Part shown: positions 1 to 64,000 of the stretch, piece by piece
Layout: every line of letters starts with the position of its first letter
Position numbering within the stretch: the first letter of the stretch is position 1
Source of the DNA: Eledone cirrhosa
Taxonomy: Eukaryota
Assembly (NCBI GenBank): GCA_964016885.1
Contig: OZ024749.1
Coordinates: forward strand, 7,130,001 to 7,194,000
Length of the DNA stretch: 64,000 bases
Reading direction: 5' to 3'
Translations under genes and position numbers: made by a program
The notes under the pieces: model-generated
Told to the model about the DNA's origin: nothing
Seen by the model: the letters and a program-made list of their open reading frames with translations, nothing else
Database searches by the model: none

Positions 1-1386
1 TATATAAAATTGAAATAGTATGTGTGTGTGTGTGTGTGTCCCCTAATTTTTGCAAAGTCTATACAAATCCATATTTCTACTCCGATTGACTTCAAACTTG
101 CATTTATATATTCCTTGTGGTCTAAAGATATTAACTGCAGTTTTAATTTGTCAATTTTCAGTTGTTAAAGGCATGTTAGGCGCCGGTTATCGATCTCTCA
201 CTCTCTTTATTAGTCTATCTTTTTAGATAGATACATAGCTATAAGGTCGCGCCCTTATAATATTCGCAGATTGATTTTTTTAGTTTCAGAAGATCCCGTT
301 AAGGGTGAAAGCACACGTAAGCAATCTCAATGTTACTGCTGCTACATAGGACTCCCATTACCACTGAACTTTCACCTTTGCGTTCTGCATTTCCATCCGC
401 AGGCTGACATGGAATGGTCTTCATAGTAGTCGGTTTATTGAGGGAGAAACAAAAGGGTCTCGAATTTGCCATCCAAAAAACACATTGACAATAACAAAAA
501 CCACTAAAATCAACGCAGAATGATACATTGTAGAAAACTTTAACCCGTCTTTTATTAATCAAAAAACTTCTTGCCAATAAACATTAACCCTTTGTGCGCC
601 ATTCATCTAACTGTAGATCAACAAATACCAACTAAACGGAGCGTTGAAAAGAACGATGGCGAATGAATCTTCGAGGTAAGCAGTTTCCTCCCGAGCTGTT
701 AGTTCACGCGGGATTCTCTGCTACACTTTTTCATAATAATTATTTCTACTTTAGGCACAAGGCCAGCAATTACCCAGTGCATTACTGGTACTTTATTTTA
801 TCGACCCCGTAAGGGTCGATAAATAATAATAATACCATAAATAATAATAATACCAAATAATAATACCATAATAATAATACCAAACAACATACTGCTGGTC
901 ATTCCTTCCTCCAAAAGCCGTACAAAGCAGACATGTGCATCAGGTGCAAATCTACACCAGGCCTACGCGAGAAATTTGCAAGGGACTGCACCGAGAGGGA
1001 TAGAGAGAAAGAGTAACTTAGTGGAAAGAGTGCGAATGAACTTTTGAGGTAAGTAGCCTACGCCTTACTGCTATTGCACTGGAACCTTCTGCCAACTTAA
1101 ACTGTGACTTTCTCTTTCACATTTACTCCAATAGGCCAAAACAGAGTGGAAACACCGGAGTATTTCATGGAAGGAGTATGAAAAGAAGGGGCTCAACAAT
1201 ATTTCTATGAACAATGCACGTAGACAACTAAACTGTACTTTCAACTTCTTAATTTTCTCCAAATAAAACAAGTTTCCAGCCGGTATATTTTTGCGAGTTT
1301 TTAACAGGCACTCACAAATAAACGTTTCTCACTGGAGGTGCTATTACCAATGTTCTTACCCGTGCAACGCCGGGATACACTGCTAG
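1..1386 (+). mobile_element. Non-autonomous Helitron (5' end at or just before window start), with nested SINE fragment
   Basis: Begins TATATAAAATT followed by (GT)n. Ends with GC hairpin CCCGTGCAACGCCGGG (1359-1374) and CTAG|T (1383-1387), the canonical Helitron 3' terminus. Same end architecture as 55685-56693. Confidence 0.7.
738..825 (-). mobile_element. 3' fragment of SINE family A
   Basis: Reverse complement of GGGGTCGATAAAATAAAGTACCAGTAATGCACTGGGTAATTGCTGGCCTTGTGCC..AGTAGAAA, which recurs many times in the window. Confidence 0.8.
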
Positions 1387-1668
1387 TATAATATAAAACA
1401 TAATATAAAATACACTGAATCAACAAGTTATATTAATCTATTCAATACAACGAATCCTCTTATCTCATCTTACCTCCGCAAGGTTTGAACTAAATTAATT
1501 ATATTTCATTATAATGTATTAATTTTCTTAAATACATCACCTGCTTTTATATCTTGACCAAATATAAAATATCACTTAAATAAGTATAAATGCTTAACAT
1601 ACATTAATTCAAATATATCTGCTTAGCCATAATATCCAGATAATCAATAGTACACTTTGTAAATTTAA

Positions 1669-1888
1669 CCCTTTGGCATTTACATTACTCTATATATACT
1701 ATTGTATTTTCATGGTAAAGGCTTTACTTCACATAATATCTCACATAATATCAAATTTATGAGATTTTGATGTTATTTATTTTAAGAATAATACCTTAAC
1801 ATCAGTATGAGCGGCTGGTTACGGATAGTTTGAACAGAAAGAGGTGAGAGAATTCTGGTCGGGTACGACGGGTTTATATGCTAAAAGG
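1669..1888 (+). mobile_element. piggyBac-type TTAA MITE (family P)
   Basis: TTAA|CCCTTTGGCATTTA ... TATATGCTAAAAGG|TTAA termini. Body is shared with at least 6 other copies in the window. Confidence 0.8.
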
Positions 1889-2158
1889 TTAAATAAGTGT
1901 AAATGCTTAACATGCATTAATTCAAATATATCTGCTTAGCAATGATATCTAGATAATTAACAGTCTACTTCGTTAATTTAACACCACTTCAACGCATTAA
2001 ATTACGCTCCTTAAACTTCTGAAATGATATTCCGAAATATGTAAATATTACTAATATACTCTTCTCACATATAAATAAATATTAACGATTATTTAATAAT
2101 TTAGTAGATAGAATATGTCTGTAACAACTGAAACATTAAATACTATATATATATATGT

Positions 2159-2497
2159 GGAGACACATGGCTTAGTGGTTAGAGCATTGGCCTTGCAATC
2201 GAAAGGCTGTGAGTTCAATTCTCAGACAGGGTGATGTGTTGTTTCCTTGAGCAAGACACTTTATTTCACATTGCTCCTGTTTACCCAGCTGTAGAAATGA
2301 GATGATAGGGACTGGGGTCCATATCATTCCACTGTAAAGTGGTCATGGAGGTGCCACAGCAAAAAAGCACCCAGCACTCACTGTAAATGAGGTTGGTGTT
2401 AGGAAGGGCATCCAGCTGTAGAAATCAAGCCAGAATCAGTTCCCGCCCCACCCTTGCAAGCAGGGAAAAGCGGACGTAAAATGATGATGATGATGAT
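2159..2497 (+). mobile_element. SINE family B: tRNA-like head + CORE-like domain + RTE-derived 3' part + (GAT)n tail
   Basis: A box TGGCTTAGTGG, B box GAGTTCAATTC, CORE-like TCCTTGAGCAAGACACTTTA. 3' half matches the LINE 3' UTR at 15350-15503. Flanked by (TA)n. Confidence 0.85.
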
Positions 2498-2556
2498 ATA
2501 TATATATATATATAAACAATGAGTTATTTGGTTTGTTGATTATTCAACAATTATTG

Positions 2557-2617
2557 TATTTTATCTGACGAAAGCGTACTAAAATATTAGTATCCTTGAA
2601 ATACGTATAATAAAATA
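2557..2617 (+). ncRNA. Type I minimal hammerhead ribozyme (family H1)
   Basis: Stem I TATTTTAT/ATAAAATA; core CTGACGA (2565-2571); stem II AAGcGTACTAA-AATA-TTAGTATcCTT; GAAA; palindromic stem III TACGTA; AUA triplet, cleavage predicted after 2609. Confidence 0.8.
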
Positions 2618-2787
2618 AATATGGTTTTATAAAGATATTTTCCATTTATTAATATTATGTATACATATATATAATATATTCACTGCGTATAACTTCATGA
2701 TTCACAATATAACGTTAGGTTTGCAGTAAATATATTTTAACCCTATTAAATCTGTTAGATTGCCAGGGATAAATATGAGGAAGGTAT

Positions 2788-2830
2788 ACGGTGTTGATGA
2801 CAGCTAACAAGCTAGAAACTAGTTCATCGT
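2788..2830 (+). ncRNA. Degenerate minimal hammerhead motif (family H2)
   Basis: Stem I ACGGTG/CATCGT; core TTGATGA (C3>U); stem II cAGCT-AACA-AGCTa; GAAA; palindromic AACTAGTT; GUU triplet. Confidence 0.55.
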
Positions 2831-3312
2831 TCCTTTGTCAGTGTTGAACAAAAGGGCAACGATGGTTGCCGAACACTGTATGGCTTAATTCGAACAAACC
2901 GAATTAAACAAACCGAACATTATAATAAATGTTCGGTAAACCCATATATATATATATATGTGCATGTATGTATATACATACTACTGTATGTCCGTATACA
3001 TATATGTATGTACGTATACATACTTATAATATGAATATTGCTTTGTTAAAACTCTATATATTCAAATTTCTTTTTGGCTGGAAAACTTTACACACAAATA
3101 ACACCATTTTTTAAACTATGAATTCATTATAAAAATCACAACTTTCAACACAACTGAAACTATATTTTTTGGACTGCAATGAACTACATTTGTAAAGGTA
3201 ACGTTTTGTCTTGATATTCTAATGAGTGATATATATTATCTGTTCTGCATGATCCTATCATTGCATTGAGCTAAAATACACTTAGTAAGTGAGTAAAATG
3301 TTACTCTCATTC

Positions 3313-3402
3313 TGCCTTTCATCCTCAGGGGGTCGATAAAATAAAGTACCAGTAATGTACTGGGATAATTGCTGGCCTTGTGCCAAAAGTAGAAACAATT
3401 AT
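3313..3402 (+). mobile_element. SINE family A 3' fragment
   Basis: GCCTTTCATCC..GGGGTCGATAAAATAAAGTACCAG..TTGTGCCAAAAGTAGAAACAATTAT. Confidence 0.8.
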
Positions 3403-3405
3403 ATA

Positions 3406-3468
<63 letters not shown>

Positions 3469-3470
<2 letters not shown>

Positions 3471-3657
3471 CGGAGGAAATGTGGTAAGGAACCAGGTGGA
3501 CCATAACGCACCAAAGTACTCCATACTTAGGGTAGTAGAGTGGGTAATAGGAACGAGTAGGACCCCGACGGCTGAGCTCAAGCCGTTTCGACAGCTAATT
3601 CTGGACTGAATTAGCCGTCGAAACGGCTTGAGCTCAGCCGTTGGGGTCCTACTCATT

Positions 3658-3660
<3 letters not shown>
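3469..3660. mobile_element. (TA)n-embedded foldback element carrying the 3' half of a hammerhead (family H8, Penelope-like pLTR remnant)
   Basis: Inverted arms around 3602-3607. Arms read GAAA-CGGCT-TGAGCTC-AGCCG-TC/TT (stem III + GUC/GUU). Related copies at 4484-4607, 5893-6080 and 57002-57130. Confidence 0.6.
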
Positions 3661-3694
<34 letters not shown>

Positions 3695-3755
3695 AAATAA
3701 AAAGAGTAAAGACTCCTTTTGGTCACGAATGACCATGGAATTTGAACCTAGAAAG

Positions 3756-3822
<67 letters not shown>

Positions 3823-3823
<1 letters not shown>

Positions 3824-4100
3824 ATCATCATCCAGATTTTGGTTATGCAGGACACAATTAATCCCTAAGTAGGGGTGGGCATTGTTTTATGTGATTCTGT
3901 CAACTGGTCTCACTTGGACCAGGCCAAGCGTCCAGCCAAGTCCTTTTTGGTCTTCCTGGACCTCTACTACCTCCTGGATTAACATTCATCACTTTGCTGA
4001 TCCAGCCTCCGCTGCACTCAACATGGCTGTACCAGCGCACGACTCTCATGTGAAGCACAACCTTGAGGTCGTCGACCAGCCGTCTTTTAAGGAGCTCAGT
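3823..4100 (-). mobile_element. 5'-truncated RTE-clade LINE 3' end (distinct family)
   Basis: Minus-strand translation ..RVVRWYSHVECSGGWISKV..GSRGPGRPKRTW matches the RTE C-terminal R.RW.GHV..RGRP..TW motif. Short (GAT)n tail abuts (TA)n. Confidence 0.7.
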
Positions 4101-4110
4101 ATATATATAT

Positions 4111-4460
4111 GGAGGCATATGGCTTAGTGGTTAGAGCATTGACCTTGCAATCAAAAGTTTGTGAGTTCAATTCTCAGACCGGGTGATGTGTTGTTTCCTT
4201 GAGCAAGACACTTTATTTCACATTGCTCCAGTTTACTCAGCTGTAGAAATGAGATGATAGGGACTGGGGTCCCTATCATTCCACTGCAAAGTGGTCGTGG
4301 AGGTGCCACGGTAAAATAGCACCCAGCACTCACTGTAAATGAGGTTGGTGTTAGGAAGGGCATCCAGCTGTAGAAATCAAGCCAGAATCAGTTCCCCCCC
4401 CCCCCACCTTGCAAGCAGGGAAAAGCGGACGTAAAGTAAAATGAATGATGAATGAAATGA
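4111..4460 (+). mobile_element. SINE family B, full length
   Basis: Near-identical to 2159-2497; flanked by (TA)n. Confidence 0.85.
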
Positions 4461-4483
4461 TATGTATATATATATATATATAT

Positions 4484-4605
4484 GGGAAGAAAAGAGTCAG
4501 GACCTCGATGGCTGAGCTCCGGCCGTTTCGACAGCTAGATCTTCTCTAAGTATTGAGTACTCTGGTGCATTATGGTCCACCTGGTTTCTCACCAGATTTT
4601 CTTTG

Positions 4606-4607
<2 letters not shown>
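4484..4607. mobile_element. Family H8 element, internally inverted fragment
   Basis: First half is collinear with 3548-3598; second half is the reverse complement of 3469-3530. (TA)n on both sides. Confidence 0.65.
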
Positions 4608-4641
<34 letters not shown>

Positions 4642-4644
<3 letters not shown>

Positions 4645-5880
4645 AAGTTCTAATTTGTAGGAAAGAAAACAAGGCGGCGGTCCATTCTGGGAAATGGTCA
4701 TGCTCGGTGTGTAGGAAAGGCGTAGGTAGAAACTCCATTTTATGTCCTAAATGCAAAGTATGGGTGCATAAAAGATGTAGTGGGATCACAGGTAAGCTAA
4801 CTAAGAACATAGATTTTACATGTGGCCGGTGTTCTGGTGCAATAAGTAGCAGCAAGTGCCCACAAAATACTAGCTCTTTCAATTGCGCAGAGGGTTCTAT
4901 AGAAATAGTGGACAGCTTCCGTTACCTGGGCGATAAAATCAGCAGTGGGGGAGGGTGCTCTGAAAGTACAGTAGCTAGAGTCAGAACTGGTTGGAAAAAG
5001 TTCAGAGAGCTTATACCACTATTAGCTGCTAAAGGGTTCTCCCTAAAAATGAAAGGCAGGTTGTACGATGCCTGCATACGAACAGCAATGCTGCATGGCA
5101 GTGAGACCTGGGCATTGTGTGCAGAGGATATACGCAGACTAGAGAGGAACGAAGCTTGCATGCTCCGCTGGATGTGTAACAGTAATATATGTGAACGGCA
5201 AAGCATAAACGAACTAAGGAAAAAATTAGAGATAAGAGGGATCAGATGTTGTTTACTCAAGAGAAGGCTACGTTGGTATGGACACGTGATGCGCATGAAA
5301 ATCGATAGCTGTATAACAAAGTGCAGGGCAATAAAGATAGACGGTAGTCACGGAATAGGCAGACCTAGAAAAACCTGGGACGAGCTGATAAACTCCGACA
5401 TCACACACTTACACCTCTCCAAGACAATGTCACTGGACCGAGACCTTTGGCGGTACTCAGTAACAGAGAAGACCCGCCTTACCTAAATATATAGTAAAAC
5501 CTACTCCAACCAGTAGGCATCTCTAACAAAATACACCCCGTCCCACCACCACCACCCCCACCCCATCCACACCACCCCGTTCTATGTAAAGTTATGTTGG
5601 TGCCGCGCCATAGGCCGAAACAAATGAGATCGTGTAGGTGTCACGACAAAAAAACACAGTCCACGCTGTAATGTGGCCGTGTAGGCAACACGGTAAAAAC
5701 CTCCCAGACCCACACTGTAAATGTGGTTGGTGTTAGGAAGGGCATCCAGCTGTAGAAAACCTGCCAGACAGTCCTATGCGAGCAAGACAACCACTCTTGC
5801 CTCAAGTGGGAAAACCCCCGTCCAAACCCATGCAAGCGTGGAACACGGACGTGAACCGTTGATGATGATGATGATGATGA
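4642..5880 (+). mobile_element. 5'-truncated RTE LINE, sister subfamily of the full-length element (PHD finger, RT domain 7, C-terminus, 3' UTR, (GAT)n tail)
   Basis: Open frame to the stop at 5486 aligns with roughly aa 755-1035 of the 12196 ORF. The ORF-track N-terminus (4572-4641) is microsatellite read-through. Confidence 0.92.
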
Positions 5881-5892
5881 TATATATATATA

Positions 5893-6076
5893 ACGAAGGA
5901 AATGTGGTAAGGAACCAGGTGGACCATAACGCACCAAAGTACTCAATACTTAGGGTAGTAGAGTGGGTAATAGGAACGAGTAGGACCCCAACGGCTGAGC
6001 TCAAGCTGTTTCGACGGCTAATTCTGGACTCTGTCCAGAATTAGCCGTTGAATCAGCCGTCGGGATCCTACTCGTT

Positions 6077-6080
<4 letters not shown>
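5893..6080. mobile_element. Family H8 foldback element
   Basis: Near-identical to 3469-3660. Central hairpin GACGGCTAATTCTGGAC-TCT-GTCCAGAATTAGCCGTT. Confidence 0.65.
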
Positions 6081-6113
<33 letters not shown>

Positions 6114-6382
6114 TTTAATTTAACGAGGTATCATTTAAGGTAATCCAAGTAGAGGTTATCAGTACTCTGTGTCGAGGATAATTTTAACGTTCGGCGTTGT
6201 TTGACTCAACAAGAAGTTTCCACAGTTGTGGTGACGTGGCCTTTTACAAACAGCAGTTTTTAGACACACCAGACTAATGAAACATTCCTTAATACTTTGA
6301 ATAAACCCTATTGTACAGCCGATCCATGTTATTCTGCACTCATATATATATTCACACACATATACGTATATGTATATATATT

Positions 6383-6418
<36 letters not shown>

Positions 6419-6531
6419 ATCATCATTTCATTTTACGTTCGCTTTTTCCCTGCTTGCAAGGGTGGGACGGGAACTATATATATATATACAATGTAAATAA
6501 TAATCAAAGAGTGTTTAATCTTTCAAACATT

Positions 6532-6589
6532 TAATAACTAACAATCGTTTCATCCCAGCACAAGGCAGGGATAATCATCAGAGTTATTA
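6532..6589 (-). ncRNA. Hammerhead motif (family H3) in foldback element 6488-6720
   Basis: Minus strand: TAATAACT CTGATGA tt ATCCC..GGGAT GAAA CGATTG TT AGTTATTA. 8-bp stem I, two extra nt after the core, near-palindromic stem III. Confidence 0.65.
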
Positions 6590-6771
6590 CAAAAGTTAAA
6601 CACAAATATAGGATCAAATCTTTGTCACAAGAACATTCCTGCCTTGCGTTAGGATGAAACGATTGTTAGTTTTTAAATGTTTGAAAGATTAAACACTCTT
6701 AGGTTATTATTTACATTGTACATATATATATATATATATATGATATATATACATATATATATTTGAAAAGG

Positions 6772-6832
<61 letters not shown>

Positions 6833-6998
6833 GTAGGAGGTGAGTTTTATTGTAGCACAATAAAGCAATGCAAATATCGGATAAGTATCACTCTACACTT
6901 TTTCCCCATCTCATACATCAATCTTAAATTATTTTTCATATGTTGATTTAAAACTTCACTATTCACAAGTGTTTTTTAAGCTTCATATCATGTATCCC

Positions 6999-7069
6999 TA
7001 TTTTATCTGATGAAAACGCAAATATCATCCCATGATGATATTTGTTTTTGAAATGTGCATAATAAAATA
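6999..7069 (+). ncRNA. Hammerhead ribozyme (family H4) in element 6832-7103
   Basis: TATTTTAT CTGATGA AAAcGCAAATATCATC-CCAT-GATGATATTTGTtTTT GAAA TGTGCA TA ATAAAATA. Cleavage predicted after 7061. Confidence 0.8.
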
Positions 7070-7101
7070 CTTGGAACTCTTTTAACCATCTTTTGATCTT
7101 T

Positions 7102-7145
<44 letters not shown>

Positions 7146-7148
<3 letters not shown>

Positions 7149-7430
7149 TCATCATCACCGTTTTGCGTCCGTTCTTCCATGCTAGCATGGGTTAGACGGG
7201 TTGTCCTGTTGTGGGCAGTGTCTGGTCGGTTGACCATGCGTTGCTCATACAGGAACTGATTTGGCTTGATTTCTACAGCTGGATGCCCTTCCTAACACCA
7301 ACCACATTTACAGTGAGTGCTGGGTGCTTTTTCGTGGCGCCTACACGTCCACTTTACAGTGTGGGCTGGGTGCTTTTTTGCCGTGGCACCTCCACGACCA
7401 CCTTGCAGTGGGAGGGTGTGGGGGCATATT
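7146..7430 (-). mobile_element. 3' UTR-only copy of the full-length RTE LINE
   Basis: Reverse complement nearly identical to about 15330-15610, including the (GAT)n tail. Confidence 0.9.
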
Positions 7431-7453
7431 GTCTAAATATATATATACATACA

Positions 7454-7582
7454 TGGATGCACATGGCTTAGTGGTTAGAGCATTGGCCTTGCAATCGAAA
7501 GATTGTGAGTTCAATTCTCAGACCGGGTGATGTGTTGTTTCCTTGAGCAAGACACTTTATTTCACATTGCTGATGATGATGA
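7454..7582 (+). mobile_element. SINE B head fused directly to a (GAT)n tail
   Basis: tRNA-like head and CORE-like segment, then TGATGATGATGAT. Confidence 0.7.
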
Positions 7583-7862
7583 TACACACACACATATATA
7601 TATTTATATATAAATGTAATCTGAGTATTAATAATAACATTCAATTCGTTTGCAATTATGCAAGCAGCATCTTTTAAGCCATGTCGGTAGAATGAACCCT
7701 TCATTCTTGCTTTTGTGTTGGCATGTAAACAGAACTGCAGACACTAATGTTTCTGGGTGATTACACTTCACTAGCTCTGACAGATGGCAGATGAAAAGTA
7801 AACTGCAATGATGGAGGATAATCATCCATAAACAGTGTCACCAGTTCTGTTTACATGCCAAC

Positions 7863-8088
7863 TTGCTGGCCACTGTCACCGTGCCAGCAATGAAATCATA
7901 TCCGCTCTCTTGCTCTGGAACCCTGACTCCAGCCTGACTAGGAGTAGGAAGCTGTCATTCCCTGACGTTATCTCTAGGGATACGGGAATCAGCAGACAGG
8001 ACCTGGGGGCAGCGATGGGGGACAGGGGATTCTGAGGCATGAGAGTGAGATCCATCATCTCGACAGTAGTCGACGAGTGATGATGATG
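7863..8088 (+). mobile_element. 5'-truncated RTE-type LINE with 10-bp TSD, nested in foldback element ~7613-8228
   Basis: Translation AGHCHRASNEIISALLLWNP..FPDVISRDTG..AMGDR is an RTE-like C-terminus. (GAT)n tail. TSD ACATGCCAAC at 7853-7862 and 8089-8098. Confidence 0.8.
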
Positions 8089-8255
8089 ACATGCCAACAC
8101 AAGTGCAAGAATGAGGGGCTCATTCTACTGACATGGCTTAAAAGAGGCTGTTTGCATAATTTCAAACGAAAAACGCAGATTACATTTATTGTATTCAGCC
8201 ATGTAGAGCGATAACTTTTTGTTTTATAATATATATATATAGTTTTAATATAGCT

Positions 8256-8350
8256 GAGATTCTACAGGACTAGAATTGTTTCATTCTTTAGAAATCATCA
8301 GGAATCCCTGATGATTTCTAAAGAATGAAACAGTTCTAGTCCTGTAGGAT
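8256..8350. ncRNA. Two divergent, overlapping hammerhead motifs (family H5)
   Basis: Plus: ATCC CTGATGA tTTC-TAAA-GAAt GAAA CAG-TTCTAGTC-CTG TA GGAT (8304-8350). Minus: GGGATTC CTGATGA..GAAA CAA..CTG TA GAATCTC (8308-8256). Confidence 0.65.
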
Positions 8351-8431
8351 CTCATCTATATTAAAACATTTATACTCTGCTATTGAGTACCTTACTTACT
8401 GTGGTTACCTCCGATTCAACCCGGAATAATG

Positions 8432-8455
<24 letters not shown>

Positions 8456-8462
<7 letters not shown>

Positions 8463-9332
8463 GTGAGGTTTTTTTTACAAAATGAAAAACAACCGCGGTG
8501 TCCTACACGAGTGAAAGTATAAAGAAAAAGAGATGAAATCGAAAATGCAACTAGAGTCTTATTTTTTTAAATAAGGGTGCGAAAATGTAATGAAAACTTG
8601 TTCACATGACAGCCAAATTTCATTTATAACCAATCAAATCACGTTTATTAAAAAAAAGCCTTCGTGAGCCACCTTTTTTTTAAGTAAAGAAATTCAAACA
8701 CACACAACACACACAAGCACACAAATAAACATACATATCTTTACTTTCTTTATTCAATAGAAAATCTGAATTCTGACACCCCAGCGAACTAACCATATTC
8801 ACTGAACCAGAACAATTCTTCCATCCCTTTCTCTTGACCATTATCTTTCACTTATCATAAAATTCTCTAAAAAGGCTACAGAATGGATTTCAAATAAGGG
8901 CACGGAAATTTAATGAAAACTTGTTCACGTGACAGCATTAATTTCATTTATAACCAACCAAAAAAAAGCCTTCGTGAGCCCCTTTTTTCAAGTAAAAAGA
9001 AATTCAAACACTCATATTTGAAAAAAGAACCTGTGAGAACCCCCCCTCTTATTTGAAGAACTATTGTAACGCGAACTGGTGCAAAATTTATTATAATTAT
9101 TGACAAACCAATCAAATTACTTCTCGAAAAACCTGGCATTTCGAGCCACTTTTTCCATATAAAACAAGTAACATTCAGAGACCAACCAGATGTGAGAAAA
9201 ACCACAGACCCTCCATCTCAACTCACCTTTTGAAAAGCAGAAGAACTGCGAAACCGGTAAAGGAACCAAATAAATATATATATTTAAAAAAAAAATAAGA
9301 CTCCAGTTGCATTTTCGATTTCATCTCTTTTT

Positions 9333-9339
<7 letters not shown>
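8456..9339 (+). mobile_element. Non-coding Penelope-like element (family H6) with inverted 5' segment and internal duplication
   Basis: (TA)n flanks. 8518-8568 is inverted relative to 9286-9339. ~8567-8700 is duplicated at ~8892-9012. 9197-9339 is near-identical to 48017-48159. Confidence 0.65.
9226..9263 (+). ncRNA. Minimal hammerhead, U3-A8 core variant (family H6)
   Basis: CCTT TTGAAAA GCAG-AAGAA-CTGC GAAA CCGG TA AAGG. Palindromic ACCGGT stem III; GUA triplet. Confidence 0.75.
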
Positions 9340-9386
<47 letters not shown>

Positions 9387-9426
9387 GATATTAAATAAAT
9401 GGAAACTATATTTATAAAACCATATT

Positions 9427-9492
9427 TATTTCATTATATATATTTCAGGGATATCATATTAAAAATATGGTATGCCTTCTTCAGACAAAATA
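9427..9492 (-). ncRNA. Hammerhead (family H1)
   Basis: Minus: TATTTTGT CTGAAGA AGGcATAcCATATT-TTT-AATATGaTATcCCT GAAA TATATA TA ATGAAATA. Confidence 0.75.
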
Positions 9493-9897
9493 CAATATAA
9501 ACAGTCTTATAAATAGATAGATTTGACATACCTTACAACTTCAACTTCCATTTAAAAAGTTGATTTGGTAGTGAAAAATGTTAGGGACAGTTATAAAAAG
9601 AAAGAAAGAAAGAAAGCGAAGAAAAAGAAGAAATGCATGCAACGAAAAACAGAGAGAGATAGATATAGAGAGATAGATAGAGAGAGAGAAGAAATTCATG
9701 TAAAGAAAAAACAGAGAGAGATAGATAGAGAGAGAAAAAAACACAGAGGGAGATAGATAGTGTTTTTCTCAAAGTCTCAAACACTGAGTGTATTGGACAT
9801 CATTAGAAACAATATTTCAATTGGTTTTTCCATTGTTGATACTATCTACCAGTTGCAACTCATGGTAGAATGTGTAACATATAATAAAGTGCCTTGT

Positions 9898-10450
9898 TTA
9901 ACCCTTTAGCATTTAAACTGGCCATATCTGGCCAGAATTCTCTTATCTCTTTCTGTTCAAACCAGCCATAACTGGCCACTCATAGTGATGTTAAGGTATT
10001 GTTCTCAAAATAAGTGATATCAAAATCCCTGTATTATAGTCTTTCCCAGGAAAATACAATAATACAGAGCGAGTCAAAATTATGTTAACACTAGTATGGG
10101 AGAAATCATTTATTCAGACTTTACTGAACAGCATCAACCTGGTCACCAGCATGATCAATACACAAAAACCAGCGATCAACAGCACAATTTAGTGCCTTGA
10201 CACACATTTGGCGGGAAATACTTGATATGACACCTTGTATTCTGTCCTTGAGTTCATCGATGTCTCTAACTTTTTTGCTATACACACGCTCCTTTACCAT
10301 GCCCCATAACCAGAAGTCACAGGGTGTCAGATCAGGGGAGTGTGCAGGCCATCCCAATGGTCCACCATGACCTATCCAACAATTTGGAAATGTTTGATCG
10401 AGAAAAGTGTTAACATAATTTTGACTCACCCTGTATATAGAGAGTAATAT
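9898..10450 (-). mobile_element. Family P TTAA MITE interrupted by a Tc1/mariner derivative
   Basis: TTAACCCTTTAGCATTTAAA terminus. MITE sequence resumes (TATAGAGAGTAAT) after 10435. Confidence 0.7.
10065..10433 (-). mobile_element. Internally deleted Tc1/mariner-superfamily transposon
   Basis: 28-bp TIRs CAG(A/G)G(C/T)GAGTCAAAATTATGTTAACACT with TA TSD. Encodes the transposase C-terminus WIGHGGPLGWPAHSPDLTPCDFWLWGMVK (third catalytic residue D). Confidence 0.92.
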
Positions 10451-10641
10451 GGTTGGTAACATTGGTACATTAGTAACATTACCTGGTCTAGGAATTGAAC
10501 TTGTCACATCATGATTGTAAATCCACTGAGCCAGGTGCTTATTTTGGGGCTGATAAAATACAAACCCAACACCAATTTTCCAGCACTCAACGTTTTCTGG
10601 CACACATTGGATTATGGATTATCTATTATGCCAGACTCTAT

Positions 10642-10806
10642 CAGGGTTTCCAAAACTTTTTCAAACTTGGAACCTGTTTGGCTCAGAACCTTTTAGGGGA
10701 CCCCAAAGTCCAATACTGTTATATGGTCGTAATATAAATATACTCCTCTACCTTTTTTCACGGAGCCCCCTGCACATATTTGCGGAACCCACTTTGGGAA
10801 CCACTG
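10642..10806. mobile_element. hAT-type MITE
   Basis: Termini CAGGGTTTCCAAAAC / CTTTGGGAACCACTG. 8-bp TSD GACTCTAT/GACTATAT. Confidence 0.75.
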
Positions 10807-11344
10807 GACTATATAATGATTAGAAATATATTACAAAGCCAGAAACACACTTTCCAACCGACAACTTAGGATCTCACCTCCCAAACTCCTGGCTTCAGCT
10901 TTATTTCAACTTCAGTTCTATTGCATAGCTTTCTTTCTGTGTTTGGACACATAATTCCTTGTGTGTCTTGTACACTTTAAACCTGGCAGAGTACAACATA
11001 TCTCCAGGTTGGAACACTGCTGATTTCTTTCAAGGAAATAGGGACAGTGGTAGAGAGGAAATGAGAAAGAGATATAGAGGAAGAATTGACCCCAGTAGCG
11101 GGCTGGTACATATTGACCTTGAAAAGATGAAAGACAAATTTAACCTCCGTGGGTTTTGAAGAAAGTAAAGGGAACCCACAGGAATGCCACAAAGCATTCT
11201 ATCGAAGGATCTAAAAGCTCTGCCAATTCTACACCTATCATCTAATGAATGTCACCAAATGATTTAACGAAAAACATGTTTAAAATTAAATCTACTGATA
11301 TATGGTAACCTCCAAATGTGAATTAACCTGTTTCTAACTTTGCT

Positions 11345-11382
11345 ACATACACACACATACATGTATATATATATATATATAC

Positions 11383-11450
<68 letters not shown>

Positions 11451-11462
11451 ATATATATATAT

Positions 11463-11502
<40 letters not shown>

Positions 11503-11574
11503 ATATATATATATATACACATACATGTATATATATATATATATACACATACATGTATATATATATATATATAC

Positions 11575-11608
<34 letters not shown>

Positions 11609-12142
11609 ACACGCATACATGTATATATATATATATACACACACATACATGTATATATATATATACACACATACATGTATATATATATATATATACACAC
11701 ATACATGTATATATATATATACACACATACATGTATATATATATATATATACACATACATGTATATATATATACACACATACATGTATATATATATACAC
11801 ACATACATGTATATATATATACACACATACATGTATATATATATACACACATACATGTATATATATATATACACATACATGTATATATATATATACACAT
11901 ACATGTATATATATATACACACATACATGTATATATATATACACACATACATGTATATATATATACACACATACATGTATATATATATACACACATACAT
12001 GTATATATATATACACACATACATGTATATATATATACACACATACATGTATATATATATACACACATACATGTATATATATATATACACACATGTATAT
12101 ATATATACACACACATGTATATATATATATACACACATACAT
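11345..12142. repeat. (TA)n-CACACATACATG mini/microsatellite (~22-30 bp units)
   Basis: Direct tandem array; continues on the other side of the LINE. Confidence 0.95.
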
Positions 12143-15100
12143 TAGGGATGGATGAGCTGGGAATACACGAGCAACTCTGAATCAATAGATGAAATATGAA
12201 TCTGCGAGCTACCAAGCACCCACGTGAAGCGCCAACCCAGAGACCCTCCCCTACGAGTGTCGACAAATGCCCAAAACTCCGAGTTGGTACCATCAATGTA
12301 GGCTCAATGAAAGGAAGAGCAGGAGAAATCGTAGAAATGCTAGAGCGAAAGGAAGTTGATGTATGCTGTGTGCAAGAGACTAGATGGAGAGGAGGGTCTG
12401 CTAGAGTCCTTGTAGGAAAAAGCCAGTGCTACAAATTTTTCTGGGTGGGAAATGACGATGGGATGGGTGGTGTAGGTATACTATTAGCTGACAAGTGGGT
12501 AGATAAAGTAATCTCAGTGTACAGGGTAAATGCAAGAATCATTAAACTCAGACTAGTCCTGAATAAGACAATTACCACAATAATATCAGCTTACGCACCC
12601 CAATCGGGGCTGCCAGACGAACTTAAGGATAGGTTTTACGAGTCCCTAATACACACTACTGCTCTAACAGACGACAAGGACTTCCTAATCATTGCAGGAG
12701 ATTTTAACGGACACGTAGGTAAACACTGCGACGGCTTCGATAGAGTACATGGAGGCCATGGAGTTGGCACAAGGAATGAGGAAGGATTCAGACTTCTAGA
12801 ATTCTGCGACGCCAATGACATGTCGATATGTAACACAAACTTTAAAAAACCCGACAACCACCTGATCACCTATAGATCAGGGGAGCACTCTAGTCAGTTA
12901 GATTTTATCCTCATCAGAGGACGTGACAGATGGACGGTCGTAAACACAAAAGCCTTCCCTAGTGAGGAATGTACATCCCAACATAGCTTAGTTGTCAGCG
13001 ACCTCACGGTCAGAACTAGACGAGCCCTGAAACAGAGGCCAACCTGGAGAAGAAAGATCTGGAAGCTGAAAGTCCCCTCAACCAGTAACAGATTTAAAGA
13101 TATTTTACTCAACGCCTACGACAGTAAAGAAGAACAGATAGAGACATTTAACGTAGAAGAGAACTGGGAGTTCCTAAAAAATAACTTACTAGAGGCGACG
13201 GATGAGGTTTGTGGCTGGAGTAAGACCTCAAGCAGGAGGAGAGTGACTTGGTGGTGGAACAATAAGGTAGATGAAGCAGTCAAGGCCAAGAGACAGGCAT
13301 GGAAAGAATGGAAGAACGGGGGGAGCAGGGTACATTACATAGAGACCAAGAGGGAAGCTAGGCGACAAGTATACTTAGCTAGGAGGGAAGCAGAGGATAG
13401 AAAATTCAAGCATGTTTTACAACGTGAGGACCAGAAACAGGAGGTATTCAAGATTGCGAGGCAGTGTGTCAGAGATAGTTGTGATGTCATTGGAGAGAAG
13501 TGTATCCGGAATGATAAAGGTGAGCTTGCCCTCACAAGTGCTGAGAAGAAAGATGCATGGAAGAGTCATTATGATAGATTACTAAATGAGGAGAATGCAT
13601 GGGAAGAAGAGACCCTACCCCACGTAGACCCTATAGAGGGACCAGCAGTACAAGTCAGCGGCAGCGTAGTAAGTAAGGCAATCAGAGATATGAAGATAGG
13701 GAAGGCAACCGGTCCATCGGGTATAGCTGCCGAGATGCTGAAGGCATCTGGGTCTGTAGGTCACACTATAACCACACGTATCGTTAACCAGGTAATACTA
13801 GAGGGGGCCATACCAAAAGATTGGTGCAGTAGCATCATTGTCAACTGCTACAAAGGTAAAGGCGATGCACTAGATAGAGGAAACTATAGAGGTATAAAGT
13901 TGATGGACCAGGTCATGAAAGTAACAGAAAGAGTTATAGCACAGCTGATTAGGGACCGGGTGAATATAGACGAGATGCAATTTGGGTTTGTTCCAGGGAA
14001 AGGCACCACTGATGCGCTCTTCCTTGTGAGGCAATTACAGGAAAAGTACCTAGCTAAAAGTAAGCCACTCTACTTGGCATTTGTCGACCTTGAGAAAGCC
14101 TTTGACAGAGTTCCACGTGCAGTAATCTGGTGGGCTCTTAGAAAACTAGGAGTAGATGAATGGCTTGTGAAAGCGGTACAAGCCATGTATAGGGGAGCAG
14201 TCAGCAAAGTTAGGATTGGCAATGAGTATAGCGAGGAATTTAGCGTACAGGTTGGGGTCCACCAGGGCTCTGTTCTTAGCCCTCTCCTGTTCATCATAGT
14301 CCTGCAGGCAATAACGGAGGAGTTTAAGACCGGATGCCCATGGGAACTCCTGTATGCTGATGACCTCGCACTCATAGCTGAATCTATGGTAGAACTAGAG
14401 AATAAATTCCAAACCTGGAAGCAGGGACTAGAGAGAAAGGGCCTCAAAGTCAACATGACAAAGACTAAGGTCCTTATAAGTAGACGAGAAAACAGAACCC
14501 AGATCCCCTCAGGGAAATGGCCTTGCTCAGTATGTAGGAAAGGTGTAGGTAGGAACTCCATTCTTTGCCCCAAATGCAAACAATGGGTACACAAGAGATG
14601 TAGCGGGATCTCAGGAAGCTTAATTAAGAATGTAGGATTCACATGCAGCAGCTGTGCTGAAACAGCAAGCAAACAGCCACAGGAAACAAGTACCACCAAT
14701 CTCTGGGAGGGCCCTGTAGAAACAGTAGACAGCTTCTGCTACCTAGGTGACCGAATTAGCAACGGAGGTGGGTGCTCAGAAAGTACAATAACTAGGGTAA
14801 GAACGGGATGGAAGAAGTTTAGGGAACTACTACCACTGCTAGCTGCAAAAGGCTTCTCCCTCAGAATGAAAGGCAGACTGTATGATGCGTGTATCCGAAC
14901 AGCGATGTTGCATGGTAGTGAGACCTGGGCGCTGAAGGTGGAAGACTTACGTAGATTAGAGAGAAACGAAGCCTGCATGCTCCGATGGATGTGTAACAGT
15001 AATATACGTGAACGACAAAGCATAAATGAATTGAGAGAGAGACTGAGCATAAGAGGAATCAAATGCTGCGTGCAGGAGAGGCGGTTACGCTGGTATGGAC

Positions 15101-15621
15101 ATGTGATGCGTATGAAGGATGACAGCTGCATAAAAAGGTGCAGAGCACTAGAAGTTGATGGAAACCGCGGAGTGGGGAGACCCAAGATGACTTGGGATGA
15201 GGTGATAAAAGCCGACCTTACCCAACTACACCTCTCAAAGTCAATGACACACGACCGTGACTTCTGGCGTCACGCAGTAATACAGGGTACCCGACCTCCC
15301 ATGGGTACATGCTGAAGCATATAAACGATATGCCCCCCCCCCCCCCACCGCAAGGTGGTCGTGGAGGTGCCACGGCAAAACAGCACCCAGCCCACACTGT
15401 AAAGTGGACGTGTAGGCGCCACGAAAAAGCACCCAGCACTCACTGTAAATGAGGTTGGTGTTAGGAAGGGCATCCAGCTGTAGAAATCAAGCCAGATCAG
15501 TTCCTGTATGAGCAAGGCATGGTCAGCCGACCAGACACTGCCCACAACAGGACAACCCGTCTAACCCATGCTAGCGTGGAAGAACGGACGTAAAACGGTG
15601 ATGATGATGATGATGATGATG
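12143..15621 (+). mobile_element. Near-full-length RTE-clade LINE
   Basis: Single long ORF, ~300-nt 3' UTR with internal ~48-bp repeats, (GAT)n tail. Inserted within the minisatellite. Confidence 0.95.
12196..15315 (+). CDS. RTE LINE protein: APE endonuclease + reverse transcriptase with embedded PHD-type zinc finger
   Basis: APE motifs VGTINV, VQETRW, SAYAP, GDFNGH, LDFIL, SQHSLV. RT motifs [33 protein letters not shown] (14353-14364), FCYLG. RTE C-terminus [15 protein letters not shown]. Uninterrupted 1039 aa. Confidence 0.95.
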
Positions 15622-15773
15622 ACATGTATATATATATACACGCATACATGTATATATATATACATGCATACATGTATATATATATTCATGCATACATGTA
15701 TATATATATTCATGCATACATGTATATATATATACACGCATACATATATATATCTATATAAACACACATACAC

Positions 15774-15814
<41 letters not shown>

Positions 15815-15837
15815 TGTATATATATATACACACACAC

Positions 15838-15880
<43 letters not shown>

Positions 15881-16050
15881 TGTATATATATATATACACA
15901 CACATACATGTATATATATATACACACACATACATGTATATATATATACACACACATACATGTATATATATAAACACACACATACTTGTATATATATACA
16001 CACACATACATGTATATATACATACATACATGTATATTTAAACACATACA

Positions 16051-16094
<44 letters not shown>

Positions 16095-16264
16095 TACAGG
16101 TATATATATACACATAGATGTATATATATATATACACACACACATACATATATATACATATACATATATACACACACACACATCTACATACACACACACA
16201 TATAGATATATATATATATATATATATATATACATGCACATAGATAACATACATAACCATGCTC

Positions 16265-16298
<34 letters not shown>
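15622..16298. repeat. (TA)n/(CA)n/CATG microsatellite array
   Basis: Same unit type as 11345-12142. Confidence 0.9.
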
Positions 16299-16302
<4 letters not shown>

Positions 16303-16343
16303 GAGAGTAAAACAAAGAATCCTTTAATACATCAAAAGTTTTT

Positions 16344-16388
16344 ATTAGCCGACAATGTTTCGTCCTATTAAGGACTCATCAGGGCAAT
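16344..16388 (-). ncRNA. Canonical minimal hammerhead ribozyme (family H7)
   Basis: Minus: ATTGCC CTGATGA GTCCT-TAAT-AGGAC GAAA C-ATT-G TC GGCtAAT. Perfect core, GUC triplet. Lies in a ~145-bp island (16299-16443) between (TA)n runs. Confidence 0.85.
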
Positions 16389-16677
16389 CAAAACAACAAG
16401 AGAGAGGGTGTTTGACTCAAACACGCTCCAGTATTCTAATCCTTATATATATATATATATGATACACATAAATATGTATATATATATATAGATACACATA
16501 AATATGTATATATATATAAACATACATACACACGTAAACAAGCAGGGAAAAAGTGGACGTAAAATGGAAATGAAAAAAAAAATGAAAAAAAAAAAATATA
16601 TATATATATATAAACATACATACACACGTAAACAAGTATATATATATATATATAAACATACATACACACGTAAACAA

Positions 16678-16711
<34 letters not shown>

Positions 16712-16771
16712 ATACATACATACACACACACACATATTTATGTAATGAATAACAACAGTGTATGTTGGTGT

Positions 16772-17017
16772 ACTTTCGGAAACATTTTTTCACGCTCAGA
16801 GTTGCTGAAGCATGGAACAAACTACCTGCATCAGTTGTTAGCTGTCGAGACACTGCATCCTTTAAAGCCTCCATGCTTCCCGATATCCGCCAACACTACA
16901 GCTAACACATACACACATGTACTTCCCTGACATTTGTCTATTATTCTATGTACTATACATACACCTTAGACGAGTTGTAGTGCACCTGAGCACTTTACAC
17001 AATAATTTCATTATTAT

Positions 17018-17020
<3 letters not shown>
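16772..17020 (+). mobile_element. 3' end of CR1/L2-like LINE
   Basis: Translates FRKHFFTLRVAEAWNKLPASVVSCRDTASFKASM (R..FF..RV...WN.LP motif). (ATT)n tail. Second copy at 59540-59812. Confidence 0.8.
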
Positions 17021-17063
<43 letters not shown>

Positions 17064-17498
17064 CATATATATATGCAAGGAATAACAATAGTTAAATTCA
17101 ATTTACTGTACCACCTCAAGGGTATTCTCTAACATGTCAGCATTCTTCACCATTTAAACCTAGGAGACATACGTTATTGTTAACTTAAGAACATATTCTA
17201 TGACTTAATAGGAATTCTATATTTCAATTTTAAGAGGAAATTATAATTGCTTAGAATTATATGTAAAATATACACTCACACACAAGTGTGTGTGTGCGTG
17301 TGTGTGTGTGTGAATGTGTATGTATGTACGTACGTACATATGAATGAGTGTATGTATGTGTGTGTATATATATATGTGTGTGTGTGTGTGAGTATGAATT
17401 TATGTGTGTGTGTATATACAGACATATCTATACATACATATATAATTATTATCACAAGTATTATATATATATTTTACCTTTTTACTACCACCACCACC

Positions 17499-17530
<32 letters not shown>

Positions 17531-18081
17531 AAATAATAACAACAATAACAATAGCAATTTGCATATTCCAAAGTTCGTTATCTATATACATTACTACTTT
17601 TAATTAAATGTTTAGCTTCTTGAAAGTAATTGTAACAAAAGAAAAACTGAGATAAATACAGAAACTCATGCCTGGTTCTCACTCTAACAAATATTATTAT
17701 TTCCATTTTTAAATTAATTTAATCTAATAAATATTTTATTTATTACTATGTTTTGGGGATTTTGTTTCCTATTTTACACTTCAAAATACTTCCAGTTAAA
17801 AATGTTTGAATATGTGGTTAATTTCCAGTTAACAACAGCTAAAGGTGCTAACCTAAATGGTTTTAATTGATTCAAACTAGATGAAACCTAAGTTTATATT
17901 GTTTAATACAGTCATGGGCAACAGTTTTCCAGTAGTGGGTCACATAGGATGTGGCACATCATAAGGTGAGCCATGAAATTAGGTGTGCCATTCAGAAAGA
18001 CATGGGTTGAATGCAGCTCATGGGCTGCAGACGATGCTTTAAAAGGACTGGTTAAAAAACACATTATGGTGTTTTCGCGGT

Positions 18082-18266
18082 AAAGGCAGTATCGGTAGAG
18101 AGTCGGATGCCATGCTTTGACGCATAGAGTTACGGCCCTTTCCATTCCGAGTTCAAATCCCGCCAAGATTAACTTTGCCTTTCATCCTTATGGGGTCGAT
18201 AAAATAAAGTACCAGTAATGCACTGGGGTAATTGCTGGCCTTGTGGCAAAAGTAGAAACAATTATT
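18082..18266 (+). mobile_element. SINE family A (tRNA-derived)
   Basis: GGCAGTATCGGTAGAG A-box region, GAGTTCAAATCC B box, conserved core, AGTAGAAACAATTATT end. Confidence 0.8.
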
Positions 18267-18359
18267 TCGAGAACAATACCATAACGTCGGTAAGAGCAGC
18301 CAGTTACAGCCGGTTTGAACAGAAAAAGTGAGCGAATTCTGGCCAGACACAGCTAACAT

Positions 18360-18568
18360 TTCAACCCCTTAGCATTTACATTACTCTATATTTACTATTG
18401 TATTTTTATAGTAAAGGCTGTATCTCACATAATATTGAATCTGAGATTTTGGTATTTATTTTGAGAACAATACCTTACCATCAGTATGAGCAGCTGGTTA
18501 TAGCTGGTTTGAACAGAAAGAGGTGAGAGAATTCTGAATGGATTTGGCCAGTTTAAATCCTAAAGGGA
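18360..18568 (+). mobile_element. Family P MITE (plus a partial copy at 18266-18357)
   Basis: CCCCTTAGCATTTACATTACTC ... TTTAAATCCTAAAGGG. Confidence 0.7.
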
Positions 18569-19204
18569 ATTCCCTGATTTGTGGTATTTTTCAACAATGT
18601 GATTTCAAGATGATTTTGTTTAGTATTTTGTGTTTTATCTTTGAGATGTAGTTAACTATTGTTAACTAGTAGCACTACACACATTTACCTGCAGGTTTCA
18701 CAGTCCATTGACCTTTACTATCCATTTAAATGGGACATTCTCTAAAACTGAACACAACTGATTACTTCCAGAGAGAAAGGAGAGAGTGGGAGAGAGGGAG
18801 AGGGGGAGGGAGGGAGAGAGGATATAGAGAGAGGGAGAGAGAGTGGGTGAGAGAGTGGGAGAGAGGAGAGAGAGTGGGTGAGAGAGTGGGAGAGAGGAGA
18901 GAGAGTGGGTGAGAGAGTGGGAGAGAGGAGATAGAGAGTGGGAGAGGGGAGATAGAGAGGGAAAGAGAGGGAAAAAGAGTGGGAGAGAGGAGAAAGAGGG
19001 AAAGAGAGAATGAGTTCTAGTACTGGATTGGTACTTTTTTCTGTTAATGCTCATGAAAAAATGGTGAGAGTCCAGAGTTGACTTCAGTGGTTTATGAATT
19101 CAAGAGGGCAGAGAACCAGATCAAATTCTGTAAAGCATTCATTCTAGCATCCTAACTCTGCCAGTTCATTGTTCTGGCTTTGACAGTCAAATTATGATTG
19201 TTTA

Positions 19205-19414
19205 GCCCTTTAATGTTCAAACCGGCCAAAACCGGCCAGAATTCTCTACCTTTTTCTCATTGAAACTGGCTGTAACTAGTCACTTAAACTGATGTTAAGG
19301 TATTGTTCTCACAATAAATACTTTCAAAATTATGTGAGATAATTATGCGAGGTAAAGCCTTTACCATGAAAATACAATAGTAAATATAGAGCAATGTGAA
19401 TGCTAAAGGGTTAA
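19205..19414 (-). mobile_element. Family P MITE
   Basis: Ends GAATGCTAAAGGG|TTAA. Body is the reverse complement of family P. Confidence 0.7.
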
Positions 19415-19919
19415 GGGAATGCCAGTCCAATGCAAGTTAGAAATAAAAGAGTTTTACTTTATTTTAGTTTTTACTTCTATATTTCAAGCTTGCATTGTAC
19501 TCACATTCCCCAAACAATCTTAACCACATATTTCACAATACTTCATATAATATATACTATAAAGTGAGAATAATTACAGACAGAGCATGGCTACTTCTAA
19601 GAACAAGCCATTAAAGTCAAACTTGTAGACGTTTAGCATGTAATAACTGCATATACAGATGTATAGATATAGAAATATATGTTACGAGGGCATAGAACGT
19701 AAAACATACAGATCCACAGATACAAGGCCAGCCCTGCCTGCACACATACACACATGCAGACAGGTGTGTATAATCATACACTATCCTGTCATCTTTATTG
19801 TGTTACCATGTATATACACTAGCATGTGTTAGACAGGCTGTTAAAGACCAAATCAGTAACTATTAGAACTATCATTTATGTATGATAGTTCTAATTAGTT
19901 AGCTGATTGCTAATTACTA

Positions 19920-20230
19920 TATCATCATTATTTTTGTCACCACCACCATCGTCGTCGTCGTCGTCGTCATCATCACCATCATTGTCACCATCATCATCGC
20001 CATCACCATCATTGTCACCATCATCATCGTCATCACCATCATTGTCACCATCATCGTCATCATCATCATCATCATTGTCACCATCTTCGTCACCATCGCT
20101 ATCGCTATCATGATCATGATCATCATCCTCATCGCTAACATCATCAGCACCATTGTCACCATCATCACCACATTTCGCCATTGCTATCATCGTCATTGAC
20201 ATCATCATCTTCAGCATCATCATCATCATC
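19920..20230. repeat. (CAT/CAC/CGT)n trinucleotide low-complexity tract
   Basis: Direct inspection. Confidence 0.85.
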
Positions 20231-20334
20231 TAATGCCTATTTTCCATGCTTGCATCAGTTAGACAGGCTGTCATGTCATGTGACCATGTCTTGCTAGTGG
20301 TGGTTGTGGTGTGGATGCAGGTCTCTCTCAAGCC

Positions 20335-20594
20335 AGGAGGCTCGTTAGACTGGTACTTATCCCGTGTGAAGTGACTGGGAGTACAAGACTCCCTCCTGGA
20401 TAGGACACCAGTCCATTGCAGGGTTAAACCCCCACCTATTGCTAGTACTCATTTTCAGCTGAGTATACTGAAGCAACGTGAAATGAAGTGTTTTGTTCAA
20501 GAACACAACACGCAATCCAGCCCAAGATTATGATTATAAACCCAACAACATTATGATTATAAACCCAACAACCGTACCACAAGGCCAAGCGCCT
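20335..20594 (-). mobile_element. Diverged tRNA/CORE-like SINE
   Basis: Minus strand: GGCGCTTGGCCTTGTGGT head, TTCTTGAACAAAACACTTCATTTCACGTTGCT core. Similar copy at 39085-39295. Confidence 0.65.
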
Positions 20595-20610
20595 GTACTG
20601 ATGCAGGAGA

Positions 20611-23600
20611 TGGTTGTTAAACCTGGATATCTATTGTGAAGCTAAGTAAAAGAGTATTGGTGGTTGTTAAACCTGGATATCTGTTGTGAAGCTAAGTAAA
20701 AGAGTATTGGTGGTTGTTAAACCTGGATATCTATTGTGAAGCTAAGTAAAACAGTATTGGTGGTTGTTAAACCTGGATATCTGTTGTGAAGCTAAGTAAA
20801 ACAGTATTGATGGTAGTTAAACCTGGATATCTATTGTGAAGCTAAAAACAGTATTGGTGGTTGTTAAACCTGGATATCTGTTGTGAAGCTAAGTAAAACA
20901 GTAGTGGTGGTTGTTAAACCTGGATATCTGTTGTGAAGCTAAGTAAAACAGTATTGATGGTAGTTAAACCTGGATATCTATTGTGAAGCTAAAAACAGTA
21001 TTGGTGGTTGTTAAACCTGGATATCTGTTGTGAAGCTAAGTAAAACAGTATTGCTGGTTGTTAAACCTGGATATCTGTTGTGAAGCTAAGTAAAACAGTA
21101 TTGATGGTAGTTAAACCTGGATATCTATTGTGAAGCTAAAAACAGTATTGGTGGTTGTTAAACCTGGATATCTGTTGTGAAGCTAAGTAAAACAGTATTG
21201 CTGGTTGTTAAACCTGGATATCTGTTGTGAAGCTAAGTAAAACAGTATTGCTGGTTGTTAAACCAGGATATCTGTTGTGAAGCTAAGTAAAACAGTATTG
21301 CTGGTTGTTAAACCTGGATATCTATTGTGAAGCTAAGTAAAACAGTATTGGTGGTAGTTAAACCTGGATATCTGTTGTGAAGCTAAGTAAAACAGTATTG
21401 CTGGTTGTTAAACCTGGATATCCGTTGTGAAGCTAAGTAAAACAGTATTGCTGGTAGTTAAACCTGGATATCTGTTGTGAATCTAAGTAAAACAGTATTG
21501 CTGGTAGTTAAACCTGGATATCTGTTGTGAAGCTAAGTAAAACAGTATTGCTGGTAGTTAAACCTGGATATCTGTTGTGAAGCTAAGTAAAACAGTATTG
21601 CTGGTAGTTAAACCTGGATATCTGTTGTGAAGCTAAGTAAAACAGTATTGGTGGTTGTTAAACCTGGATATCTGTTGTGAAGCTAAGTAAAACAGTATTG
21701 GTGGTTGTTAAACATGGATATCTGTTGTGAAGCTAAGTAAAACAGTATTGGTGGTTGTTAAACCTGGATATCTGTTGTGAAGCTAAGTAAAACAGTATTG
21801 GTGGTTGTTAAACCTGGATATCTGTTGTGAAGCTAAGTAAAACAGTATTGGTGGTAGTTAAACCTGGATATCTGTTGTGAAGCTAAGTAAAACAGTATTG
21901 GTGGTAGTTAAACCTGGATATCTGTTGTGAAGCTAAGTAAAACAGTATTGGTGGTAGTTAAACCTGGATATCTGTTGTGAAGCTAAGTAAAACAGTATTG
22001 GTGGTAGTTAAACCTGGATATCTGTTGTGAAGCTAAGTAAAACAGTATTGGTGGTTGTTAAACCTGGATATCTGTTGTGAAGCTAAGTAAAACAGTATTG
22101 GTGGTTGTTAAACCTGGATATATGTTGTGAAGCTAAGTAAAACAGTATTGGTGGTTGTTAAACCTGGATATCTGTTGTGAAGCTAAGTAAAAGAGTATTG
22201 GTGGTTGCTAAACCTGGATATCTATTGTGAAGCTAAGTAAAACAGTATTGGTGGTTGTTAAACCTGGATATCTGTTGTGAAGCTAAGTAAAACAGTATTG
22301 GTGGTAGTTAGACCTGGATATCTATTGTGAAGCTAAGTAAAACAGTATTGGTGGTAGTTAAACCTGGATATCTGTTGTGAAGCTAAGTAAAACAGTATTG
22401 GTGGTTGTTAAACCTGGATATCTATTGTGAAGCTAAGTAAAACAGTATTGATGGTAGTTAAACCTGGATATCTATTGTGAAGCTAAAAACAGTATTGGTG
22501 GTTGTTAAACCTGGATATCTGTTGTGAAGCTAAGTAAAACAGTATTGCTGGTTGTTAAACCTGGATATCTGTTGTGAAGCTAAGTAAAACAGTATTGCTG
22601 GTTGTTAAACCTGGATATCTGTTGTGAAGCTAAGTAAAACAGTATTGCTGGTTGTTAAACCTGGATATCTATTGTGAAGCTAAGTAAAACAGTATTGGTG
22701 GTAGTTAAACCTGGATATCTGTTGTGAAGCTAAGTAAAACAGTATTGCTGGTTGTTAAACCTGGATATCTGTTGTGAAGCTAAGTAAAACAGTATTGCTG
22801 GTAGTTAAACCTGGATATCTGTTGTGAATCTAAGTAAAACAGTATTGCTGGTAGTTAAACCTGGATATCTGTTGTGAAGCTAAGTAAAACAGTATTAGTA
22901 TTGCCGGTAGTTAAACCTGGATATCTGTTGTGAAGCTAAGTAAAACAGTATTGGTGGTTGTTAAACCTGGATATCTGTTGTGAAGCTAAGTAAAACAGTA
23001 TTGGTGGTTGTTAAACATGGATATCTGTTGTGAAGCTAAGTAAAACAGTATTGGTGGTTGTTAAACCTGGATATCTGTTGTGAAGCTAAGTAAAACAGTA
23101 TTGGTGGTTGTTAAACCTGGATATCTGTTGTGAAGCTAAGTAAAACAGTATTGATGGTAGTTAAACCTGGATATCTGTTGTGAAGCTAAGTAAAACAGTA
23201 TTGGTGGTTGTTAAACCTGGATATCTGTTGTGAAGCTAAGTAAAACAGTATTGGTGGTAGTTAAACCTGGATATCTGTTGTGAAGCTAAGTAAAACAGTA
23301 TTGGTGGTAGTTAAACCTGGATATCTGTTGTGAAGCTAAGTAAAACAGTATTGGTGGTAGTTAAACCTGGATATCTGTTGTGAAGCTAAGTAAAACAGTA
23401 TTGGTGGTAGTTAAACCTGGATATCTGTTGTGAAGCTAAGTAAAACAGTATTGGTGGTTGTTAAACCTGGATATCTGTTGTGAAGCTAAGTAAAACAGTA
23501 TTGGTGGTTGTTAAACCTGGATATCTGTTGTGAAGCTAAGTAAAACAGTATTGGTGGTTGTTAAACCTGGATATCTGTTGTGAAGCTAAGTAAAACAGTA

Positions 23601-26600
23601 TTGGTGGTTGTTAAACCTGGATATCTATTGTGAAGCTAAGTAAAACAGTATTGGTGGTTGTTAAACCTGGATATCTGTTGTGAAGCTAAGTAAAACAGTA
23701 TTGGTGGTTGTTAAACCTGGATATCTGTTGTGAAGCTAAGTAAAACAGTATTGATGGTAGTTAAACCTGGATATCTGTTGTGAAGCTAAAAACAGTATTG
23801 GTGGTTGTTAAACCTGGATATCTGTTGTGAAGCTAAGTAAAAGAGTATTGGTGGTAGTTAAACCTGGATATCTGTTGTGAAGCTAAAAACAGTATTGATG
23901 GTTGTTAAACCTGGATATCTGTTGTGAAGCTAAGAAAAACAGTATTGGTGGTAGTTAAACCTGGATATCTGTTGTCAAGCTAAGTAAAACAGTATTGGTG
24001 GTTGTTAAACCTGGATATCTGTTGTGAAGCTAAGTAAAACAGTATTGGTGGTTGTTAAACCTGGATATCTGTTGTGAAGCTAAGTAAAACAGTATTGCTG
24101 GTTGTTAAAACTGGATATCTGTTGTGAAGCTAAGTAAAACAGTATTGCTGGTTGTTAAACCTGGATATCTATTGTGAAGCTAAGTAAAACAGTATTGGTG
24201 GTAGTTAAACCTGGATATCTGTTGTGAAGCTAAGTAAAACAGTATTGCTGGTTGTTAAACCTGGATATCTGTTGTGAAGCTAAGTAAAACAGTATTGCTG
24301 GTAGTTAAACCTGGATATCTGTTGTGAATCTAAGTAAAACAGTATTGCTGGTAGTTAAACCTGGATATCTGTTGTGAAGCTAAGTAAAACAGTATTGCTG
24401 GTAGTTAAACCTGGATATCTGTTGTGAAGCTAAGTAAAACAGTATTGCTGGTAGTTAAACCTGGATATCTGTTGTGAAGCTAAGTAAAACAGTATTGGTG
24501 GTTGTTAAACCTGGATATCTGTTGTGAAGCTAAGTAAAACAGTATTGGTGGTTGTTAAACATGGATATCTGTTGTGAAGCTAAGTAAAACAGTATTGGTG
24601 GTTGTTAAACCTGGATATCTGTTGTGAAGCTAAGTAAAACAGTATTGGTGGTTGTTAAACCTGGATATCTGTTGTGAAGCTAAGTAAAACAGTATTGATG
24701 GTAGTTAAACCTGGATATCTGTTGTGAAGCTAAGTAAAACAGTATTGGTGGTTGTTAAACCTGGATATCTGTTGTGAAGCTAAGTAAAACAGTATTGGTG
24801 GTAGTTAAACCTGGATATCTGTTGTGAAGCTAAGTAAAACAGTATTGGTGGTAGTTAAACCTGGATATCTGTTGTGAAGCTAAGTAAAACAGTATTGGTG
24901 GTAGTTAAACCTGGATATCTGTTGTGAAGCTAAGTAAAACAGTATTGGTGGTAGTTAAACCTGGATATCTGTTGTGAAGCTAAGTAAAACAGTATTGGTG
25001 GTTGTTAAACCTGGATATCTGTTGTGAAGCTAAGTAAAACAGTATTGGTGGTTGTTAAACCTGGATATCTGTTGTGAAGCTAAGTAAAACAGTATTGGTG
25101 GTTGTTAAACCTGGATATCTGTTGTGAAGCTAAGTAAAAGAGTATTGGTGGTTGTTAAACCTGGATATCTATTGTGAAGCTAAGTAAAACAGTATTGGTG
25201 GTTGTTAAACCTGGATATCTGTTGTGAAGCTAAGTAAAACAGTATTGCTGGTAGTTAGACCTGGATATCTATTGTGAAGCTAAGTAAAACAGTATTGGTG
25301 GTAGTTAAACCTGGATATCTGTTGTGAAGCTAAGTAAAACAGTATTGGTGGTTGTTAAACCTGGATATCTGTTGTGAAGCTAAGTAAAACAGTATTGATG
25401 GTAGTTAAACCTGGATATCTATTGTGAAGCTAAAAACAGTATTGGTGGTTGTTAAACCTGGATATCTGTTGTGAAGCTAAGTAAAACAGTATTGCTGGTT
25501 GTTAAACCTGGATATCTGTTGTGAAGCTAAGTAAAACAGTATTGCTGGTTGTTAAACCTGGATATCTGTTGTGAAGCTAAGTAAAACAGTATTGCTGGTT
25601 GTTAAACCTGGATATCTATTGTGAAGCTAAGTAAAACAGTATTGGTGGTAGTTAAACCTGGATATCTGTTGTGAAGCTAAGTAAAACAGTATTGCTGATT
25701 GTTAAACCTGGATATCTGTTGTGAAGCTAAGTAAAACAGTATTGCTGGTAGTTAAACCTGGATATCTGTTGTGAATCTAAGTAAAACAGTATTGCTGGTA
25801 GTTAAACCTGGATATCTGTTGTGAAGCTAAGTAAAACAGTATTGCTGGTAGTTAAACCTGGATATCTGTTATGAAGCTAAGTAAAACAGTATTGCTGGTA
25901 GTTAAACCTGGATATCTGTTGTGAAGCTAAGTAAAACAGTATTGGTGGTTGTTAAACCTGGATATCTGTTGTGAAGCTAAGTAAAACAGTATTGATGGTA
26001 GTTAAACCTGGATATCTGTTGTGAAGCTAAGTAAAACAGTATTGGTGGTTGTTAAACCTGGATATCTGTTGTGAAGCTAAGTAAAACAGTATTGGTGGTA
26101 GTTAAACCTGGATATCTGTTGTGAAGCTAAGTAAAACAGTATTGGTGGTAGTTAAACCTGGATATCTGTTGTGAAGCTAAGTAAAACAGTATTGGTGGTA
26201 GTTAAACCTGGATATCTGTTGTGAAGCTAAGTAAAACAGTATTGGTGGTAGTTAAACCTGGATATCTGTTGTGAAGCTAAGTAAAACAGTATTGGTGGTT
26301 GTTAAACCTGGATATCTGTTGTGAAGCTAAGTAAAACAGTATTGGTGGTTGTTAAACCTGGATATCTGTTGTGAAGCTAAGTAAAAGAGTATTGGTGGTT
26401 GTTAAACCTGGATATCTGTAGTGAAGCTAAGTAAAACAGTATTGGTGGTTGTTAAACCTGGATATCTATTGTGAAGCTAAGTAAAACAGTATTGGTGGTT
26501 GTTAAACCTGGATATCTGTTGTGAAGCTAAGTAAAACAGTATTGGTGGTTGTTAAACCTGGATATCTGTTGTGAAGCTAAGTAAAACAGTATTGATGGTA

Positions 26601-29600
26601 GTTAAACCTGGATATCTGTTGTGAAGCTAAAAACAGTATTGGTGGTTGTTAAACCTGGATATCTGTTGTGAAGCTAAGTAAAAGAGTATTGGTGGTAGTT
26701 AAACCTGGATATCTGTTGTGAAGCTAAAAACAGTATTGATGGTTGTTAAACCTGGATATCTGTTGTGAAGCTAAGAAAAACAGTATTGGTGGTAGTTAAA
26801 CCTGGATATCTGTTGTCAAGCTAAGTAAAACAGTATTGGTGGTTGTTAAACCTGGATATCTGTTGTGAAGCTAAGTAAAACAGTATTGGTGGTTGTTAAA
26901 CCTGGATATCTATTGTGAAGCTAAGTAAAACAGTATTGGTGGTTGTTAAACCTGGATATCTGTTGTGAAGCTAAAAACAGTATTGATGGTAGTTAAACCT
27001 GGATATCTGTTGTGAAGCTAAAAACAGTATTGGTGGTTGTTAAACCTGGATATCTGTTGTGAAGCTAAGTAAAAGAGTATTGGTGGTAGTTAAACCTGGA
27101 TATCTGTTGTGAAGCTAAAAACAGTATTGATGGTTGTTAAACCTGGATATCTGTTGTGAAACTAAGTAAAACAGTATTGGTGGTAGTTAAACCTGGATAT
27201 CTGTTGTGAAGCTAAGTAAAACAGTATTGGTGGTTGTTAAACCTGGATATCTATTGTGAAGCTAAGTAAAACAGTATTGGTGGTTGTTAAACCTGGATAT
27301 CTGTTGTGAAGCTAAAAACAGTATTGATGGTAGTTAAACCTGGATATCTGTTGTGAAGCTAAGTAAAACAGTATTGCTGGTAGTTAAACCTGGATATCTG
27401 TTGTGAAGCTAAGTCAAACAGTATTGGTGGTTGTTAAACCTGGATATCTGTTGTGAAGCTAAGTCAAACAGTATTGGTGGTTGTTAAACCTGGATATCTG
27501 TTGTGAAGCTAAAAACAGTATTGGTGGTTGTTAAACCTGGTTATCTGTTGTGAAGCTAAGTAAAACAGTATTGCTGGTAGTTAAACCTGGATATCTGTTG
27601 TGAAGCTAAGTAAAACAGTATTGGTGGTAGTTAAACCTGGATATCTGTTGTGAAGCTATGTAAAACAGTATTGGTGGTAGTTAAACCTGGATATCTGTTG
27701 TGAAGCTAAGTAAAACAGTATTGGTGGTTGTTAAACCTGGATATCTGTTGTGAAGCTAAGTAAAACAGTATTGGTGGTAGTTAAACCTGGATATCTGTTG
27801 TGAAGCTAAGTCAAACAGTATTGCTGGTAGTTAGACCTGGATATCTGTTGTGAAGCTAAGTAAAACCGTATTGCTGGTTGTTAAACCTGGATATCTGTTG
27901 TGAAGCTAAGTAAAACAGTATTGGTGTAGTTAAACTTGGATATCTGTTGTGAAGCTAAGTAAAAGAGTATTGGTGGTTGTTAAACCTGGATATCTGTTGT
28001 GAAGCTAAGTAACACAGTATTGCTGGTAGTTAAACCTGGATATCTGTTGTGAAGCTAAGTAAAAGAGTATTGCTGGTAGTTAAACCAGGATATCTGTTGT
28101 GAAGCTAAAAACAGTATTGGTGGTAGTTAAACCTGGATATCTGTTGTGAAGCTAAAAACAGTATTGGTGGTAGTTAAACCTGGATATCTGTTGTGAAGCT
28201 AAGTAAAACAGTATTGGTGGTAGTTAAACCTGGATATCTGTTGTGAAGCTAAGTAAAACAGTATTGCTGGTAGTTAAACCAGGATATCTGTTGTGAAGCT
28301 AAAAACAGTATTGGTGGTAGTTAAACCTGGATATCTGTTGTGAAGCTAAAAACAGTATTGGTGGTAGTTAAACCTGGATATCTGTTGTGAAGCTAAGTAA
28401 AACAGTATTGGTGGTAGTTAAACCTGGATATCTGTTGTGAAGCTAAGTAAAACAGTATTGCTGGTAGTTAAACCTGGATATCTGTTGTGAAGCTAAGTCA
28501 AACAGTATTGATGGTAGTTAAACCAGGATATCTGTTGTGAAGCTAAGTAAAACAGTATTGGTGGTAGTTAAACCTGGATATCAGTTGTGAAGCTAAGTAA
28601 AACAGTATTGGGGGTTGTTAAACCTGGATATCTGCTGTGAAGCTAAGTAAAAGAGTATTGCTGGTAGTTAAACCTGGATATCTGTTGTGAAGCTAAGTAA
28701 AACAGTATTGATGGTAGTTAAACCTGGATATCTGTTGTGAAGCTAAGTAAAAGAGTATTGCTGGTAGTTAAACCTGGATATCTGTTGTGAAGCTAAGTAA
28801 AACAGTATTGATGGTAGTTAAACCTGGATATCTGTTGTGAAGTAAAACAGTATTGGTGGTAGTTAAACCTGGATATCAGTTGTGAAGCTAAGTAAAACAG
28901 TATTGATGGTTGTTAAACCTGGATATCTGTTGTGAAGCTAAGTAAAACAGTATTGATGGTAGTTAAACCTGGATATCTGTTGTGAAGCTAAGAAAAACAG
29001 TATTGATGGTAGTTAAACCTGGATATCTGTTGTGAAGCTAAGTAAAACAGTATTGGTGGTAGTTAAACCTGGATATCAGTTGTGAAGCTAAGTAAAACAG
29101 TATTGATGGTTGTTAAACCTGGATATCTGTTGTGAAGCTAAGTAAAACAGTATTGATGGTTGTTAAACCTGGATATCTGTTGTGAAGCTAAAAACAGTAT
29201 TGGTGGTAGTTAAACCTGGATATCTGTTGTGAAGCTAAGTAAAACAGTATTGGTGGTAGTTAAACCTGGATATCTGTTGTGAAGCTAAGTAAAACAGTAT
29301 TGCTGGCAGTTAAACCAGGATATCTGTTGTGAAGCTAAGTAACACAGTATTGGTGGTAGTTAAACCTGGATATCTGTTGTGAAGCTAAGTAAAACAGTAT
29401 TGCTGGTAGTTAAACCTGGATATCTGTTGTGAAGCTAAGTAAAACAGTATTGCTGGCAGTTAAACCAGGATATCTGTTGTGAAGCTAAGTAAAACAGTAT
29501 TGGTGGTTGTTAAACCTGGATATCTGTTGTGGAGCTAAAAACAGTATTGGTGGTAGTTAAACCTGGATATCTGTTGTGAAGCTAATTAAAACAGTATTGG

Positions 29601-32600
29601 TGGTAGTTAAACCTGGATATCTGTTGTGAAGCTAAGTAAAACAGTATTGCTGGCAGTTAAACCAGGATATCTGTTGTGAAGCTAAGTAAAACAGTATTGG
29701 TGGTAGTTAAACCTGGATATCTGTTGTGAAGCTAAGTAAAACAGTATTGCTGGTAGTTAAACCTGGATATCTGTTGTGAAGCTAAGTAAAACAGTATTGC
29801 TGGCAGTTAAACCAGGATATCTGTTGTGAAGCTAAGTAAAACAGTATTGGTGGTTGTTAAACCTGGATATCTGTTGTGGAGCTAAAAACAGTATTGGTGG
29901 TAGTTAAATCTGGATATCTGTTGTGAAGCTAAGAAAAACAGTATTGGTGGTTGTTAAACCTGGATATCTGTTGTGAAGCTAAGTAAAACAGTATTGGTGG
30001 TTGTTAAACCTGGATATCTGTTGTGAAGCTAAGTAAAAGAGTATTGGTGGTAGTTAAACCTGGATATCTGTTGTGAAGCTAAGTAAAAGAGTATTGGTGG
30101 TAGTTAAACCTGGATATCTGTTGTGAAGCTAAGTAAAACAGTATAGGTGGTAGTTAAACCTGGATATCTGTTGTGAAGCTAAGTAAAACAATATTGGTGG
30201 TAGTTAAACCTGGATATCTGTTGTGAAGCTAAGTAAAACAGTATTGATGGTAGTTAAACCTGGATATCTGTTGTGAAGCTAAGTAAAACAGTATTGCTGG
30301 TAGTTAAACCTGGATATCTGATGTGAAGCTAAGTAAAACAGTATTGGTGGTAGTTAAACCTGGATATCTGTTGTGAAGCTAAGTAAAACAGTATTGGTGG
30401 TTGTTAAACCTGGATATCTGTTGTGAAGCTAAGTAAAAGAGTATTGGTGGTAGTTAAACCTGGATATCTGTTGTGAAGCTAAGTAAAACAGTATTGGTGG
30501 TAGTTAAACCTGGATATCTGTTGTGAAGCTAAGTAAAACAGTATTGGTGGTTGTTAAACCTGGATATCTGTTGTGAAGCTAAGTAAAAGAGTATTGGTGG
30601 TAGTTAAACCTGGATATCTGTTGTGAAGCTAAGTAAAACAGTATTGCTGGTAGTTAAACCTGGATATCTGTTGTGAAGCTAAGTAAAAGAGTATTGGTGG
30701 TTGTTAAACCTGGATATCTGTTGTGAAGCTAAGTAAAACAGTATTGGTGGTTGTTAAACCTGGATATCAGTTGTGAAGCTAAGTAAGACAGTATTGGTGG
30801 TAGTTAAACCTGGATATCTGTTGTGAAGCTAAGTAAAACAGTATTGATGGCAGTTAAACCTGGATATCTGTTGTGAAGCTAAGTAAAACAGTATTGGTGG
30901 TTGTTAAACCTGGATATCTGTTGTGAAGCTAAGTAAAACAGTATTGGTGGTTGTTAAACCTGGATATCTATTGTGGAGCTAAAAACAGTATTGGTGGTTG
31001 TTAAACCTGGATATCTGTTGTGAAGCCAAGTAAAACAGTATTGGTGGTTGTTAAACCTGGATATCTGTTGTGAAGCTAAATTGTAAAACAGTATTGATGG
31101 TAGTTAAACCTGGATATCTGTTGTGAAGCTAAGTAAAACAGTATTGGTGGTTGTTAAACCTGGATATCTGTTGTGAAGCTAAGTAAAACAGTATTGGTGG
31201 TAGTTAAACCTGGATATCTGTTGTGAAGCTAAGTAAAACAGTATTGGTGGTAGTTAAACCTGGATATCTGTTGTGAAGCTAAGTAAAACAGTATTGCTGG
31301 CAGTTAAACCAGGATATCTGTTGTGAAGCTATGTAAAACAGTATTGGTGGTTGTTAAACCTGGATATCTTGTGGAGCTAAAAACAGTATTGGTGGTAGTT
31401 AAATCTGGATATCTGTTGTGAAGCTAAGAAAAACAGTATTGGTGGTTGTTAAACCTGGATATCTGTTGTGAAGCTAAGTAAAACAGTATTGGTGGTTGTT
31501 AAACCTGGATATCTGTTGTGAAGCTAAGTAAAACAGTATTGGTGGTAGTTAAACCTGGATATCTGTTGTGAAGCTAAGTAAAAGAGTATTGGTGGTAGTT
31601 AAACCTGGATATCTGTTGTGAAGCTAAGTAAAACAGTATAGGTGGTAGTTAAACCTGGATATCTGTTGTGAAGCTAAGTAAAACAATATTGGTGGTAGTT
31701 AAACCTGGATATCTGTTGTGAAGCTAAGTAAAACAGTATTGATGGTAGTTAAACCTGGATATCTGTTGTGAAGCTAAGTAAAACAGTATTGCTGGTAGTT
31801 AAACCTGGATATCTGATGTGAAGCTAAGTAAAACAGTATTGGTGGTAGTTAAACCTGGATATCTGTTGTGAAGCTAAGTAAAACAGTATTGGTGGTTGTT
31901 AAACCTGGATATCTGTTGTGAAGCTAAGTAAAAGAGTATTGGTGGTAGTTAAACCTGGATATCTGTTGTGAAGCTAAGTAAAACAGTATTGGTGGTAGTT
32001 AAACCTGGATATCTGTTGTGAAGCTAAGTAAAACAGTATTGGTGGTTGTTAAACCTGGATATCTGTTGTGAAGCTAAGTAAAAGAGTATTGGTGGTAGTT
32101 AAACCTGGATATCTGTTGTGAAGCTAAGTAAAACAGTATTGCTGGTAGTTAAACCTGGATATCTGTTGTGAAGCTAAGTAAAAGAGTATTGGTGGTTGTT
32201 AAACCTGGATATCTGTTGTGAAGCTAAGTAAAACAGTATTGGTGGTTGTTAAACCTGGATATCAGTTGTGAAGCTAAGTAAAACAGTATTGGTGGTAGTT
32301 AAACCTGGATATCTGTTGTGAAGCTAAGTAAAACAGTATTGATGGCAGTTAAACCTGGATATCTGTTGTGAAGCTAAGTAAAACAGTATTGGTGGTTGTA
32401 AAACCTGGATATCTGTTGTGAAGCTAAGTAAAACAGTATTGGTGGTTGTTAAACCTGGATATCTATTGTGGAGCTAAAAACAGTATTGGTGGTTGTTAAA
32501 CCTGGATATCTGTTGTGAAGCCAAGTAAAACAGTATTGGTGGTTGTTAAACCTGGATATCTGTTGTGAAGCTAAATTGTAAAACAGTATTGATGGTAGTT

Positions 32601-35600
32601 AAACCTGGATATCTGTTGTGAAGCTAAGTAAAACAGTATTGGTGGTTGTTAAACCTGGATATCTGTTGTGAAGCTAAGTAAAACAGTATTGGTGGTAGTT
32701 AAACCTGGATATCTGTTGTGAAGCTAAGTAAAAGAGTATTGGTGGTAGTTAAACCTGGATATCTGTTGTGAAGCTAAGTAAAACAGTATTGCTGGTAGTT
32801 AAACCTGGATATCTGTTGTGAAGCTAAGTAAAACAGTATTGGTGGTTGTTAAACCTGGATATCTGTTGTGAAGCTAAGTAAAACAGTATTGGTGGTAGTT
32901 AAACCTGGATATCTGTTGTGAAGCTAAGTAAAACAGTATTGCTGGTAGTTAAACCTGGATATCTGTTGTGAAGCTAAGTAAAACAGTATTGGTGGTTGTT
33001 AAACCTGGATATCTGTTGTGAAGCTAAGTAAAACAGTATTGGTGGTAGTTAAACCTGGATATCTGTTGTGAAGCTAAGTAAAACAGTATTGCTGGTAGTT
33101 AAACCTGGATATCTGTTGTGAAGCTAAGTAAAACAGTATTGGTGGTTGTTAAACCTGGATATCTGTTGTGAAGCTAAGTAAAACAGTATTGCTGGTAGTT
33201 AAACCTGGATATCTGTTGTGAAGCTAAGTAAAACAGTATTGGTGGTTGTTAAACCTGGATATATGTTGTGAAGCTAAGTAAAACAGTATTGGTGGTTGTT
33301 AAACCTGGATATCTGTTGTGAAGCTAAGTAAAACAGTATTGGTGGTAGTTAAACCTGGATATCTGTTGTGAAGCTAAGTAAAACAGTATTGGTGGTAGTT
33401 AAACCTGGATATCTATTGTGGAGCTAAAAACAGTATTGGTGGTTGTTAAACCTGGCTATCTGTTGTGGAGCTAAGTAAAACAGTATTGGTGGTTGTTAAA
33501 CCTGGATATCTGTTGTGAAGCTAAGTAAAACAGTATTGGTGGTAGTTAAACCTGGATATCTGTTGTGAAGCTAAGTAAAACAGTATTGGTGGTTGTTAAA
33601 CCTGGATATCTGTTGTGAAGCTAAGTAAAACAGTATTGGTGGTAGTTAAACCTGGATATCTGTTGTGAAGCTAAGTAAAACAGTATTGGTGGTAGTTAAA
33701 CCTGGATATCTATTGTGGAGCTAAAAACAGTATTGGTGGTTGTTAAACCTGGATATCTGTTGTGGAGCTAAGTAAAACAGTATTGGTGGTAGTTAAACCT
33801 GGATATCTGTTGTGAAGCTAAGTAAAACAGTATTGATGGTTGTTAAACCTGGATATCTGTTGTGAAGCTAAGTAAAACAGTATTGATGGTTGTTAAACCT
33901 GGATATCTGTTGTGAAGCTAAGTAAAACAGTATTGGTGGTAGTTAAACCTGAATATCTGTTGTGAAGCTAAGTAAAACAGTATTGATGGTTGTTAAACCT
34001 GGATATCTGTTGTGAAGCTAAGTAAAACAGTATTGGTGGTTGTTAAACCTGGATATCTGTTGTGGAGCTAAGTAAAACAGTATTGGTGGTAGTTAAACCT
34101 GGATATCTGTTGTGAAGCTAAGTAAAACAGTATTGATGGTTGTTAAACCTGGATATCTGTTGTGAAGCTAAGTAAAACAGTATTGGTGGTAGTTAAACCT
34201 GGATATCTATTGTGGAGCTAAAAACAGTATTGGTGGTTGTTAAACCTGGATATCTGTTGTGAAGCTAAGTAAAACAGTATTGGTGGTAGTTAAACCTGGA
34301 TATCTGTTGTGAAGCTAAGTAAAAGAGTATTGGTGGTAGTTAAACCTGGATATCTGTTGTGAAGCTAAGTAAAACAGTATAGGTGGTAGTTAAACCTGGA
34401 TATCTGTTGTGAAGCTAAGTAAAACAATATTGGTGGTAGTTAAACCTGGATATCTGTTGTGAAGCTAAGTAAAACAGTATTGATGGTAGTTAAACCTGGA
34501 TATCTGTTGTGAAGCTAAGTAAAACAGTATTGGTGGTAGTTAAACCTGGATATCTGATGTGAAGCTAAGTAAAACAGTATTGGTGGTAGTTAAACCTGGA
34601 TATCTGTTGTGAAGCTAAGTAAAACAGTATTGGTGGTTGTTAAACCTGGATATCTGTTGTGAAGCTAAGTAAAAGAGTATTGGTGGTAGTTAAACCTGGA
34701 TATCTGTTGTGAAGCTAAGTAAAACAGTATTGGTGGTAGTTAAACCTGGATATCTGTTGTGAAGCTAAGTAAAAGAGTATTGGTGGTAGTTAAACCTGGA
34801 TATCTGTTGTGAAGCTAAGTAAAACAGTATTGCTGGTAGTTAAACCTGGATATCTGTTGTGAAGCTAAGTAAAACAGTATTGCTGGTAGTTAAACCTGGA
34901 TATCTGTTGTGAAGCTAAGTAAAAGAGTATTGGTGGTTGTTAAACCTGGATATCTGTTGTGAAGCTAAGTAAAACACTATTGGTGGTTGTTAAACCTGGA
35001 TATCAGTTGTGAAGCTAAGTAAGACAGTATTGGTGGTAGTTAAACCTGGATATCTGTTGTGAAGCTAAGTAAAACAGTATTGATGGCAGTTAAACCTGGA
35101 TATCTGTTGTGAAGCTAAGTAAAACAGTATTGGTGGTTGTTAAACCTGGATATCTGTTGTGAAGCTAAGTAAAACAGTATTGGTGGTTGTTAAACCTGGA
35201 TATCTATTGTGGAGCTAAAAACAGTATTGGTGGTTGTTAAACCTGGATATCTGTTGTGAAGCCAAGTAAAACAGTATTGGTGGTTGTTAAACCTGGATAT
35301 CTGTTGTGAAGCTAAATTGTAAAACAGTATTGATGGTAGTTAAACCTGGATATCTGTTGTGAAGCTAAGTAAAACAGTATTGGTGGTTGTTAAACCTGGA
35401 TATCTGTTGTGAAGCTAAGTAAAACAGTATTGGTGGTAGTTAAACCTGGATATCTGTTGTGAAGCTAAGTAAAACAGTATTGGTGGTAGTTAAACCTGGA
35501 TATCTGTTGTGAAGCTAAGTAAAAGAGTATTGGTGGTAGTTAAACCTGGATATCTGTTGTGAAGCTAAGTAAAACAGTATTGCTGGTAGTTAAACCTGGA

Positions 35601-37528
35601 TATCTGTTGTGAAGCTAAGTAAAACAGTATTGGTGGTTGTTAAACCTGGATATCTGTTGTGAAGCTAAGTAAAACAGTATTGGTGGTAGTTAAACCTGGA
35701 TATCTGTTGTGAAGCTAAGCAAAACAGTATTGCTGGTAGTTAAACCTGGATATCTGTTGTGAAGCTAAGTAAAACAGTATTGGTGGTTGTTAAACCTGGA
35801 TATCTGTTGTGAAGCTAAGTAAAACAGTATTGGTGGTAGTTAAACCTGGATATCTGTTGTGAAGCTAAGTAAAACAGTATTGCTGGTAGTTAAACCTGGA
35901 TATCTGTTGTGAAGCTAAGTAAAACAGTATTGGTGGTTGTTAAACCTGGATATCTGTTGTGAAGCTAAGTAAAACAGTATTGCTGGTAGTTAAACCTGGA
36001 TATCTGTTGTGAAGCTAAGTAAAACAGTATTGGTGGTTGTTAAACCTGGATATCTGTTGTGAAGCTAAGTAAAACAGTATTGGTGGTTGTTAAACCTGGA
36101 TATCTGTTGTGAAGCTAAGTAAAACAGTATTGGTGGTAGTTAAACCTGGATATCTGTTGTGAAGCTAAGTAAAAGAGTATTGGTGGTAGTTAAACCTGGA
36201 TATCTGTTGTGAAGCTAAGTAAAACAGTATTGCTGGTAGTTAAACCTGGATATCTGTTGTGAAGCTAAGTAAAACAGTATTGGTGGTTGTTAAACCTGGA
36301 TATCTGTTGTGAAGCTAAGTAAAACAGTATTGGTGGTAGTTAAACCTGGATATCTGTTGTGAAGCTAAGTAAAACAGTATTGGTGGTAGTTAAACCTGGA
36401 TATCTATTGTGGAGCTAAAAACAGTATTGGTGGTTGTTAAACCTGGCTATCTGTTGTGGAGCTAAGTAAAACAGTATTGGTGGTTGTTAAACCTGGATAT
36501 CTGTTGTGAAGCTAAGTAAAACAGTATTGGTGGTAGTTAAACCTGGATATCTGTTGTGAAGCTAAGTAAAACAGTATTGGTGGTTGTTAAACCTGGATAT
36601 CTCTTGTGAAGCTAAGTAAAACAGTATTGGTGGTAGTTAAACCTGGATATCTGTTGTGAAGCTAAGTAAAACAGTATTGGTGGTAGTTAAACCTGGATAT
36701 CTATTGTGGAGCTAAAAACAGTATTGGTGGTTGTTAAACCTGGATATCTGTTGTGGAGCTAAGTAAAACAGTATTGGTGGTAGTTAAACCTGGATATCTG
36801 TTGTGAAGCTAAGTAAAACAGTATTGATGGTTGTTAAACCTGGATATCTGTTGTGAAGCTAAGTAAAACAGTATTGATGGTTGTTAAACCTGGATATCTG
36901 TTGTGAAGCTAAGTAAAACAGTATTGGTGGTAGTTAAACCTGAATATCTGTTGTGAAGCTAAGTAAAACAGTATTGATGGTTGTTAAACCTGGATATCTG
37001 TTGTGAAGCTAAGTAAAACAGTATTGGTGGTTGTTAAACCTGGATATCTGTTGTGGAGCTAAGTAAAACAGTATTGGTGGTAGTTAAACCTGGATATCTG
37101 TTGTGAAGCTAAGTAAAACAGTATTGGTGGTTGTTAAACCTGGATATCTGTTGTGGAGGTAAGTAAAACAGTATTGGTGGTAGTTAAACCTGGATATATG
37201 TTGTGAAGCTAAGTAAAACAGTATTGATGGTTGTTAAACCTGGATATCTGTTGTGAAGCTAAGTAAAACAGTATTGGTGGTAGTTAAACCTGGATATCTA
37301 TTGTGGAGCTAAAAACAGTATTGGTGGTTGTTAAACCTGGATATCTGTTGTGAAGCTAAGTAAAACAGTATTGGTGGTTGTTAAACCTGGATATCTGTTG
37401 TGAAGCTAAATTGTAAAACAGTATTGGTGGCTGTTAAACCTGGATATCTGTTGTGAAGCTAAGTAAAACAGTATTGCTGGTTGTTAAACCTGGATATCTG
37501 TTGTGAAGCTAAAAACAGTATTGCTGGT
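20611..37528. repeat. 50-bp satellite array, roughly 340 monomers
   Basis: Consensus GGTGGT(T/A)GTTAAACCTGGATATCTGTTGTGAAGCTAAGTAAAACAGTATT, with 47-bp and 52-bp indel variants. No spacers and no ORF in the track. Confidence 0.98.
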
Positions 37529-37639
37529 ATAAATATATTTGGAATGTTGTTTTAGAATTAAACAAGAAGCTACATCTATTTATCACCATTTATATTTTAT
37601 AGAGTAAAGTTGAAAAAGGTTATTAACAATTTATTACTT

Positions 37640-38190
37640 CCATTATACATACATACACACATATATTTACATACACATATATATACACATATATATACAT
37701 ACACATATTTACATACACATATATATACACATATATACATATATATATGCATATATATATATACACACACACACAATATATATTAAAAATACATATACAT
37801 ACATACACACATATCAATATATATATATAAATATACAAATATATATACAAATATACACACATATATCAAAATATATATACACATATATAACCCATATATC
37901 AATATATATATACATATATACACATATCAATATATATACATATATACACATATCAATATATATATACACATATATCAATACATATATACATATATATCAA
38001 TATATATATATACACATATATACATATATATCAATATATACATATATCAATATATATATATATACACATATATCAATATATACACATATATCAATACATA
38101 CCAATATATATTTACATATACACACAAAAACACACAAACATATATATATATATATATATATATAAATATACATTATAGATTAATATATAC
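37640..38190. repeat. AT/AC-rich microsatellite
   Basis: Direct inspection. Confidence 0.85.
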
Positions 38191-38390
38191 NNNNNNNNNN
38201 NNNNNNNNNNNNNNNNNNNNNNNNNNNNNNNNNNNNNNNNNNNNNNNNNNNNNNNNNNNNNNNNNNNNNNNNNNNNNNNNNNNNNNNNNNNNNNNNNNNN
38301 NNNNNNNNNNNNNNNNNNNNNNNNNNNNNNNNNNNNNNNNNNNNNNNNNNNNNNNNNNNNNNNNNNNNNNNNNNNNNNNNNNNNNNNNNN
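38191..38390. other. Assembly gap (200 N)
   Basis: Run of N. Confidence 1.
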
Positions 38391-38508
38391 TTGGTCATCC
38401 CTGCTCAATCATATCTATGATTGGCAATGTTCAAGCTATGATTATCCCCATCATTATTTAAACAGAAACAATGGTGGTGTTTGTGGTGGTGGTAATGGAG
38501 ATGGTGGT

Positions 38509-38927
38509 TTAACCCTTTAGCATTTAAACAGGCCATAATCGGCTAGAATTCTCTCATCGCTTTCTGTTCAAACCGGCCGTGAGTGGCCGCTTATACTTAT
38601 GTTAAGATATTGTTCTCAAAATATATAATTGTTTCTACTTTTGGCACAAGCCCAGCAATTACCCCAGTGCATTACTGGTACTTTATTTTATCGACTCCGT
38701 AAACATTAAAAGGCAAAGTTAACCTTGGCAGAATTTGAACTCAGACCGTAAAAGGACGTAACTCTATGCTGCAAAACATGGCATCTGACCCTCTACCAAT
38801 ACTGCCCTCAAAATAAATTATATCAAAATCATGTAGCTTCGATATTATGAGATATCTATGTGAGGTAAAGCCTTTTCTGTTATAATACAATAGTAAATAT
38901 AGAGAAATCTAAATGCTGAAGAGTTAA
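38509..38927 (-). mobile_element. Family P MITE with nested SINE A (~38626-38808, minus strand)
   Basis: TTAACCCTTTAGCATTTAAA ... AAATGCTGAAGAG|TTAA. The SINE is flanked by duplicated CTCAAAATA-like sequence. Confidence 0.75.
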
Positions 38928-38969
38928 CACTACCTTTTTGTCCTAGCTTTGGATGCCTTCAGCATAGAA

Positions 38970-40152
38970 AATTCTGGTTCAGCCATCTTTGGTCAGATTT
39001 CTGACTTGATGCAGGATATTTTCCTCTTTTCCTTACACCTGTCCTAAAGATCTAAAGTCTGTTTTAAACCAGAAGGTTCATAAGGCTGGTGCTTATCCAG
39101 GTTTCATGGTGTGAAGTGACTGAGAATACGAACTTCCCCCTGGACAGGATCCAGTCCATCGCAGGGATAAACTCCCAGCTATTGCTGGTTCTCATTTACA
39201 GCTGAGCATACTGGAACAACCCAGCCTATGAATTGAACCCACAACATAAATGATCGTAAGTCTAACACCCTTACTACTAGGTCATGTGTCTCAACTTGCT
39301 TACACAAGTCCTAGGCCCCTAAAATGGCATAGTATAATACACTGTGCTGTGACCAACCTGATCAGGTTTCTGGATGATCTCAGGATATTCTCCTCCCTTC
39401 CTTAACCCCAGACGTAGGTCCCTAAAATGGGGATAGTATAATACATTTTCCTGCAACCATTCTGAACAGATTTCTGACTGGTCTCAGAATATGTTCCTCT
39501 CTTTCTTAACCCCAGTCCTAGACCCCTAAAATGGAGACAGTATGATACATTACGCTGTAGGCATTCTGAGACCAGGTTCCTGACTAGTCTCAGGATATCT
39601 TCCTCCTTTCCTAACCCCCAGTCCTAGTTTCTTAAAAAGGGCCTAGTATGATACATTGTACAGCAAACATTCTAGCCAGGTGTCTGTCCAGTCTGAACAG
39701 ATCTTTGTCTCTTCCCTACATTAATCTTGTGTCCCTGAAAAGGGCATTATTGCATTCTGTTGCAACTATTCTTTTGGTCAATTTTCTGTCTGGTCTGATG
39801 AAATCTTCTACTCTTTCTTACACCAAACTTAGAGATTCTCACTAATTTATTACCAAAGTTTAGCTCAAGAATAATTGAAGAGAGTATACAATGGTAGTGG
39901 TGATTGTAGCATTAATCCCTGCCTCCATAACCTGGGTTAACACTCTCCCCACTGTCCAATTCATGGATGCCAATAGAACAGTACATTCTACTACAATCAT
40001 TCTGGCCAGGCTTTGCCCTAGTCTGAGGAGGACATCTCTTCCTTACACCAGTCTTAGTCCAGCCCTCATAAACAAAAAGTCATAGTACATTCTGCTAAAA
40101 ACCTGGCAAGTTTTGGATCTGGTCTGAGATTATCTTCCTTTCTTACACCAGT
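38970..40152. repeat. Old diverged ~90-bp tandem repeat, interrupted by a SINE (39085-39295)
   Basis: Recurring ATTCTG..CAG..TCTG..GTCTCAGGATAT..TTCCT..CTTA(C/A)(A/C)CCAGTCCTAG..CCCTAAAA units. Confidence 0.65.
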
Positions 40153-40563
40153 TTAACCCTTTACCATTTACATTACTCTATATATACTATTATATCTTCA
40201 TGGTAAAGGCTTTAACTCACATATCTCACATAACATTTACATTACTCTATATATACTATTGTATCTTCATGGTAAAGGCTTTACCTCATATAATACCTCA
40301 CATAATATCGAATCTATGAGATGTTGATATTATTTATTTTGAGAACAATATCTTAACCCTATAACATTTACATTCCTCTATATTTATTATTATATTTTTG
40401 TGGTAAAGTCTTTATCTTATATAATATTGAATCTATGAGATTTTGATATTTATTTTGAGAACAATACCTTAACGTCAGTATGAGTGGCCAGTTTCTGCCA
40501 GTTTGAACAGAAAGAGGTGAGAGAATTCTGGCTGGATATGGCCGGTTTAAATGCTAAAGGGTT
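40153..40563 (+). mobile_element. Family P MITE(s) with internal duplication
   Basis: TTAACCCTTTACCATTTACATTACTC start, a second start at ~40354, end TTTAAATGCTAAAGGG. Confidence 0.75.
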
Positions 40564-40844
40564 CTTGGATGTGGCCCTCCCTACCCTCACTAAACTATTA
40601 AAAACCTGAGAATAACTGAAGACTATGGTGAGAGATATTGAAAGAGAAGACTTATGATGAAAGCCATGCCATCCATGCCAGTCATGAACAGGTTGTTATA
40701 CTTTCACACCGCGTGTACCTTGGACTACATCATCATCTATTTGTTCAAATCTGTTGTAGTGTCTAATTAATTTGAGGTAGATTTCACTGCTATTTCTAGC
40801 TCTCCTCTCACCAAAATACAACTATGGACTATTATTAAATTTAG

Positions 40845-41067
40845 GGCGGTGGATAGGTAGAATTGGTAGAGCATCGGGCACCATGCTTCGTGACAGAGTT
40901 ACGGCCCTTTACGTTCTGAGTTCAAATCCCTCTGAGGTTAGCTTTGCTTTTCATCCTTACAGGGTCACTAAAATAAACTACCAGTAATGAACTAGGTCGA
41001 TTTAATCGACTTTTCTTCTCCCCTCAAACAATTGCTGGCCTTGTACCTAAAGTAGAAACAATTATTA
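40845..41067 (+). mobile_element. SINE family A, full length
   Basis: GGCGGTGGATAGGTAGAATTGGTAGAGC head, GAGTTCAAATCC B box, core, AGTAGAAACAATTATT end. Confidence 0.8.
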
Positions 41068-41682
41068 GAGCTAAATCAACAAATATAAATAATTATTTGA
41101 ATGTTTGTTGAATTCTTAAACACTTTTGTTTGTTTTTCTCTCAAGTTTATACAGAGTCAGGTGTAAGATCTTCACAAATTGTGGTGTGACCTAGTTTCTA
41201 TTTTTGAAAACACCAAAGTCATTTCCTTAATATTATTAACGCTCTCTGCGTAGACGAATGTCGTGAAATCCTATTTCAAAACCGTCACTTAGATTATATT
41301 GTCTTATGTGTCTAATTAAATTATTAACAATGGATTAGCTAGCGAGAGCTGGGTACAGAGCACAACAGCAGCAGTTTGAAACCTCATTACACCAAAGTTA
41401 ATGCATCAAAGATAGCAAATCTAGTTTCAATTTCTAGGTTGAAATGTAATTTAAATTTCATTGACTTCAATTATTACACCAATAATAAGGTCATGTGAGC
41501 AGGCATGAACATCACAACTCACATTTTATATATGTTGTTGTTGGTGGTGGTGGTGGTGGTGGTGTTTTTTTTTAAATGCGAGTAATTTTTGTTCCTAAAC
41601 AAAAGGAAGTTTTGTTTTGTTTTAAAAGATTCTCATATTTCAAGAATGAACAAATCTGAAAAAGATAGACAATTAGAAAAAG

Positions 41683-41686
<4 letters not shown>

Positions 41687-41776
<90 letters not shown>

Positions 41777-41835
41777 GTGAGAGAGAGAAGGAGAGAGAGA
41801 AGGAGAGAAACACAGAGAAAGAGAGCGAGAGAGGA
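41687..41835. repeat. (GA)n microsatellite
   Basis: Direct inspection. Confidence 0.95.
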
Positions 41836-43721
41836 CAAAATAAAGAGTAAAAAGGGGAGAGAAGATAGAGGCAATAAAATAACAAGGCTTTGTGCCAAGA
41901 CAATAGATACAAATAATTATATAGAGTAGTAGAATCCTGATTATTACCCAACATAAATGAGACCAAAGGGAAGTAATCAGATAAACAAAAAAAACAGTGG
42001 ATAATAAAGGAAGATGAAAGCAAGAGAAGCTGAATGGAATCGGATTATAAGCTTTGAAATATTGTTTGTTAATACTTCTTTCTTAATAATGTCCATTAAC
42101 CATTACACAATATGGAGAAGAAAACCTAATAAAGAAACAAATGATTTATATGAGACAAAAAAACAAAGAAATGAAGAAGGAAACTAACAATTGAGTATAC
42201 TATAAAGTTAATGAGGAAGTTATTTAAATACAATTTAATGAATTAAGTTTGTTATCCTGTTTTTTATTTTCGAATTTTTATTATTTATTTCTACAGGGTG
42301 AGGTAAAAATCACTATACATTTTTAAATTTTCAGTAATTTTTTTTGTATGAAAATGTTAAGAAAATTTTCCCTTTAGATATATATTCCTGGACCATAGAA
42401 ATTACTTTGAAGTAAATTATGAAACATAACATCATGCAAATTCTTTCTATTTTCTGCTTCCTTGAGGCAAATATTTTCTAGCCAGTGTTCCATGACAGGT
42501 TATAATGTAATCTAAACCACAGTTCACCATTGTCATCATCATTACTTTATGTCTGTTTTCCCTGCTAGCAAGGGTTGGACAGGTCTATATAGACAAAACC
42601 AGTACTGAAGCAGGGCTACTGACCTCAAAGACAGGTTGAAGGATCTGCAACTCACATATGGTCATATGTTCTATTAAGTGCACAGGAGAAGTTTTCATGT
42701 CTTTTGACACAAACTGAAGGGTCCCCTCACCAACCACTTTACAGCTTACACTGGGTGTATTTATTATGTAGGACACTAACACTAGGGAAGCTGTCATGTA
42801 ATAGACACAACTGTAGCGCACTCCGAACCCTTTGTTTATGAAGCTTTCTATGGTAGGATAGTCTTCATCTCACCAACCACGTTACAGAATGTACTGTGTG
42901 CTTTTATCATGTGGATTACCAACACTAGGGAAGTTGTCATGTCCTTGACACAGCTGAAGAGTTCTCCCAAACATTTGTTTGGCAAGCTTTCTACAGCTGG
43001 TTGTCCTTCCTATACCAAATAATCTTCTTCAGATCCTGGAATATTTGTGGCTTGTTTACCTAAACTCTTTTATTAAGGTAACCATAAGGGAAAATTTGGG
43101 ATTGGTCAAATCTAAAATTGAAAATTCTTTCTGTTCCTTCCTATATCATTTCTTGTCCTAGTAAGCTATGAAATACAAGTAAAAACTATACACTTTCTTT
43201 CACAGCTCATGAAACGTGTGTCTGACCTGGAATTAATCTTCCCAAAGGTCTAAGTTCAAAATTCACGAAGGTCAACGTTGCCTTTCCTCATTTTGTGTTT
43301 GATAAAGTACCAGTAAAGTACTGGAGTTGATTCTTCCTCTATATTGCTTTCCCACTTTCTCCTTCTCTAGAAGAAATCAGTTGTTTTCAAACCAGGAGAG
43401 GGGATGGACTGTCAGGTTTAAAGGGCACAAGAAACACTCTATGTCACAAGAGTTTCCCCGATGTTTTCATCACACATACATACAACCATACATACATATA
43501 CATACGTATACACACACACACACACACGCACACATACATGCAGACATACATACCTACATATGTGTCACACTCCCCCCCCATGCCTCCCACTCCCACTCGT
43601 GCCCCCCCCCCTCACACACACACACCACGTGCTCCCCCCATACTATCCATGACTACAGACTTCACATCTGTAGATGAAATACCACCAGATATTTAGTCAA
43701 CTCCCCACCTAGTTATATATA

Positions 43722-44020
43722 CAGTCTGTTTGCTTTTTACGCAAACTTGAATTACGCAAACTTGTTTTAAGGCCTCTTGAAAAAATATTATTAAATATTC
43801 ACTTTGCACGAACAATGCACTTTAACGCATGTGGTTTTTATTTTACTTATATCAGAAATATAACATTAGAATTGACAAAGGAAACCATCAGAAATTATAA
43901 TATTTTATAAGAGTTGCATTTCCATTAATTTAAATGGGAAAATTAGGCTTGAATTATGTGAATTGCTTTACATGAAGATGCATTTATGAAAGCATCTCCA
44001 TGTAAAAGGTGAACAGACTA
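43722..44020. mobile_element. Tigger/pogo-like MITE
   Basis: TA|CAGTCTGTTTGCTTTTTAC ... GTAAAAGGTGAACAGACTA, an imperfect 19-bp TIR. Confidence 0.55.
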
Positions 44021-45234
44021 TTTTCAGCTACTTTCCTCATATCTGTCAGTAAATCATAGGATGTCTATAAAAGTATGTTAGTCTTTTTCTCCTCCAACCA
44101 TTGTTTTCACAAATGGGATCTGAACTTAAAGCACATTGCACCACAACACACATTGCAGAGTATTTAATCTGATAATAGTAGTAATAGTAGCAGCTGCAGC
44201 AACATATAACTATTACATCTACTACTACCACCACCACCACTATTACTACTACAATTACTACCAGTGCTACTTTAATCTAATCACACTAATAACTCCACTA
44301 ATTTGCCGTCTTTCCCATGTTTGTGCAATATGTGCAATGCAGCAAATAATATTGTTATGGTCCAATATCTTTGGTATTGGAATAGTTCTGTTGAGCTTTC
44401 CTCCTTGTCTCATCTTTCTGAGTTTAAACATAGCACCAGATTAGTAGCTAGGTAGCATCCATTTAAAGTTAAACATCCTAAATATAAACACAAATTCTAT
44501 TCTAGTAGTTTCTTCTCTCTCACATCTCACCTATGGAATTCTCTTCCAGATTCTTGCTTTCTTGACCACTACAATTTCCAAAAATTCAAAAGCAACAACA
44601 TTTTTCATCTTGTCGCTCTCTGAATTATGTTCTCTCTGTCTTGACCTTTTCCCCTCTCAGTAACCCGTTTCGTTTTAGTAGCCTTGCTTCGAATTATATA
44701 CTCTGTGTCATGTCATTTTCCATTCTCAGTAAACCCTTGTATATTAGTGACTTTGTTTCCTTGCTTAGCGTTATATATTTTTTATTGCATCATTTTCCCT
44801 TCTCGGTAACCCCTTGATTTTAGTGGCTTTATTGTCTTGCTTAGGGGTGAGCAAAAACAAAAACAAAAAGTAAAATAAAAAAAACAGATCTAACATACCA
44901 TTACTTTCATCATCGATTCACCACATAAAATATCCTGGTCAAAAGGATACAGAGATATTTTTGTTCGTTATACCATTAAAAGTATAGAGAAATATTTCTG
45001 TTCTTAAAACCATTCCAGACCTGCTGCTGGTCCTTTGACTTATATAGAAATGGTTGACATTTAAGAAGAAGAAAAATTACTCCAATGTCACAGTTGTTTT
45101 TCAATTTCTTTTCACTAGAAAGGATTGTCTGTCGGAAAGATTTGTGTTATTCACATGTTTAACTATTTCAAAATCCTTTTTATTGCTGGAACAAATTCCT
45201 TGAAAACCCAATTTTTGAAAAATGTCTAAATCCT

Positions 45235-45876
45235 TTAACCCTTTAGCATTTATACCAGCTGTATCCAGCCAGAATTATCTCACCTCTTTCTGTTTAAACC
45301 AGTTGTAACCAACCACTCATACTTATGTTAAGGCATTGTTCTCAAAATAAATAATATCAAAATCTCATACATTCGATATTATGTGAGATATTATGTGAGG
45401 TATTATATGAGGTATTATATGAGGTATTATATGAGGTAAAGCCTTTACCATGAAGATACAAGAGTATATATAGAGTAATGTAAATGTTATGAGAGATATT
45501 ATGTGAGGTAAAGCCTTTACCATGAAGATACAATAGTATATATAGAGTAATGTAAATGTTATGTGAGGTAAAGCCTTTACCATGAAAATATAATAGTATA
45601 TATAGAGTAATGTAAATGTTATGTGAGATATTATGTGAGGTAAAGCCTTTACCATGAAAATACAATAGTATATATAGAATAATGTAAATATTATGAGATA
45701 TTATGTAAGGTATATATAGAGTAATGTAAATGTTATGTGAGATATTATGTGAGGTAAAGCCTTTACCATGAAAATACAATAGTATATATAGAGTAATGTG
45801 AATGTTATGTGAGGTAAAGCCTTTACTGTGAAAATATAATAGTATAAATAGAGTAATGTAAATGCTAAAGGGTTAA
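45235..45876 (-). mobile_element. Family P MITE with internal tandem expansion
   Basis: TTAACCC..GGGTTAA termini. About 7 copies of the 60-72-bp internal GAGGTAAAGCCTTTACCATGAA..GTAAATG unit. Confidence 0.85.
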
Positions 45877-46783
45877 TTCATTTTGTTCTTAACAGGTCAG
45901 ATTTGTTTTGTTTTTTTAATTCTACTGTTAGAAGAAATTATTTGAAGATATTATTCATCCAAGAATTTAAGTTGGTTATAACAACAAACCAGGTTTAAAA
46001 AATATCTACTCTTCTCATCTTTTGTGTGTCAACAGTATGGTGAGGCATGATGTGAACTAATGATGGTGCCATGATAAAACATGCTATACACTGTAAGGTG
46101 GTTTGGATATGAAGCACATCCAGCTGCAGCAAAACATGCCAAACAAAGGATTTCAAAGAACTCTTCAGCCGTGTCAAAGAAATGACAATTTCTCTAGTGT
46201 TGGTGATTGGATAAACGCATCCAGTACACTGTGAAGTGCTTTGTGATAGGAAGGCATCCAGCTGAAGAAACTGTACCAAAAGTGGGAGGAGAGAACTCAC
46301 CGTGCCATATCATGTGAACCACTCTAGTACTGGTACCATGATAGAATGCACTCAGTACAATTTATAAAGTGGTTGGTGATAGGGAGGGCATGTAAACTTA
46401 TCAAACAAAGGATTTAAGAGAACTCTTCAGTGGTGTCAAAGACATGATAACCTTTCTATTACTGGTGCCATAATGAATTGCACCCTGTGAACTCTGTAGA
46501 ATGTGGGAATGTATACAAGTTGCACCTTGTGGACTCTGTAGAATATGGGAACGTATAAAAGTTGTCCCCTGTCGCCAGGCTGTGATTAAGTAGTACTGAC
46601 CCATCCAAACATTGCTATTGAGACAGACAGACATTAAATGATGAAGATGATATACTACCTGTAGGTAGGAATCTGTTTATGATATCTTATGCTTTACTCT
46701 AATGTAAATGAGAGCATATAAATTGAGCTTGAAATATTTTTTCTGACAAAACTGATGATGTTTATGTCATGTCTTATCTACAC

Positions 46784-47078
46784 AGAGGGATAAGTTGTTG
46801 GGTACAGGAGAGAAGACTGAGCTGGTATGGACATGTGATGCGCATGGAGGATGACCGCTGAGTAAAGAAGTGCCAAGAAATCCCAGTAGAAGGAAAACAC
46901 AGTAGAGCAAGACCACGAAAAACATGGGCGGAGGTGGTGAGAGCTGACCTCAGATCGATGAAGCTCACGGAGGAGATGATGAAGGACCGTGACAAGTGGA
47001 GAGATGCTGTGCTGAATAGGACCCATCCCACCCTTGCAAACGGGGAAAAGCGGACATAAAATGATGATGATGATGATG
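46784..47078 (+). mobile_element. 5'-truncated RTE LINE (family with very short 3' UTR)
   Basis: Translates [55 protein letters not shown], then (GAT)n. Second copy at 58980-59190. Confidence 0.85.
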
Positions 47079-47107
47079 TATGTTGTAGAAATTTTGTGTT
47101 CCACATA

Positions 47108-47405
47108 TCATCATCATCAATTTTTCCATGCTTGCATGGGTTAGACACGTTGTCCACGGTGGGAGGAAAGTCTGGCCAGAGTTGGCTATGTCGCACCTTG
47201 CTCTGGCGAGGACTGTAAATTTGGCTGGGTATTTTACAGCTGGATGCCCATCCTAACACCAACCTCATTTACAGTGTGGAACTGGATGGCTCTGTAATGA
47301 GGAGAGACAAGTCAGTCGGCCACGCCGGACTTGTCTCATGGCGGAACCAGAGTTTTGGAGGCCGGTGCTGGGTGGCACTGATACTAGGAACCTAACCCAT
47401 CTCAG

Positions 47406-47410
<5 letters not shown>
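47108..47410 (-). mobile_element. RTE 3' UTR / SINE-like fragment
   Basis: (CAT)n, TTTTCCATGCTTGCATGGGTTAGAC and TACAGCTGGATGCCC..CCTAACACCAACC. Confidence 0.7.
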
Positions 47411-47455
<45 letters not shown>

Positions 47456-47811
47456 AATTTCGATGTGAACATCGTAATCGTACCCATGCAGGGTTCCTAA
47501 TTAAACCCTTTACTTTCCTCTGAGCCTCCGAGGAGCACAAATTGGGCGTAACGTGTAAGAGCTCCTTATAAATATATATTTAATGGTCTGCTTCTCTTCC
47601 TTCAATTTCTTCGATTATAATTGCTCTGCTTATCTTCGCACACTAAATATTAATGCTTCTAATGTTTAAACCCTGTCTGCACAAGCATTGAGCACTAAAG
47701 CACCTCCCTATGGCAATTAATTATCTGTATCGTCTCCTCCAATAACGTTTCTTCTCTCTATTCTCTCTCGCGATACTGTAACATTTTATTATATATATAT
47801 ATATATATATA

Positions 47812-48152
47812 TTAGAAAGTGAGGTTTTTTTTACAAAATGAAAAATAACCGAGGTGTCCTACACGAGTGAAAGTATAAAGAAAAAGAGATGAAATCGAAA
47901 ATGCAACTGAAGTCTTATTTTTTTTAAAAAAATATATATATTTATTTGGTTCCTTTACCGGTTTCGCAGTTCTTCTGCTTTTCAAAAGGTGAGTTGAGAT
48001 GGAGGGTCTGTGGTTGAAAAACCACAGACCCTCCATCTCAACTCACCTTTTGAAAAGCAGAAGAACTGCGAAACCGGTAAAGGAACCAAATAAATATATA
48101 TATTTAAAAAAAAAATAAGACTTCAGTTGCATTTTCGATTTCATCTCTTTTT

Positions 48153-48159
<7 letters not shown>
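47812..48159. mobile_element. Family H6 foldback element with two U3-A8 hammerheads (47952-47989 minus, 48046-48083 plus)
   Basis: ~140-bp near-perfect inverted arms (47874-48015 / 48020-48159) around a GAAA loop. (TA)n flanks. Confidence 0.8.
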
Positions 48160-48193
<34 letters not shown>

Positions 48194-48196
<3 letters not shown>

Positions 48197-48325
48197 AAAT
48201 ACTTGGAACTCTTTTAACCATCTTTTGATCTTATATTATTTTTATACTCCAGTCCTATAAACTGTGGAGTGCTACTTATCCGATATTTGCATTGCTTTAT
48301 CGTGCTATAATAAAACTCACCTCCT

Positions 48326-48328
<3 letters not shown>
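48194..48328 (+). mobile_element. Family H4 copy starting at the hammerhead cleavage site
   Basis: Begins ATAAAATACTTGGAACTCTTTTAACC (= 7062 onward). Its 3' part is the reverse complement of 6832-6897. Confidence 0.8.
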
Positions 48329-48365
<37 letters not shown>

Positions 48366-48387
48366 GCACACACATATATATATGTAT

Positions 48388-48915
48388 ATTTGCAAAATTT
48401 GAGTATTCTCGGTACAGAAGGTAGCCGTTAGCAACTGTATATTACTTGCAGAGTAACATTTTTTTTTTTTTTAGGGGGGGGAGGATGTAAAGATATAACA
48501 GCAAATTGAATGGAGAGTGTGAAAGAGAGAGGGAGAAAGACGAAAAAAGAGGGGGTTAAAGGGAGGGAGAGAGAGAGGGGAGGAGGAGGCAAGGAGAAAA
48601 ATGTGGATTAGAGCGATGGAGAGATGGATAGAAAGATGAAGTGAAAGATTAACAAGGAATAAGGTACTTGGCGGTATTATACGGCAAATTATTGATAGGG
48701 AGCTGATGATCCAAATACTGCCAAGTATCTCATTCTTGTTAATCTTTCACTATCTTTCTATCCATCGCTCTAATTCACATTTTTCTCCTCACCTCCTCCT
48801 CTCTCGCTCCCTTTAACCCCCTCTTTTCGATTTTTTATATCTTAACCAAAAAAAAACAAATTTTACTATTCAAATAGTATACAGCTGGTAACAATGCTGA
48901 GAATACTTTGCAAAC
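48388..48915. repeat. Long imperfect inverted repeat (foldback element)
   Basis: Arms ~48390-48677 and ~48714-48914; purine-rich left arm, pyrimidine-rich right arm. Confidence 0.75.
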
Positions 48916-48961
48916 ATTCACATACACTCATTGCTTCAAATCTTTCCAATTAATGTTATAT

Positions 48962-49119
48962 ACGCCATGCTTTGCAGCACAGTTACGTCCCTTTACGGAC
49001 TGAGTTCAAATCCCGCCGAGGTTAACTTTGCCTTTCATCCTTACGGGGTCGATAAAATAAAGTACCAGTAATGCACTGGGATAATTGCTGGCCTTGTGCC
49101 AAAAAGTAGAAACAGTTAT
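48962..49119 (+). mobile_element. SINE family A
   Basis: B box, core and 3' end as in other copies. Confidence 0.8.
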
Positions 49120-49121
49120 AT

Positions 49122-49450
49122 CATTTCATCATCATCATTTCATTTTACGTCCGCTTTCTCCCTGCTTGCAAGGGTGGGACGGGAACTGATTCTGGCTTGA
49201 TTTCTACAGCTGGATGCCCTTCCTAACACCAACCTCATTTACAGTGAGTGGTGGGTGCTTTTTTGCCGTGGCACCTCCACGACCACTTTGCAGTTGAATG
49301 ATATGGACCTCAGTCCCTATCATCTCATTTCTACAGCTGAGTAAACTGGAGCAATGTGAAATAAAGTTTCTTGCTCAAGGAAACAACACATCACCCGGTC
49401 TGAGAATTGAACTCACAACCTTTCGATTGCAAGCCCAATGCTCTAACCAC
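49122..49450 (-). mobile_element. SINE family B
   Basis: Reverse complement of 4128-4445. Lies tail-to-tail with SINE A. Confidence 0.85.
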
Positions 49451-49633
49451 TTTTGATAAGATGAATGTTAATAATACATCGAAACTGGTAATATTTTATA
49501 TACTTTATGAAACTTTTTTTTTTTTTAAATTGTCCCTCTCATTTTTCCAATAATGTCACTTTGACGGATCAAAGAAAGGATAAAAAAAGAAAAACAGACT
49601 CTAAAATATATTTTCTATGCTATTTCCAACTTC

Positions 49634-49710
<77 letters not shown>

Positions 49711-50234
49711 TAAAATAACAGATTAAAGTTTAAGCAAAGAATCGCTGCTTTCACTCTTAACGGGATCTTTATTTTAATAAATATTTGCTCTACGGTTCTT
49801 ATATATTTATCCTTATCGAGCCCTCTTTGGATTTTAGTCTTCAAATTTATTATTATTACTATATATATATATATAATTATATATATATATATATATATTC
49901 ACCATTAAAATGGCAAGACCTCAGCTGTTGGACACTAACAGTTTACAGTATCATCATCTCCATCATCTCATCATTTAGCATCCATTTTTCCAAGGTTGCA
50001 TGGTGAGACAGGTCGTAGTAAGATTTCATATTAAGGTCTTCATTGATTATACACATTTATGTCCGTTCCACTTGGGTGGCTCAGGATCTATCAATGATAT
50101 AGTTCTAACTGTGTAGAATCAATGAAGACCTCAATGTGAAACCTCACTTTCTTTTTAATATATACACTCTGCCATAGTACAGAGTGATGATTTCAGTACC
50201 TTCCGCAGTAAACCATGTCTCTACTGAACCACTC

Positions 50235-50277
<43 letters not shown>

Positions 50278-50359
50278 CATGATTGGATTTGGGTTTGATT
50301 GTTTACTGATGGGATATTATTATGTGTGTAGCTGTATACATACACACACATGCATCTAC

Positions 50360-50411
<52 letters not shown>

Positions 50412-50442
50412 GTCTCGATATATATATACATGTGTCGATATA

Positions 50443-50475
<33 letters not shown>

Positions 50476-50476
50476 G

Positions 50477-50524
<48 letters not shown>

Positions 50525-50784
50525 CACACATACATACACACAGACACAACAGAGTCCTTGATGTCTGTTTTCCATTGATATTCTTCTCTAAAACGAATTA
50601 ATTCAGTCATTCAATAGAAATGTTGTCACTTAAAAAGAACACCGTTGGCTTACATTGATGGAGTTCTTGTTAATTTCTTTCTCTTCACCTTGTTTACACT
50701 ATTAGCTTAAATATCACTGTTGAAATTTACGAGCAAAATCGGAATCCAGTTATCTTATTGTTTTCACCGTTCTTTTCTCTTATC

Positions 50785-51151
50785 CTTATCATTATCATTA
50801 TCTTATTATTATTATTATTATTATTATTATCATTATTGTTATTTTATTGTTTATTAATATTGCTTTTATTATTATTGTTGTTGTTATTATTTTATTGTTG
50901 TTTATTAATATTATGCAATAATAATTCCTCTTCTTTGTTATTCTTATTACAATATAATATTTTAGTTTCCTTTTTACTTTCGTTGTTATTTGTTTCATTA
51001 TCATCAAACGATATCATCATCGGTACTACTCTATTTCTTACTACTACTACCACTATCACCACAACCAGTACTACCACTACGACTATCACTACTAACGCCA
51101 CTACCACTTCTACTACCACCACCACTACTAACACCACTACCACTACGACGT

Positions 51152-51187
<36 letters not shown>

Positions 51188-51625
51188 TAATTGACATTCA
51201 CAAGAACCACCAACGCATACTTTTCACCACCAGCACAACACAACACTACCACCACCAACATCACCACCATAATCAGCACTACCACTACCACACCCACCAC
51301 TCCCACTACCACCATTATCCCCACTGCCATCAACCACCACTGTCACCACCACCACTACCTCCACCACCACCACCACCACCACTACTACCACCACTATCTC
51401 CACCACCACCACCACTATCTCCACCAACACCATAACCACTATCTCCACCACCACCAGCACTATCTCCACCACCACTACTACCACCACCACCCTCACCACC
51501 ACCACCATATCCACCACTGCCACTATATACACCATCACCACCACTATTTCCACCACCACAACCACTATCACCACCACCACAACCACTATCTTCACCGCCA
51601 CCACCACCTCTCCACCACCGCCACC
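50785..51625. repeat. (ATT)n/(ACT)n/(ACC)n low-complexity tract
   Basis: Direct inspection. Confidence 0.85.
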
Positions 51626-51857
51626 CCTATCTCAATGTTTATGCAAAACATGAATGATGTGAATGAAATGAAAGCAGGATTATATTGTAGAGGAATATAA
51701 TAAATATTTTAATTACCTCCCCTAATTATCAACTGGGGGGGGGGGCAGAACATGGAGAGGGGAGATCAAACAGAGGGGGGGGGGGGGGGTAAAGAAGACG
51801 AAGAAGGGAAAAGGGAAAAGGAAAAAGTGAAAGGAAAAAGAAGATATGTGATAAGAG

Positions 51858-52791
51858 ACAACATCAATGTGATATCCATGATATCATATATACAGCATTA
51901 TAGATATATTATACAACACTACGACATCAATATGATATCCATGATATCATATATACAACACTACGACATCAATGTGATATCCATGATATCATATATACAG
52001 CGTTGTAGATATATTATACAACACTCCGACATCAATGTGATATCCATGATATCATATATACAGCGTTATAGATATATTATACAACACTACGACATCAATG
52101 TGATATCCATCATATCATATATACAGCATTATAGATATATTATACAACACTACGACATCAATGTGATATCCATGATATCATATATACAGCGTTATAGATA
52201 TACAACACTATGACATCAATGTGATATCCATATCATATATACAGCATTATAGATATATTATACAACAATACAACATCAATGTGATATCCATGATATCATA
52301 TATACAGCATTAAAGATATATTATACAACACTACGACATCAATGTGATATCCATGATATATATACAGCATTATAGATATATTATACAACACTACAACATC
52401 AATGTGATATCTATGATATCATATATACAGCATTATAGATATATTATACAACACTACAACATGAATGTGATATCCATGATATTTATATTCAGCGTTGTAG
52501 ATATATTATACAACACTACGACATCAATGTGATATCCATGATATCATATATACAGCATTATAGATATATTATACAACACTACAACATGAATGTGATATCC
52601 ATGATATCATATATACAGCGTTATAGATATATTATACAACACTACGACATCAATGTGATATTCATGATATATATACAGCATTATACATATATTATACAAC
52701 ACTACGACATCAATGTGATATCCATGATATCATATATACAGCATTATAGATATATTATACAACACTACGACATCAATGTGATATCCATGAT
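51858..52791. repeat. 63-bp minisatellite (~15 units)
   Basis: Unit ATATCCATGATATCATATATACAGCATTATAGATATATTATACAACACTACGACATCAATGTG. Confidence 0.92.
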
Positions 52792-52930
52792 AGTAGGTGG
52801 TGTGTGTGTGTGTGTGTGTGTCAATATATGTGTAGTGTGTGTGTGTCTATATATATATATATAGTGCGTGTGTATATATATATAATGTGTGTGTGTAATG
52901 AAAGGGAAAAGGTTCAAGTTTGGTTTAATA

Positions 52931-53110
52931 AATGTTTCTACTTTTGGCACAAGGCCAGCAATTAAACCAGTGCATTACTGGTACATTATTTTATCGACCC
53001 TGTAAGGATGAAAGGCAAAGTTAACCTTGGTGGGATTTGAACTCCGAATGGCAAGGGAAGTAACTCTATGCCGTCAATGCATGGCGTCCGACCCTCTACC
53101 GATACTGCCA
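52931..53110 (-). mobile_element. SINE family A
   Basis: Reverse complement of the 18082-18266 type. Confidence 0.8.
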
Positions 53111-53594
53111 ATCTAAATACCAGACGTTCAACATTCTATTGTTAGTTATATATAGCATGTTTTATTATCTACTTCTACTACTACTGCCACCACTACTACT
53201 ACTACTACTACTACTGCCACCACCACCACCACTACTAATACTGCCACCACTACTACTGCCACCACTCCTACTATTACTACTACTGCCACCACTACTACTA
53301 CTACCACTACTAACATTACTACCACCACCACTGCCACCACTACTAACACTACTACCACCACCATTACCACCACTACTAACACTACTACTAACACTACTAC
53401 CACCACTAACACTACTACTAACACTACCACCACCATCACTACTACTACTGCTGCTACTGTTGGCTATATAAAACATTAACTCATTTATAACTGTCATGGT
53501 GGATATTGTGATAACTTGCTAGGAAGAAATTTAAGATGGAATCTCAAACTATTGAAGAAATACTACAAAATATTACTAACAGCTTTCATGTACA

Positions 53595-53630
<36 letters not shown>

Positions 53631-53631
<1 letters not shown>

Positions 53632-54978
53632 CATCATCATCATCATCATCACTGTTTAACGTCCATTTTTCCATACTGGTATAGGTTAGGTGAGTTATCC
53701 TGTTGTGAACAATGCTAGGTCAGCTGACCATGTCTTGCTCAGTCAGAACTGATTGTGGCTTCCTTTCTACAGGTGGATGCCCTTTCTAATGTCAACCTCA
53801 TTTACAGTGAGGACTGGGTGCTTTTTGTCGTGATGCCTACACGACCACTTTACAGTGAGGACTGGGTGCTTTTTGTCGTTATGCCTACACAACCACTTTA
53901 CAGTGAGGACTGGGTGCTTTTTGTCGTGATGCCTACACAACCACTTTACAGTGAGGACTGGGTGCTTTTTGTCGTGATGCCTACACGACCACTTTACAGT
54001 GAGGAATGGGTACTTTTTGTCGTGATGCCTACATGACCACTTTACAGTGAGGAATGGGTACTTTTTGTCGTGATGCCTACACAGCCACTTTACAGTGAGG
54101 ACTGGAGACTTTTTGTCGTGATGCCTACATGACCACTTTACAGTGAGGAATGGGTACTTTTTGTCGTGATGCCTACATGACCACTTTACAGTGAGGAATG
54201 GGTACTTTTTGTCGTTATGCCTACACAGCCACTTTACAGTGAGGACTGGAGACTTTTTGTCGTGATGCCTACATGACCACTTTACAGTATGGACTGGAGG
54301 CTTTTTGTCGTTATGCCTACACGACCACTTTACAGTGTGGACTGGGTGCTTTTTGTCGTGATGCCTACACGACCACTTTACAGTGTGGACTGGAGGCTTT
54401 TTGTCGTGATGCCTACACAACCACTTTACAGTGAGGACTGGGTGCTTTTTGTCGTGATGCCTACACAACCACTTTACAGTGAGGACTGGGTGCTTTTTGT
54501 CGTGATGCCTACACAACCACTTCACAGTGAGGACTGGGTGCTTTTTGTCGTGATGCCTACACAACCACTTCACAGTGAGGACTGGGTGCTTTTTGTCGTG
54601 ATGCCTACACAACCACTTTACAGTGAGGACTGGGTGCTTTTTGTCGTGATGCCTACATGACCACTTTACAGTATAGACTGGAGGCTTTTTGTCGTTATGC
54701 CTACACAACCACTTTACAGTGAGGAATGGGTACTTTTTGTCGTGATGCCTACATGACCACTTTACAGTGAGGAATGGGTACTTTTTGTCGTGATGCCTAC
54801 ATGACCACTTTACAGTGAGGAATGGGTACTTTTTGTCGTGATGCCTACATGACCACTTTACAGTGAGGAATGGGTACTTTTTGTCGTGATGCCTACACAG
54901 CCACTTTACAGTGAGGACTGGAGACTTTTTGTCGTGATGCCTACATGACCACTTTACAGTGTGGACTGGAGACTCTTT
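53631..54978 (-). repeat. RTE 3' end whose internal 48-bp unit has expanded to ~24 tandem copies (53798-54978)
   Basis: (CAT)n tail and RTE terminus at 53631-53800, then unit CCACTTTACAGTGAGGACTGGGTGCTTTTTGTCGTGATGCCTACACAA. Confidence 0.9.
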
Positions 54979-55029
54979 ATCATAACACAATGCTCCAGTT
55001 TACTCAAGCATTGGGTTTGCAATGGGGTA

Positions 55030-55323
55030 GGTTGTAATTTCAATTCTCAGACTGGGTAATGCATTGTGTCCTTGAGCAAGACACTTTATTTCACATTGCT
55101 TCAGTTTACTCAGCTGTAGAAATGAGTTGTGACTTCACTGGTGCCAAGCTGTATTGGCCATTGTCTTTCCCTTGGACAACATCGGTGGCATGGAGTGGGG
55201 CAATTGGTTTGCATGGATGACTGCTGGTCTTCCATAAACAACCTTGCCTGGACTTGTGCCTCAGAGGGGAACTTTCTAGGTACAAATCCCATGAACATTT
55301 GTGATTGAAGGGACCCTTTACCC
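55030..55323 (+). mobile_element. CORE-like SINE with a different 3' tail
   Basis: TCCTTGAGCAAGACACTTTATTTCACATTGCT core. 3' end is related to the reverse complement of 3705-3760. Confidence 0.65.
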
Positions 55324-55554
55324 TATATATTTATTTAATCAATTCAAACGTCCGTATAGAGCTAGTAAGCCATGACAGACTAGTGAGAGTATTAAGTACT
55401 TCTTACAATTGGTAATCAAAAAGAGTTAACGAGACAAGTAATAAGAGAAAATATAAAAGCGAAAAAAAATACTATGTTCAATACTTGGCAAACTAGTGTT
55501 TACCATTCTAGGTACTCCATGTATGTTCTTTGTTTTTATTCATTGTTTTTATTA

Positions 55555-55585
<31 letters not shown>

Positions 55586-55684
55586 CTATATTATATATAT
55601 ATATACATATATAAATATGTAAACATATATATACATATATAAATATGTGTATATATATATACTATCTATTTATTTATATATATA

Positions 55685-56693
55685 CTAGCTGAATTACCCG
55701 GCGTTACCCGGGTTACTGATGTTCTTATTGAGATTACTATGGATATGTAGATATGTTTTTGTTTTTTTTTCCTCATAATTATTTCATAATATCTATATCT
55801 TATTGAAAAAATATCAAAATTGTAATAATAGAATTTAGAAAAGAAAATCTGTCAAACTTGAAGCACCTTAGGGTAAACAATATTCATTGTGTAATTTTTT
55901 GTTGGTGAATAAATTGTTGCTACACACTCTCACACATACACTCACATACATATACTAAAAGAGACACAGCCACATTCACGCAGACACACGCAAAGCTTTT
56001 CACCTCATTTTTTGTCAGTCACCACATATGTATATATATGTGTAGATGAGTGTGTGTGTATTTAATAATGTACCTAATGAACGCGCACACACACACACAG
56101 ACATACATATTCATATACAAAATTTGGCGTAATGTTTTCTATTGTTTTAATCCAAATGAAATTAAAAATTATCACACATACACTCACACACACTCTCTCG
56201 CTCACAGACACACACACACACACATACAGTCATGAGCACATACAAAGACACACACAGACATACATTCACGCACACCTATCACTTGTCTGTCACAACATAT
56301 GCATCTGTATGTGTAGATGTGTGTGTGTATGTTTAATTGTTTCTGTGTGAAGGTAATGTGTATGCAACTTACTAAGGCTATATGTATGTGTAGATGTGTG
56401 TCTGTGTGTGTTTAATTTTCTGAGGCATAATGTACGTAACGAACTTGCAAACACACATACACACACTCACAGACACATACACACTCATATACAAAATGTG
56501 ACATTGTCGTGGTGGTGTTGGTGGTGGTTTACTATAGTTGACTATAGAAATATTATTTTAGATAAAATGTTATTTTGTTTTAATCCAAATGAAAATAAAA
56601 ATTACATGTTGACACTCGCGGGGTCTAATACTATTACCTTGTAAAATTGATTTGATTTAGTCCAGACAGACAAAGAATTTTATATAGAGAGAG
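55685..56693 (-). mobile_element. Non-autonomous Helitron
   Basis: Minus strand: 5' TCTCT..CTATATAAAATT..(TCTG)n; 3' hairpin ACCCGGGTAACGCCGGGT, then CTAG|T. Internal duplications. Confidence 0.7.
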
Positions 56694-57001
56694 ATAAAAT
56701 GTGTTAAGGTAAGGTTGTATAGAGAAATTAATAAATGACATGATGTATATAAACTAAATTCTATTTTTTATATGTGTATATATGTGTGTATATATGTGTG
56801 TGTATGTGTGTATGTATATATATATATATGTGTGTGTGTGTATATATATGTGTGTTTATATATATGTGTATATATGTGTGTGTATATATATATATATATG
56901 TGTATATATGTGTGTATATATATATATATGTGTATATATATATATATATATGTGTATATATATGTGTATATATGTGTGTATATATGTGTGTATATAAATA
57001 T

Positions 57002-57296
57002 AACAAAGGAATTGTGGTAAGGAACCAGATGGACCATAACGCACCAGAGTACTCAATACTTAGGGTAGTAGATTGGGAAATAGGAAAAAGTATGACCCCG
57101 ACGGCAGAGCTCAAGCCGTTTCAACGGCTTTTTCTGTAAAGTGGACGTGTAGGCACCACGGAAAAAAAAGCAGCCAGCACTCACTGTAAGTGAGGTTGGT
57201 ATTAGGAAGCTCATCCAGCTGTAGAAATCAAGCCAGAATCAGTTGCCGTCCCACCCTTGCAAGCAGGGAAAAAGTGGACGTAAAATGATGATGATA
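57002..57296 (+). mobile_element. Family H8 fragment fused to an RTE/SINE-B 3' end
   Basis: 57002-57130 matches 3469-3597; 57134-57296 matches the LINE 3' UTR and SINE B tail. Confidence 0.75.
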
Positions 57297-57300
57297 TATA

Positions 57301-57716
57301 AACAATGAGTTTGTTGATTATTCAAGAGAATTATGTTCATAATATATATGAAGCGCTCTACAGTAAATTTATCTAGAGCATTATAATATTAATAATAGTA
57401 ATAAATGGAAAATATCACTATAGCATCATATTTATTTTATCATACGTATTTCAAGGATACCAAAGCATAGTATGCTTTCTTCAGATAAAATACAATATTT
57501 GATGTATAAGATAGTGACATACCCAAAGTATAAGCTTTCAACTTCAGCTTACAGTGGGCATCCTGGGTATGCACTTTGGGTATGTCACTATCTTATACAT
57601 CAAATATTGTATATCATCTGATGAAAGCATACCATAATTTGGTATCCTTGAAATACGTATATTGAAATAAATATGATGCTATACTGATATTTTCCATTTA
57701 TTACTATTATTAATAT
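57301..57716. mobile_element. Family H1 foldback element with two hammerheads (57433-57492 minus, 57610-57669 plus)
   Basis: Inverted arms ~57385-57529 / ~57573-57716. Cores CTGAAGA and CTGATGA, GAAA TACGTA, triplets AUG and AUA. Confidence 0.8.
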
Positions 57717-58311
57717 ATATCTATATATGTATCTATCCACATATCTATCTGTCTAACTATTCATTTGTCTATCTATCTGTCTAACTATTCATTTGTCTAT
57801 CTATCTGTCTAACTATTCATTTGTCTATCTATCTGTCTAACTATTCATTTGTCTATCTATCGAAGCAGCTATCAGTCTGTCTATACTATCATTATCATTT
57901 GATGCCCACTTTCCATGTTAGCATAAGTAGGTTGGCTTCTCACACTCCAAGGGACCTCATCTTCTGCATATATTCCATATTAAGTATGGTTTCTATAGCT
58001 GGATACCCTTTCTAATGCTAAACCCTTTACAGAGAGTATTGGGTGCATTTTATTGGTGGGAGTGTCTGGAGAATTAAATATATACATGCAATTACTGCAT
58101 ACCAAACACAGTATATATATATATATGTGTATATGTGTATGTGTGTCTGTGTGTATATATGCATATGTGTATATGTGTGTGGGTATGTCCATATGTGTGT
58201 ATATAAGTGGCATGGGGTAAAGAATCTGAAGCTAAATTTCTTCAGTTTCAACAATTTCCATCATTATATAATAAGAGTTTGGTGAATGGTTTAAATTGTC
58301 ATGTGGTTTAA

Positions 58312-58759
58312 CCTCTTCAGTGCCGTAGACAAAATAACTCATCCCAACATGTTTGAACCTGTTTCCAACAGTTCATAACTTCAAAATTATGAACTCGTTT
58401 CCAACAGTTCATAACTTCAAAGTTATGAACTCTTTTCCAACAGTTCATAACTTCAAAGTTATGAACTCATTTCCAACAGTTCATAACATCAAAGTTATGA
58501 ACTCGTTCTCAACAGTTCATAACATCAAAGTTATGAACTCGTTCTCAACAGTTCATAACATCAAAGTTATGAACTCGTTCTCAACAGTTCATAACATCAA
58601 AGTTATGAACTTGTTCGCAACAGTTCATAACTTCAAAGCTAGATGGGGTTACTAGTTTATTGATGTGACATTTGTCAATCAAAAATAGTCATTTTACTGA
58701 AAAAAAAAAACCCGGCACAGCAGCTGTGGCTGTGTAAAATATACATAGCAGTCAACAGG
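58312..58759. mobile_element. Putative TTAA MITE containing a 36-bp hairpin minisatellite (58355-58640)
   Basis: TTAA|CCTCTTCAGTGC ... GCAGTCAACAGG|TTAA. About 8 units containing AGTTCATAAC(T/A)TCAAAGTTATGAACT. Confidence 0.6.
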
Positions 58760-58979
58760 TTAAAACTACTTCTTGGCTCTCAAACGACTCTAGAAGAGTT
58801 CTCCCTTTTTTCAAGAATTTGTCTTGGTTTTCAGTATATGGTCCTGTCACATATTTTTCTGTTATATTTCAACAATATAAACACATAATTTAAGTTTAAT
58901 CTTCTCATAAAATTCTCAGCCATTTATCTTATATATATATATGTGTGTGTGTGTGTGTGAGTGTATATATATATATATA

Positions 58980-59190
58980 TACCAAGAAATCCCAGTAGAA
59001 GGAAGACGCAGTAGAGGAAGACGCAGTAGAGGAAGACCACAAAAAAAATGGGCGGAGGTGGTGAGAGCAGACCTCAGATTGCTGAAGCTCATGGAGGAGA
59101 TGACGAATGATTGTGACAAGTGGAGAGATGTTGTGCTGAATAGGACCCATGCCAGCCTTGCAAGCAGGGAAAATATGATGATGATGATGA
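58980..59190 (+). mobile_element. RTE LINE 3' fragment
   Basis: Similar to 46872-47078; inserted in (TA)n. Confidence 0.85.
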
Positions 59191-59539
59191 CATATATATA
59201 TATGTATATGCCAGATAAAGGTGTGCGGCTCAATGGTTAGAATGTTGGCCTAGCATAAATGTCTTACTGGATAAACCACAGTTGAAGTGTCTCCTGCAAT
59301 ACTACAAGACAGTCAAAGATAAAGAGAGAAGTCACTTATCATCATCATCATCATCTACTTCTTTCCATGCTAATATAGGTTATTACAGACCAAGTTAGTA
59401 CTTAATTGGATCAACTTCCCTTGCAGATGGGCTGGGAATAGTGTCTCATTCACATAGATTACTATATTTTACAGAGTGTCCTAGGTGCCTTTTTTCATGG
59501 CACCAGCAATAGGAAGGTTGTCATGTACAGCTCCCATGA

Positions 59540-59812
59540 CTTTCAGAAACATATTTTCACGCTCAGAGTTGCTGAAGCATAGAACAAACTACCTGCATCA
59601 GTTGTTAGCTATCGAGACACTGCATCCTTCAAAACTTCCATGTTTCCTGATATTTGCCAACCCTACACCTGATATGCATCTGTGGATATATCATGACTCA
59701 TACATTGTTCACTTTCCTGACATTTTTACATTATTTTATGTACTACACATGCACCTTTGATGAGTTGTAGTGCACCTGAGCACTGTACACAATAATTTTC
59801 ATTATTATTATA
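59540..59812 (+). mobile_element. CR1/L2-like LINE 3' end
   Basis: Similar to 16772-17020, same truncation point, (ATT)n tail. Confidence 0.8.
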
Positions 59813-60710
59813 TCATATTTGGCAAGTCCTCTACTGCTGGGTAACCTACCTAACACCAACTGTTTTACTGAGTGTTCAGTGTGTGTTTTATTGTGGCAGC
59901 AGCACTAGGTAGTTTCTGTCATTGATACAATTTCTGAGTCCCCTCTCATTTATTTGTTTGGAAAGTTTTCAATGGCTAGATGCCCTTCCTAATGCTAACA
60001 TGTATGTATGTATGTATGTCGGGTTGCTCTTCAGCTCTACCAGTAACATTTAACGCAGTACAACCTGTGAGTGGTCGGGTCGTCGGTGACTAAACCTGCA
60101 ACCCCACAAAGCTTCTTGGTGAGGAGGGTGAATTTGGACACCCTGCGGGATGAAAAACAGAACCTGTCAAAGGACAGAGGATCCTAGGAGAGTCAACGGC
60201 CATCCAATGAAGTTTTTTTTTTTTTTTGTGGAACAAGGGACTCCTAGTCATCATTAAGACATCTCTCTGATATAAAAACTGCAACTTCATCTGCATCGAA
60301 AGAAATAGACCAGTTGTTGTTTTGGGGCAAATGCATTAGATGTTCAGAGAGAGGGATTAGCCCCGTGCAGAGCCTTTCCTAACTCAAAAAAGCTTTAAAT
60401 ACAGGCATTGCTTGATATGTTACATTTTTTGCAATGTATTGTATTGCTGGGCACAGGCAAGCCCCTAGCAAGACTAAAAAGCCACGTCCGTGATGCTCAT
60501 GGTTAAGTATCAATTGATGGCATTACTCAAAATTTAGTTGCAGCCATCTTGTATGTATGTGCGTATCTGGTATGTATGTATGTACATAAGTATGTATGTA
60601 CATATGTATGTACATAAGCATGTATGTACATAAGTATGTATGTACATATGTATGTATGACTAGTTACTCATACCCTTATAACATGACAACCGTTATTCGA
60701 GAGAGAGAGG

Positions 60711-60742
<32 letters not shown>

Positions 60743-60929
60743 TCATTAAAAGATGAGTAGAATCTGTTCTCCTTTCAACCTATTCATATGCCAGAACCAA
60801 CATCTTTGACAAAACCAACAAAGCCACCATCTTGTGTTGCGGAATTGGTTGGAATTTAGCAAATGAATTCAGCTGAAAGATTGTACCTTAGTAAAAGACT
60901 TGATTTTAACAAAAATAGCATTTGAAAAT

Positions 60930-62758
60930 TAGAGAGAGAGTGTGTGTGTGTGGGGGGGGGGGTATGCATGCTAGTGTGTGAGTGCATGTGAATGTGTGTG
61001 TTTGTATGTATGAAAGTGCGTGCATGTGTGTGTGTATATGAGTTTGTATGTATGTGAGTGTGAGTGCATGCGAATGTGTGTGTGTCGGTGTGCGTGAGTG
61101 TGTGTTTGTATGTATGCAAGTGTGTGTACATGTGTGTGAGTGTGTGTGTGTGTGTGTGTGCATGTACATGAGGCTGAGTGAGTGTGTGTATGTGTGTGTG
61201 TATGTGTGTGTGAATGTGAGTATGTATGAGTGTATGTGTGTGTGTGTAAAAGAGAATGAGTGGGTGGATAATTCCATGTGTCTGTCTATGTATGTGTCTA
61301 TGTATGTGTCTATGTATGTGTCTATGTATGTGTGAATGTATGTGTGAATGTATGTGTGAATGTATGTGTGAATGTATGTGTGAATGTATGTGTGAATGTA
61401 TGTGTGAATGTATGTGTGAATCTATGTGTGAATCTATGTGTGAATGTATGTGTGAATCTATGTGTGAATCTATGTGTGAATCTATGTGTGAATGTATGTG
61501 TGAATGTGTGTGTGAATGTGTGTGTCTATGTGTGTGTGAATGTGTGTGTGAATGTGTGTGTGAATGTGTGTGTGAATGTGTGTGTGAATGTGTGTGTGAA
61601 TGTGTGTGTGAATGTGTGTGTGAATGTGTGTGTGAATGTGTGTGTGAATGTGTGTGTGAATGTGTGTGTGAATGTGTGTGTGAATGTGTGTGTGAATGTG
61701 TGTGTGAATGTGTGTGTGAATGTGTGTGTGAATGTGTGTGTGAATGTGTGTGTGAATGTGTGTGTGAATGTGTGTGTGAATGTGTGTGTGAATGTGTGTG
61801 TGAATGTGTGTGTGAATGTGTGTGTGAATGTGTGTGTCTATGTGTGTGTCTATGTATGTGTCTATGTATGTTTCTATGTATGTGTCTATGTATGTGTCTA
61901 TGTATGTGTCTATGTATGTGTCTATGTATGTGTCTATGTATGTGTCTATGTATGTGTCTATGTATGTGTCTATGTATGTGCGTATGTATGTGTGAATGTA
62001 TGTGTGAATGCATGTGTGAATGCATGTGTGAATGTATGTGTGAATGCATGTGTGAATGTATGTGTGAATGTATGTGTGAATGTATGTGTGACTGTATGTG
62101 TGACTGTATGTGTGACTGTATGTGTGACTATGTGTGACTGTATGTGTGAATGTATGTGTGAATGTATGTGTGAATTTATGTGTGAATTTATGTGTGAATG
62201 TATGTGTGAATGTATGTGTGAATGTATGTGTGAATGTATGTGTATGTATGTGTCTATGTATGTGTGAATGTATGTGTATGTATGTGTGTATGTATGTGTG
62301 TATGTATGTGTGAATGTGTGTGTATGAGTGTGTGTATGAGTGTGTGTGTGAGTGTGTGTGTTATAGAAAGAGGGGGGGGGCAGATAATTTCAAATGTGTG
62401 TGTGAGATAGAAGGGTCTGTGTGTATGTATATGCATGTATGTGTATGTATATGAGTGCGTGTGTGTGGATGTGTATATGCATGTGTGCATGTATGTATAC
62501 ATGTATGTTTTTGTGTATGTATGTGTGTGTGTATGTGTGCGTTTGTATGTCTATGTATGTCTGTGTTTGTGTGTGTGTGTGTGCATGTGGGTATGTCCAT
62601 GTATAGGTGTGTATGCATATTCATGTATGTGTATATAGGTGCATGTATGTGTGTAAATGTGTATATGTGCATGTATATGTGTGTAAATGTATATATATAT
62701 GTGTGTGTGTGTGTGCATGTATATATACATGTATGTTTTTGCATGTGTGTATATATAT

Positions 62759-62817
<59 letters not shown>
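60930..62817. repeat. (GT)n-rich tract with 12-bp GTGTGAATGT(A/G)T minisatellite (61278-62260)
   Basis: Direct inspection. Confidence 0.92.
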
Positions 62818-62818
<1 letters not shown>

Positions 62819-63089
62819 TTAAAATCAATCAACACAACCAACTAAGCATGTGTCTAATTATCAAAATTCCTCATATGAAAGAATTGGTGGAAAAACTTTA
62901 AAGAGAGAGAGTTTGTGTATTTAATAGATTAATCAACATAACATAGCATGGATAAAGTAAAAAAAAACAACACCGATGTAATGAAACTGGAGAGATACTT
63001 GAGTTAATGGGAGAGAAACTGTACAGGGCTTCTCTTGTCATCGGAGTTTATGCTTCTGTTGGGAAGGTGGAACGTTGATAAAGCATTGA

Positions 63090-63733
63090 GAGGTCTCTTT
63101 AATTGAGTCAAGGGCATGGCAACCTCTCTAGAGCTGGTGCCATGAGAAAACACTCTCAGTAGACTCTGTAAAGTGATTGTCAGATTTTCTACAGCTACAG
63201 CTGGATACCCTTCCTATGGCCAACTAATTTACAGAGTGTATTGGGTGCATTTTATCATGGCACCAACACAAGAGAGGTTTTTGTGCCCTTGATATGACTA
63301 AAACCTACTCTCGACACTTAGATTTTCTACAGCTGGATACCCTTCCTATAGCCAAAGTGTCAAGAGGAGGTTTTAGTCATATCAAGGGCACAAAAACCTC
63401 TCTTGTGTTGGTGCCATGATAAAATACACCCAATACACTCTGTAAAGTGGTTGGCCATAGGAAGGGTATCCAACTGTAGAAAACTTCCCAAATAACGTGT
63501 CAAGTGGACTATTTAATAGTGTTTAAGACAGACATGGTAACATGCCTAGTGTTGGTACCATGATGAAATGCACTCAGTACACTCTGTACAGTGTGAGAAT
63601 GTATGTAAATGAGATCCGATTTCTGGCCCATCCGAGAGTTCAGTAGCAGTACTGAAAGTAGGAAGTACTGACTTCCTCTGTGACAATCCGTCCAGCCATT
63701 GCTATAGCAAGGAAAACGGACATTAAATGATGA

Positions 63734-63767
<34 letters not shown>

Positions 63768-63792
63768 GGTGGTGGTGGTGGTGGTGGTGGTG
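63090..63792. mobile_element. Old RTE-3'UTR-derived repeat with internal inversion, ending in a (GAT)n(GGT)n tail
   Basis: Arms ~63196-63319 / ~63355-63479. GGAAAACGGACATTAAATGATGATG terminus. Related decayed arrays at 42540-43020, 46020-46650 and 59800-60000. Confidence 0.65.
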
Positions 63793-64000
63793 ATGCCTTA
63801 CTACAATGAGTTACCATTTCTATTGCAAGCTGATATTAATACCCAGTCACAACTCCTGGCAGAAGGAGACAGAATTTGAACTCAGAATACACAGAAACAG
63901 ATCAAATCATGCAACCAAACCACTTGCCTAATGTTCTAAGTTCATGTTAAAAATAGCACTCATCTCTCTCCTGCAAATCACACCTTACCACCGTAGTGGT

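Follow-up and report, generated by a model that had tools for sequence, protein, structure and literature searches.

Hammerhead islands in (TA)n runs of Eledone cirrhosa: probable end fragments of several Penelope-like element families

The DNA analysed here, called the window, is a stretch of 64,000 nucleotides from Eledone cirrhosa (assembly GCA_964016885.1, contig OZ024749.1, positions 7,130,001 to 7,194,000). It contains a series of short insertions carrying hammerhead folds, or parts of them, which form eight families: seven linked to Penelope-like elements (PLEs), and one tandem repeat. The insertions are as follows, the clade types being the assignments argued for below.

2515..2656, + strand: family A (Hydra-type) insertion; tail piece 2515-2549 (−) joined to an inverted arm 2540-2656 (+), hammerhead 2557-2617
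2778..3028, + strand: family B, one incomplete copy of a tandem unit of 420-480 bp; U3-G8 hammerhead with its core at 2794; likely a retrozyme
3470..3662, − strand: family N (Hydra-type) fold-back; arm with tail 3611-3470 (−), arm without tail 3608-3662 (+), both beginning within stem II, with only the 3′ half of a U3-A8 hammerhead
4488..4602, + strand: family N remnant; tail piece 4546-4602 and an inverted short arm
5893..6081, − strand: family N fold-back; arms 6030-5893 (−) and 6033-6081 (+)
6486..6720, − strand: family C (Hydra-type) fold-back; hammerhead arm (core 6581, −) and 5′-cut arm 6638-6720 (+), both tail-less and ending at the internal terminus
6833..7112, + strand: family D (Hydra-type); tail piece at 6901-6833 (−) and, at 6896-7112 (+), an inverted arm with hammerhead 6999-7069
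8241..8432, + strand: family E (Hydra-type) fold-back; two head-to-head hammerheads (cores 8301, −, and 8308, +), tail on the + arm
8456..9339, + strand: family K (Neptune/Nematis-type); tail piece at 8568-8456 (−) and, at 8560-9339 (+), a long inverted pseudo-LTR arm with U3-A8 core 9230
9374..9498, − strand: family A clan arm; hammerhead core 9484
16298..16443, − strand: family I (Hydra-type, young); tail-less arm 16402-16298 (−) with a canonical hammerhead (core 16382) and tail piece 16403-16443 (+), each 100% identical to a genomic reference copy
47812..48159, − strand: family K fold-back; two U3-A8 hammerheads (cores 47985, −, and 48050, +), tail on the − arm
48191..48327, + strand: family D 3′ piece; tail present, ribozyme cut away
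57007..57136, − strand: family N tail arm; half hammerhead
57293..57716, − strand: family A fold-back; two damaged hammerheads (57433, −, and 57610, +), tail on the − arm

The original prediction had counted at least 13 complete hammerheads in about 7-8 families; eight families were found. With a type I descriptor (stems I-III, a CUGANGA or UUGANAA core, NUH; score of at least 12), 11 of the 13 folds were recovered in the window, with cores at 2565+, 2794+, 6581−, 7007+, 8301−, 8308+, 9230+, 9484−, 16382−, 47985− and 48050+. The two others are damaged copies of the 2557 family: 57433(−) has a G at cleavage position 17, and 57610(+) a U-U mismatch at the stem I base as well as a second mismatch. 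The half-motifs also reported are 5′-cut copies, namely those of family N and the second arm at 6638. Several folds deviate in detail. The fold with core 2794 has U3-G8 (C3 in most of its kin), position 17 is a U in folds 2794 and 6581, the pair at 8256 has a long, non-palindromic stem III, and all three family K folds have a U3-A8 core. At positions 3/8 of the pooled cores (n = 339), CG was found 295 times, UA 16, UG 16 and CA 12, in a tally from which the threshold drops short-stem K motifs; U3-A8 pairing is seen at the level of whole families, in K, N and one K relative.

AT-rich, palindrome-prone DNA might produce such folds by chance. Single-sequence folding z-scores, from −0.3 to −3.8, are indeed modest for several folds, and the final descriptor has a noise floor of ∼5 per 400 kb. 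Nevertheless, it matched 48 times in 400 kb of random genome, compared to 2-8 times per shuffle (10 shuffles), and motif counts were 10-14 fold those of shuffled sequence. A stricter first descriptor had given 4 matches in the window, and an earlier one lacking the U3-A8 core 8 matches, compared to a mean of 0.56 (maximum 2) when the window's 47,081 non-satellite bases were dinucleotide-shuffled block by block 100 times. The stems also covary: over 10 copies of the 2557/6999 clan, 95.9% of cells were paired, compared to 32-54% in slid controls, and 11 of 22 stem pairs had two-sided changes, the covariation being inflated by kinship among the copies. Moreover, the position beside PLE ORFs is conserved in seven families. 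A search of the window against Rfam, swamped by TA repeats, had no hammerhead among the matches listed (150 of 243), and RF00163 matches the 16344 family genome-wide. Because of the shuffle counts and the stem covariation, we consider the chance reading refuted, with a negligible probability of being right.

When the window was searched by tblastn with Neptune-, Poseidon- and Hydra-type frames, no Penelope-like ORF was detected, as the original prediction had stated. It had also placed the autonomous partners elsewhere in the genome, and longer genomic copies of seven of the eight families do lead to frames with RT and with a GIY-YIG domain at the C-terminus, six of them Hydra-type and one Neptune/Nematis-type. 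Extension lengths were used only at 85% identity or more, simple repeats inflating the rest. For family K, the end present in the window was found at 89-99% in 9 of 45 GIY-YIG loci, with a frame of 938 aa that has RVT_1 and GIY-YIG matches. Family I has an intact 898-aa ORF between two direct ribozyme ends (copy L180); the unit measures 4,862 bp between direct ribozyme copies, its ribozyme end is identical to window positions 16298-16443, and 39 other copies are 100% identical over 105 nt. An ORF was found in 4 of 20 upstream loci of family A by tblastn, plus one by motif. The DNA that family C copies share leads, in 5 of 30 loci, into a frame of the Hydra type, which excludes as its ORF a Neptune-type frame found upstream of one C copy (L145/L351). 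Families D, N and E were linked by tblastn and motif in copies with shared contiguous DNA. Two further candidates were discarded: a Poseidon-type frame close to A copies (L056, L085) has a TA run of its own at its end, and Hydra-type matches seen beside two B copies (L201, L203) fall beyond the unit that the copies share. Pseudo-LTR partial tandems were seen in copies L046, L054 and L180, and in the tandem copies of K and I the ORF starts 35-80 nt past the tail. At first look, each Hydra-type family has 715-4352 candidate copies, i.e. thousands or nearly so, and the density of hammerhead motifs is, as a rough estimate, of the order of 10^5 per genome.

The assignment of families A, C, D, E, I and N to the Hydra type is suggested by motifs and tblastn, with weak or absent Pfam matches (GIY-YIG scored below cut-off in L176 and L345; L344, L348 and L180 had no match). 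All six have a CxCX5CX5C linker before GIY-YIG, and the motif read-outs contained neither a CxxC within the GIY-YIG hairpin nor CCHH. The RW-type and DKT motifs were read in three of them: RWR and DKT in I and in E, RWI and DKT in D. A protein search with the E frame returned 516 relatives, mostly unnamed and without clade names. Family K has the Neptune/Nematis motifs (CX2-5CxxC linker, CCHH, GxKF and DKG).

Each of the PLE-linked families has two fixed termini abutting TA, one at the true end and one internal, 62-100 nt upstream of it. Counted on copies not picked by their own family's search, 117 of 126 true 3′ ends abut (TA)3+, against a background of 8.85%, as do 124 of 167 shorter ends; the short ends of family A abut TA in only 31 of 59 cases, probably since the alignments stop early. 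The proposed targeting of TA microsatellites is thus borne out, and islands bounded by (TA)n are found in seven families, family B being the exception, with its TA run at 2945 internal to the unit. Inverted arms, described as frequent, are the rule: of 155 inverted insertions, 146 have one tailed arm, 8 have none and 1 has two. In 107 of 122 cases, the arms within an insertion resemble each other more closely than they do arms from other insertions, a relation that fails for family K (2 of 5). Fold-back junctions are heterogeneous, differing base by base among unselected copies, and their centres often lie on palindromic microhomologies of 2-6 nt. In many cases each arm has sequence that the other lacks, the tail arm being shorter at the 5′ side, yet alone in having the tail.

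The 5′ ends pile up within a single 20-nt window in families N (82 of 119), E (34/47), K (16/25) and D (16/33), at positions +45, −4, −42 and −69, respectively, relative to the ribozyme core, and tail arms pile up at the same site. This was established for these four families, A being confounded by reference divergence and query choice, and few unselected copies being available for C and I. Arms below 30 nt are invisible in these counts, and the downstream side of the 5′-end distribution is trimmed. In the seven PLE families, the predicted cleavage site matches neither the termini nor the 5′ pile-up. A search for the K junction in RNA data listed no RNA record, which speaks neither for nor against transcription of this junction.

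Family B differs in its organisation. It consists of tandem units of 420-481 bp with one type I hammerhead each, spaced by 420-426 bp over 10 kb in one array (L312) and by 424-481 bp in 5 other places. No ORF link was found in 32 loci, and none in the shared sequence. Judged by this organisation, B is likely to be a retrozyme, and is the only family that looks non-autonomous.

From these data it appears very probable that the islands are ribozyme-and-tail ends of seven EN+ PLE families, six Hydra-type and one Neptune/Nematis-type, lying in (TA)n, together with one likely retrozyme repeat. With a single 5′ pile-up site per family, likely the transcription start, most minis would be short cDNAs of the mRNA 5′ segment rather than a separate non-autonomous guild. 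The original proposal of non-autonomous or 5′-truncated PLE products holds for fragments of autonomous elements, in seven families, and not for an independent guild. As to mechanism, we propose, tentatively and with slightly less than even confidence, that PLE integration is two-ended. The element protein would cut both strands of a TA run, and reverse transcription would be primed at two start sites bracketing the tail, a different one on each strand, hence one tail per inverted insertion; two such start sites were measured in vitro for an Anolis element (PMC11167929). Because ribozyme and tail would sit at the mRNA's 5′ end, a cDNA begun there would extend for only 60-270 nt before stopping at the RNA 5′ end, so that most events would yield short cDNAs ending at the transcription start, which the pile-up site likely represents. 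Short microhomologies would then serve to join both cDNAs head to head. Most minis would be by-products of autonomous elements and the hammerheads likely passengers in end fragments, predicted to cleave poorly as monomers and better as dimers.

The pile-up could also be ordinary 5′ truncation at a site where RT pauses or snaps back on an RNA or cDNA hairpin, followed by asymmetric deletion at the palindrome centre, and not an RNA 5′ end at all. The palindromic microhomologies at junction centres and the position of the family N site in the stem II loop fit this idea, which we find rather doubtful: across families, the site keeps no constant position with respect to the ribozyme stems or the cleavage site, and arms of which neither is a subset of the other are unlike a simple snap-back outcome. 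Alternatively, the short fold-backs could be true non-autonomous families, SINE- or MITE-like, transcribed anew from copies of their own, with PLE proteins mobilising them in trans. Stereotyped sizes and 5′ ends, shared by the tail arms, are in keeping with such families, as are an arm-specific variant common to two E copies (L159, L163) and the nearly identical junction of 20-odd of the best 30 E matches, obtained with a query that itself contained the junction. We nevertheless judge this reading unlikely, as the junctions of unselected copies vary, variants common to both arms of one insertion are what fresh formation would produce, and long copies show ORFs following on from the same ends. 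It may be partly true, in that a short solo unit with a retained internal promoter could add copies. The model proposed in PMC4209133 and PMC7229834, in which ribozyme cleavage makes short templates (linear or circular monomer RNAs) as in retrozymes, suits family B, with its tandem units and lack of an ORF link. For the PLE families it is quite improbable: their termini and pile-ups lie off the predicted cleavage site, family N minis miss half of the core, and cleavage was dispensable for insertion in vitro (PMC11167929).

The original observation is thus partly confirmed and its interpretation supported. The islands are a known kind of element, neither "hidden" nor new as a class: pseudo-LTR hammerheads, opposite-strand pairs, the U3-A8 core and TA targeting have all been published (PMC4209133, PMC8557442). 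Their value lies in numbers and material, with motifs of the order of 10^5 arising from many co-existing PLE families, most in the little-studied Hydra clade and one with an intact ORF and many identical copies. The end statistics, one tail per inverted pair and a fixed 5′ end, constrain the steps of PLE integration. If true, the two-ended model would account for the flood of hammerheads, solitary or on opposite strands, long noted in the genomes of animals, and offer a route from pseudo-LTRs to SINE-like minis and retrozymes; with L180, a young and intact element of the Hydra clade, it can be tested in vitro. Our literature search found no octopus hammerhead survey, one-tail rule or fixed 5′ end, which older Penelope papers outside the search (Arkhipova 2006, 2013; Pyatkov 2004; Schostak 2008; Luense 2017) may hold.

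Compared to known systems, the six Hydra-type families share with Hydra-clade PLEs (PMC8557442) the C-terminal GIY-YIG, RW(R/K/I) and DKT, the CxCX5C linker, the 3′ hammerhead, (TA)n insertion and 5′-truncated inverted copies. They differ in that at least six co-exist in one window, one young and intact, in the 4.9-kb unit of family I, where these PLEs are generally "<3 kb" (a descriptive, not strict, figure), and in the 2.3-kb microsatellite-rich 3′ region of family E. A Hydra family is known from Octopus bimaculoides, Hydra-1_Obim (Craig et al. 2021, PMC8557442); its ribozyme motif was not found in the genomic loci searched, meaning that the families of the window are others. Family K shares GLKF, DKG, the CX4CxxC linker, CCHH-type residues, the pseudo-LTR tandem and the TA target with Neptune/Nematis-type PLEs (PMC8557442), and is distinguished by its U3-A8 ribozyme core. 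Common points with the minimal PLE hammerheads (Cervera and de la Pena 2014, PMC4209133) are type I folds with a short palindromic stem III, numerous families in each genome, a majority of single motifs derived from truncated elements, opposite-strand pairs 100-700 bp apart and the U3-A8 variant, whereas stem I (8-10 bp) or stem III is longer in several of the present motifs, and their density (∼10^5 per genome, roughly) is high. Family B resembles animal non-LTR retrozymes (PMC7229834; preprint 10.64898/2026.07.22.740005) in its non-coding tandem units with one type I hammerhead; its unit is slightly longer than in mussels (420-480 versus 350-390 bp), and it has no identified parent PLE. Finally, Anolis Poseidon (Frangieh et al. 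2024, PMC11167929) likewise carries its ribozyme and tail where pseudo-LTR and ORF meet, and has two termini, one on either side of the tail, and an AT-rich target, with tails of 30-40 nt instead of 62-100 nt; the single tail per inverted pair and the fixed 5′ end are genomic observations made here.

The 13 hammerhead folds predicted in the window were searched with a type I descriptor. Eleven were matched, and the other two, at 57433 and 57610, proved to be damaged copies belonging to the 2557 family. An earlier version of the descriptor, without the variant U3-A8 core, gave 8 matches in the window vs 0.56 expected (100 shuffles). With the final version, 40 random 10-kb stretches of the genome yielded 48 matches, compared to 2-8 per shuffle (10 shuffles), 19 of the 48 falling inside two tandem arrays. 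DNA adjacent to the window (20 stretches, 200 kb) contained 21 matches, and the window itself 10 at the threshold used for the random stretches. On these counts, its density is no more than some two to three times the genome's dispersed hammerhead average. A rough extrapolation puts the total at some 10^5 motifs in the genome (assembly size 3.0 Gb), which SINE and other genomic features suggest to be that of an octopod. Among ten members of the 2557/6999 clan, related hammerheads that include families A and D, 95.9% of cells were paired, against 32-54% in slid controls; two-sided changes were found in 11 of 22 pairs, palindromic stem III among them, a covariation count inflated by the kinship of the copies. 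What remains in the half-motifs (3470, 5893, 57007) is the 3′ half of a hammerhead with the U3-A8 core and a long stem II, which long copies of family N carry complete.

Self-comparison and genome searches defined eight families. First-look candidates numbered 715 to 4352 per family, of which 40 were scored; family K was found through a GIY-YIG search, scoring 150 of 10,596 candidates. As initially noted, no Penelope-like ORF was found within the 64-kb window, and the partner ORFs expected elsewhere were recovered for families A, C, D, E, I, K and N, not for B. Family K matches the element end at 9 of 45 GIY-YIG loci. At genomic locus L046, two direct copies of its ribozyme end flank a 938-aa frame (GIY-YIG above cut-off, RVT_1 just below), and its linker, CX4CxxC, is of the Neptune/Nematis type. 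Family I is a young one: across 105 nt, 39 further copies are 100% identical. At locus L180, an intact 898-aa ORF lies between two direct family I ribozyme ends spaced by 4,862 bp, and carries the motifs RWR, DKT and CxCX5CX5C, marks of the Hydra clade according to the available text of PMC8557442. This linker is also present upstream of families A, D, N, C and E, within DNA common to the copies; for C a linker-bearing frame was seen at 5 of 30 loci, and for E the link crosses a 2.3-kb microsatellite-rich 3′ region. Such Hydra-type frames are barely recognised by Pfam. We conclude that the original prediction was right in substance, and that the hammerhead islands are real.

The TA/TG-rich 3′ region of family E was observed at L344:3480-5850 and L345:830-4690, the latter with a second Penelope-like element inserted into it. 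Additional Penelope-like families, none of them seen in the window, were met at L347, L056, L065, L085; L048; L348; and L063. Their frames are Poseidon-like, with a CX4C linker, or belong to other Neptune-type (1096 aa) or Hydra-type elements; the L063/L045 type likewise has the U3-A8 core.

The window is rich in microsatellites, and also contains:

4572-5486: 3′ piece of a relative of the 1039-aa LINE
12196-15315, + strand: intact 1039-aa LINE ORF (APE endonuclease, RT, PHD finger)
20611-37529: 17-kb satellite made of 340 copies of a 50-bp unit, with 95% matches and a strong GC skew

A 48-bp unit, repeated 24 times at 53801-54969, recurs in other parts of the window inside the common SINE/LINE 3′ sequence. 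An imperfect 280-bp palindrome (48545-48827) has CTGATGA near its centre, without the GAAA half, and no copy among the sampled loci. A short inverted piece bounded by TA (49715-49858), matched in 35 sampled loci, probably represents another family's tail, with no ribozyme or ORF linked. The segment 8167-8228, whose match in 4 of 6 loci lies at most 250 bp from a different hammerhead family with CTGATGA as its core and agggtgataccca as stem II, is likely the tail of a ninth family.

Termini were mapped against one natural reference copy per family. Each Penelope-like family has two: its true 3′ end, and an internal terminus that lies upstream by 62 nt in K, 68-71 in E, 77 in N, 80-81 in C and D, 94 in A and 100 in I. 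Among copies outside their own family's search, (TA)3+ adjoins the true end in 117 of 126 cases and the shorter end in 124 of 167, for a background of 8.85%, which bears out the enrichment proposed initially. In 155 fold-backs, or head-to-head inverted insertions (selected and unselected), one arm bears the tail separating the two termini in 146 cases, none in 8, and both in 1. Arms were more alike within than between insertions in 107 of 122 cases, family K being an exception (2 of 5). Finally, 5′ ends pile up within one 20-nt window in N (82/119), E (34/47), K (16/25) and D (16/33); copies of A, C and I do not establish such a pile-up.

In vitro, with an Anolis element, both target strands are cut and extended, and reverse transcription has two internal start sites on the RNA, placed on either side of the tail and a little inside the pseudo-LTR/ORF junction; its protein is a predicted dimer, and insertion proceeds without ribozyme cleavage, which is dispensable (PMC11167929, available text). 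By analogy, we infer that this scheme may be transferable to the window families. At a cut TA run, each strand would be primed from a different start site, leaving one tailed and one tail-less arm, which would explain the single tail of fold-backs. Initiation close to the mRNA 5′ end would make the cDNA run out at a putative transcription start, which could account for both the fixed 5′ end and the surplus of short ribozyme-bearing pieces. The two cDNAs would then be joined through microhomology.

For the 5′ pile-up step, pause or snap-back sites are a possible, rather doubtful alternative. Junctions at the pile-up vary base by base and are frequently centred on short palindromes. The K and E pile-up sites lie on CCAGAT, that of D on TCATAT and that of N on TCATTT/TTAGT; we take these to resemble initiator motifs. 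In tandem copies the ORF starts ∼35 nt (K) or ∼80 nt (I) after the tail. The family K junction was found in no run of an RNA index, which weighs neither way on the start. Self-amplification of the mini-elements, a rather unlikely alternative, may add to the main route of two-site priming. Templates made by ribozyme cleavage would fit only family B.

Family B, in tandem units of 420-481 bp, has no ORF in the sequence common to 32 loci, and its array occupies an entire random 10-kb stretch (L312). Judged on sequence, it likely resembles a non-LTR retrozyme. A 311-bp tandem repeat with one minimal hammerhead per unit (L288:8700-10000) is a second retrozyme-like family.

Much of this has precedents. 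The available text of PMC4209133 describes minimal hammerheads in the pseudo-LTRs of Penelope-like elements, thousands of solitary motifs derived from truncated elements, opposite-strand pairs 100-700 bp apart, the U3-A8 core, a stem III that is palindromic, and a low activity of the minimal hammerheads as dimers. Inverted 5′ copies, tails, the (TA)n preference and a hammerhead in Hydra-1_Obim of Octopus bimaculoides appear in that of PMC8557442, and retrozymes are presented as pseudo-LTR derivatives in sections of PMC7229834 and preprint 10.64898/2026.07.22.740005. Octopus Penelope-like elements are counted, and hammerheads unmentioned, in the accessible parts of PMC13282606 and PMC8967140. 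For the one-tail rule and the fixed 5′ end, no publication was found in a search that stopped short of the older Penelope literature. Hammerhead dimer cleavage is reportedly the subject of a paper by Luense et al. The window's islands are additional members of an already known kind of element, and the end statistics, together with the intact Hydra-type element, provide a modest mechanistic lead.

What the first reader, a model, noticed from the sequence alone, without database searches (positions are those of the whole stretch)
2557..2617. Family H1 hammerhead shows structure-preserving variation across four copies
Stem II opens AAG/CTT at 2572, 57433-57492 and 57610-57669, but AGG/CCT at 9427-9492, a compensatory change. 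All four keep a C-C mismatch at stem II position 4, while loop II length and sequence vary freely. Core position 7 varies (CTGACGA/CTGAAGA/CTGATGA) exactly where the consensus allows. Family H4 has an analogous C-T mismatch and the same 8-bp stem I. Inference: selection on the RNA fold, and the retained mismatch may be a tertiary-contact site.
Basis: partly seen in the sequence, partly recalled or inferred. Interest (0 to 1): 0.7.

Follow-up and report, generated by a model that had tools for sequence, protein, structure and literature searches.

The report
Octopus retrotransposon hammerheads keep C·C mismatch
These four motifs are leftover ends of a known kind of jumping gene and have the shape of hammerhead RNAs predicted to cut themselves; across some 25,000 copies one helix changes in matched pairs while a single unpaired C·C is kept, likely because it is a contact point that the moving element needs.

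Summary
Observation confirmed. The four motifs are type I hammerhead-shaped sequences in short 3'-end fragments of Hydra-clade Penelope-like retrotransposons. The parent ORF (DKT, CxCX5C linker, no CCHH) lies 1–2.3 kb upstream in fuller copies elsewhere. A stem-II-blind pattern finds 24,921 copies: 21,751 keep C·C at pair 4, and only 396 have it paired, scattered as single mutations. Stem II covaries across subfamilies (directed tree-aware test 0/400), but my R-scape-style all-pairs test gave no pair below E=0.05. Synonymous sites of linked ORFs are near saturation (tree length 4.9), yet C11.4 stays in 19/19 and C10.4 in 17/19. A second Hydra family (~50% protein identity, unrelated stems) also keeps C·C. 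Selection therefore acted on source elements, not on these copies: cores decay neutrally, two window copies look damaged, and two are halves of one insertion. Penelope hammerheads with compensatory variation are published; the fixed C·C is not in the tables I read. A tertiary contact is plausible but untested. This scan reported the same feature three times on other pieces of this genome.

The parts
2557..2617 (+). H1 type I hammerhead motif: stem I 2557-2564/2610-2617, core 2565-2571 and 2598-2601, stem II 2572-2597, palindromic stem III 2601-2608, predicted cleavage after A2609
2575..2594 (+). C10.4 (2575) opposite C11.4 (2594): the retained 1x1 mismatch at stem II pair 4
2545..2665 (+). 5'-truncated 3' end (pLTR region) of a Hydra-clade PLE, same subfamily as L031/L040 (93-98% identity)
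2516..2550 (-). inverted piece of the element's downstream tail at the 5' junction, next to (TA)n
   Evidence: matches L003, L005 and others in the orientation opposite to the hammerhead match
9427..9492 (-). hammerhead motif of the AGG/CCT subfamily; C9474·C9450; stem III AUAUAUAU; core and AUA triplet intact
9378..9616 (-). 5'-truncated 3' end fragment carrying that motif, ending in (TA)n
   Evidence: L192 91%, L149 95%
57433..57492 (-). hammerhead motif, left arm of an inverted insertion; C57474·C57456; G at the cleavage position (57441), predicted impaired
57610..57669 (+). hammerhead motif, right arm; C57628·C57646; T·T closing pair and A·A in stem I, predicted impaired
57298..57716 (.). 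one inverted (head-to-head) PLE insertion: arms 57386-57716, tail about 57298-57385
6999..7069 (+). H4 hammerhead motif: same stem I, AAA/TTT, C7017·T7046, stem III AUGUGCAU; in a fragment of about 6896-7100

Best explanation
The four motifs are hammerhead-shaped sequences in truncated 3' ends of Hydra-clade Penelope-like retrotransposons, predicted to cut the element's RNA as dimers, and their C·C mismatch has been kept in the source lineages, likely because C10.4 makes a specific contact that stands in for the usual loop II docking onto stem I. Shown: identity and position in the pLTR (about 245 nt before the ORF start in tandems, period about 4.0 kb); covariation of stem II and of the stem III palindrome between subfamilies; retention of C·C across near-saturated silent divergence; neutral decay of inserted copies. 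Inferred: tandem transcripts pair two palindromic stems III into a dimer and cleave after the NUH triplet, probably with help from the element's protein; selection acts only on copies that go through RNA again. Inferred and untested: the real loop II is 8-11 pairs from the core and hypervariable, so it cannot dock as in canonical type I hammerheads, whereas the mismatch sits three pairs from the core, about where the canonical loop II begins.
For: Parent: RT + CxCX5C + GIY-YIG ORFs upstream of H1 motifs; tandems L217 and L291. C·C in 21,751 of 24,921; C-G 164 and G-C 232, the listed rows spread over all subfamily backgrounds. Unbiased 181 copies: pairs 1-3 and 5-7 are 90-97% paired, pair 4 about 2%. 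Directed covariation: summed score 307.7 vs null 20.6±42.5, 0/400; slid controls at most 10.5; 0/500. Four-fold sites differ 0.5-0.65 between deep subfamilies (saturation about 0.68 from base composition). No four-fold site among 42 has C in 7 or more of 8 lineages. Simulated P(19/19 C)=0.001 and P(17 or more)=0.023. C10.4 has 0 changes on internal branches against 10 at tips, is mostly in a CpG (137 of 181), and pairing it would gain about 4-7 kcal/mol in 11 of 12 tested copies. C·C in 36 of 36 F2 and 35 of 42 F3 copies, whose stems are unrelated. 11.4 changes to U or A in whole subfamilies while 10.4 never does. The palindrome centre stays paired in 20 of 20 with CG, UA and UG.
Against: No cleavage, structure or RNA data here. 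The all-pairs R-scape-style test found no pair at E<0.05; each pair has only 1-3 independent two-sided changes. If the region evolves at half the four-fold rate, the retention probabilities rise to 0.02 and 0.18. Stem I differs between H1 (8 A-U pairs) and F2/F3 (about 5 mixed pairs), and I found no convincing shared partner base. PLE hammerheads are described as lacking tertiary contacts (PMC6155905, passages), and the Anolis PLE hammerhead cleaves only with the ORF protein and is dispensable for insertion in vitro (PMC11167929). Minimum-energy folds of the monomers are not clearly better than shuffles in 4 of 5 window copies.
Confidence: 0.5

Rival explanations
1. The C·C is a recognition mark for the element's own RT-endonuclease protein, which would bind stem II to fold the ribozyme or to pick its template.
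For: The Anolis PLE hammerhead cleaves only when the ORF protein is added (PMC11167929). C·C is shared by H1 and F2, which have related ORFs (about 50% identity) but unrelated stems I. C10.4 identity is fixed.
Against: In Anolis the protein-binding region maps to the first 172 nt of the ORF, a different clade and layout. No binding data here. A site unchanged over 50% protein divergence fits an RNA-internal constraint at least as well.
Confidence: 0.28
2. The mismatch is a generic brake that weakens stem II, to slow cleavage or to let the helix switch or be read through by the reverse transcriptase.
For: It costs about 4-7 kcal/mol; 11.4 tolerates C, U or A. An upstream UAUGUC motif could pair with 10.2-10.9, including C10.4, in some subfamilies.
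Against: Any mismatch would do, yet 10.4 never leaves C on an internal branch despite strong A/T bias and CpG context. The upstream motif does not covary with stem II, gives only 4-8 pairs with uncompensated mismatches, and can pair in an extended stem I instead.
Confidence: 0.14
3. The C·C is inherited without function: a frozen accident spread by a few master elements, or by exchange of pLTR ends.
For: Copies are clonal expansions of about 15 subfamilies; one chimeric locus was seen (L205); the all-pairs test is not significant.
Against: 3' UTRs track the ORF tree in the other loci, and those of L197 and L198 no longer align to the rest outside the hammerhead region. Neighbouring pairs turned over, and F2 shares only the core, stem III and C·C.
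Confidence: 0.08

Closest known systems
Hydra-clade Penelope-like elements and their hammerheads (Craig et al. 2021, PMC8557442; includes Hydra-1_Obim from Octopus bimaculoides)
   Same: C-terminal GIY-YIG, DKT, RW(K/R/C) motif, CxCX5C linker, no CCHH, CxxC/CxH flanks, (TA)n targets, sense hammerhead near the 3' end with palindromic stem III, inverted 5'-truncated partners; U·U at the first stem II position is common there and occurs in one H1 subfamily.
   Different: The unit is about 4.0 kb (published: generally under 3 kb), with a 1-2.3 kb 3' UTR. None of the 26 Hydra rows of File S2 shows a C·C at pair 4 (read by eye). The Hydra-1_Obim hammerhead has a different stem I, II and III, so H1 is another family.
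PLE hammerheads of Cervera and De la Pena 2014 (PMC4209133), palindromic-helix-III variants of Drosophila, Aedes and rotifers
   Same: [quoted passage not shown]
   Different: No extra nucleotide after A9 and mostly A10.1-U11.1 or G·U instead of G-C. A fixed C·C at pair 4; among their 56 representatives I saw one C·A (S. purpuratus 1) and one U·U (Clonorchis 2) at the fourth pair, single examples, and no C·C.
Canonical type I hammerheads and non-LTR retrozymes (Schistosoma Sm-alpha type)
   Same: Same core and type I topology; dimer-type stem III.
   Different: Those have a 4-bp stem II whose loop docks on a stem I internal loop, and lie in short tandem repeats. H1 has a long stem II with a variable loop and is the end of an autonomous element; a same-strand partner within 1 kb was seen in only 3 of 60 loci.
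Poseidon_Ac hammerhead of Anolis (Frangieh et al. 2024, PMC11167929)
   Same: PLE pLTR hammerhead; tail extension at insertion ends.
   Different: Different clade; there the ORF starts inside stem II, here about 245 nt downstream; activity was tested there and not here.

Membership tests
Type I hammerhead ribozyme | Core CUGANGA...GAAA with U16.1 | tested here: met
   all four copies and H4
Type I hammerhead ribozyme | NUH cleavage triplet (rule recalled) | tested here: inconclusive
   AUA in 3 of 4 window copies and 179 of 181 family copies; AUG at 57441, so that copy fails
Type I hammerhead ribozyme | Three helices with stem I open-ended, supported by covariation | tested here: met
   stem II directed test 0/400 and 0/500; all-pairs test not significant; stem I varies mostly A-U to G·U
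Type I hammerhead ribozyme | Rfam hammerhead model match | tested here: not met
   0 matches at gathering score; no hammerhead family among the 150 shown of 243 rows at E<=1
Type I hammerhead ribozyme | Site-specific self-cleavage | not testable with these tools
   no assay possible
Dimeric PLE hammerhead | Short palindromic stem III, unstable as a monomer | tested here: met
   8-nt palindrome; self-duplex -3.2 to -6.5 kcal/mol against +4.7 as a hairpin; centre stays self-complementary in 20 of 20
Penelope-like element | RT plus C-terminal GIY-YIG ORF, pLTR tandems, inverted truncated copies, tail | tested here: met
   inverted partner within 1 kb in 12 of 60 loci. No ORF remnant in the window itself; Pfam did not name the ORF pieces
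Hydra clade | DKT, RWK-like motif, CxCX5C linker, no CCHH, CxxC/CxH around the EN end, (TA)n target | tested here: met
   ORFs of L191-L195 against the definitions and the Hydra-1_Obim alignment rows, by eye
Hydra clade | Placement in the published RT phylogeny | not tested
   published proteins were not loaded into a tree
Neptune clade | CX2-5CxxC linker and CCHH motif in the EN | tested here: not met
   linker is CxCX5C and only one Cys lies inside the GIY-YIG core
Naiad clade | N-terminal EN, DKA, no hammerhead | tested here: not met
   EN is C-terminal, DKT, hammerhead present
Non-LTR retrozyme | Non-coding short tandem repeats, each with a hammerhead | tested here: not met
   window copies are solo or inverted; the family has coding parents

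The most novel reading that the evidence does not exclude
An octopus sub-lineage of Hydra elements uses an undescribed hammerhead subtype in which a fixed C10.4 in a 1x1 internal mismatch replaces the loop II tertiary contact, or is the handle for the element's protein. It is kept across families only 50% alike in protein and present in over 35,000 copies, a natural mutational scan that makes the role of Penelope hammerheads directly testable.
Probability: 0.4. Interest if true: 0.62.

Novelty: new variant of a known kind. Interest (0 to 1): 0.42.

Why it matters
What hammerheads do for Penelope-like elements is open: published ones cleave poorly, may need protein, and have been suggested to be passengers (PMC8557442, PMC11167929). 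A motif whose helix turns over in matched pairs while silent sites saturate shows that the fold is under selection in transposing lineages. The one fixed non-canonical position gives a precise residue to mutate. Descriptors that demand perfect helices would tend to miss such motifs, and Rfam gave no match here. The four window copies themselves are probably inert remnants.

Tried and rejected
Rfam: no hammerhead match. Neptune was my first assignment and was rejected after reading the Hydra definition; Naiad was rejected on domain order. Pfam did not recognise the PLE ORF pieces. R-scape-style all-pairs test: no pair significant. Upstream UAUGUC as a switch partner of stem II: complementary but not covarying. 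U2.3 is shared in stem I of H1, F2 and F3, but one shared base among three A/T-rich families is too weak to call a partner. Expression: no RNA holder listed; the three runs laid are contigs of one sample and add nothing independent. L205 was dropped from the retention test because its hammerhead and ORF group with different subfamilies; L034 and L225 were left out because no downstream motif was parsed. The F3 parent ORF could not be linked cleanly (L298 is ambiguous). Lünse et al. 2017 on dimeric PLE hammerhead variants is not held, so I could not check it for this mismatch.

Full report
Observation. The four motifs are present as described: cores start at 2565(+), 9484(-), 57484(-) and 57618(+). 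Each has three pairs, a C·C, and then six or more further pairs in stem II. H4 at 7007(+) has C·T and the same 8-bp stem I. Rfam gave nothing at gathering score. The two copies at 57 kb are arms of one inverted insertion. One has G at the cleavage position; the other has T·T at the closing pair of stem I.

What they belong to. The window lies in a 3.0-Gb genome that I take to be octopus-like, by inference from the parent ORF's likeness to Hydra-1_Obim; I did not determine the species. A stem-II-blind pattern has 24,921 exact matches and 0 in the reversed control. Fuller copies carry an ORF with RT and C-terminal GIY-YIG upstream in sense, or an inverted truncated ORF next to the motif. Near-complete ORFs show DKT, an RRLRW motif, a CxCX5C linker, no CCHH and CxxC/CxH flanks. 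These are the Hydra-clade marks of Craig et al., and they match the Hydra-1_Obim rows by eye. I first called the parent Neptune; an earlier scan note pointed to Hydra, which I then checked. Tandems have a period of 3,997 (L217) and 4,097 (L291), with the ORF start about 245 nt after the hammerhead core, so the motif is in the pLTR. The window holds no Hydra ORF remnant. Its copies are 120-240-bp 3' ends beside (TA)n, and the one at 2545 has an inverted tail piece at 2516-2550. Of 60 loci, 12 had an inverted partner within 1 kb, 3 a same-strand partner and 45 neither.

Covariation. Of 238 distinct H1-type copies in the fetched loci, 57 had been selected on stem II letters and were set aside, leaving 181. 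Pairs 1-3 and 5-7 are 90-97% paired. Pair 2 is A-U 118 and G-C 48; pair 3 G-C 100 and A-U 63; pair 5 G-C 134 and A-U 21; pair 6 U-A 117 and C-G 48. Pair 4 is C·C in 150, C·U in 11, U·C in 8, C·A in 5, and Watson-Crick in 2. The AGG/CCT copy is a member of a 9-copy subfamily. On 159 distinct rows (short stems II and identical rows dropped), my emulation of R-scape's all-pairs null gave no pair at E<0.05: best 0.245, with stem II pairs at ranks 1, 3, 4, 44 and 339 of 2,628. A directed test that re-deals the 3' partner's changes on the tree gave a summed score of 307.7 against 20.6±42.5 (0/400), pairs 2, 5 and 6 at 0/400 each, pair 3 at 19/400, pair 1 at 148/400, and slid controls at or below 10.5. 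The pair counter on 20 hand-picked copies gave 0/500 for four of five measures (this control ignores relatedness). The gap between the two tests reflects only 1-3 independent two-sided events per pair. The centre of the stem III palindrome is CG, UA or UG in 20 of 20, and the 8-mer is stable as a self-duplex but not as a hairpin, which fits the dimer model.

Is the mismatch selected? Genome-wide, C·C occurs in 21,751 of 24,921, C-G in 164 and G-C in 232. In the 100 rows listed for each, the paired forms sit on all subfamily backgrounds, and some are indel shifts; no amplified paired subfamily is visible. As a neutral yardstick I used ORFs linked to their hammerheads. Four-fold sites differ by 0.5-0.65 between deep subfamilies, against about 0.68 at saturation from base composition. 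Of 42 four-fold sites shared by 8 lineages, 25 contain a C and none has C in 7 or more (this set still included L205). 3' UTR matches agree with the ORF tree except for L205, which I dropped. On the remaining 19 of 22 loci the four-fold tree length is 4.92; C11.4 is kept in 19 and C10.4 in 17 (two C-to-T). The simulated neutral probabilities are 0.001 and 0.023, rising to 0.023 and 0.18 at half rate, and 0 of 72 real four-fold columns keep a C at 89% or more. On the 159-row tree C10.4 changes 0 times on internal branches and 10 times at tips, while downstream flank columns average 2.8 and 5.9; C11.4 changes about twice internally, to U and to A. A second family, F2, has 10,728 matches and a Hydra ORF about 50% identical; it has different stems I and II but C·C in 36 of 36. 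A third, F3 (60 matches under a length limit; parent unresolved), has it in 35 of 42. Pairing the position would stabilise stem II by about 4-7 kcal/mol in 11 of 12 copies. Selection acts on source elements only: among 75 copies found by profile in loci chosen for other reasons, core sites deviate 1.9%, the same as invariant stem I sites, and 18 have a broken core or triplet.

Mechanism. Established for relatives: PLE hammerheads lie in pLTRs, have palindromic stems III and cleave weakly as dimers (PMC4209133), and the Anolis one needs the ORF protein and is not needed for insertion in vitro (PMC11167929). Inferred here: the same processing role, with the C·C as a position- and identity-specific contact. 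Loop II varies widely (stem II spans 25-36 nt in most copies) and lies too far out to dock as in canonical type I motifs, whose helix II is 4 bp; the mismatch lies about where that loop starts. C10.4 is fixed while its partner may be C, U or A, which argues against a generic brake. Against docking on stem I: H1 has 8 A-U pairs and F2/F3 about 5 mixed pairs, with no clear common partner, which leaves protein recognition as a close rival. None of this was tested.

Comparison with the literature. [quoted passage not shown] Among its 56 representatives I saw one C·A and one U·U at the fourth pair and no C·C. Craig et al. (PMC8557442: sections 6 and 11, passages, supplement parts 1-2 and search hits) list 26 Hydra hammerhead rows, none with C·C at pair 4. 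Also seen: PMC11167929 (parts 1-2 of 4); bioRxiv 10.64898/2026.07.22.740005 (parts 1-2 of 5; its supplements are closed); passages of PMC3088659 (U·U at 10.1 is tolerated), PMC6765202 and PMC6155905. Lünse et al. 2017 was not available and may bear on novelty. Six full-text searches listed no paper on a fixed stem II mismatch in cephalopod or Hydra hammerheads; none of the 20 papers listed held the phrase 'C-C mismatch'. The scan itself noted this feature three times on other pieces of this genome; those notes are not independent support.

Verdict. A real, known kind of motif in a new structural variant. Interest 0.42.

Noticed in passing
window 12193-15315 (+): Open 1040-aa frame with apurinic endonuclease, RT and PHD-finger matches (Pfam): a LINE-type element; a second PHD-bearing fragment lies at 4557-5486.
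   Followed up: partly
window 20611-37529: 50-bp satellite, 340 copies, 95% matches, strong G skew.
   Followed up: no
window 16341-16392 (-): Canonical-looking type I hammerhead with a 4-bp G-C-rich stem II and 6-nt loop, cleavage triplet GUC, no mismatch.
   Followed up: no
window 2786-2832 (+): Degenerate hammerhead (U at C3) of another family with a 6-nt stem III palindrome; intact relatives in L026, L091, L094, L099, L110, L125.
   Followed up: partly
window 6510-6700: Hammerhead-like motif on the minus strand (core at 6581) with an inverted, degenerate partner near 6630-6680.
   Followed up: no
G000, e.g. L291:2530-6671: Family F2: 10,728 matches, full tandem Hydra element of 4.1 kb with C·C in a different stem context; two subfamilies covary at pair 6.
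   Followed up: yes
L261-L290, L298-L310: Family F3: long branched-looking stem II, U·U first pair, C·C at pair 4, cleavage after C; parent ORF not resolved.
   Followed up: partly
L205: ORF and downstream hammerhead group with different subfamilies: nested insertion or 3'-end exchange.
   Followed up: partly
H1 copies, 20-35 nt upstream of the core (e.g. window 57583-57588): Conserved UAUGUC, in several subfamilies within a GGUAUGU that resembles a 5' splice site (recalled consensus); it can pair in an extended stem I or with stem II; GT is lost in other subfamilies.
   Followed up: partly
window 47874-48193 and 9196-9373: Long inverted-repeat (MITE-like) element, 96-99% identical between sites, right next to the 9427 copy.
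   Followed up: no
L017, L029, L124, L133, L156: Further hammerhead families with an ACC-N3-GGU stem III like Hydra-1_Obim and long, irregular stems II without the pair-4 C·C.
   Followed up: no

What the first reader, a model, noticed from the sequence alone, without database searches (positions are those of the whole stretch)
48194..48328. An insertion that starts exactly at the predicted ribozyme cleavage site
The H4 hammerhead (6999-7069) is predicted to cut after 7061, releasing an RNA that starts ATAAAATACTTGGAACTC. A separate copy at 48194 starts with exactly that sequence directly after (TA)n. Inference: a genomic footprint of a self-cleaved RNA being reverse transcribed and integrated. 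Caveat: the AUA triplet is microhomologous to (TA)n, so the junction is ambiguous by a few nt and could reflect microhomology-guided truncation.
Basis: partly seen in the sequence, partly recalled or inferred. Interest (0 to 1): 0.75.

Follow-up and report, generated by a model that had tools for sequence, protein, structure and literature searches.

The report
Truncated Penelope copy at ribozyme cut
This 135-base piece is one of thousands of copies of a Penelope-type jumping gene, and its start at the predicted ribozyme cut is likely a chance join to TA repeats, because similar copies start as often a few bases away, although eight back-to-back copies elsewhere in the genome do meet exactly at the cut.

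Summary
In detail: 48194 begins with the sequence after the predicted hammerhead cut (7061/7062), with 3 ambiguous bases. The piece is the long-tail end of a (TA)n-targeting Penelope-like element with Hydra-clade motifs, with at least 2,758 arms in this genome. In 100 unselected arms, 2 end at the cut, 96 run through it, and 29 end at -119..-126. The fixed 5' end is therefore 124 bases upstream (window 6938), likely the transcription start. A small signal remains: 8 independent head-to-head insertions have both arms ending at the cut; 4 of 5 symmetric fusions fall on this one of six comparable sites. That fits a few per cent of self-cleaved templates but does not prove it. No RNA data were available. 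Earlier notes of this scan reported similar weak excesses on other DNA of this genome.

The parts
48194..48328 (+). Single 5'-truncated arm of the element, positions +1..+135 counted from the predicted cut, ending at the family's long 3' (tail) end
   Evidence: 97% to the family reference
48191..48193 (+). ATA shared by the (TA)n flank and the element's -3..-1; true junction lies anywhere in -3..+1
48156..48193 (.). (TA)n target, left side
48330..48362 (.). (TA)n target, right side
6999..7069 (+). Type I hammerhead motif, predicted cut after 7061; stem III is TGTGCA here, while 87 of 127 held copies read GAAATGCGCATA with the palindrome ATGCGCAT
6902..7101 (+). Forward arm of the second copy, about -160..+40, ending at the short 3' end; runs through both the -124 site and the cut
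6832..6901 (-). Inverted arm of the second copy, +135 back to about +66 (long 3' end)
6935..6943 (+). TTC|ATATG: position -124 (6938), the family's dominant 5' end; initiator-like, within the palindrome CATATG; probable transcription start (inferred)

Best explanation
The piece is a 5'-truncated copy of a Penelope-like retrotransposon in a (TA)n tract, likely copied from uncut RNA and likely joined to the repeat through the shared ATA, so its start at the predicted hammerhead cut is probably coincidence. Shown: family identity, two fixed 3' ends (+40..46 and +133..135), (TA)n flanks, spread of 5' ends, peak at -124. Inferred: the element's endonuclease cuts (TA)n; its reverse transcriptase starts at the long-tail site inside the RNA (as shown in vitro for Poseidon, PMC11167929); this cDNA stopped early and annealed by 3 bases to the TA tract. 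Full run-off on the usual template would end at -124, the likely RNA 5' end.
For: Unselected arms (first 100 of 2,758 exact matches, C1): 2 end at +2..+9, 2 at -3..+1, 15 at -4..-63, 7 at -64..-118, 29 at -119..-126 (14 at -124, 8 at -125); rate per base per arm 0.005 at the cut, 0.002-0.003 background, 0.049 at the -124 peak. Direct (TA)n junctions, C1 to C15:28.7 Mb: class -3..+1: 3 including the window; class +1..+4: 3 TA-flanked (plus one tandem join and one fusion); class +6..+9: 9 arms at 8 loci; +4..+5: 2; others further down: 7. Pooled fractional counts of 55 junction arms on C1-C17: 5.0 at +1, range 1.1-7.7 over -3..+9. Arms ending at -124 are joined to +6 in 4 cases and to +1 in none on C1-C17, though both offer ATA. 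1,104 matches at -124 with altered upstream sequence, 83 of the first 100 read by eye as junctions. In Poseidon, uncut RNA was the dominant substrate and no reads began at the cut (PMC11167929).
Against: Inversion-junction arms start at +1 more often than a microhomology-weighted null gives (10 of 33 against about 3, P <= 0.001; intervals including +1: 12 against 6-10, P 0.01-0.22). Eight independent insertions have both arms ending at +1. So some cDNAs do appear to end at the cut, and this copy could be one. A single junction cannot be assigned.
Confidence: 0.7

Rival explanations
1. One reading: the hammerhead cut the RNA, reverse transcriptase ran off the 5'-OH end at +1, and the end was joined to (TA)n.
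For: The junction interval includes +1. The ribozyme core is well kept (87 of 127 held copies have the modal core). Symmetric head-to-head fusions: 4 of 5 lie at the +1/+2 AT among six 2-base self-complementary centres (binomial P 0.003); 7 loci in all plus one with an AT spacer, with unrelated flanks and at least two subfamilies. An upstream control window gave 4 element fusions against 20 near the cut, none symmetric at a 2-base centre. A stall at stem I would be expected at +8/+9 rather than +1 (inference).
Against: The excess is confined to inversion junctions; the (TA)n class to which this copy belongs shows none. +6 is also above the null (7 of 33). The set of centres was chosen after the fusions had been seen, and the same loci feed several tests. 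Metazoan PLE hammerheads cleave poorly as monomers in vitro (PMC4209133).
Confidence: 0.25
2. The copy was longer when inserted and lost its 5' part later by deletion between the (TA)n tract and the AT-rich +1 region; likewise the symmetric fusions could be loop deletions or template jumps at the top of stem I that need no cut.
For: One copy has lost exactly the ribozyme core between the stem I arms (L196), and one is joined through the 8-base stem I match (L110); deleting the loop of the latter would give the symmetric fusion. 34 of 108 filtered arms carry local indels in this AT-rich stretch.
Against: Only 1 stem-I-matched junction appeared among the 67 rows, against 5 symmetric fusion loci in the same rows, so the supposed precursor is rarer than its product. 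The window copy is 97% identical to the family reference and has clean flanks.
Confidence: 0.05

Closest known systems
Hydra clade of C-terminal EN+ Penelope-like elements (Craig et al. 2021, PMC8557442; section 11 and passages read)
   Same: DKT motif, CxCX5C linker, CxxC and CxH around the conserved E and N, hammerhead in the pLTR, insertion into (TA)n, 5'-truncated and inverted copies.
   Different: RW is followed by I, not K; no intact full-length copy was retrieved and no tree was built; the paper's passages give no map of 5' ends.
Poseidon of Anolis carolinensis, PAc (Frangieh et al. 2024, PMC11167929; parts 1-2 of 4 read)
   Same: Two fixed 3' ends (tail), AT-rich targets, both strands primed, hammerhead upstream of the start sites, uncut RNA the main template.
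   Different: Tail here is about 90 bases, not 30-40; the hammerhead lies upstream of the ORF rather than overlapping its start; here a few genomic fusions end at the cut, whereas that paper found no reads at the cut.
EN+ Penelope of Adineta vaga (Arkhipova et al. 2013, PMC3846280; passages read)
   Same: Head-to-head inverted pLTRs with a palindrome at the junction, an initiator-like motif in the pLTR, microhomology at 5' junctions, solo pLTRs.
   Different: That paper proposes self-priming on an antisense template; here 13 of 15 head-to-head pairs have one long and one short tail, which suggests two separately primed cDNAs.
Animal non-LTR retrozymes (Li et al. 2026, bioRxiv 10.64898/2026.07.22.740005; part 1 of 5 read)
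   Same: Type I hammerhead with short palindromic stem III, PLE machinery.
   Different: No tandem hammerhead array at this locus; the family continues into RT- and endonuclease-coding sequence.
R2 elements with 5' HDV-like ribozymes (recalled, no call)
   Same: The idea that a ribozyme cut sets the 5' end of the inserted copy.
   Different: Different ribozyme and element class; here 96 of 100 arms run through the cut.

Membership tests
EN+ Penelope-like element | RT coding region downstream of the pLTR and GIY-YIG-type endonuclease upstream of the 3' pLTR | tested here: met
   RT motifs (QFDIASYY, GGIYRDDG) follow the tail in L004/L008; an endonuclease-like C-terminus (VYECK..TYFG) precedes the 3' region in L200-L205; motifs read by eye. 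Pfam gave 0 families for 3 fragments.
EN+ Penelope-like element | Optional 3' tail (two fixed ends), 5' truncation, inverted head-to-head copies | tested here: met
Hydra clade | DKT in place of DKG | tested here: met
   VHSDKTN in L004, L008
Hydra clade | CxCX5C linker; CxxC and CxH flanking E and N; no CCHH | tested here: met
   CNCPVRTKC, CNLCLAEK, CLH in L201, L203, L205, by eye without alignment to reference elements
Hydra clade | RWK motif | tested here: inconclusive
   RWI in L004 and L201
Hydra clade | Insertion into (TA)n and canonical hammerhead | tested here: met
Hydra clade | Single ORF, element under 3 kb, placement in the clade by phylogeny | not tested
   No intact copy fetched; reference sequences in the paper's supplements were not read
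Type I hammerhead ribozyme | CUGANGA/GAAA core, NUH triplet, three stems | tested here: met
   no hammerhead family was among the 150 best of 243 Rfam rows shown; position 10.1-11.1 is A-U, not G-C
Type I hammerhead ribozyme | Self-cleavage | not testable with these tools
   no RNA holder listed
Non-LTR retrozyme | Tandem non-coding units, each with a hammerhead | tested here: not met
   No such array at either window locus; family is coding
Elements whose 5' end is set by a ribozyme (R2-like) | Copies' 5' ends peak at the cut | tested here: not met
   2 of 100 arms at -3..+1 against 29 at -119..-126

The most novel reading that the evidence does not exclude
The genome preserves a read-out of this element's RNA: most templates begin at a fixed start 124 bases upstream of the hammerhead cut, a few per cent were self-cleaved, and because both cDNAs of an insertion (one long-tail, one short-tail) are copied from the same RNA molecule, cleaved templates leave symmetric head-to-head fusions centred exactly on the cut. 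That would be fossil evidence that a Penelope hammerhead cuts in vivo and that twin priming uses one RNA.
Probability: 0.45. Interest if true: 0.55.

Novelty: new member of a known kind. Interest (0 to 1): 0.3.

Why it matters
What hammerheads do in Penelope-like elements is stated to be unclear (PMC8557442), and the one in vitro system found cleavage dispensable with no RNA reads at the cut (PMC11167929). This family gives a countable answer: the cut does not set the 5' end of copies, a site 124 bases upstream does, and at most a small minority of templates were cut.

Tried and rejected
Rfam scan of the window: only microRNA-like hits on repeats among the rows shown. Pfam on three ORF fragments: no family. 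An untemplated G at -124 as a cap mark: not shown (G ends 4 of 19 unexplained inserts, C 8 of 19). A second hammerhead cutting at -124: no core nearby in the window scan. Symmetric fusions as duplicates of one event: rejected, no shared unique flanks in 21 pairwise comparisons, one copy from another subfamily. My first tally of unselected arms merged identical stretches and gave 98 arms; it was redone by coordinate (100 arms) with the same result. A sequence look-up of earlier notes found nothing. Five paper searches listed no paper that tabulates PLE 5' ends against the hammerhead cut; subscription papers and supplements were not seen, so this is no proof of absence.

Full report
Observation. 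The hammerhead motif at 6999-7069 and the predicted cut after 7061 are as described. The copy at 48194-48328 starts with the predicted 3' product; identity extends 3 bases further left (48191), so the junction with (TA)n may lie anywhere from -3 to +1, counting +1 as the first base after the cut. Its last 70 bases match 6832-6901 on the other strand, so the hammerhead locus is itself a two-armed inverted insertion.

What the element is. Genome searches gave 1,282 and 2,177 first-look candidates and 2,758 exact matches to +9..+26, a lower bound since a variant subfamily differs in this anchor (seen). Copies end at two fixed 3' positions, about +40..46 and +133..135, followed by (TA)n. Upstream lies an endonuclease-like C-terminus with CxCX5C, CxxC and CxH motifs; downstream of the long end two copies continue into RT-coding sequence with DKT and YRDD. 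These match the Hydra clade description (PMC8557442 section 11), by eye; Pfam found nothing and no tree was built. The two 3' ends correspond to the PLE tail, shown in Poseidon to be two internal start sites of reverse transcription (PMC11167929). Of 15 head-to-head pairs among unselected arms, 13 combine one long and one short end.

Where 5' ends fall. Of the 30 best matches to the window copy, 26 had a readable anchor; 23 ran through the cut, and the window copy and two inversion junctions began at it. For an unselected sample I took the first 100 matches (C1, 1-127 Mb): 2 arms end at +2..+9, 2 at -3..+1, 15 at -4..-63, 7 at -64..-118, 29 at -119..-126, 13 at -127..-300, the rest further up. 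The peak is at -124 (14) and -125 (8). Genome-wide, 1,104 matches start with the -124 sequence and differ from the element at -139; 83 of the first 100 rows read by eye as junctions and 17 as continuous copies. Many join unrelated partners exactly at -124, so this is more than the CATATG palindrome. TC|AT resembles an initiator (consensus recalled), and a pLTR initiator with palindromic inverted junctions is described in rotifer Penelope (PMC3846280). I infer that -124 is the RNA's 5' end; a cap-derived G was not shown.

A pattern for (TA)4 within 22 bases of +19 gave 172 matches, 100 listed (C1 to C15:28.7 Mb; many rows are one locus in several registers). I fetched or already held every listed locus and classed 51 arms: 27 are direct TA joins: 3 in class -3..+1 (window included), 6 in class +1..+4 (3 TA-flanked, 1 tandem join, 2 arms of one head-to-head fusion), 2 at +4..+5, 9 at +6..+9, 2 at +6..+12, 5 at +14 to +20. 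Of the 24 classed as not direct, one probably belongs to +1..+4 and one to +6..+9, each with an extra change. The three 3-base microhomology classes are equally likely under uniform truncation (enumerated by hand), and two of them are compatible with the cut; they hold 6 TA-flanked arms against 9. There is no peak. The exact junction of the window occurs twice in the genome.

Results against this reading. Arms that differ from the element at both -5 and -4 number 148 + 22 (67 with the +1..+18 anchor). Of 116 listed rows on C1-C17 I held 108; the 8 not fetched read as local indels. They split into 34 local indels, 33 inversion junctions, 14 forward jumps (7 from one tandem array), 8 TA joins, 19 unassigned. 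Pooled over 55 junction arms (window and 4 mis-classed rows dropped), fractional counts are flat: 5.0 at +1, range 1.1-7.7. But 10 of 33 inversion arms begin at +1 against 2.7-3.3 under a microhomology-weighted null (P <= 0.001), and 12 have intervals including +1 against 6-10 (P 0.01-0.22); one arm with a point change was reassigned to +1 by hand, two arms belong to one insertion, and +6 is also high (7). Much of the excess is symmetric head-to-head fusion: both arms, one long and one short, stop at +1 and overlap by AT. Seven such loci were seen and an eighth with an AT spacer; flanks are unrelated. In one uniform search (19 rows, 12 loci) symmetric fusions were 4 at +1/+2, 1 at -2/-1 and none at four other 2-base centres (P 0.003; the test was designed after seeing them). 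Near-symmetric fusions number 20 around the cut and 4 in an equal window at -67..-82, 3 further rows there being unrelated sequence; 9 of the 20 have one arm running to about -11..-15, past the cut and at the foot of stem II, and 3 are centred on the stem III palindrome, so RNA structure and microhomology also shape this region. For scale, 9 loci fused at -124/-124 appear in the first 337 Mb of C1, about 80 if scaled to the genome, against 3 matched on both strands at +1: a few per cent, with the caveat that CATATG offers a longer overlap.

Mechanism. Shown: anatomy, copy numbers, end distributions. From the literature: PLE protein nicks both strands of AT-rich DNA and starts cDNA at two internal sites; cleavage is not needed in vitro (PMC11167929); metazoan PLE hammerheads have short palindromic stem III and cleave weakly unless paired (PMC4209133). 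Inferred: most cDNAs here were made on uncut RNA and either ran off at -124 or stopped early and were joined by short microhomology; the window copy is one early stop joined through ATA (0.7). A minority of templates were probably cut, giving the symmetric fusions (0.45); the window copy being one of these is possible (0.25). Template jumps at the top of stem I without a cut remain a rival for the fusions (L196, L110).

Earlier notes. The scan's notes on other loci of this genome report similar weak or absent excesses at hammerhead cuts and twin starts; they gave me the Hydra-clade lead, which I checked on this family. They are not independent support.

Verdict. A new member of a known kind; the single-copy claim is not supported, the family-level claim survives only as a small, testable signal. 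Papers seen: PMC11167929 parts 1-2 of 4; PMC8557442 section 11 and passages; PMC4209133 and PMC3846280 passages; bioRxiv 10.64898/2026.07.22.740005 part 1 of 5; no supplements, which may hold reference Hydra sequences and end maps bearing on membership and novelty.

Noticed in passing
window 6938 (element position -124): The family's dominant 5' end: 29 of 100 unselected arms stop at -119..-126; probable transcription start with a predicted-by-eye 5' hairpin spanning about -124..-74 (not folded).
   Followed up: partly
L145, L152, L154, L158, L151, L153, L157, L159, L206: In near-symmetric fusions the short-tail arm runs to about -11..-15 (foot of stem II) and the long-tail arm stops at +1..+5, as if the short cDNA leads the long one by about 15 bases on one RNA.
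   Followed up: partly
window 47874-48159: Near-perfect palindrome (96-base inner arms, 4-base spacer) sharing the (TA)n tract with the studied copy; looks like a head-to-head insertion of another family.
   Followed up: no
window 48427-48892: Second, older inverted-repeat insertion just downstream, with a CTGATGA motif in its loop.
   Followed up: no
window 2557-2617 (+), 9427-9492 (-), about 57415-57488 (-): Three more type I hammerhead-like motifs of other families; the first has the same 8-base stem I as the studied one, the second a near match.
   Followed up: no
window 12193-15315 (+): Open frame of 1,040 codons with endonuclease-like and RT motifs, resembling an RTE-type LINE by eye.
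   Followed up: no
window 20611-37529: Satellite array of a 50-base unit, 340 copies, 95% matches.
   Followed up: no
L183 (G000:C10:41460185-41460647): Tandem run of 42-base units made of element positions +5..+46, in both arms of one insertion.
   Followed up: no
L017 and L209 (C25, 350 kb apart): Two insertions with unrelated flanks share one junction: short arm to +9, one unexplained G, long arm from +1.
   Followed up: partly
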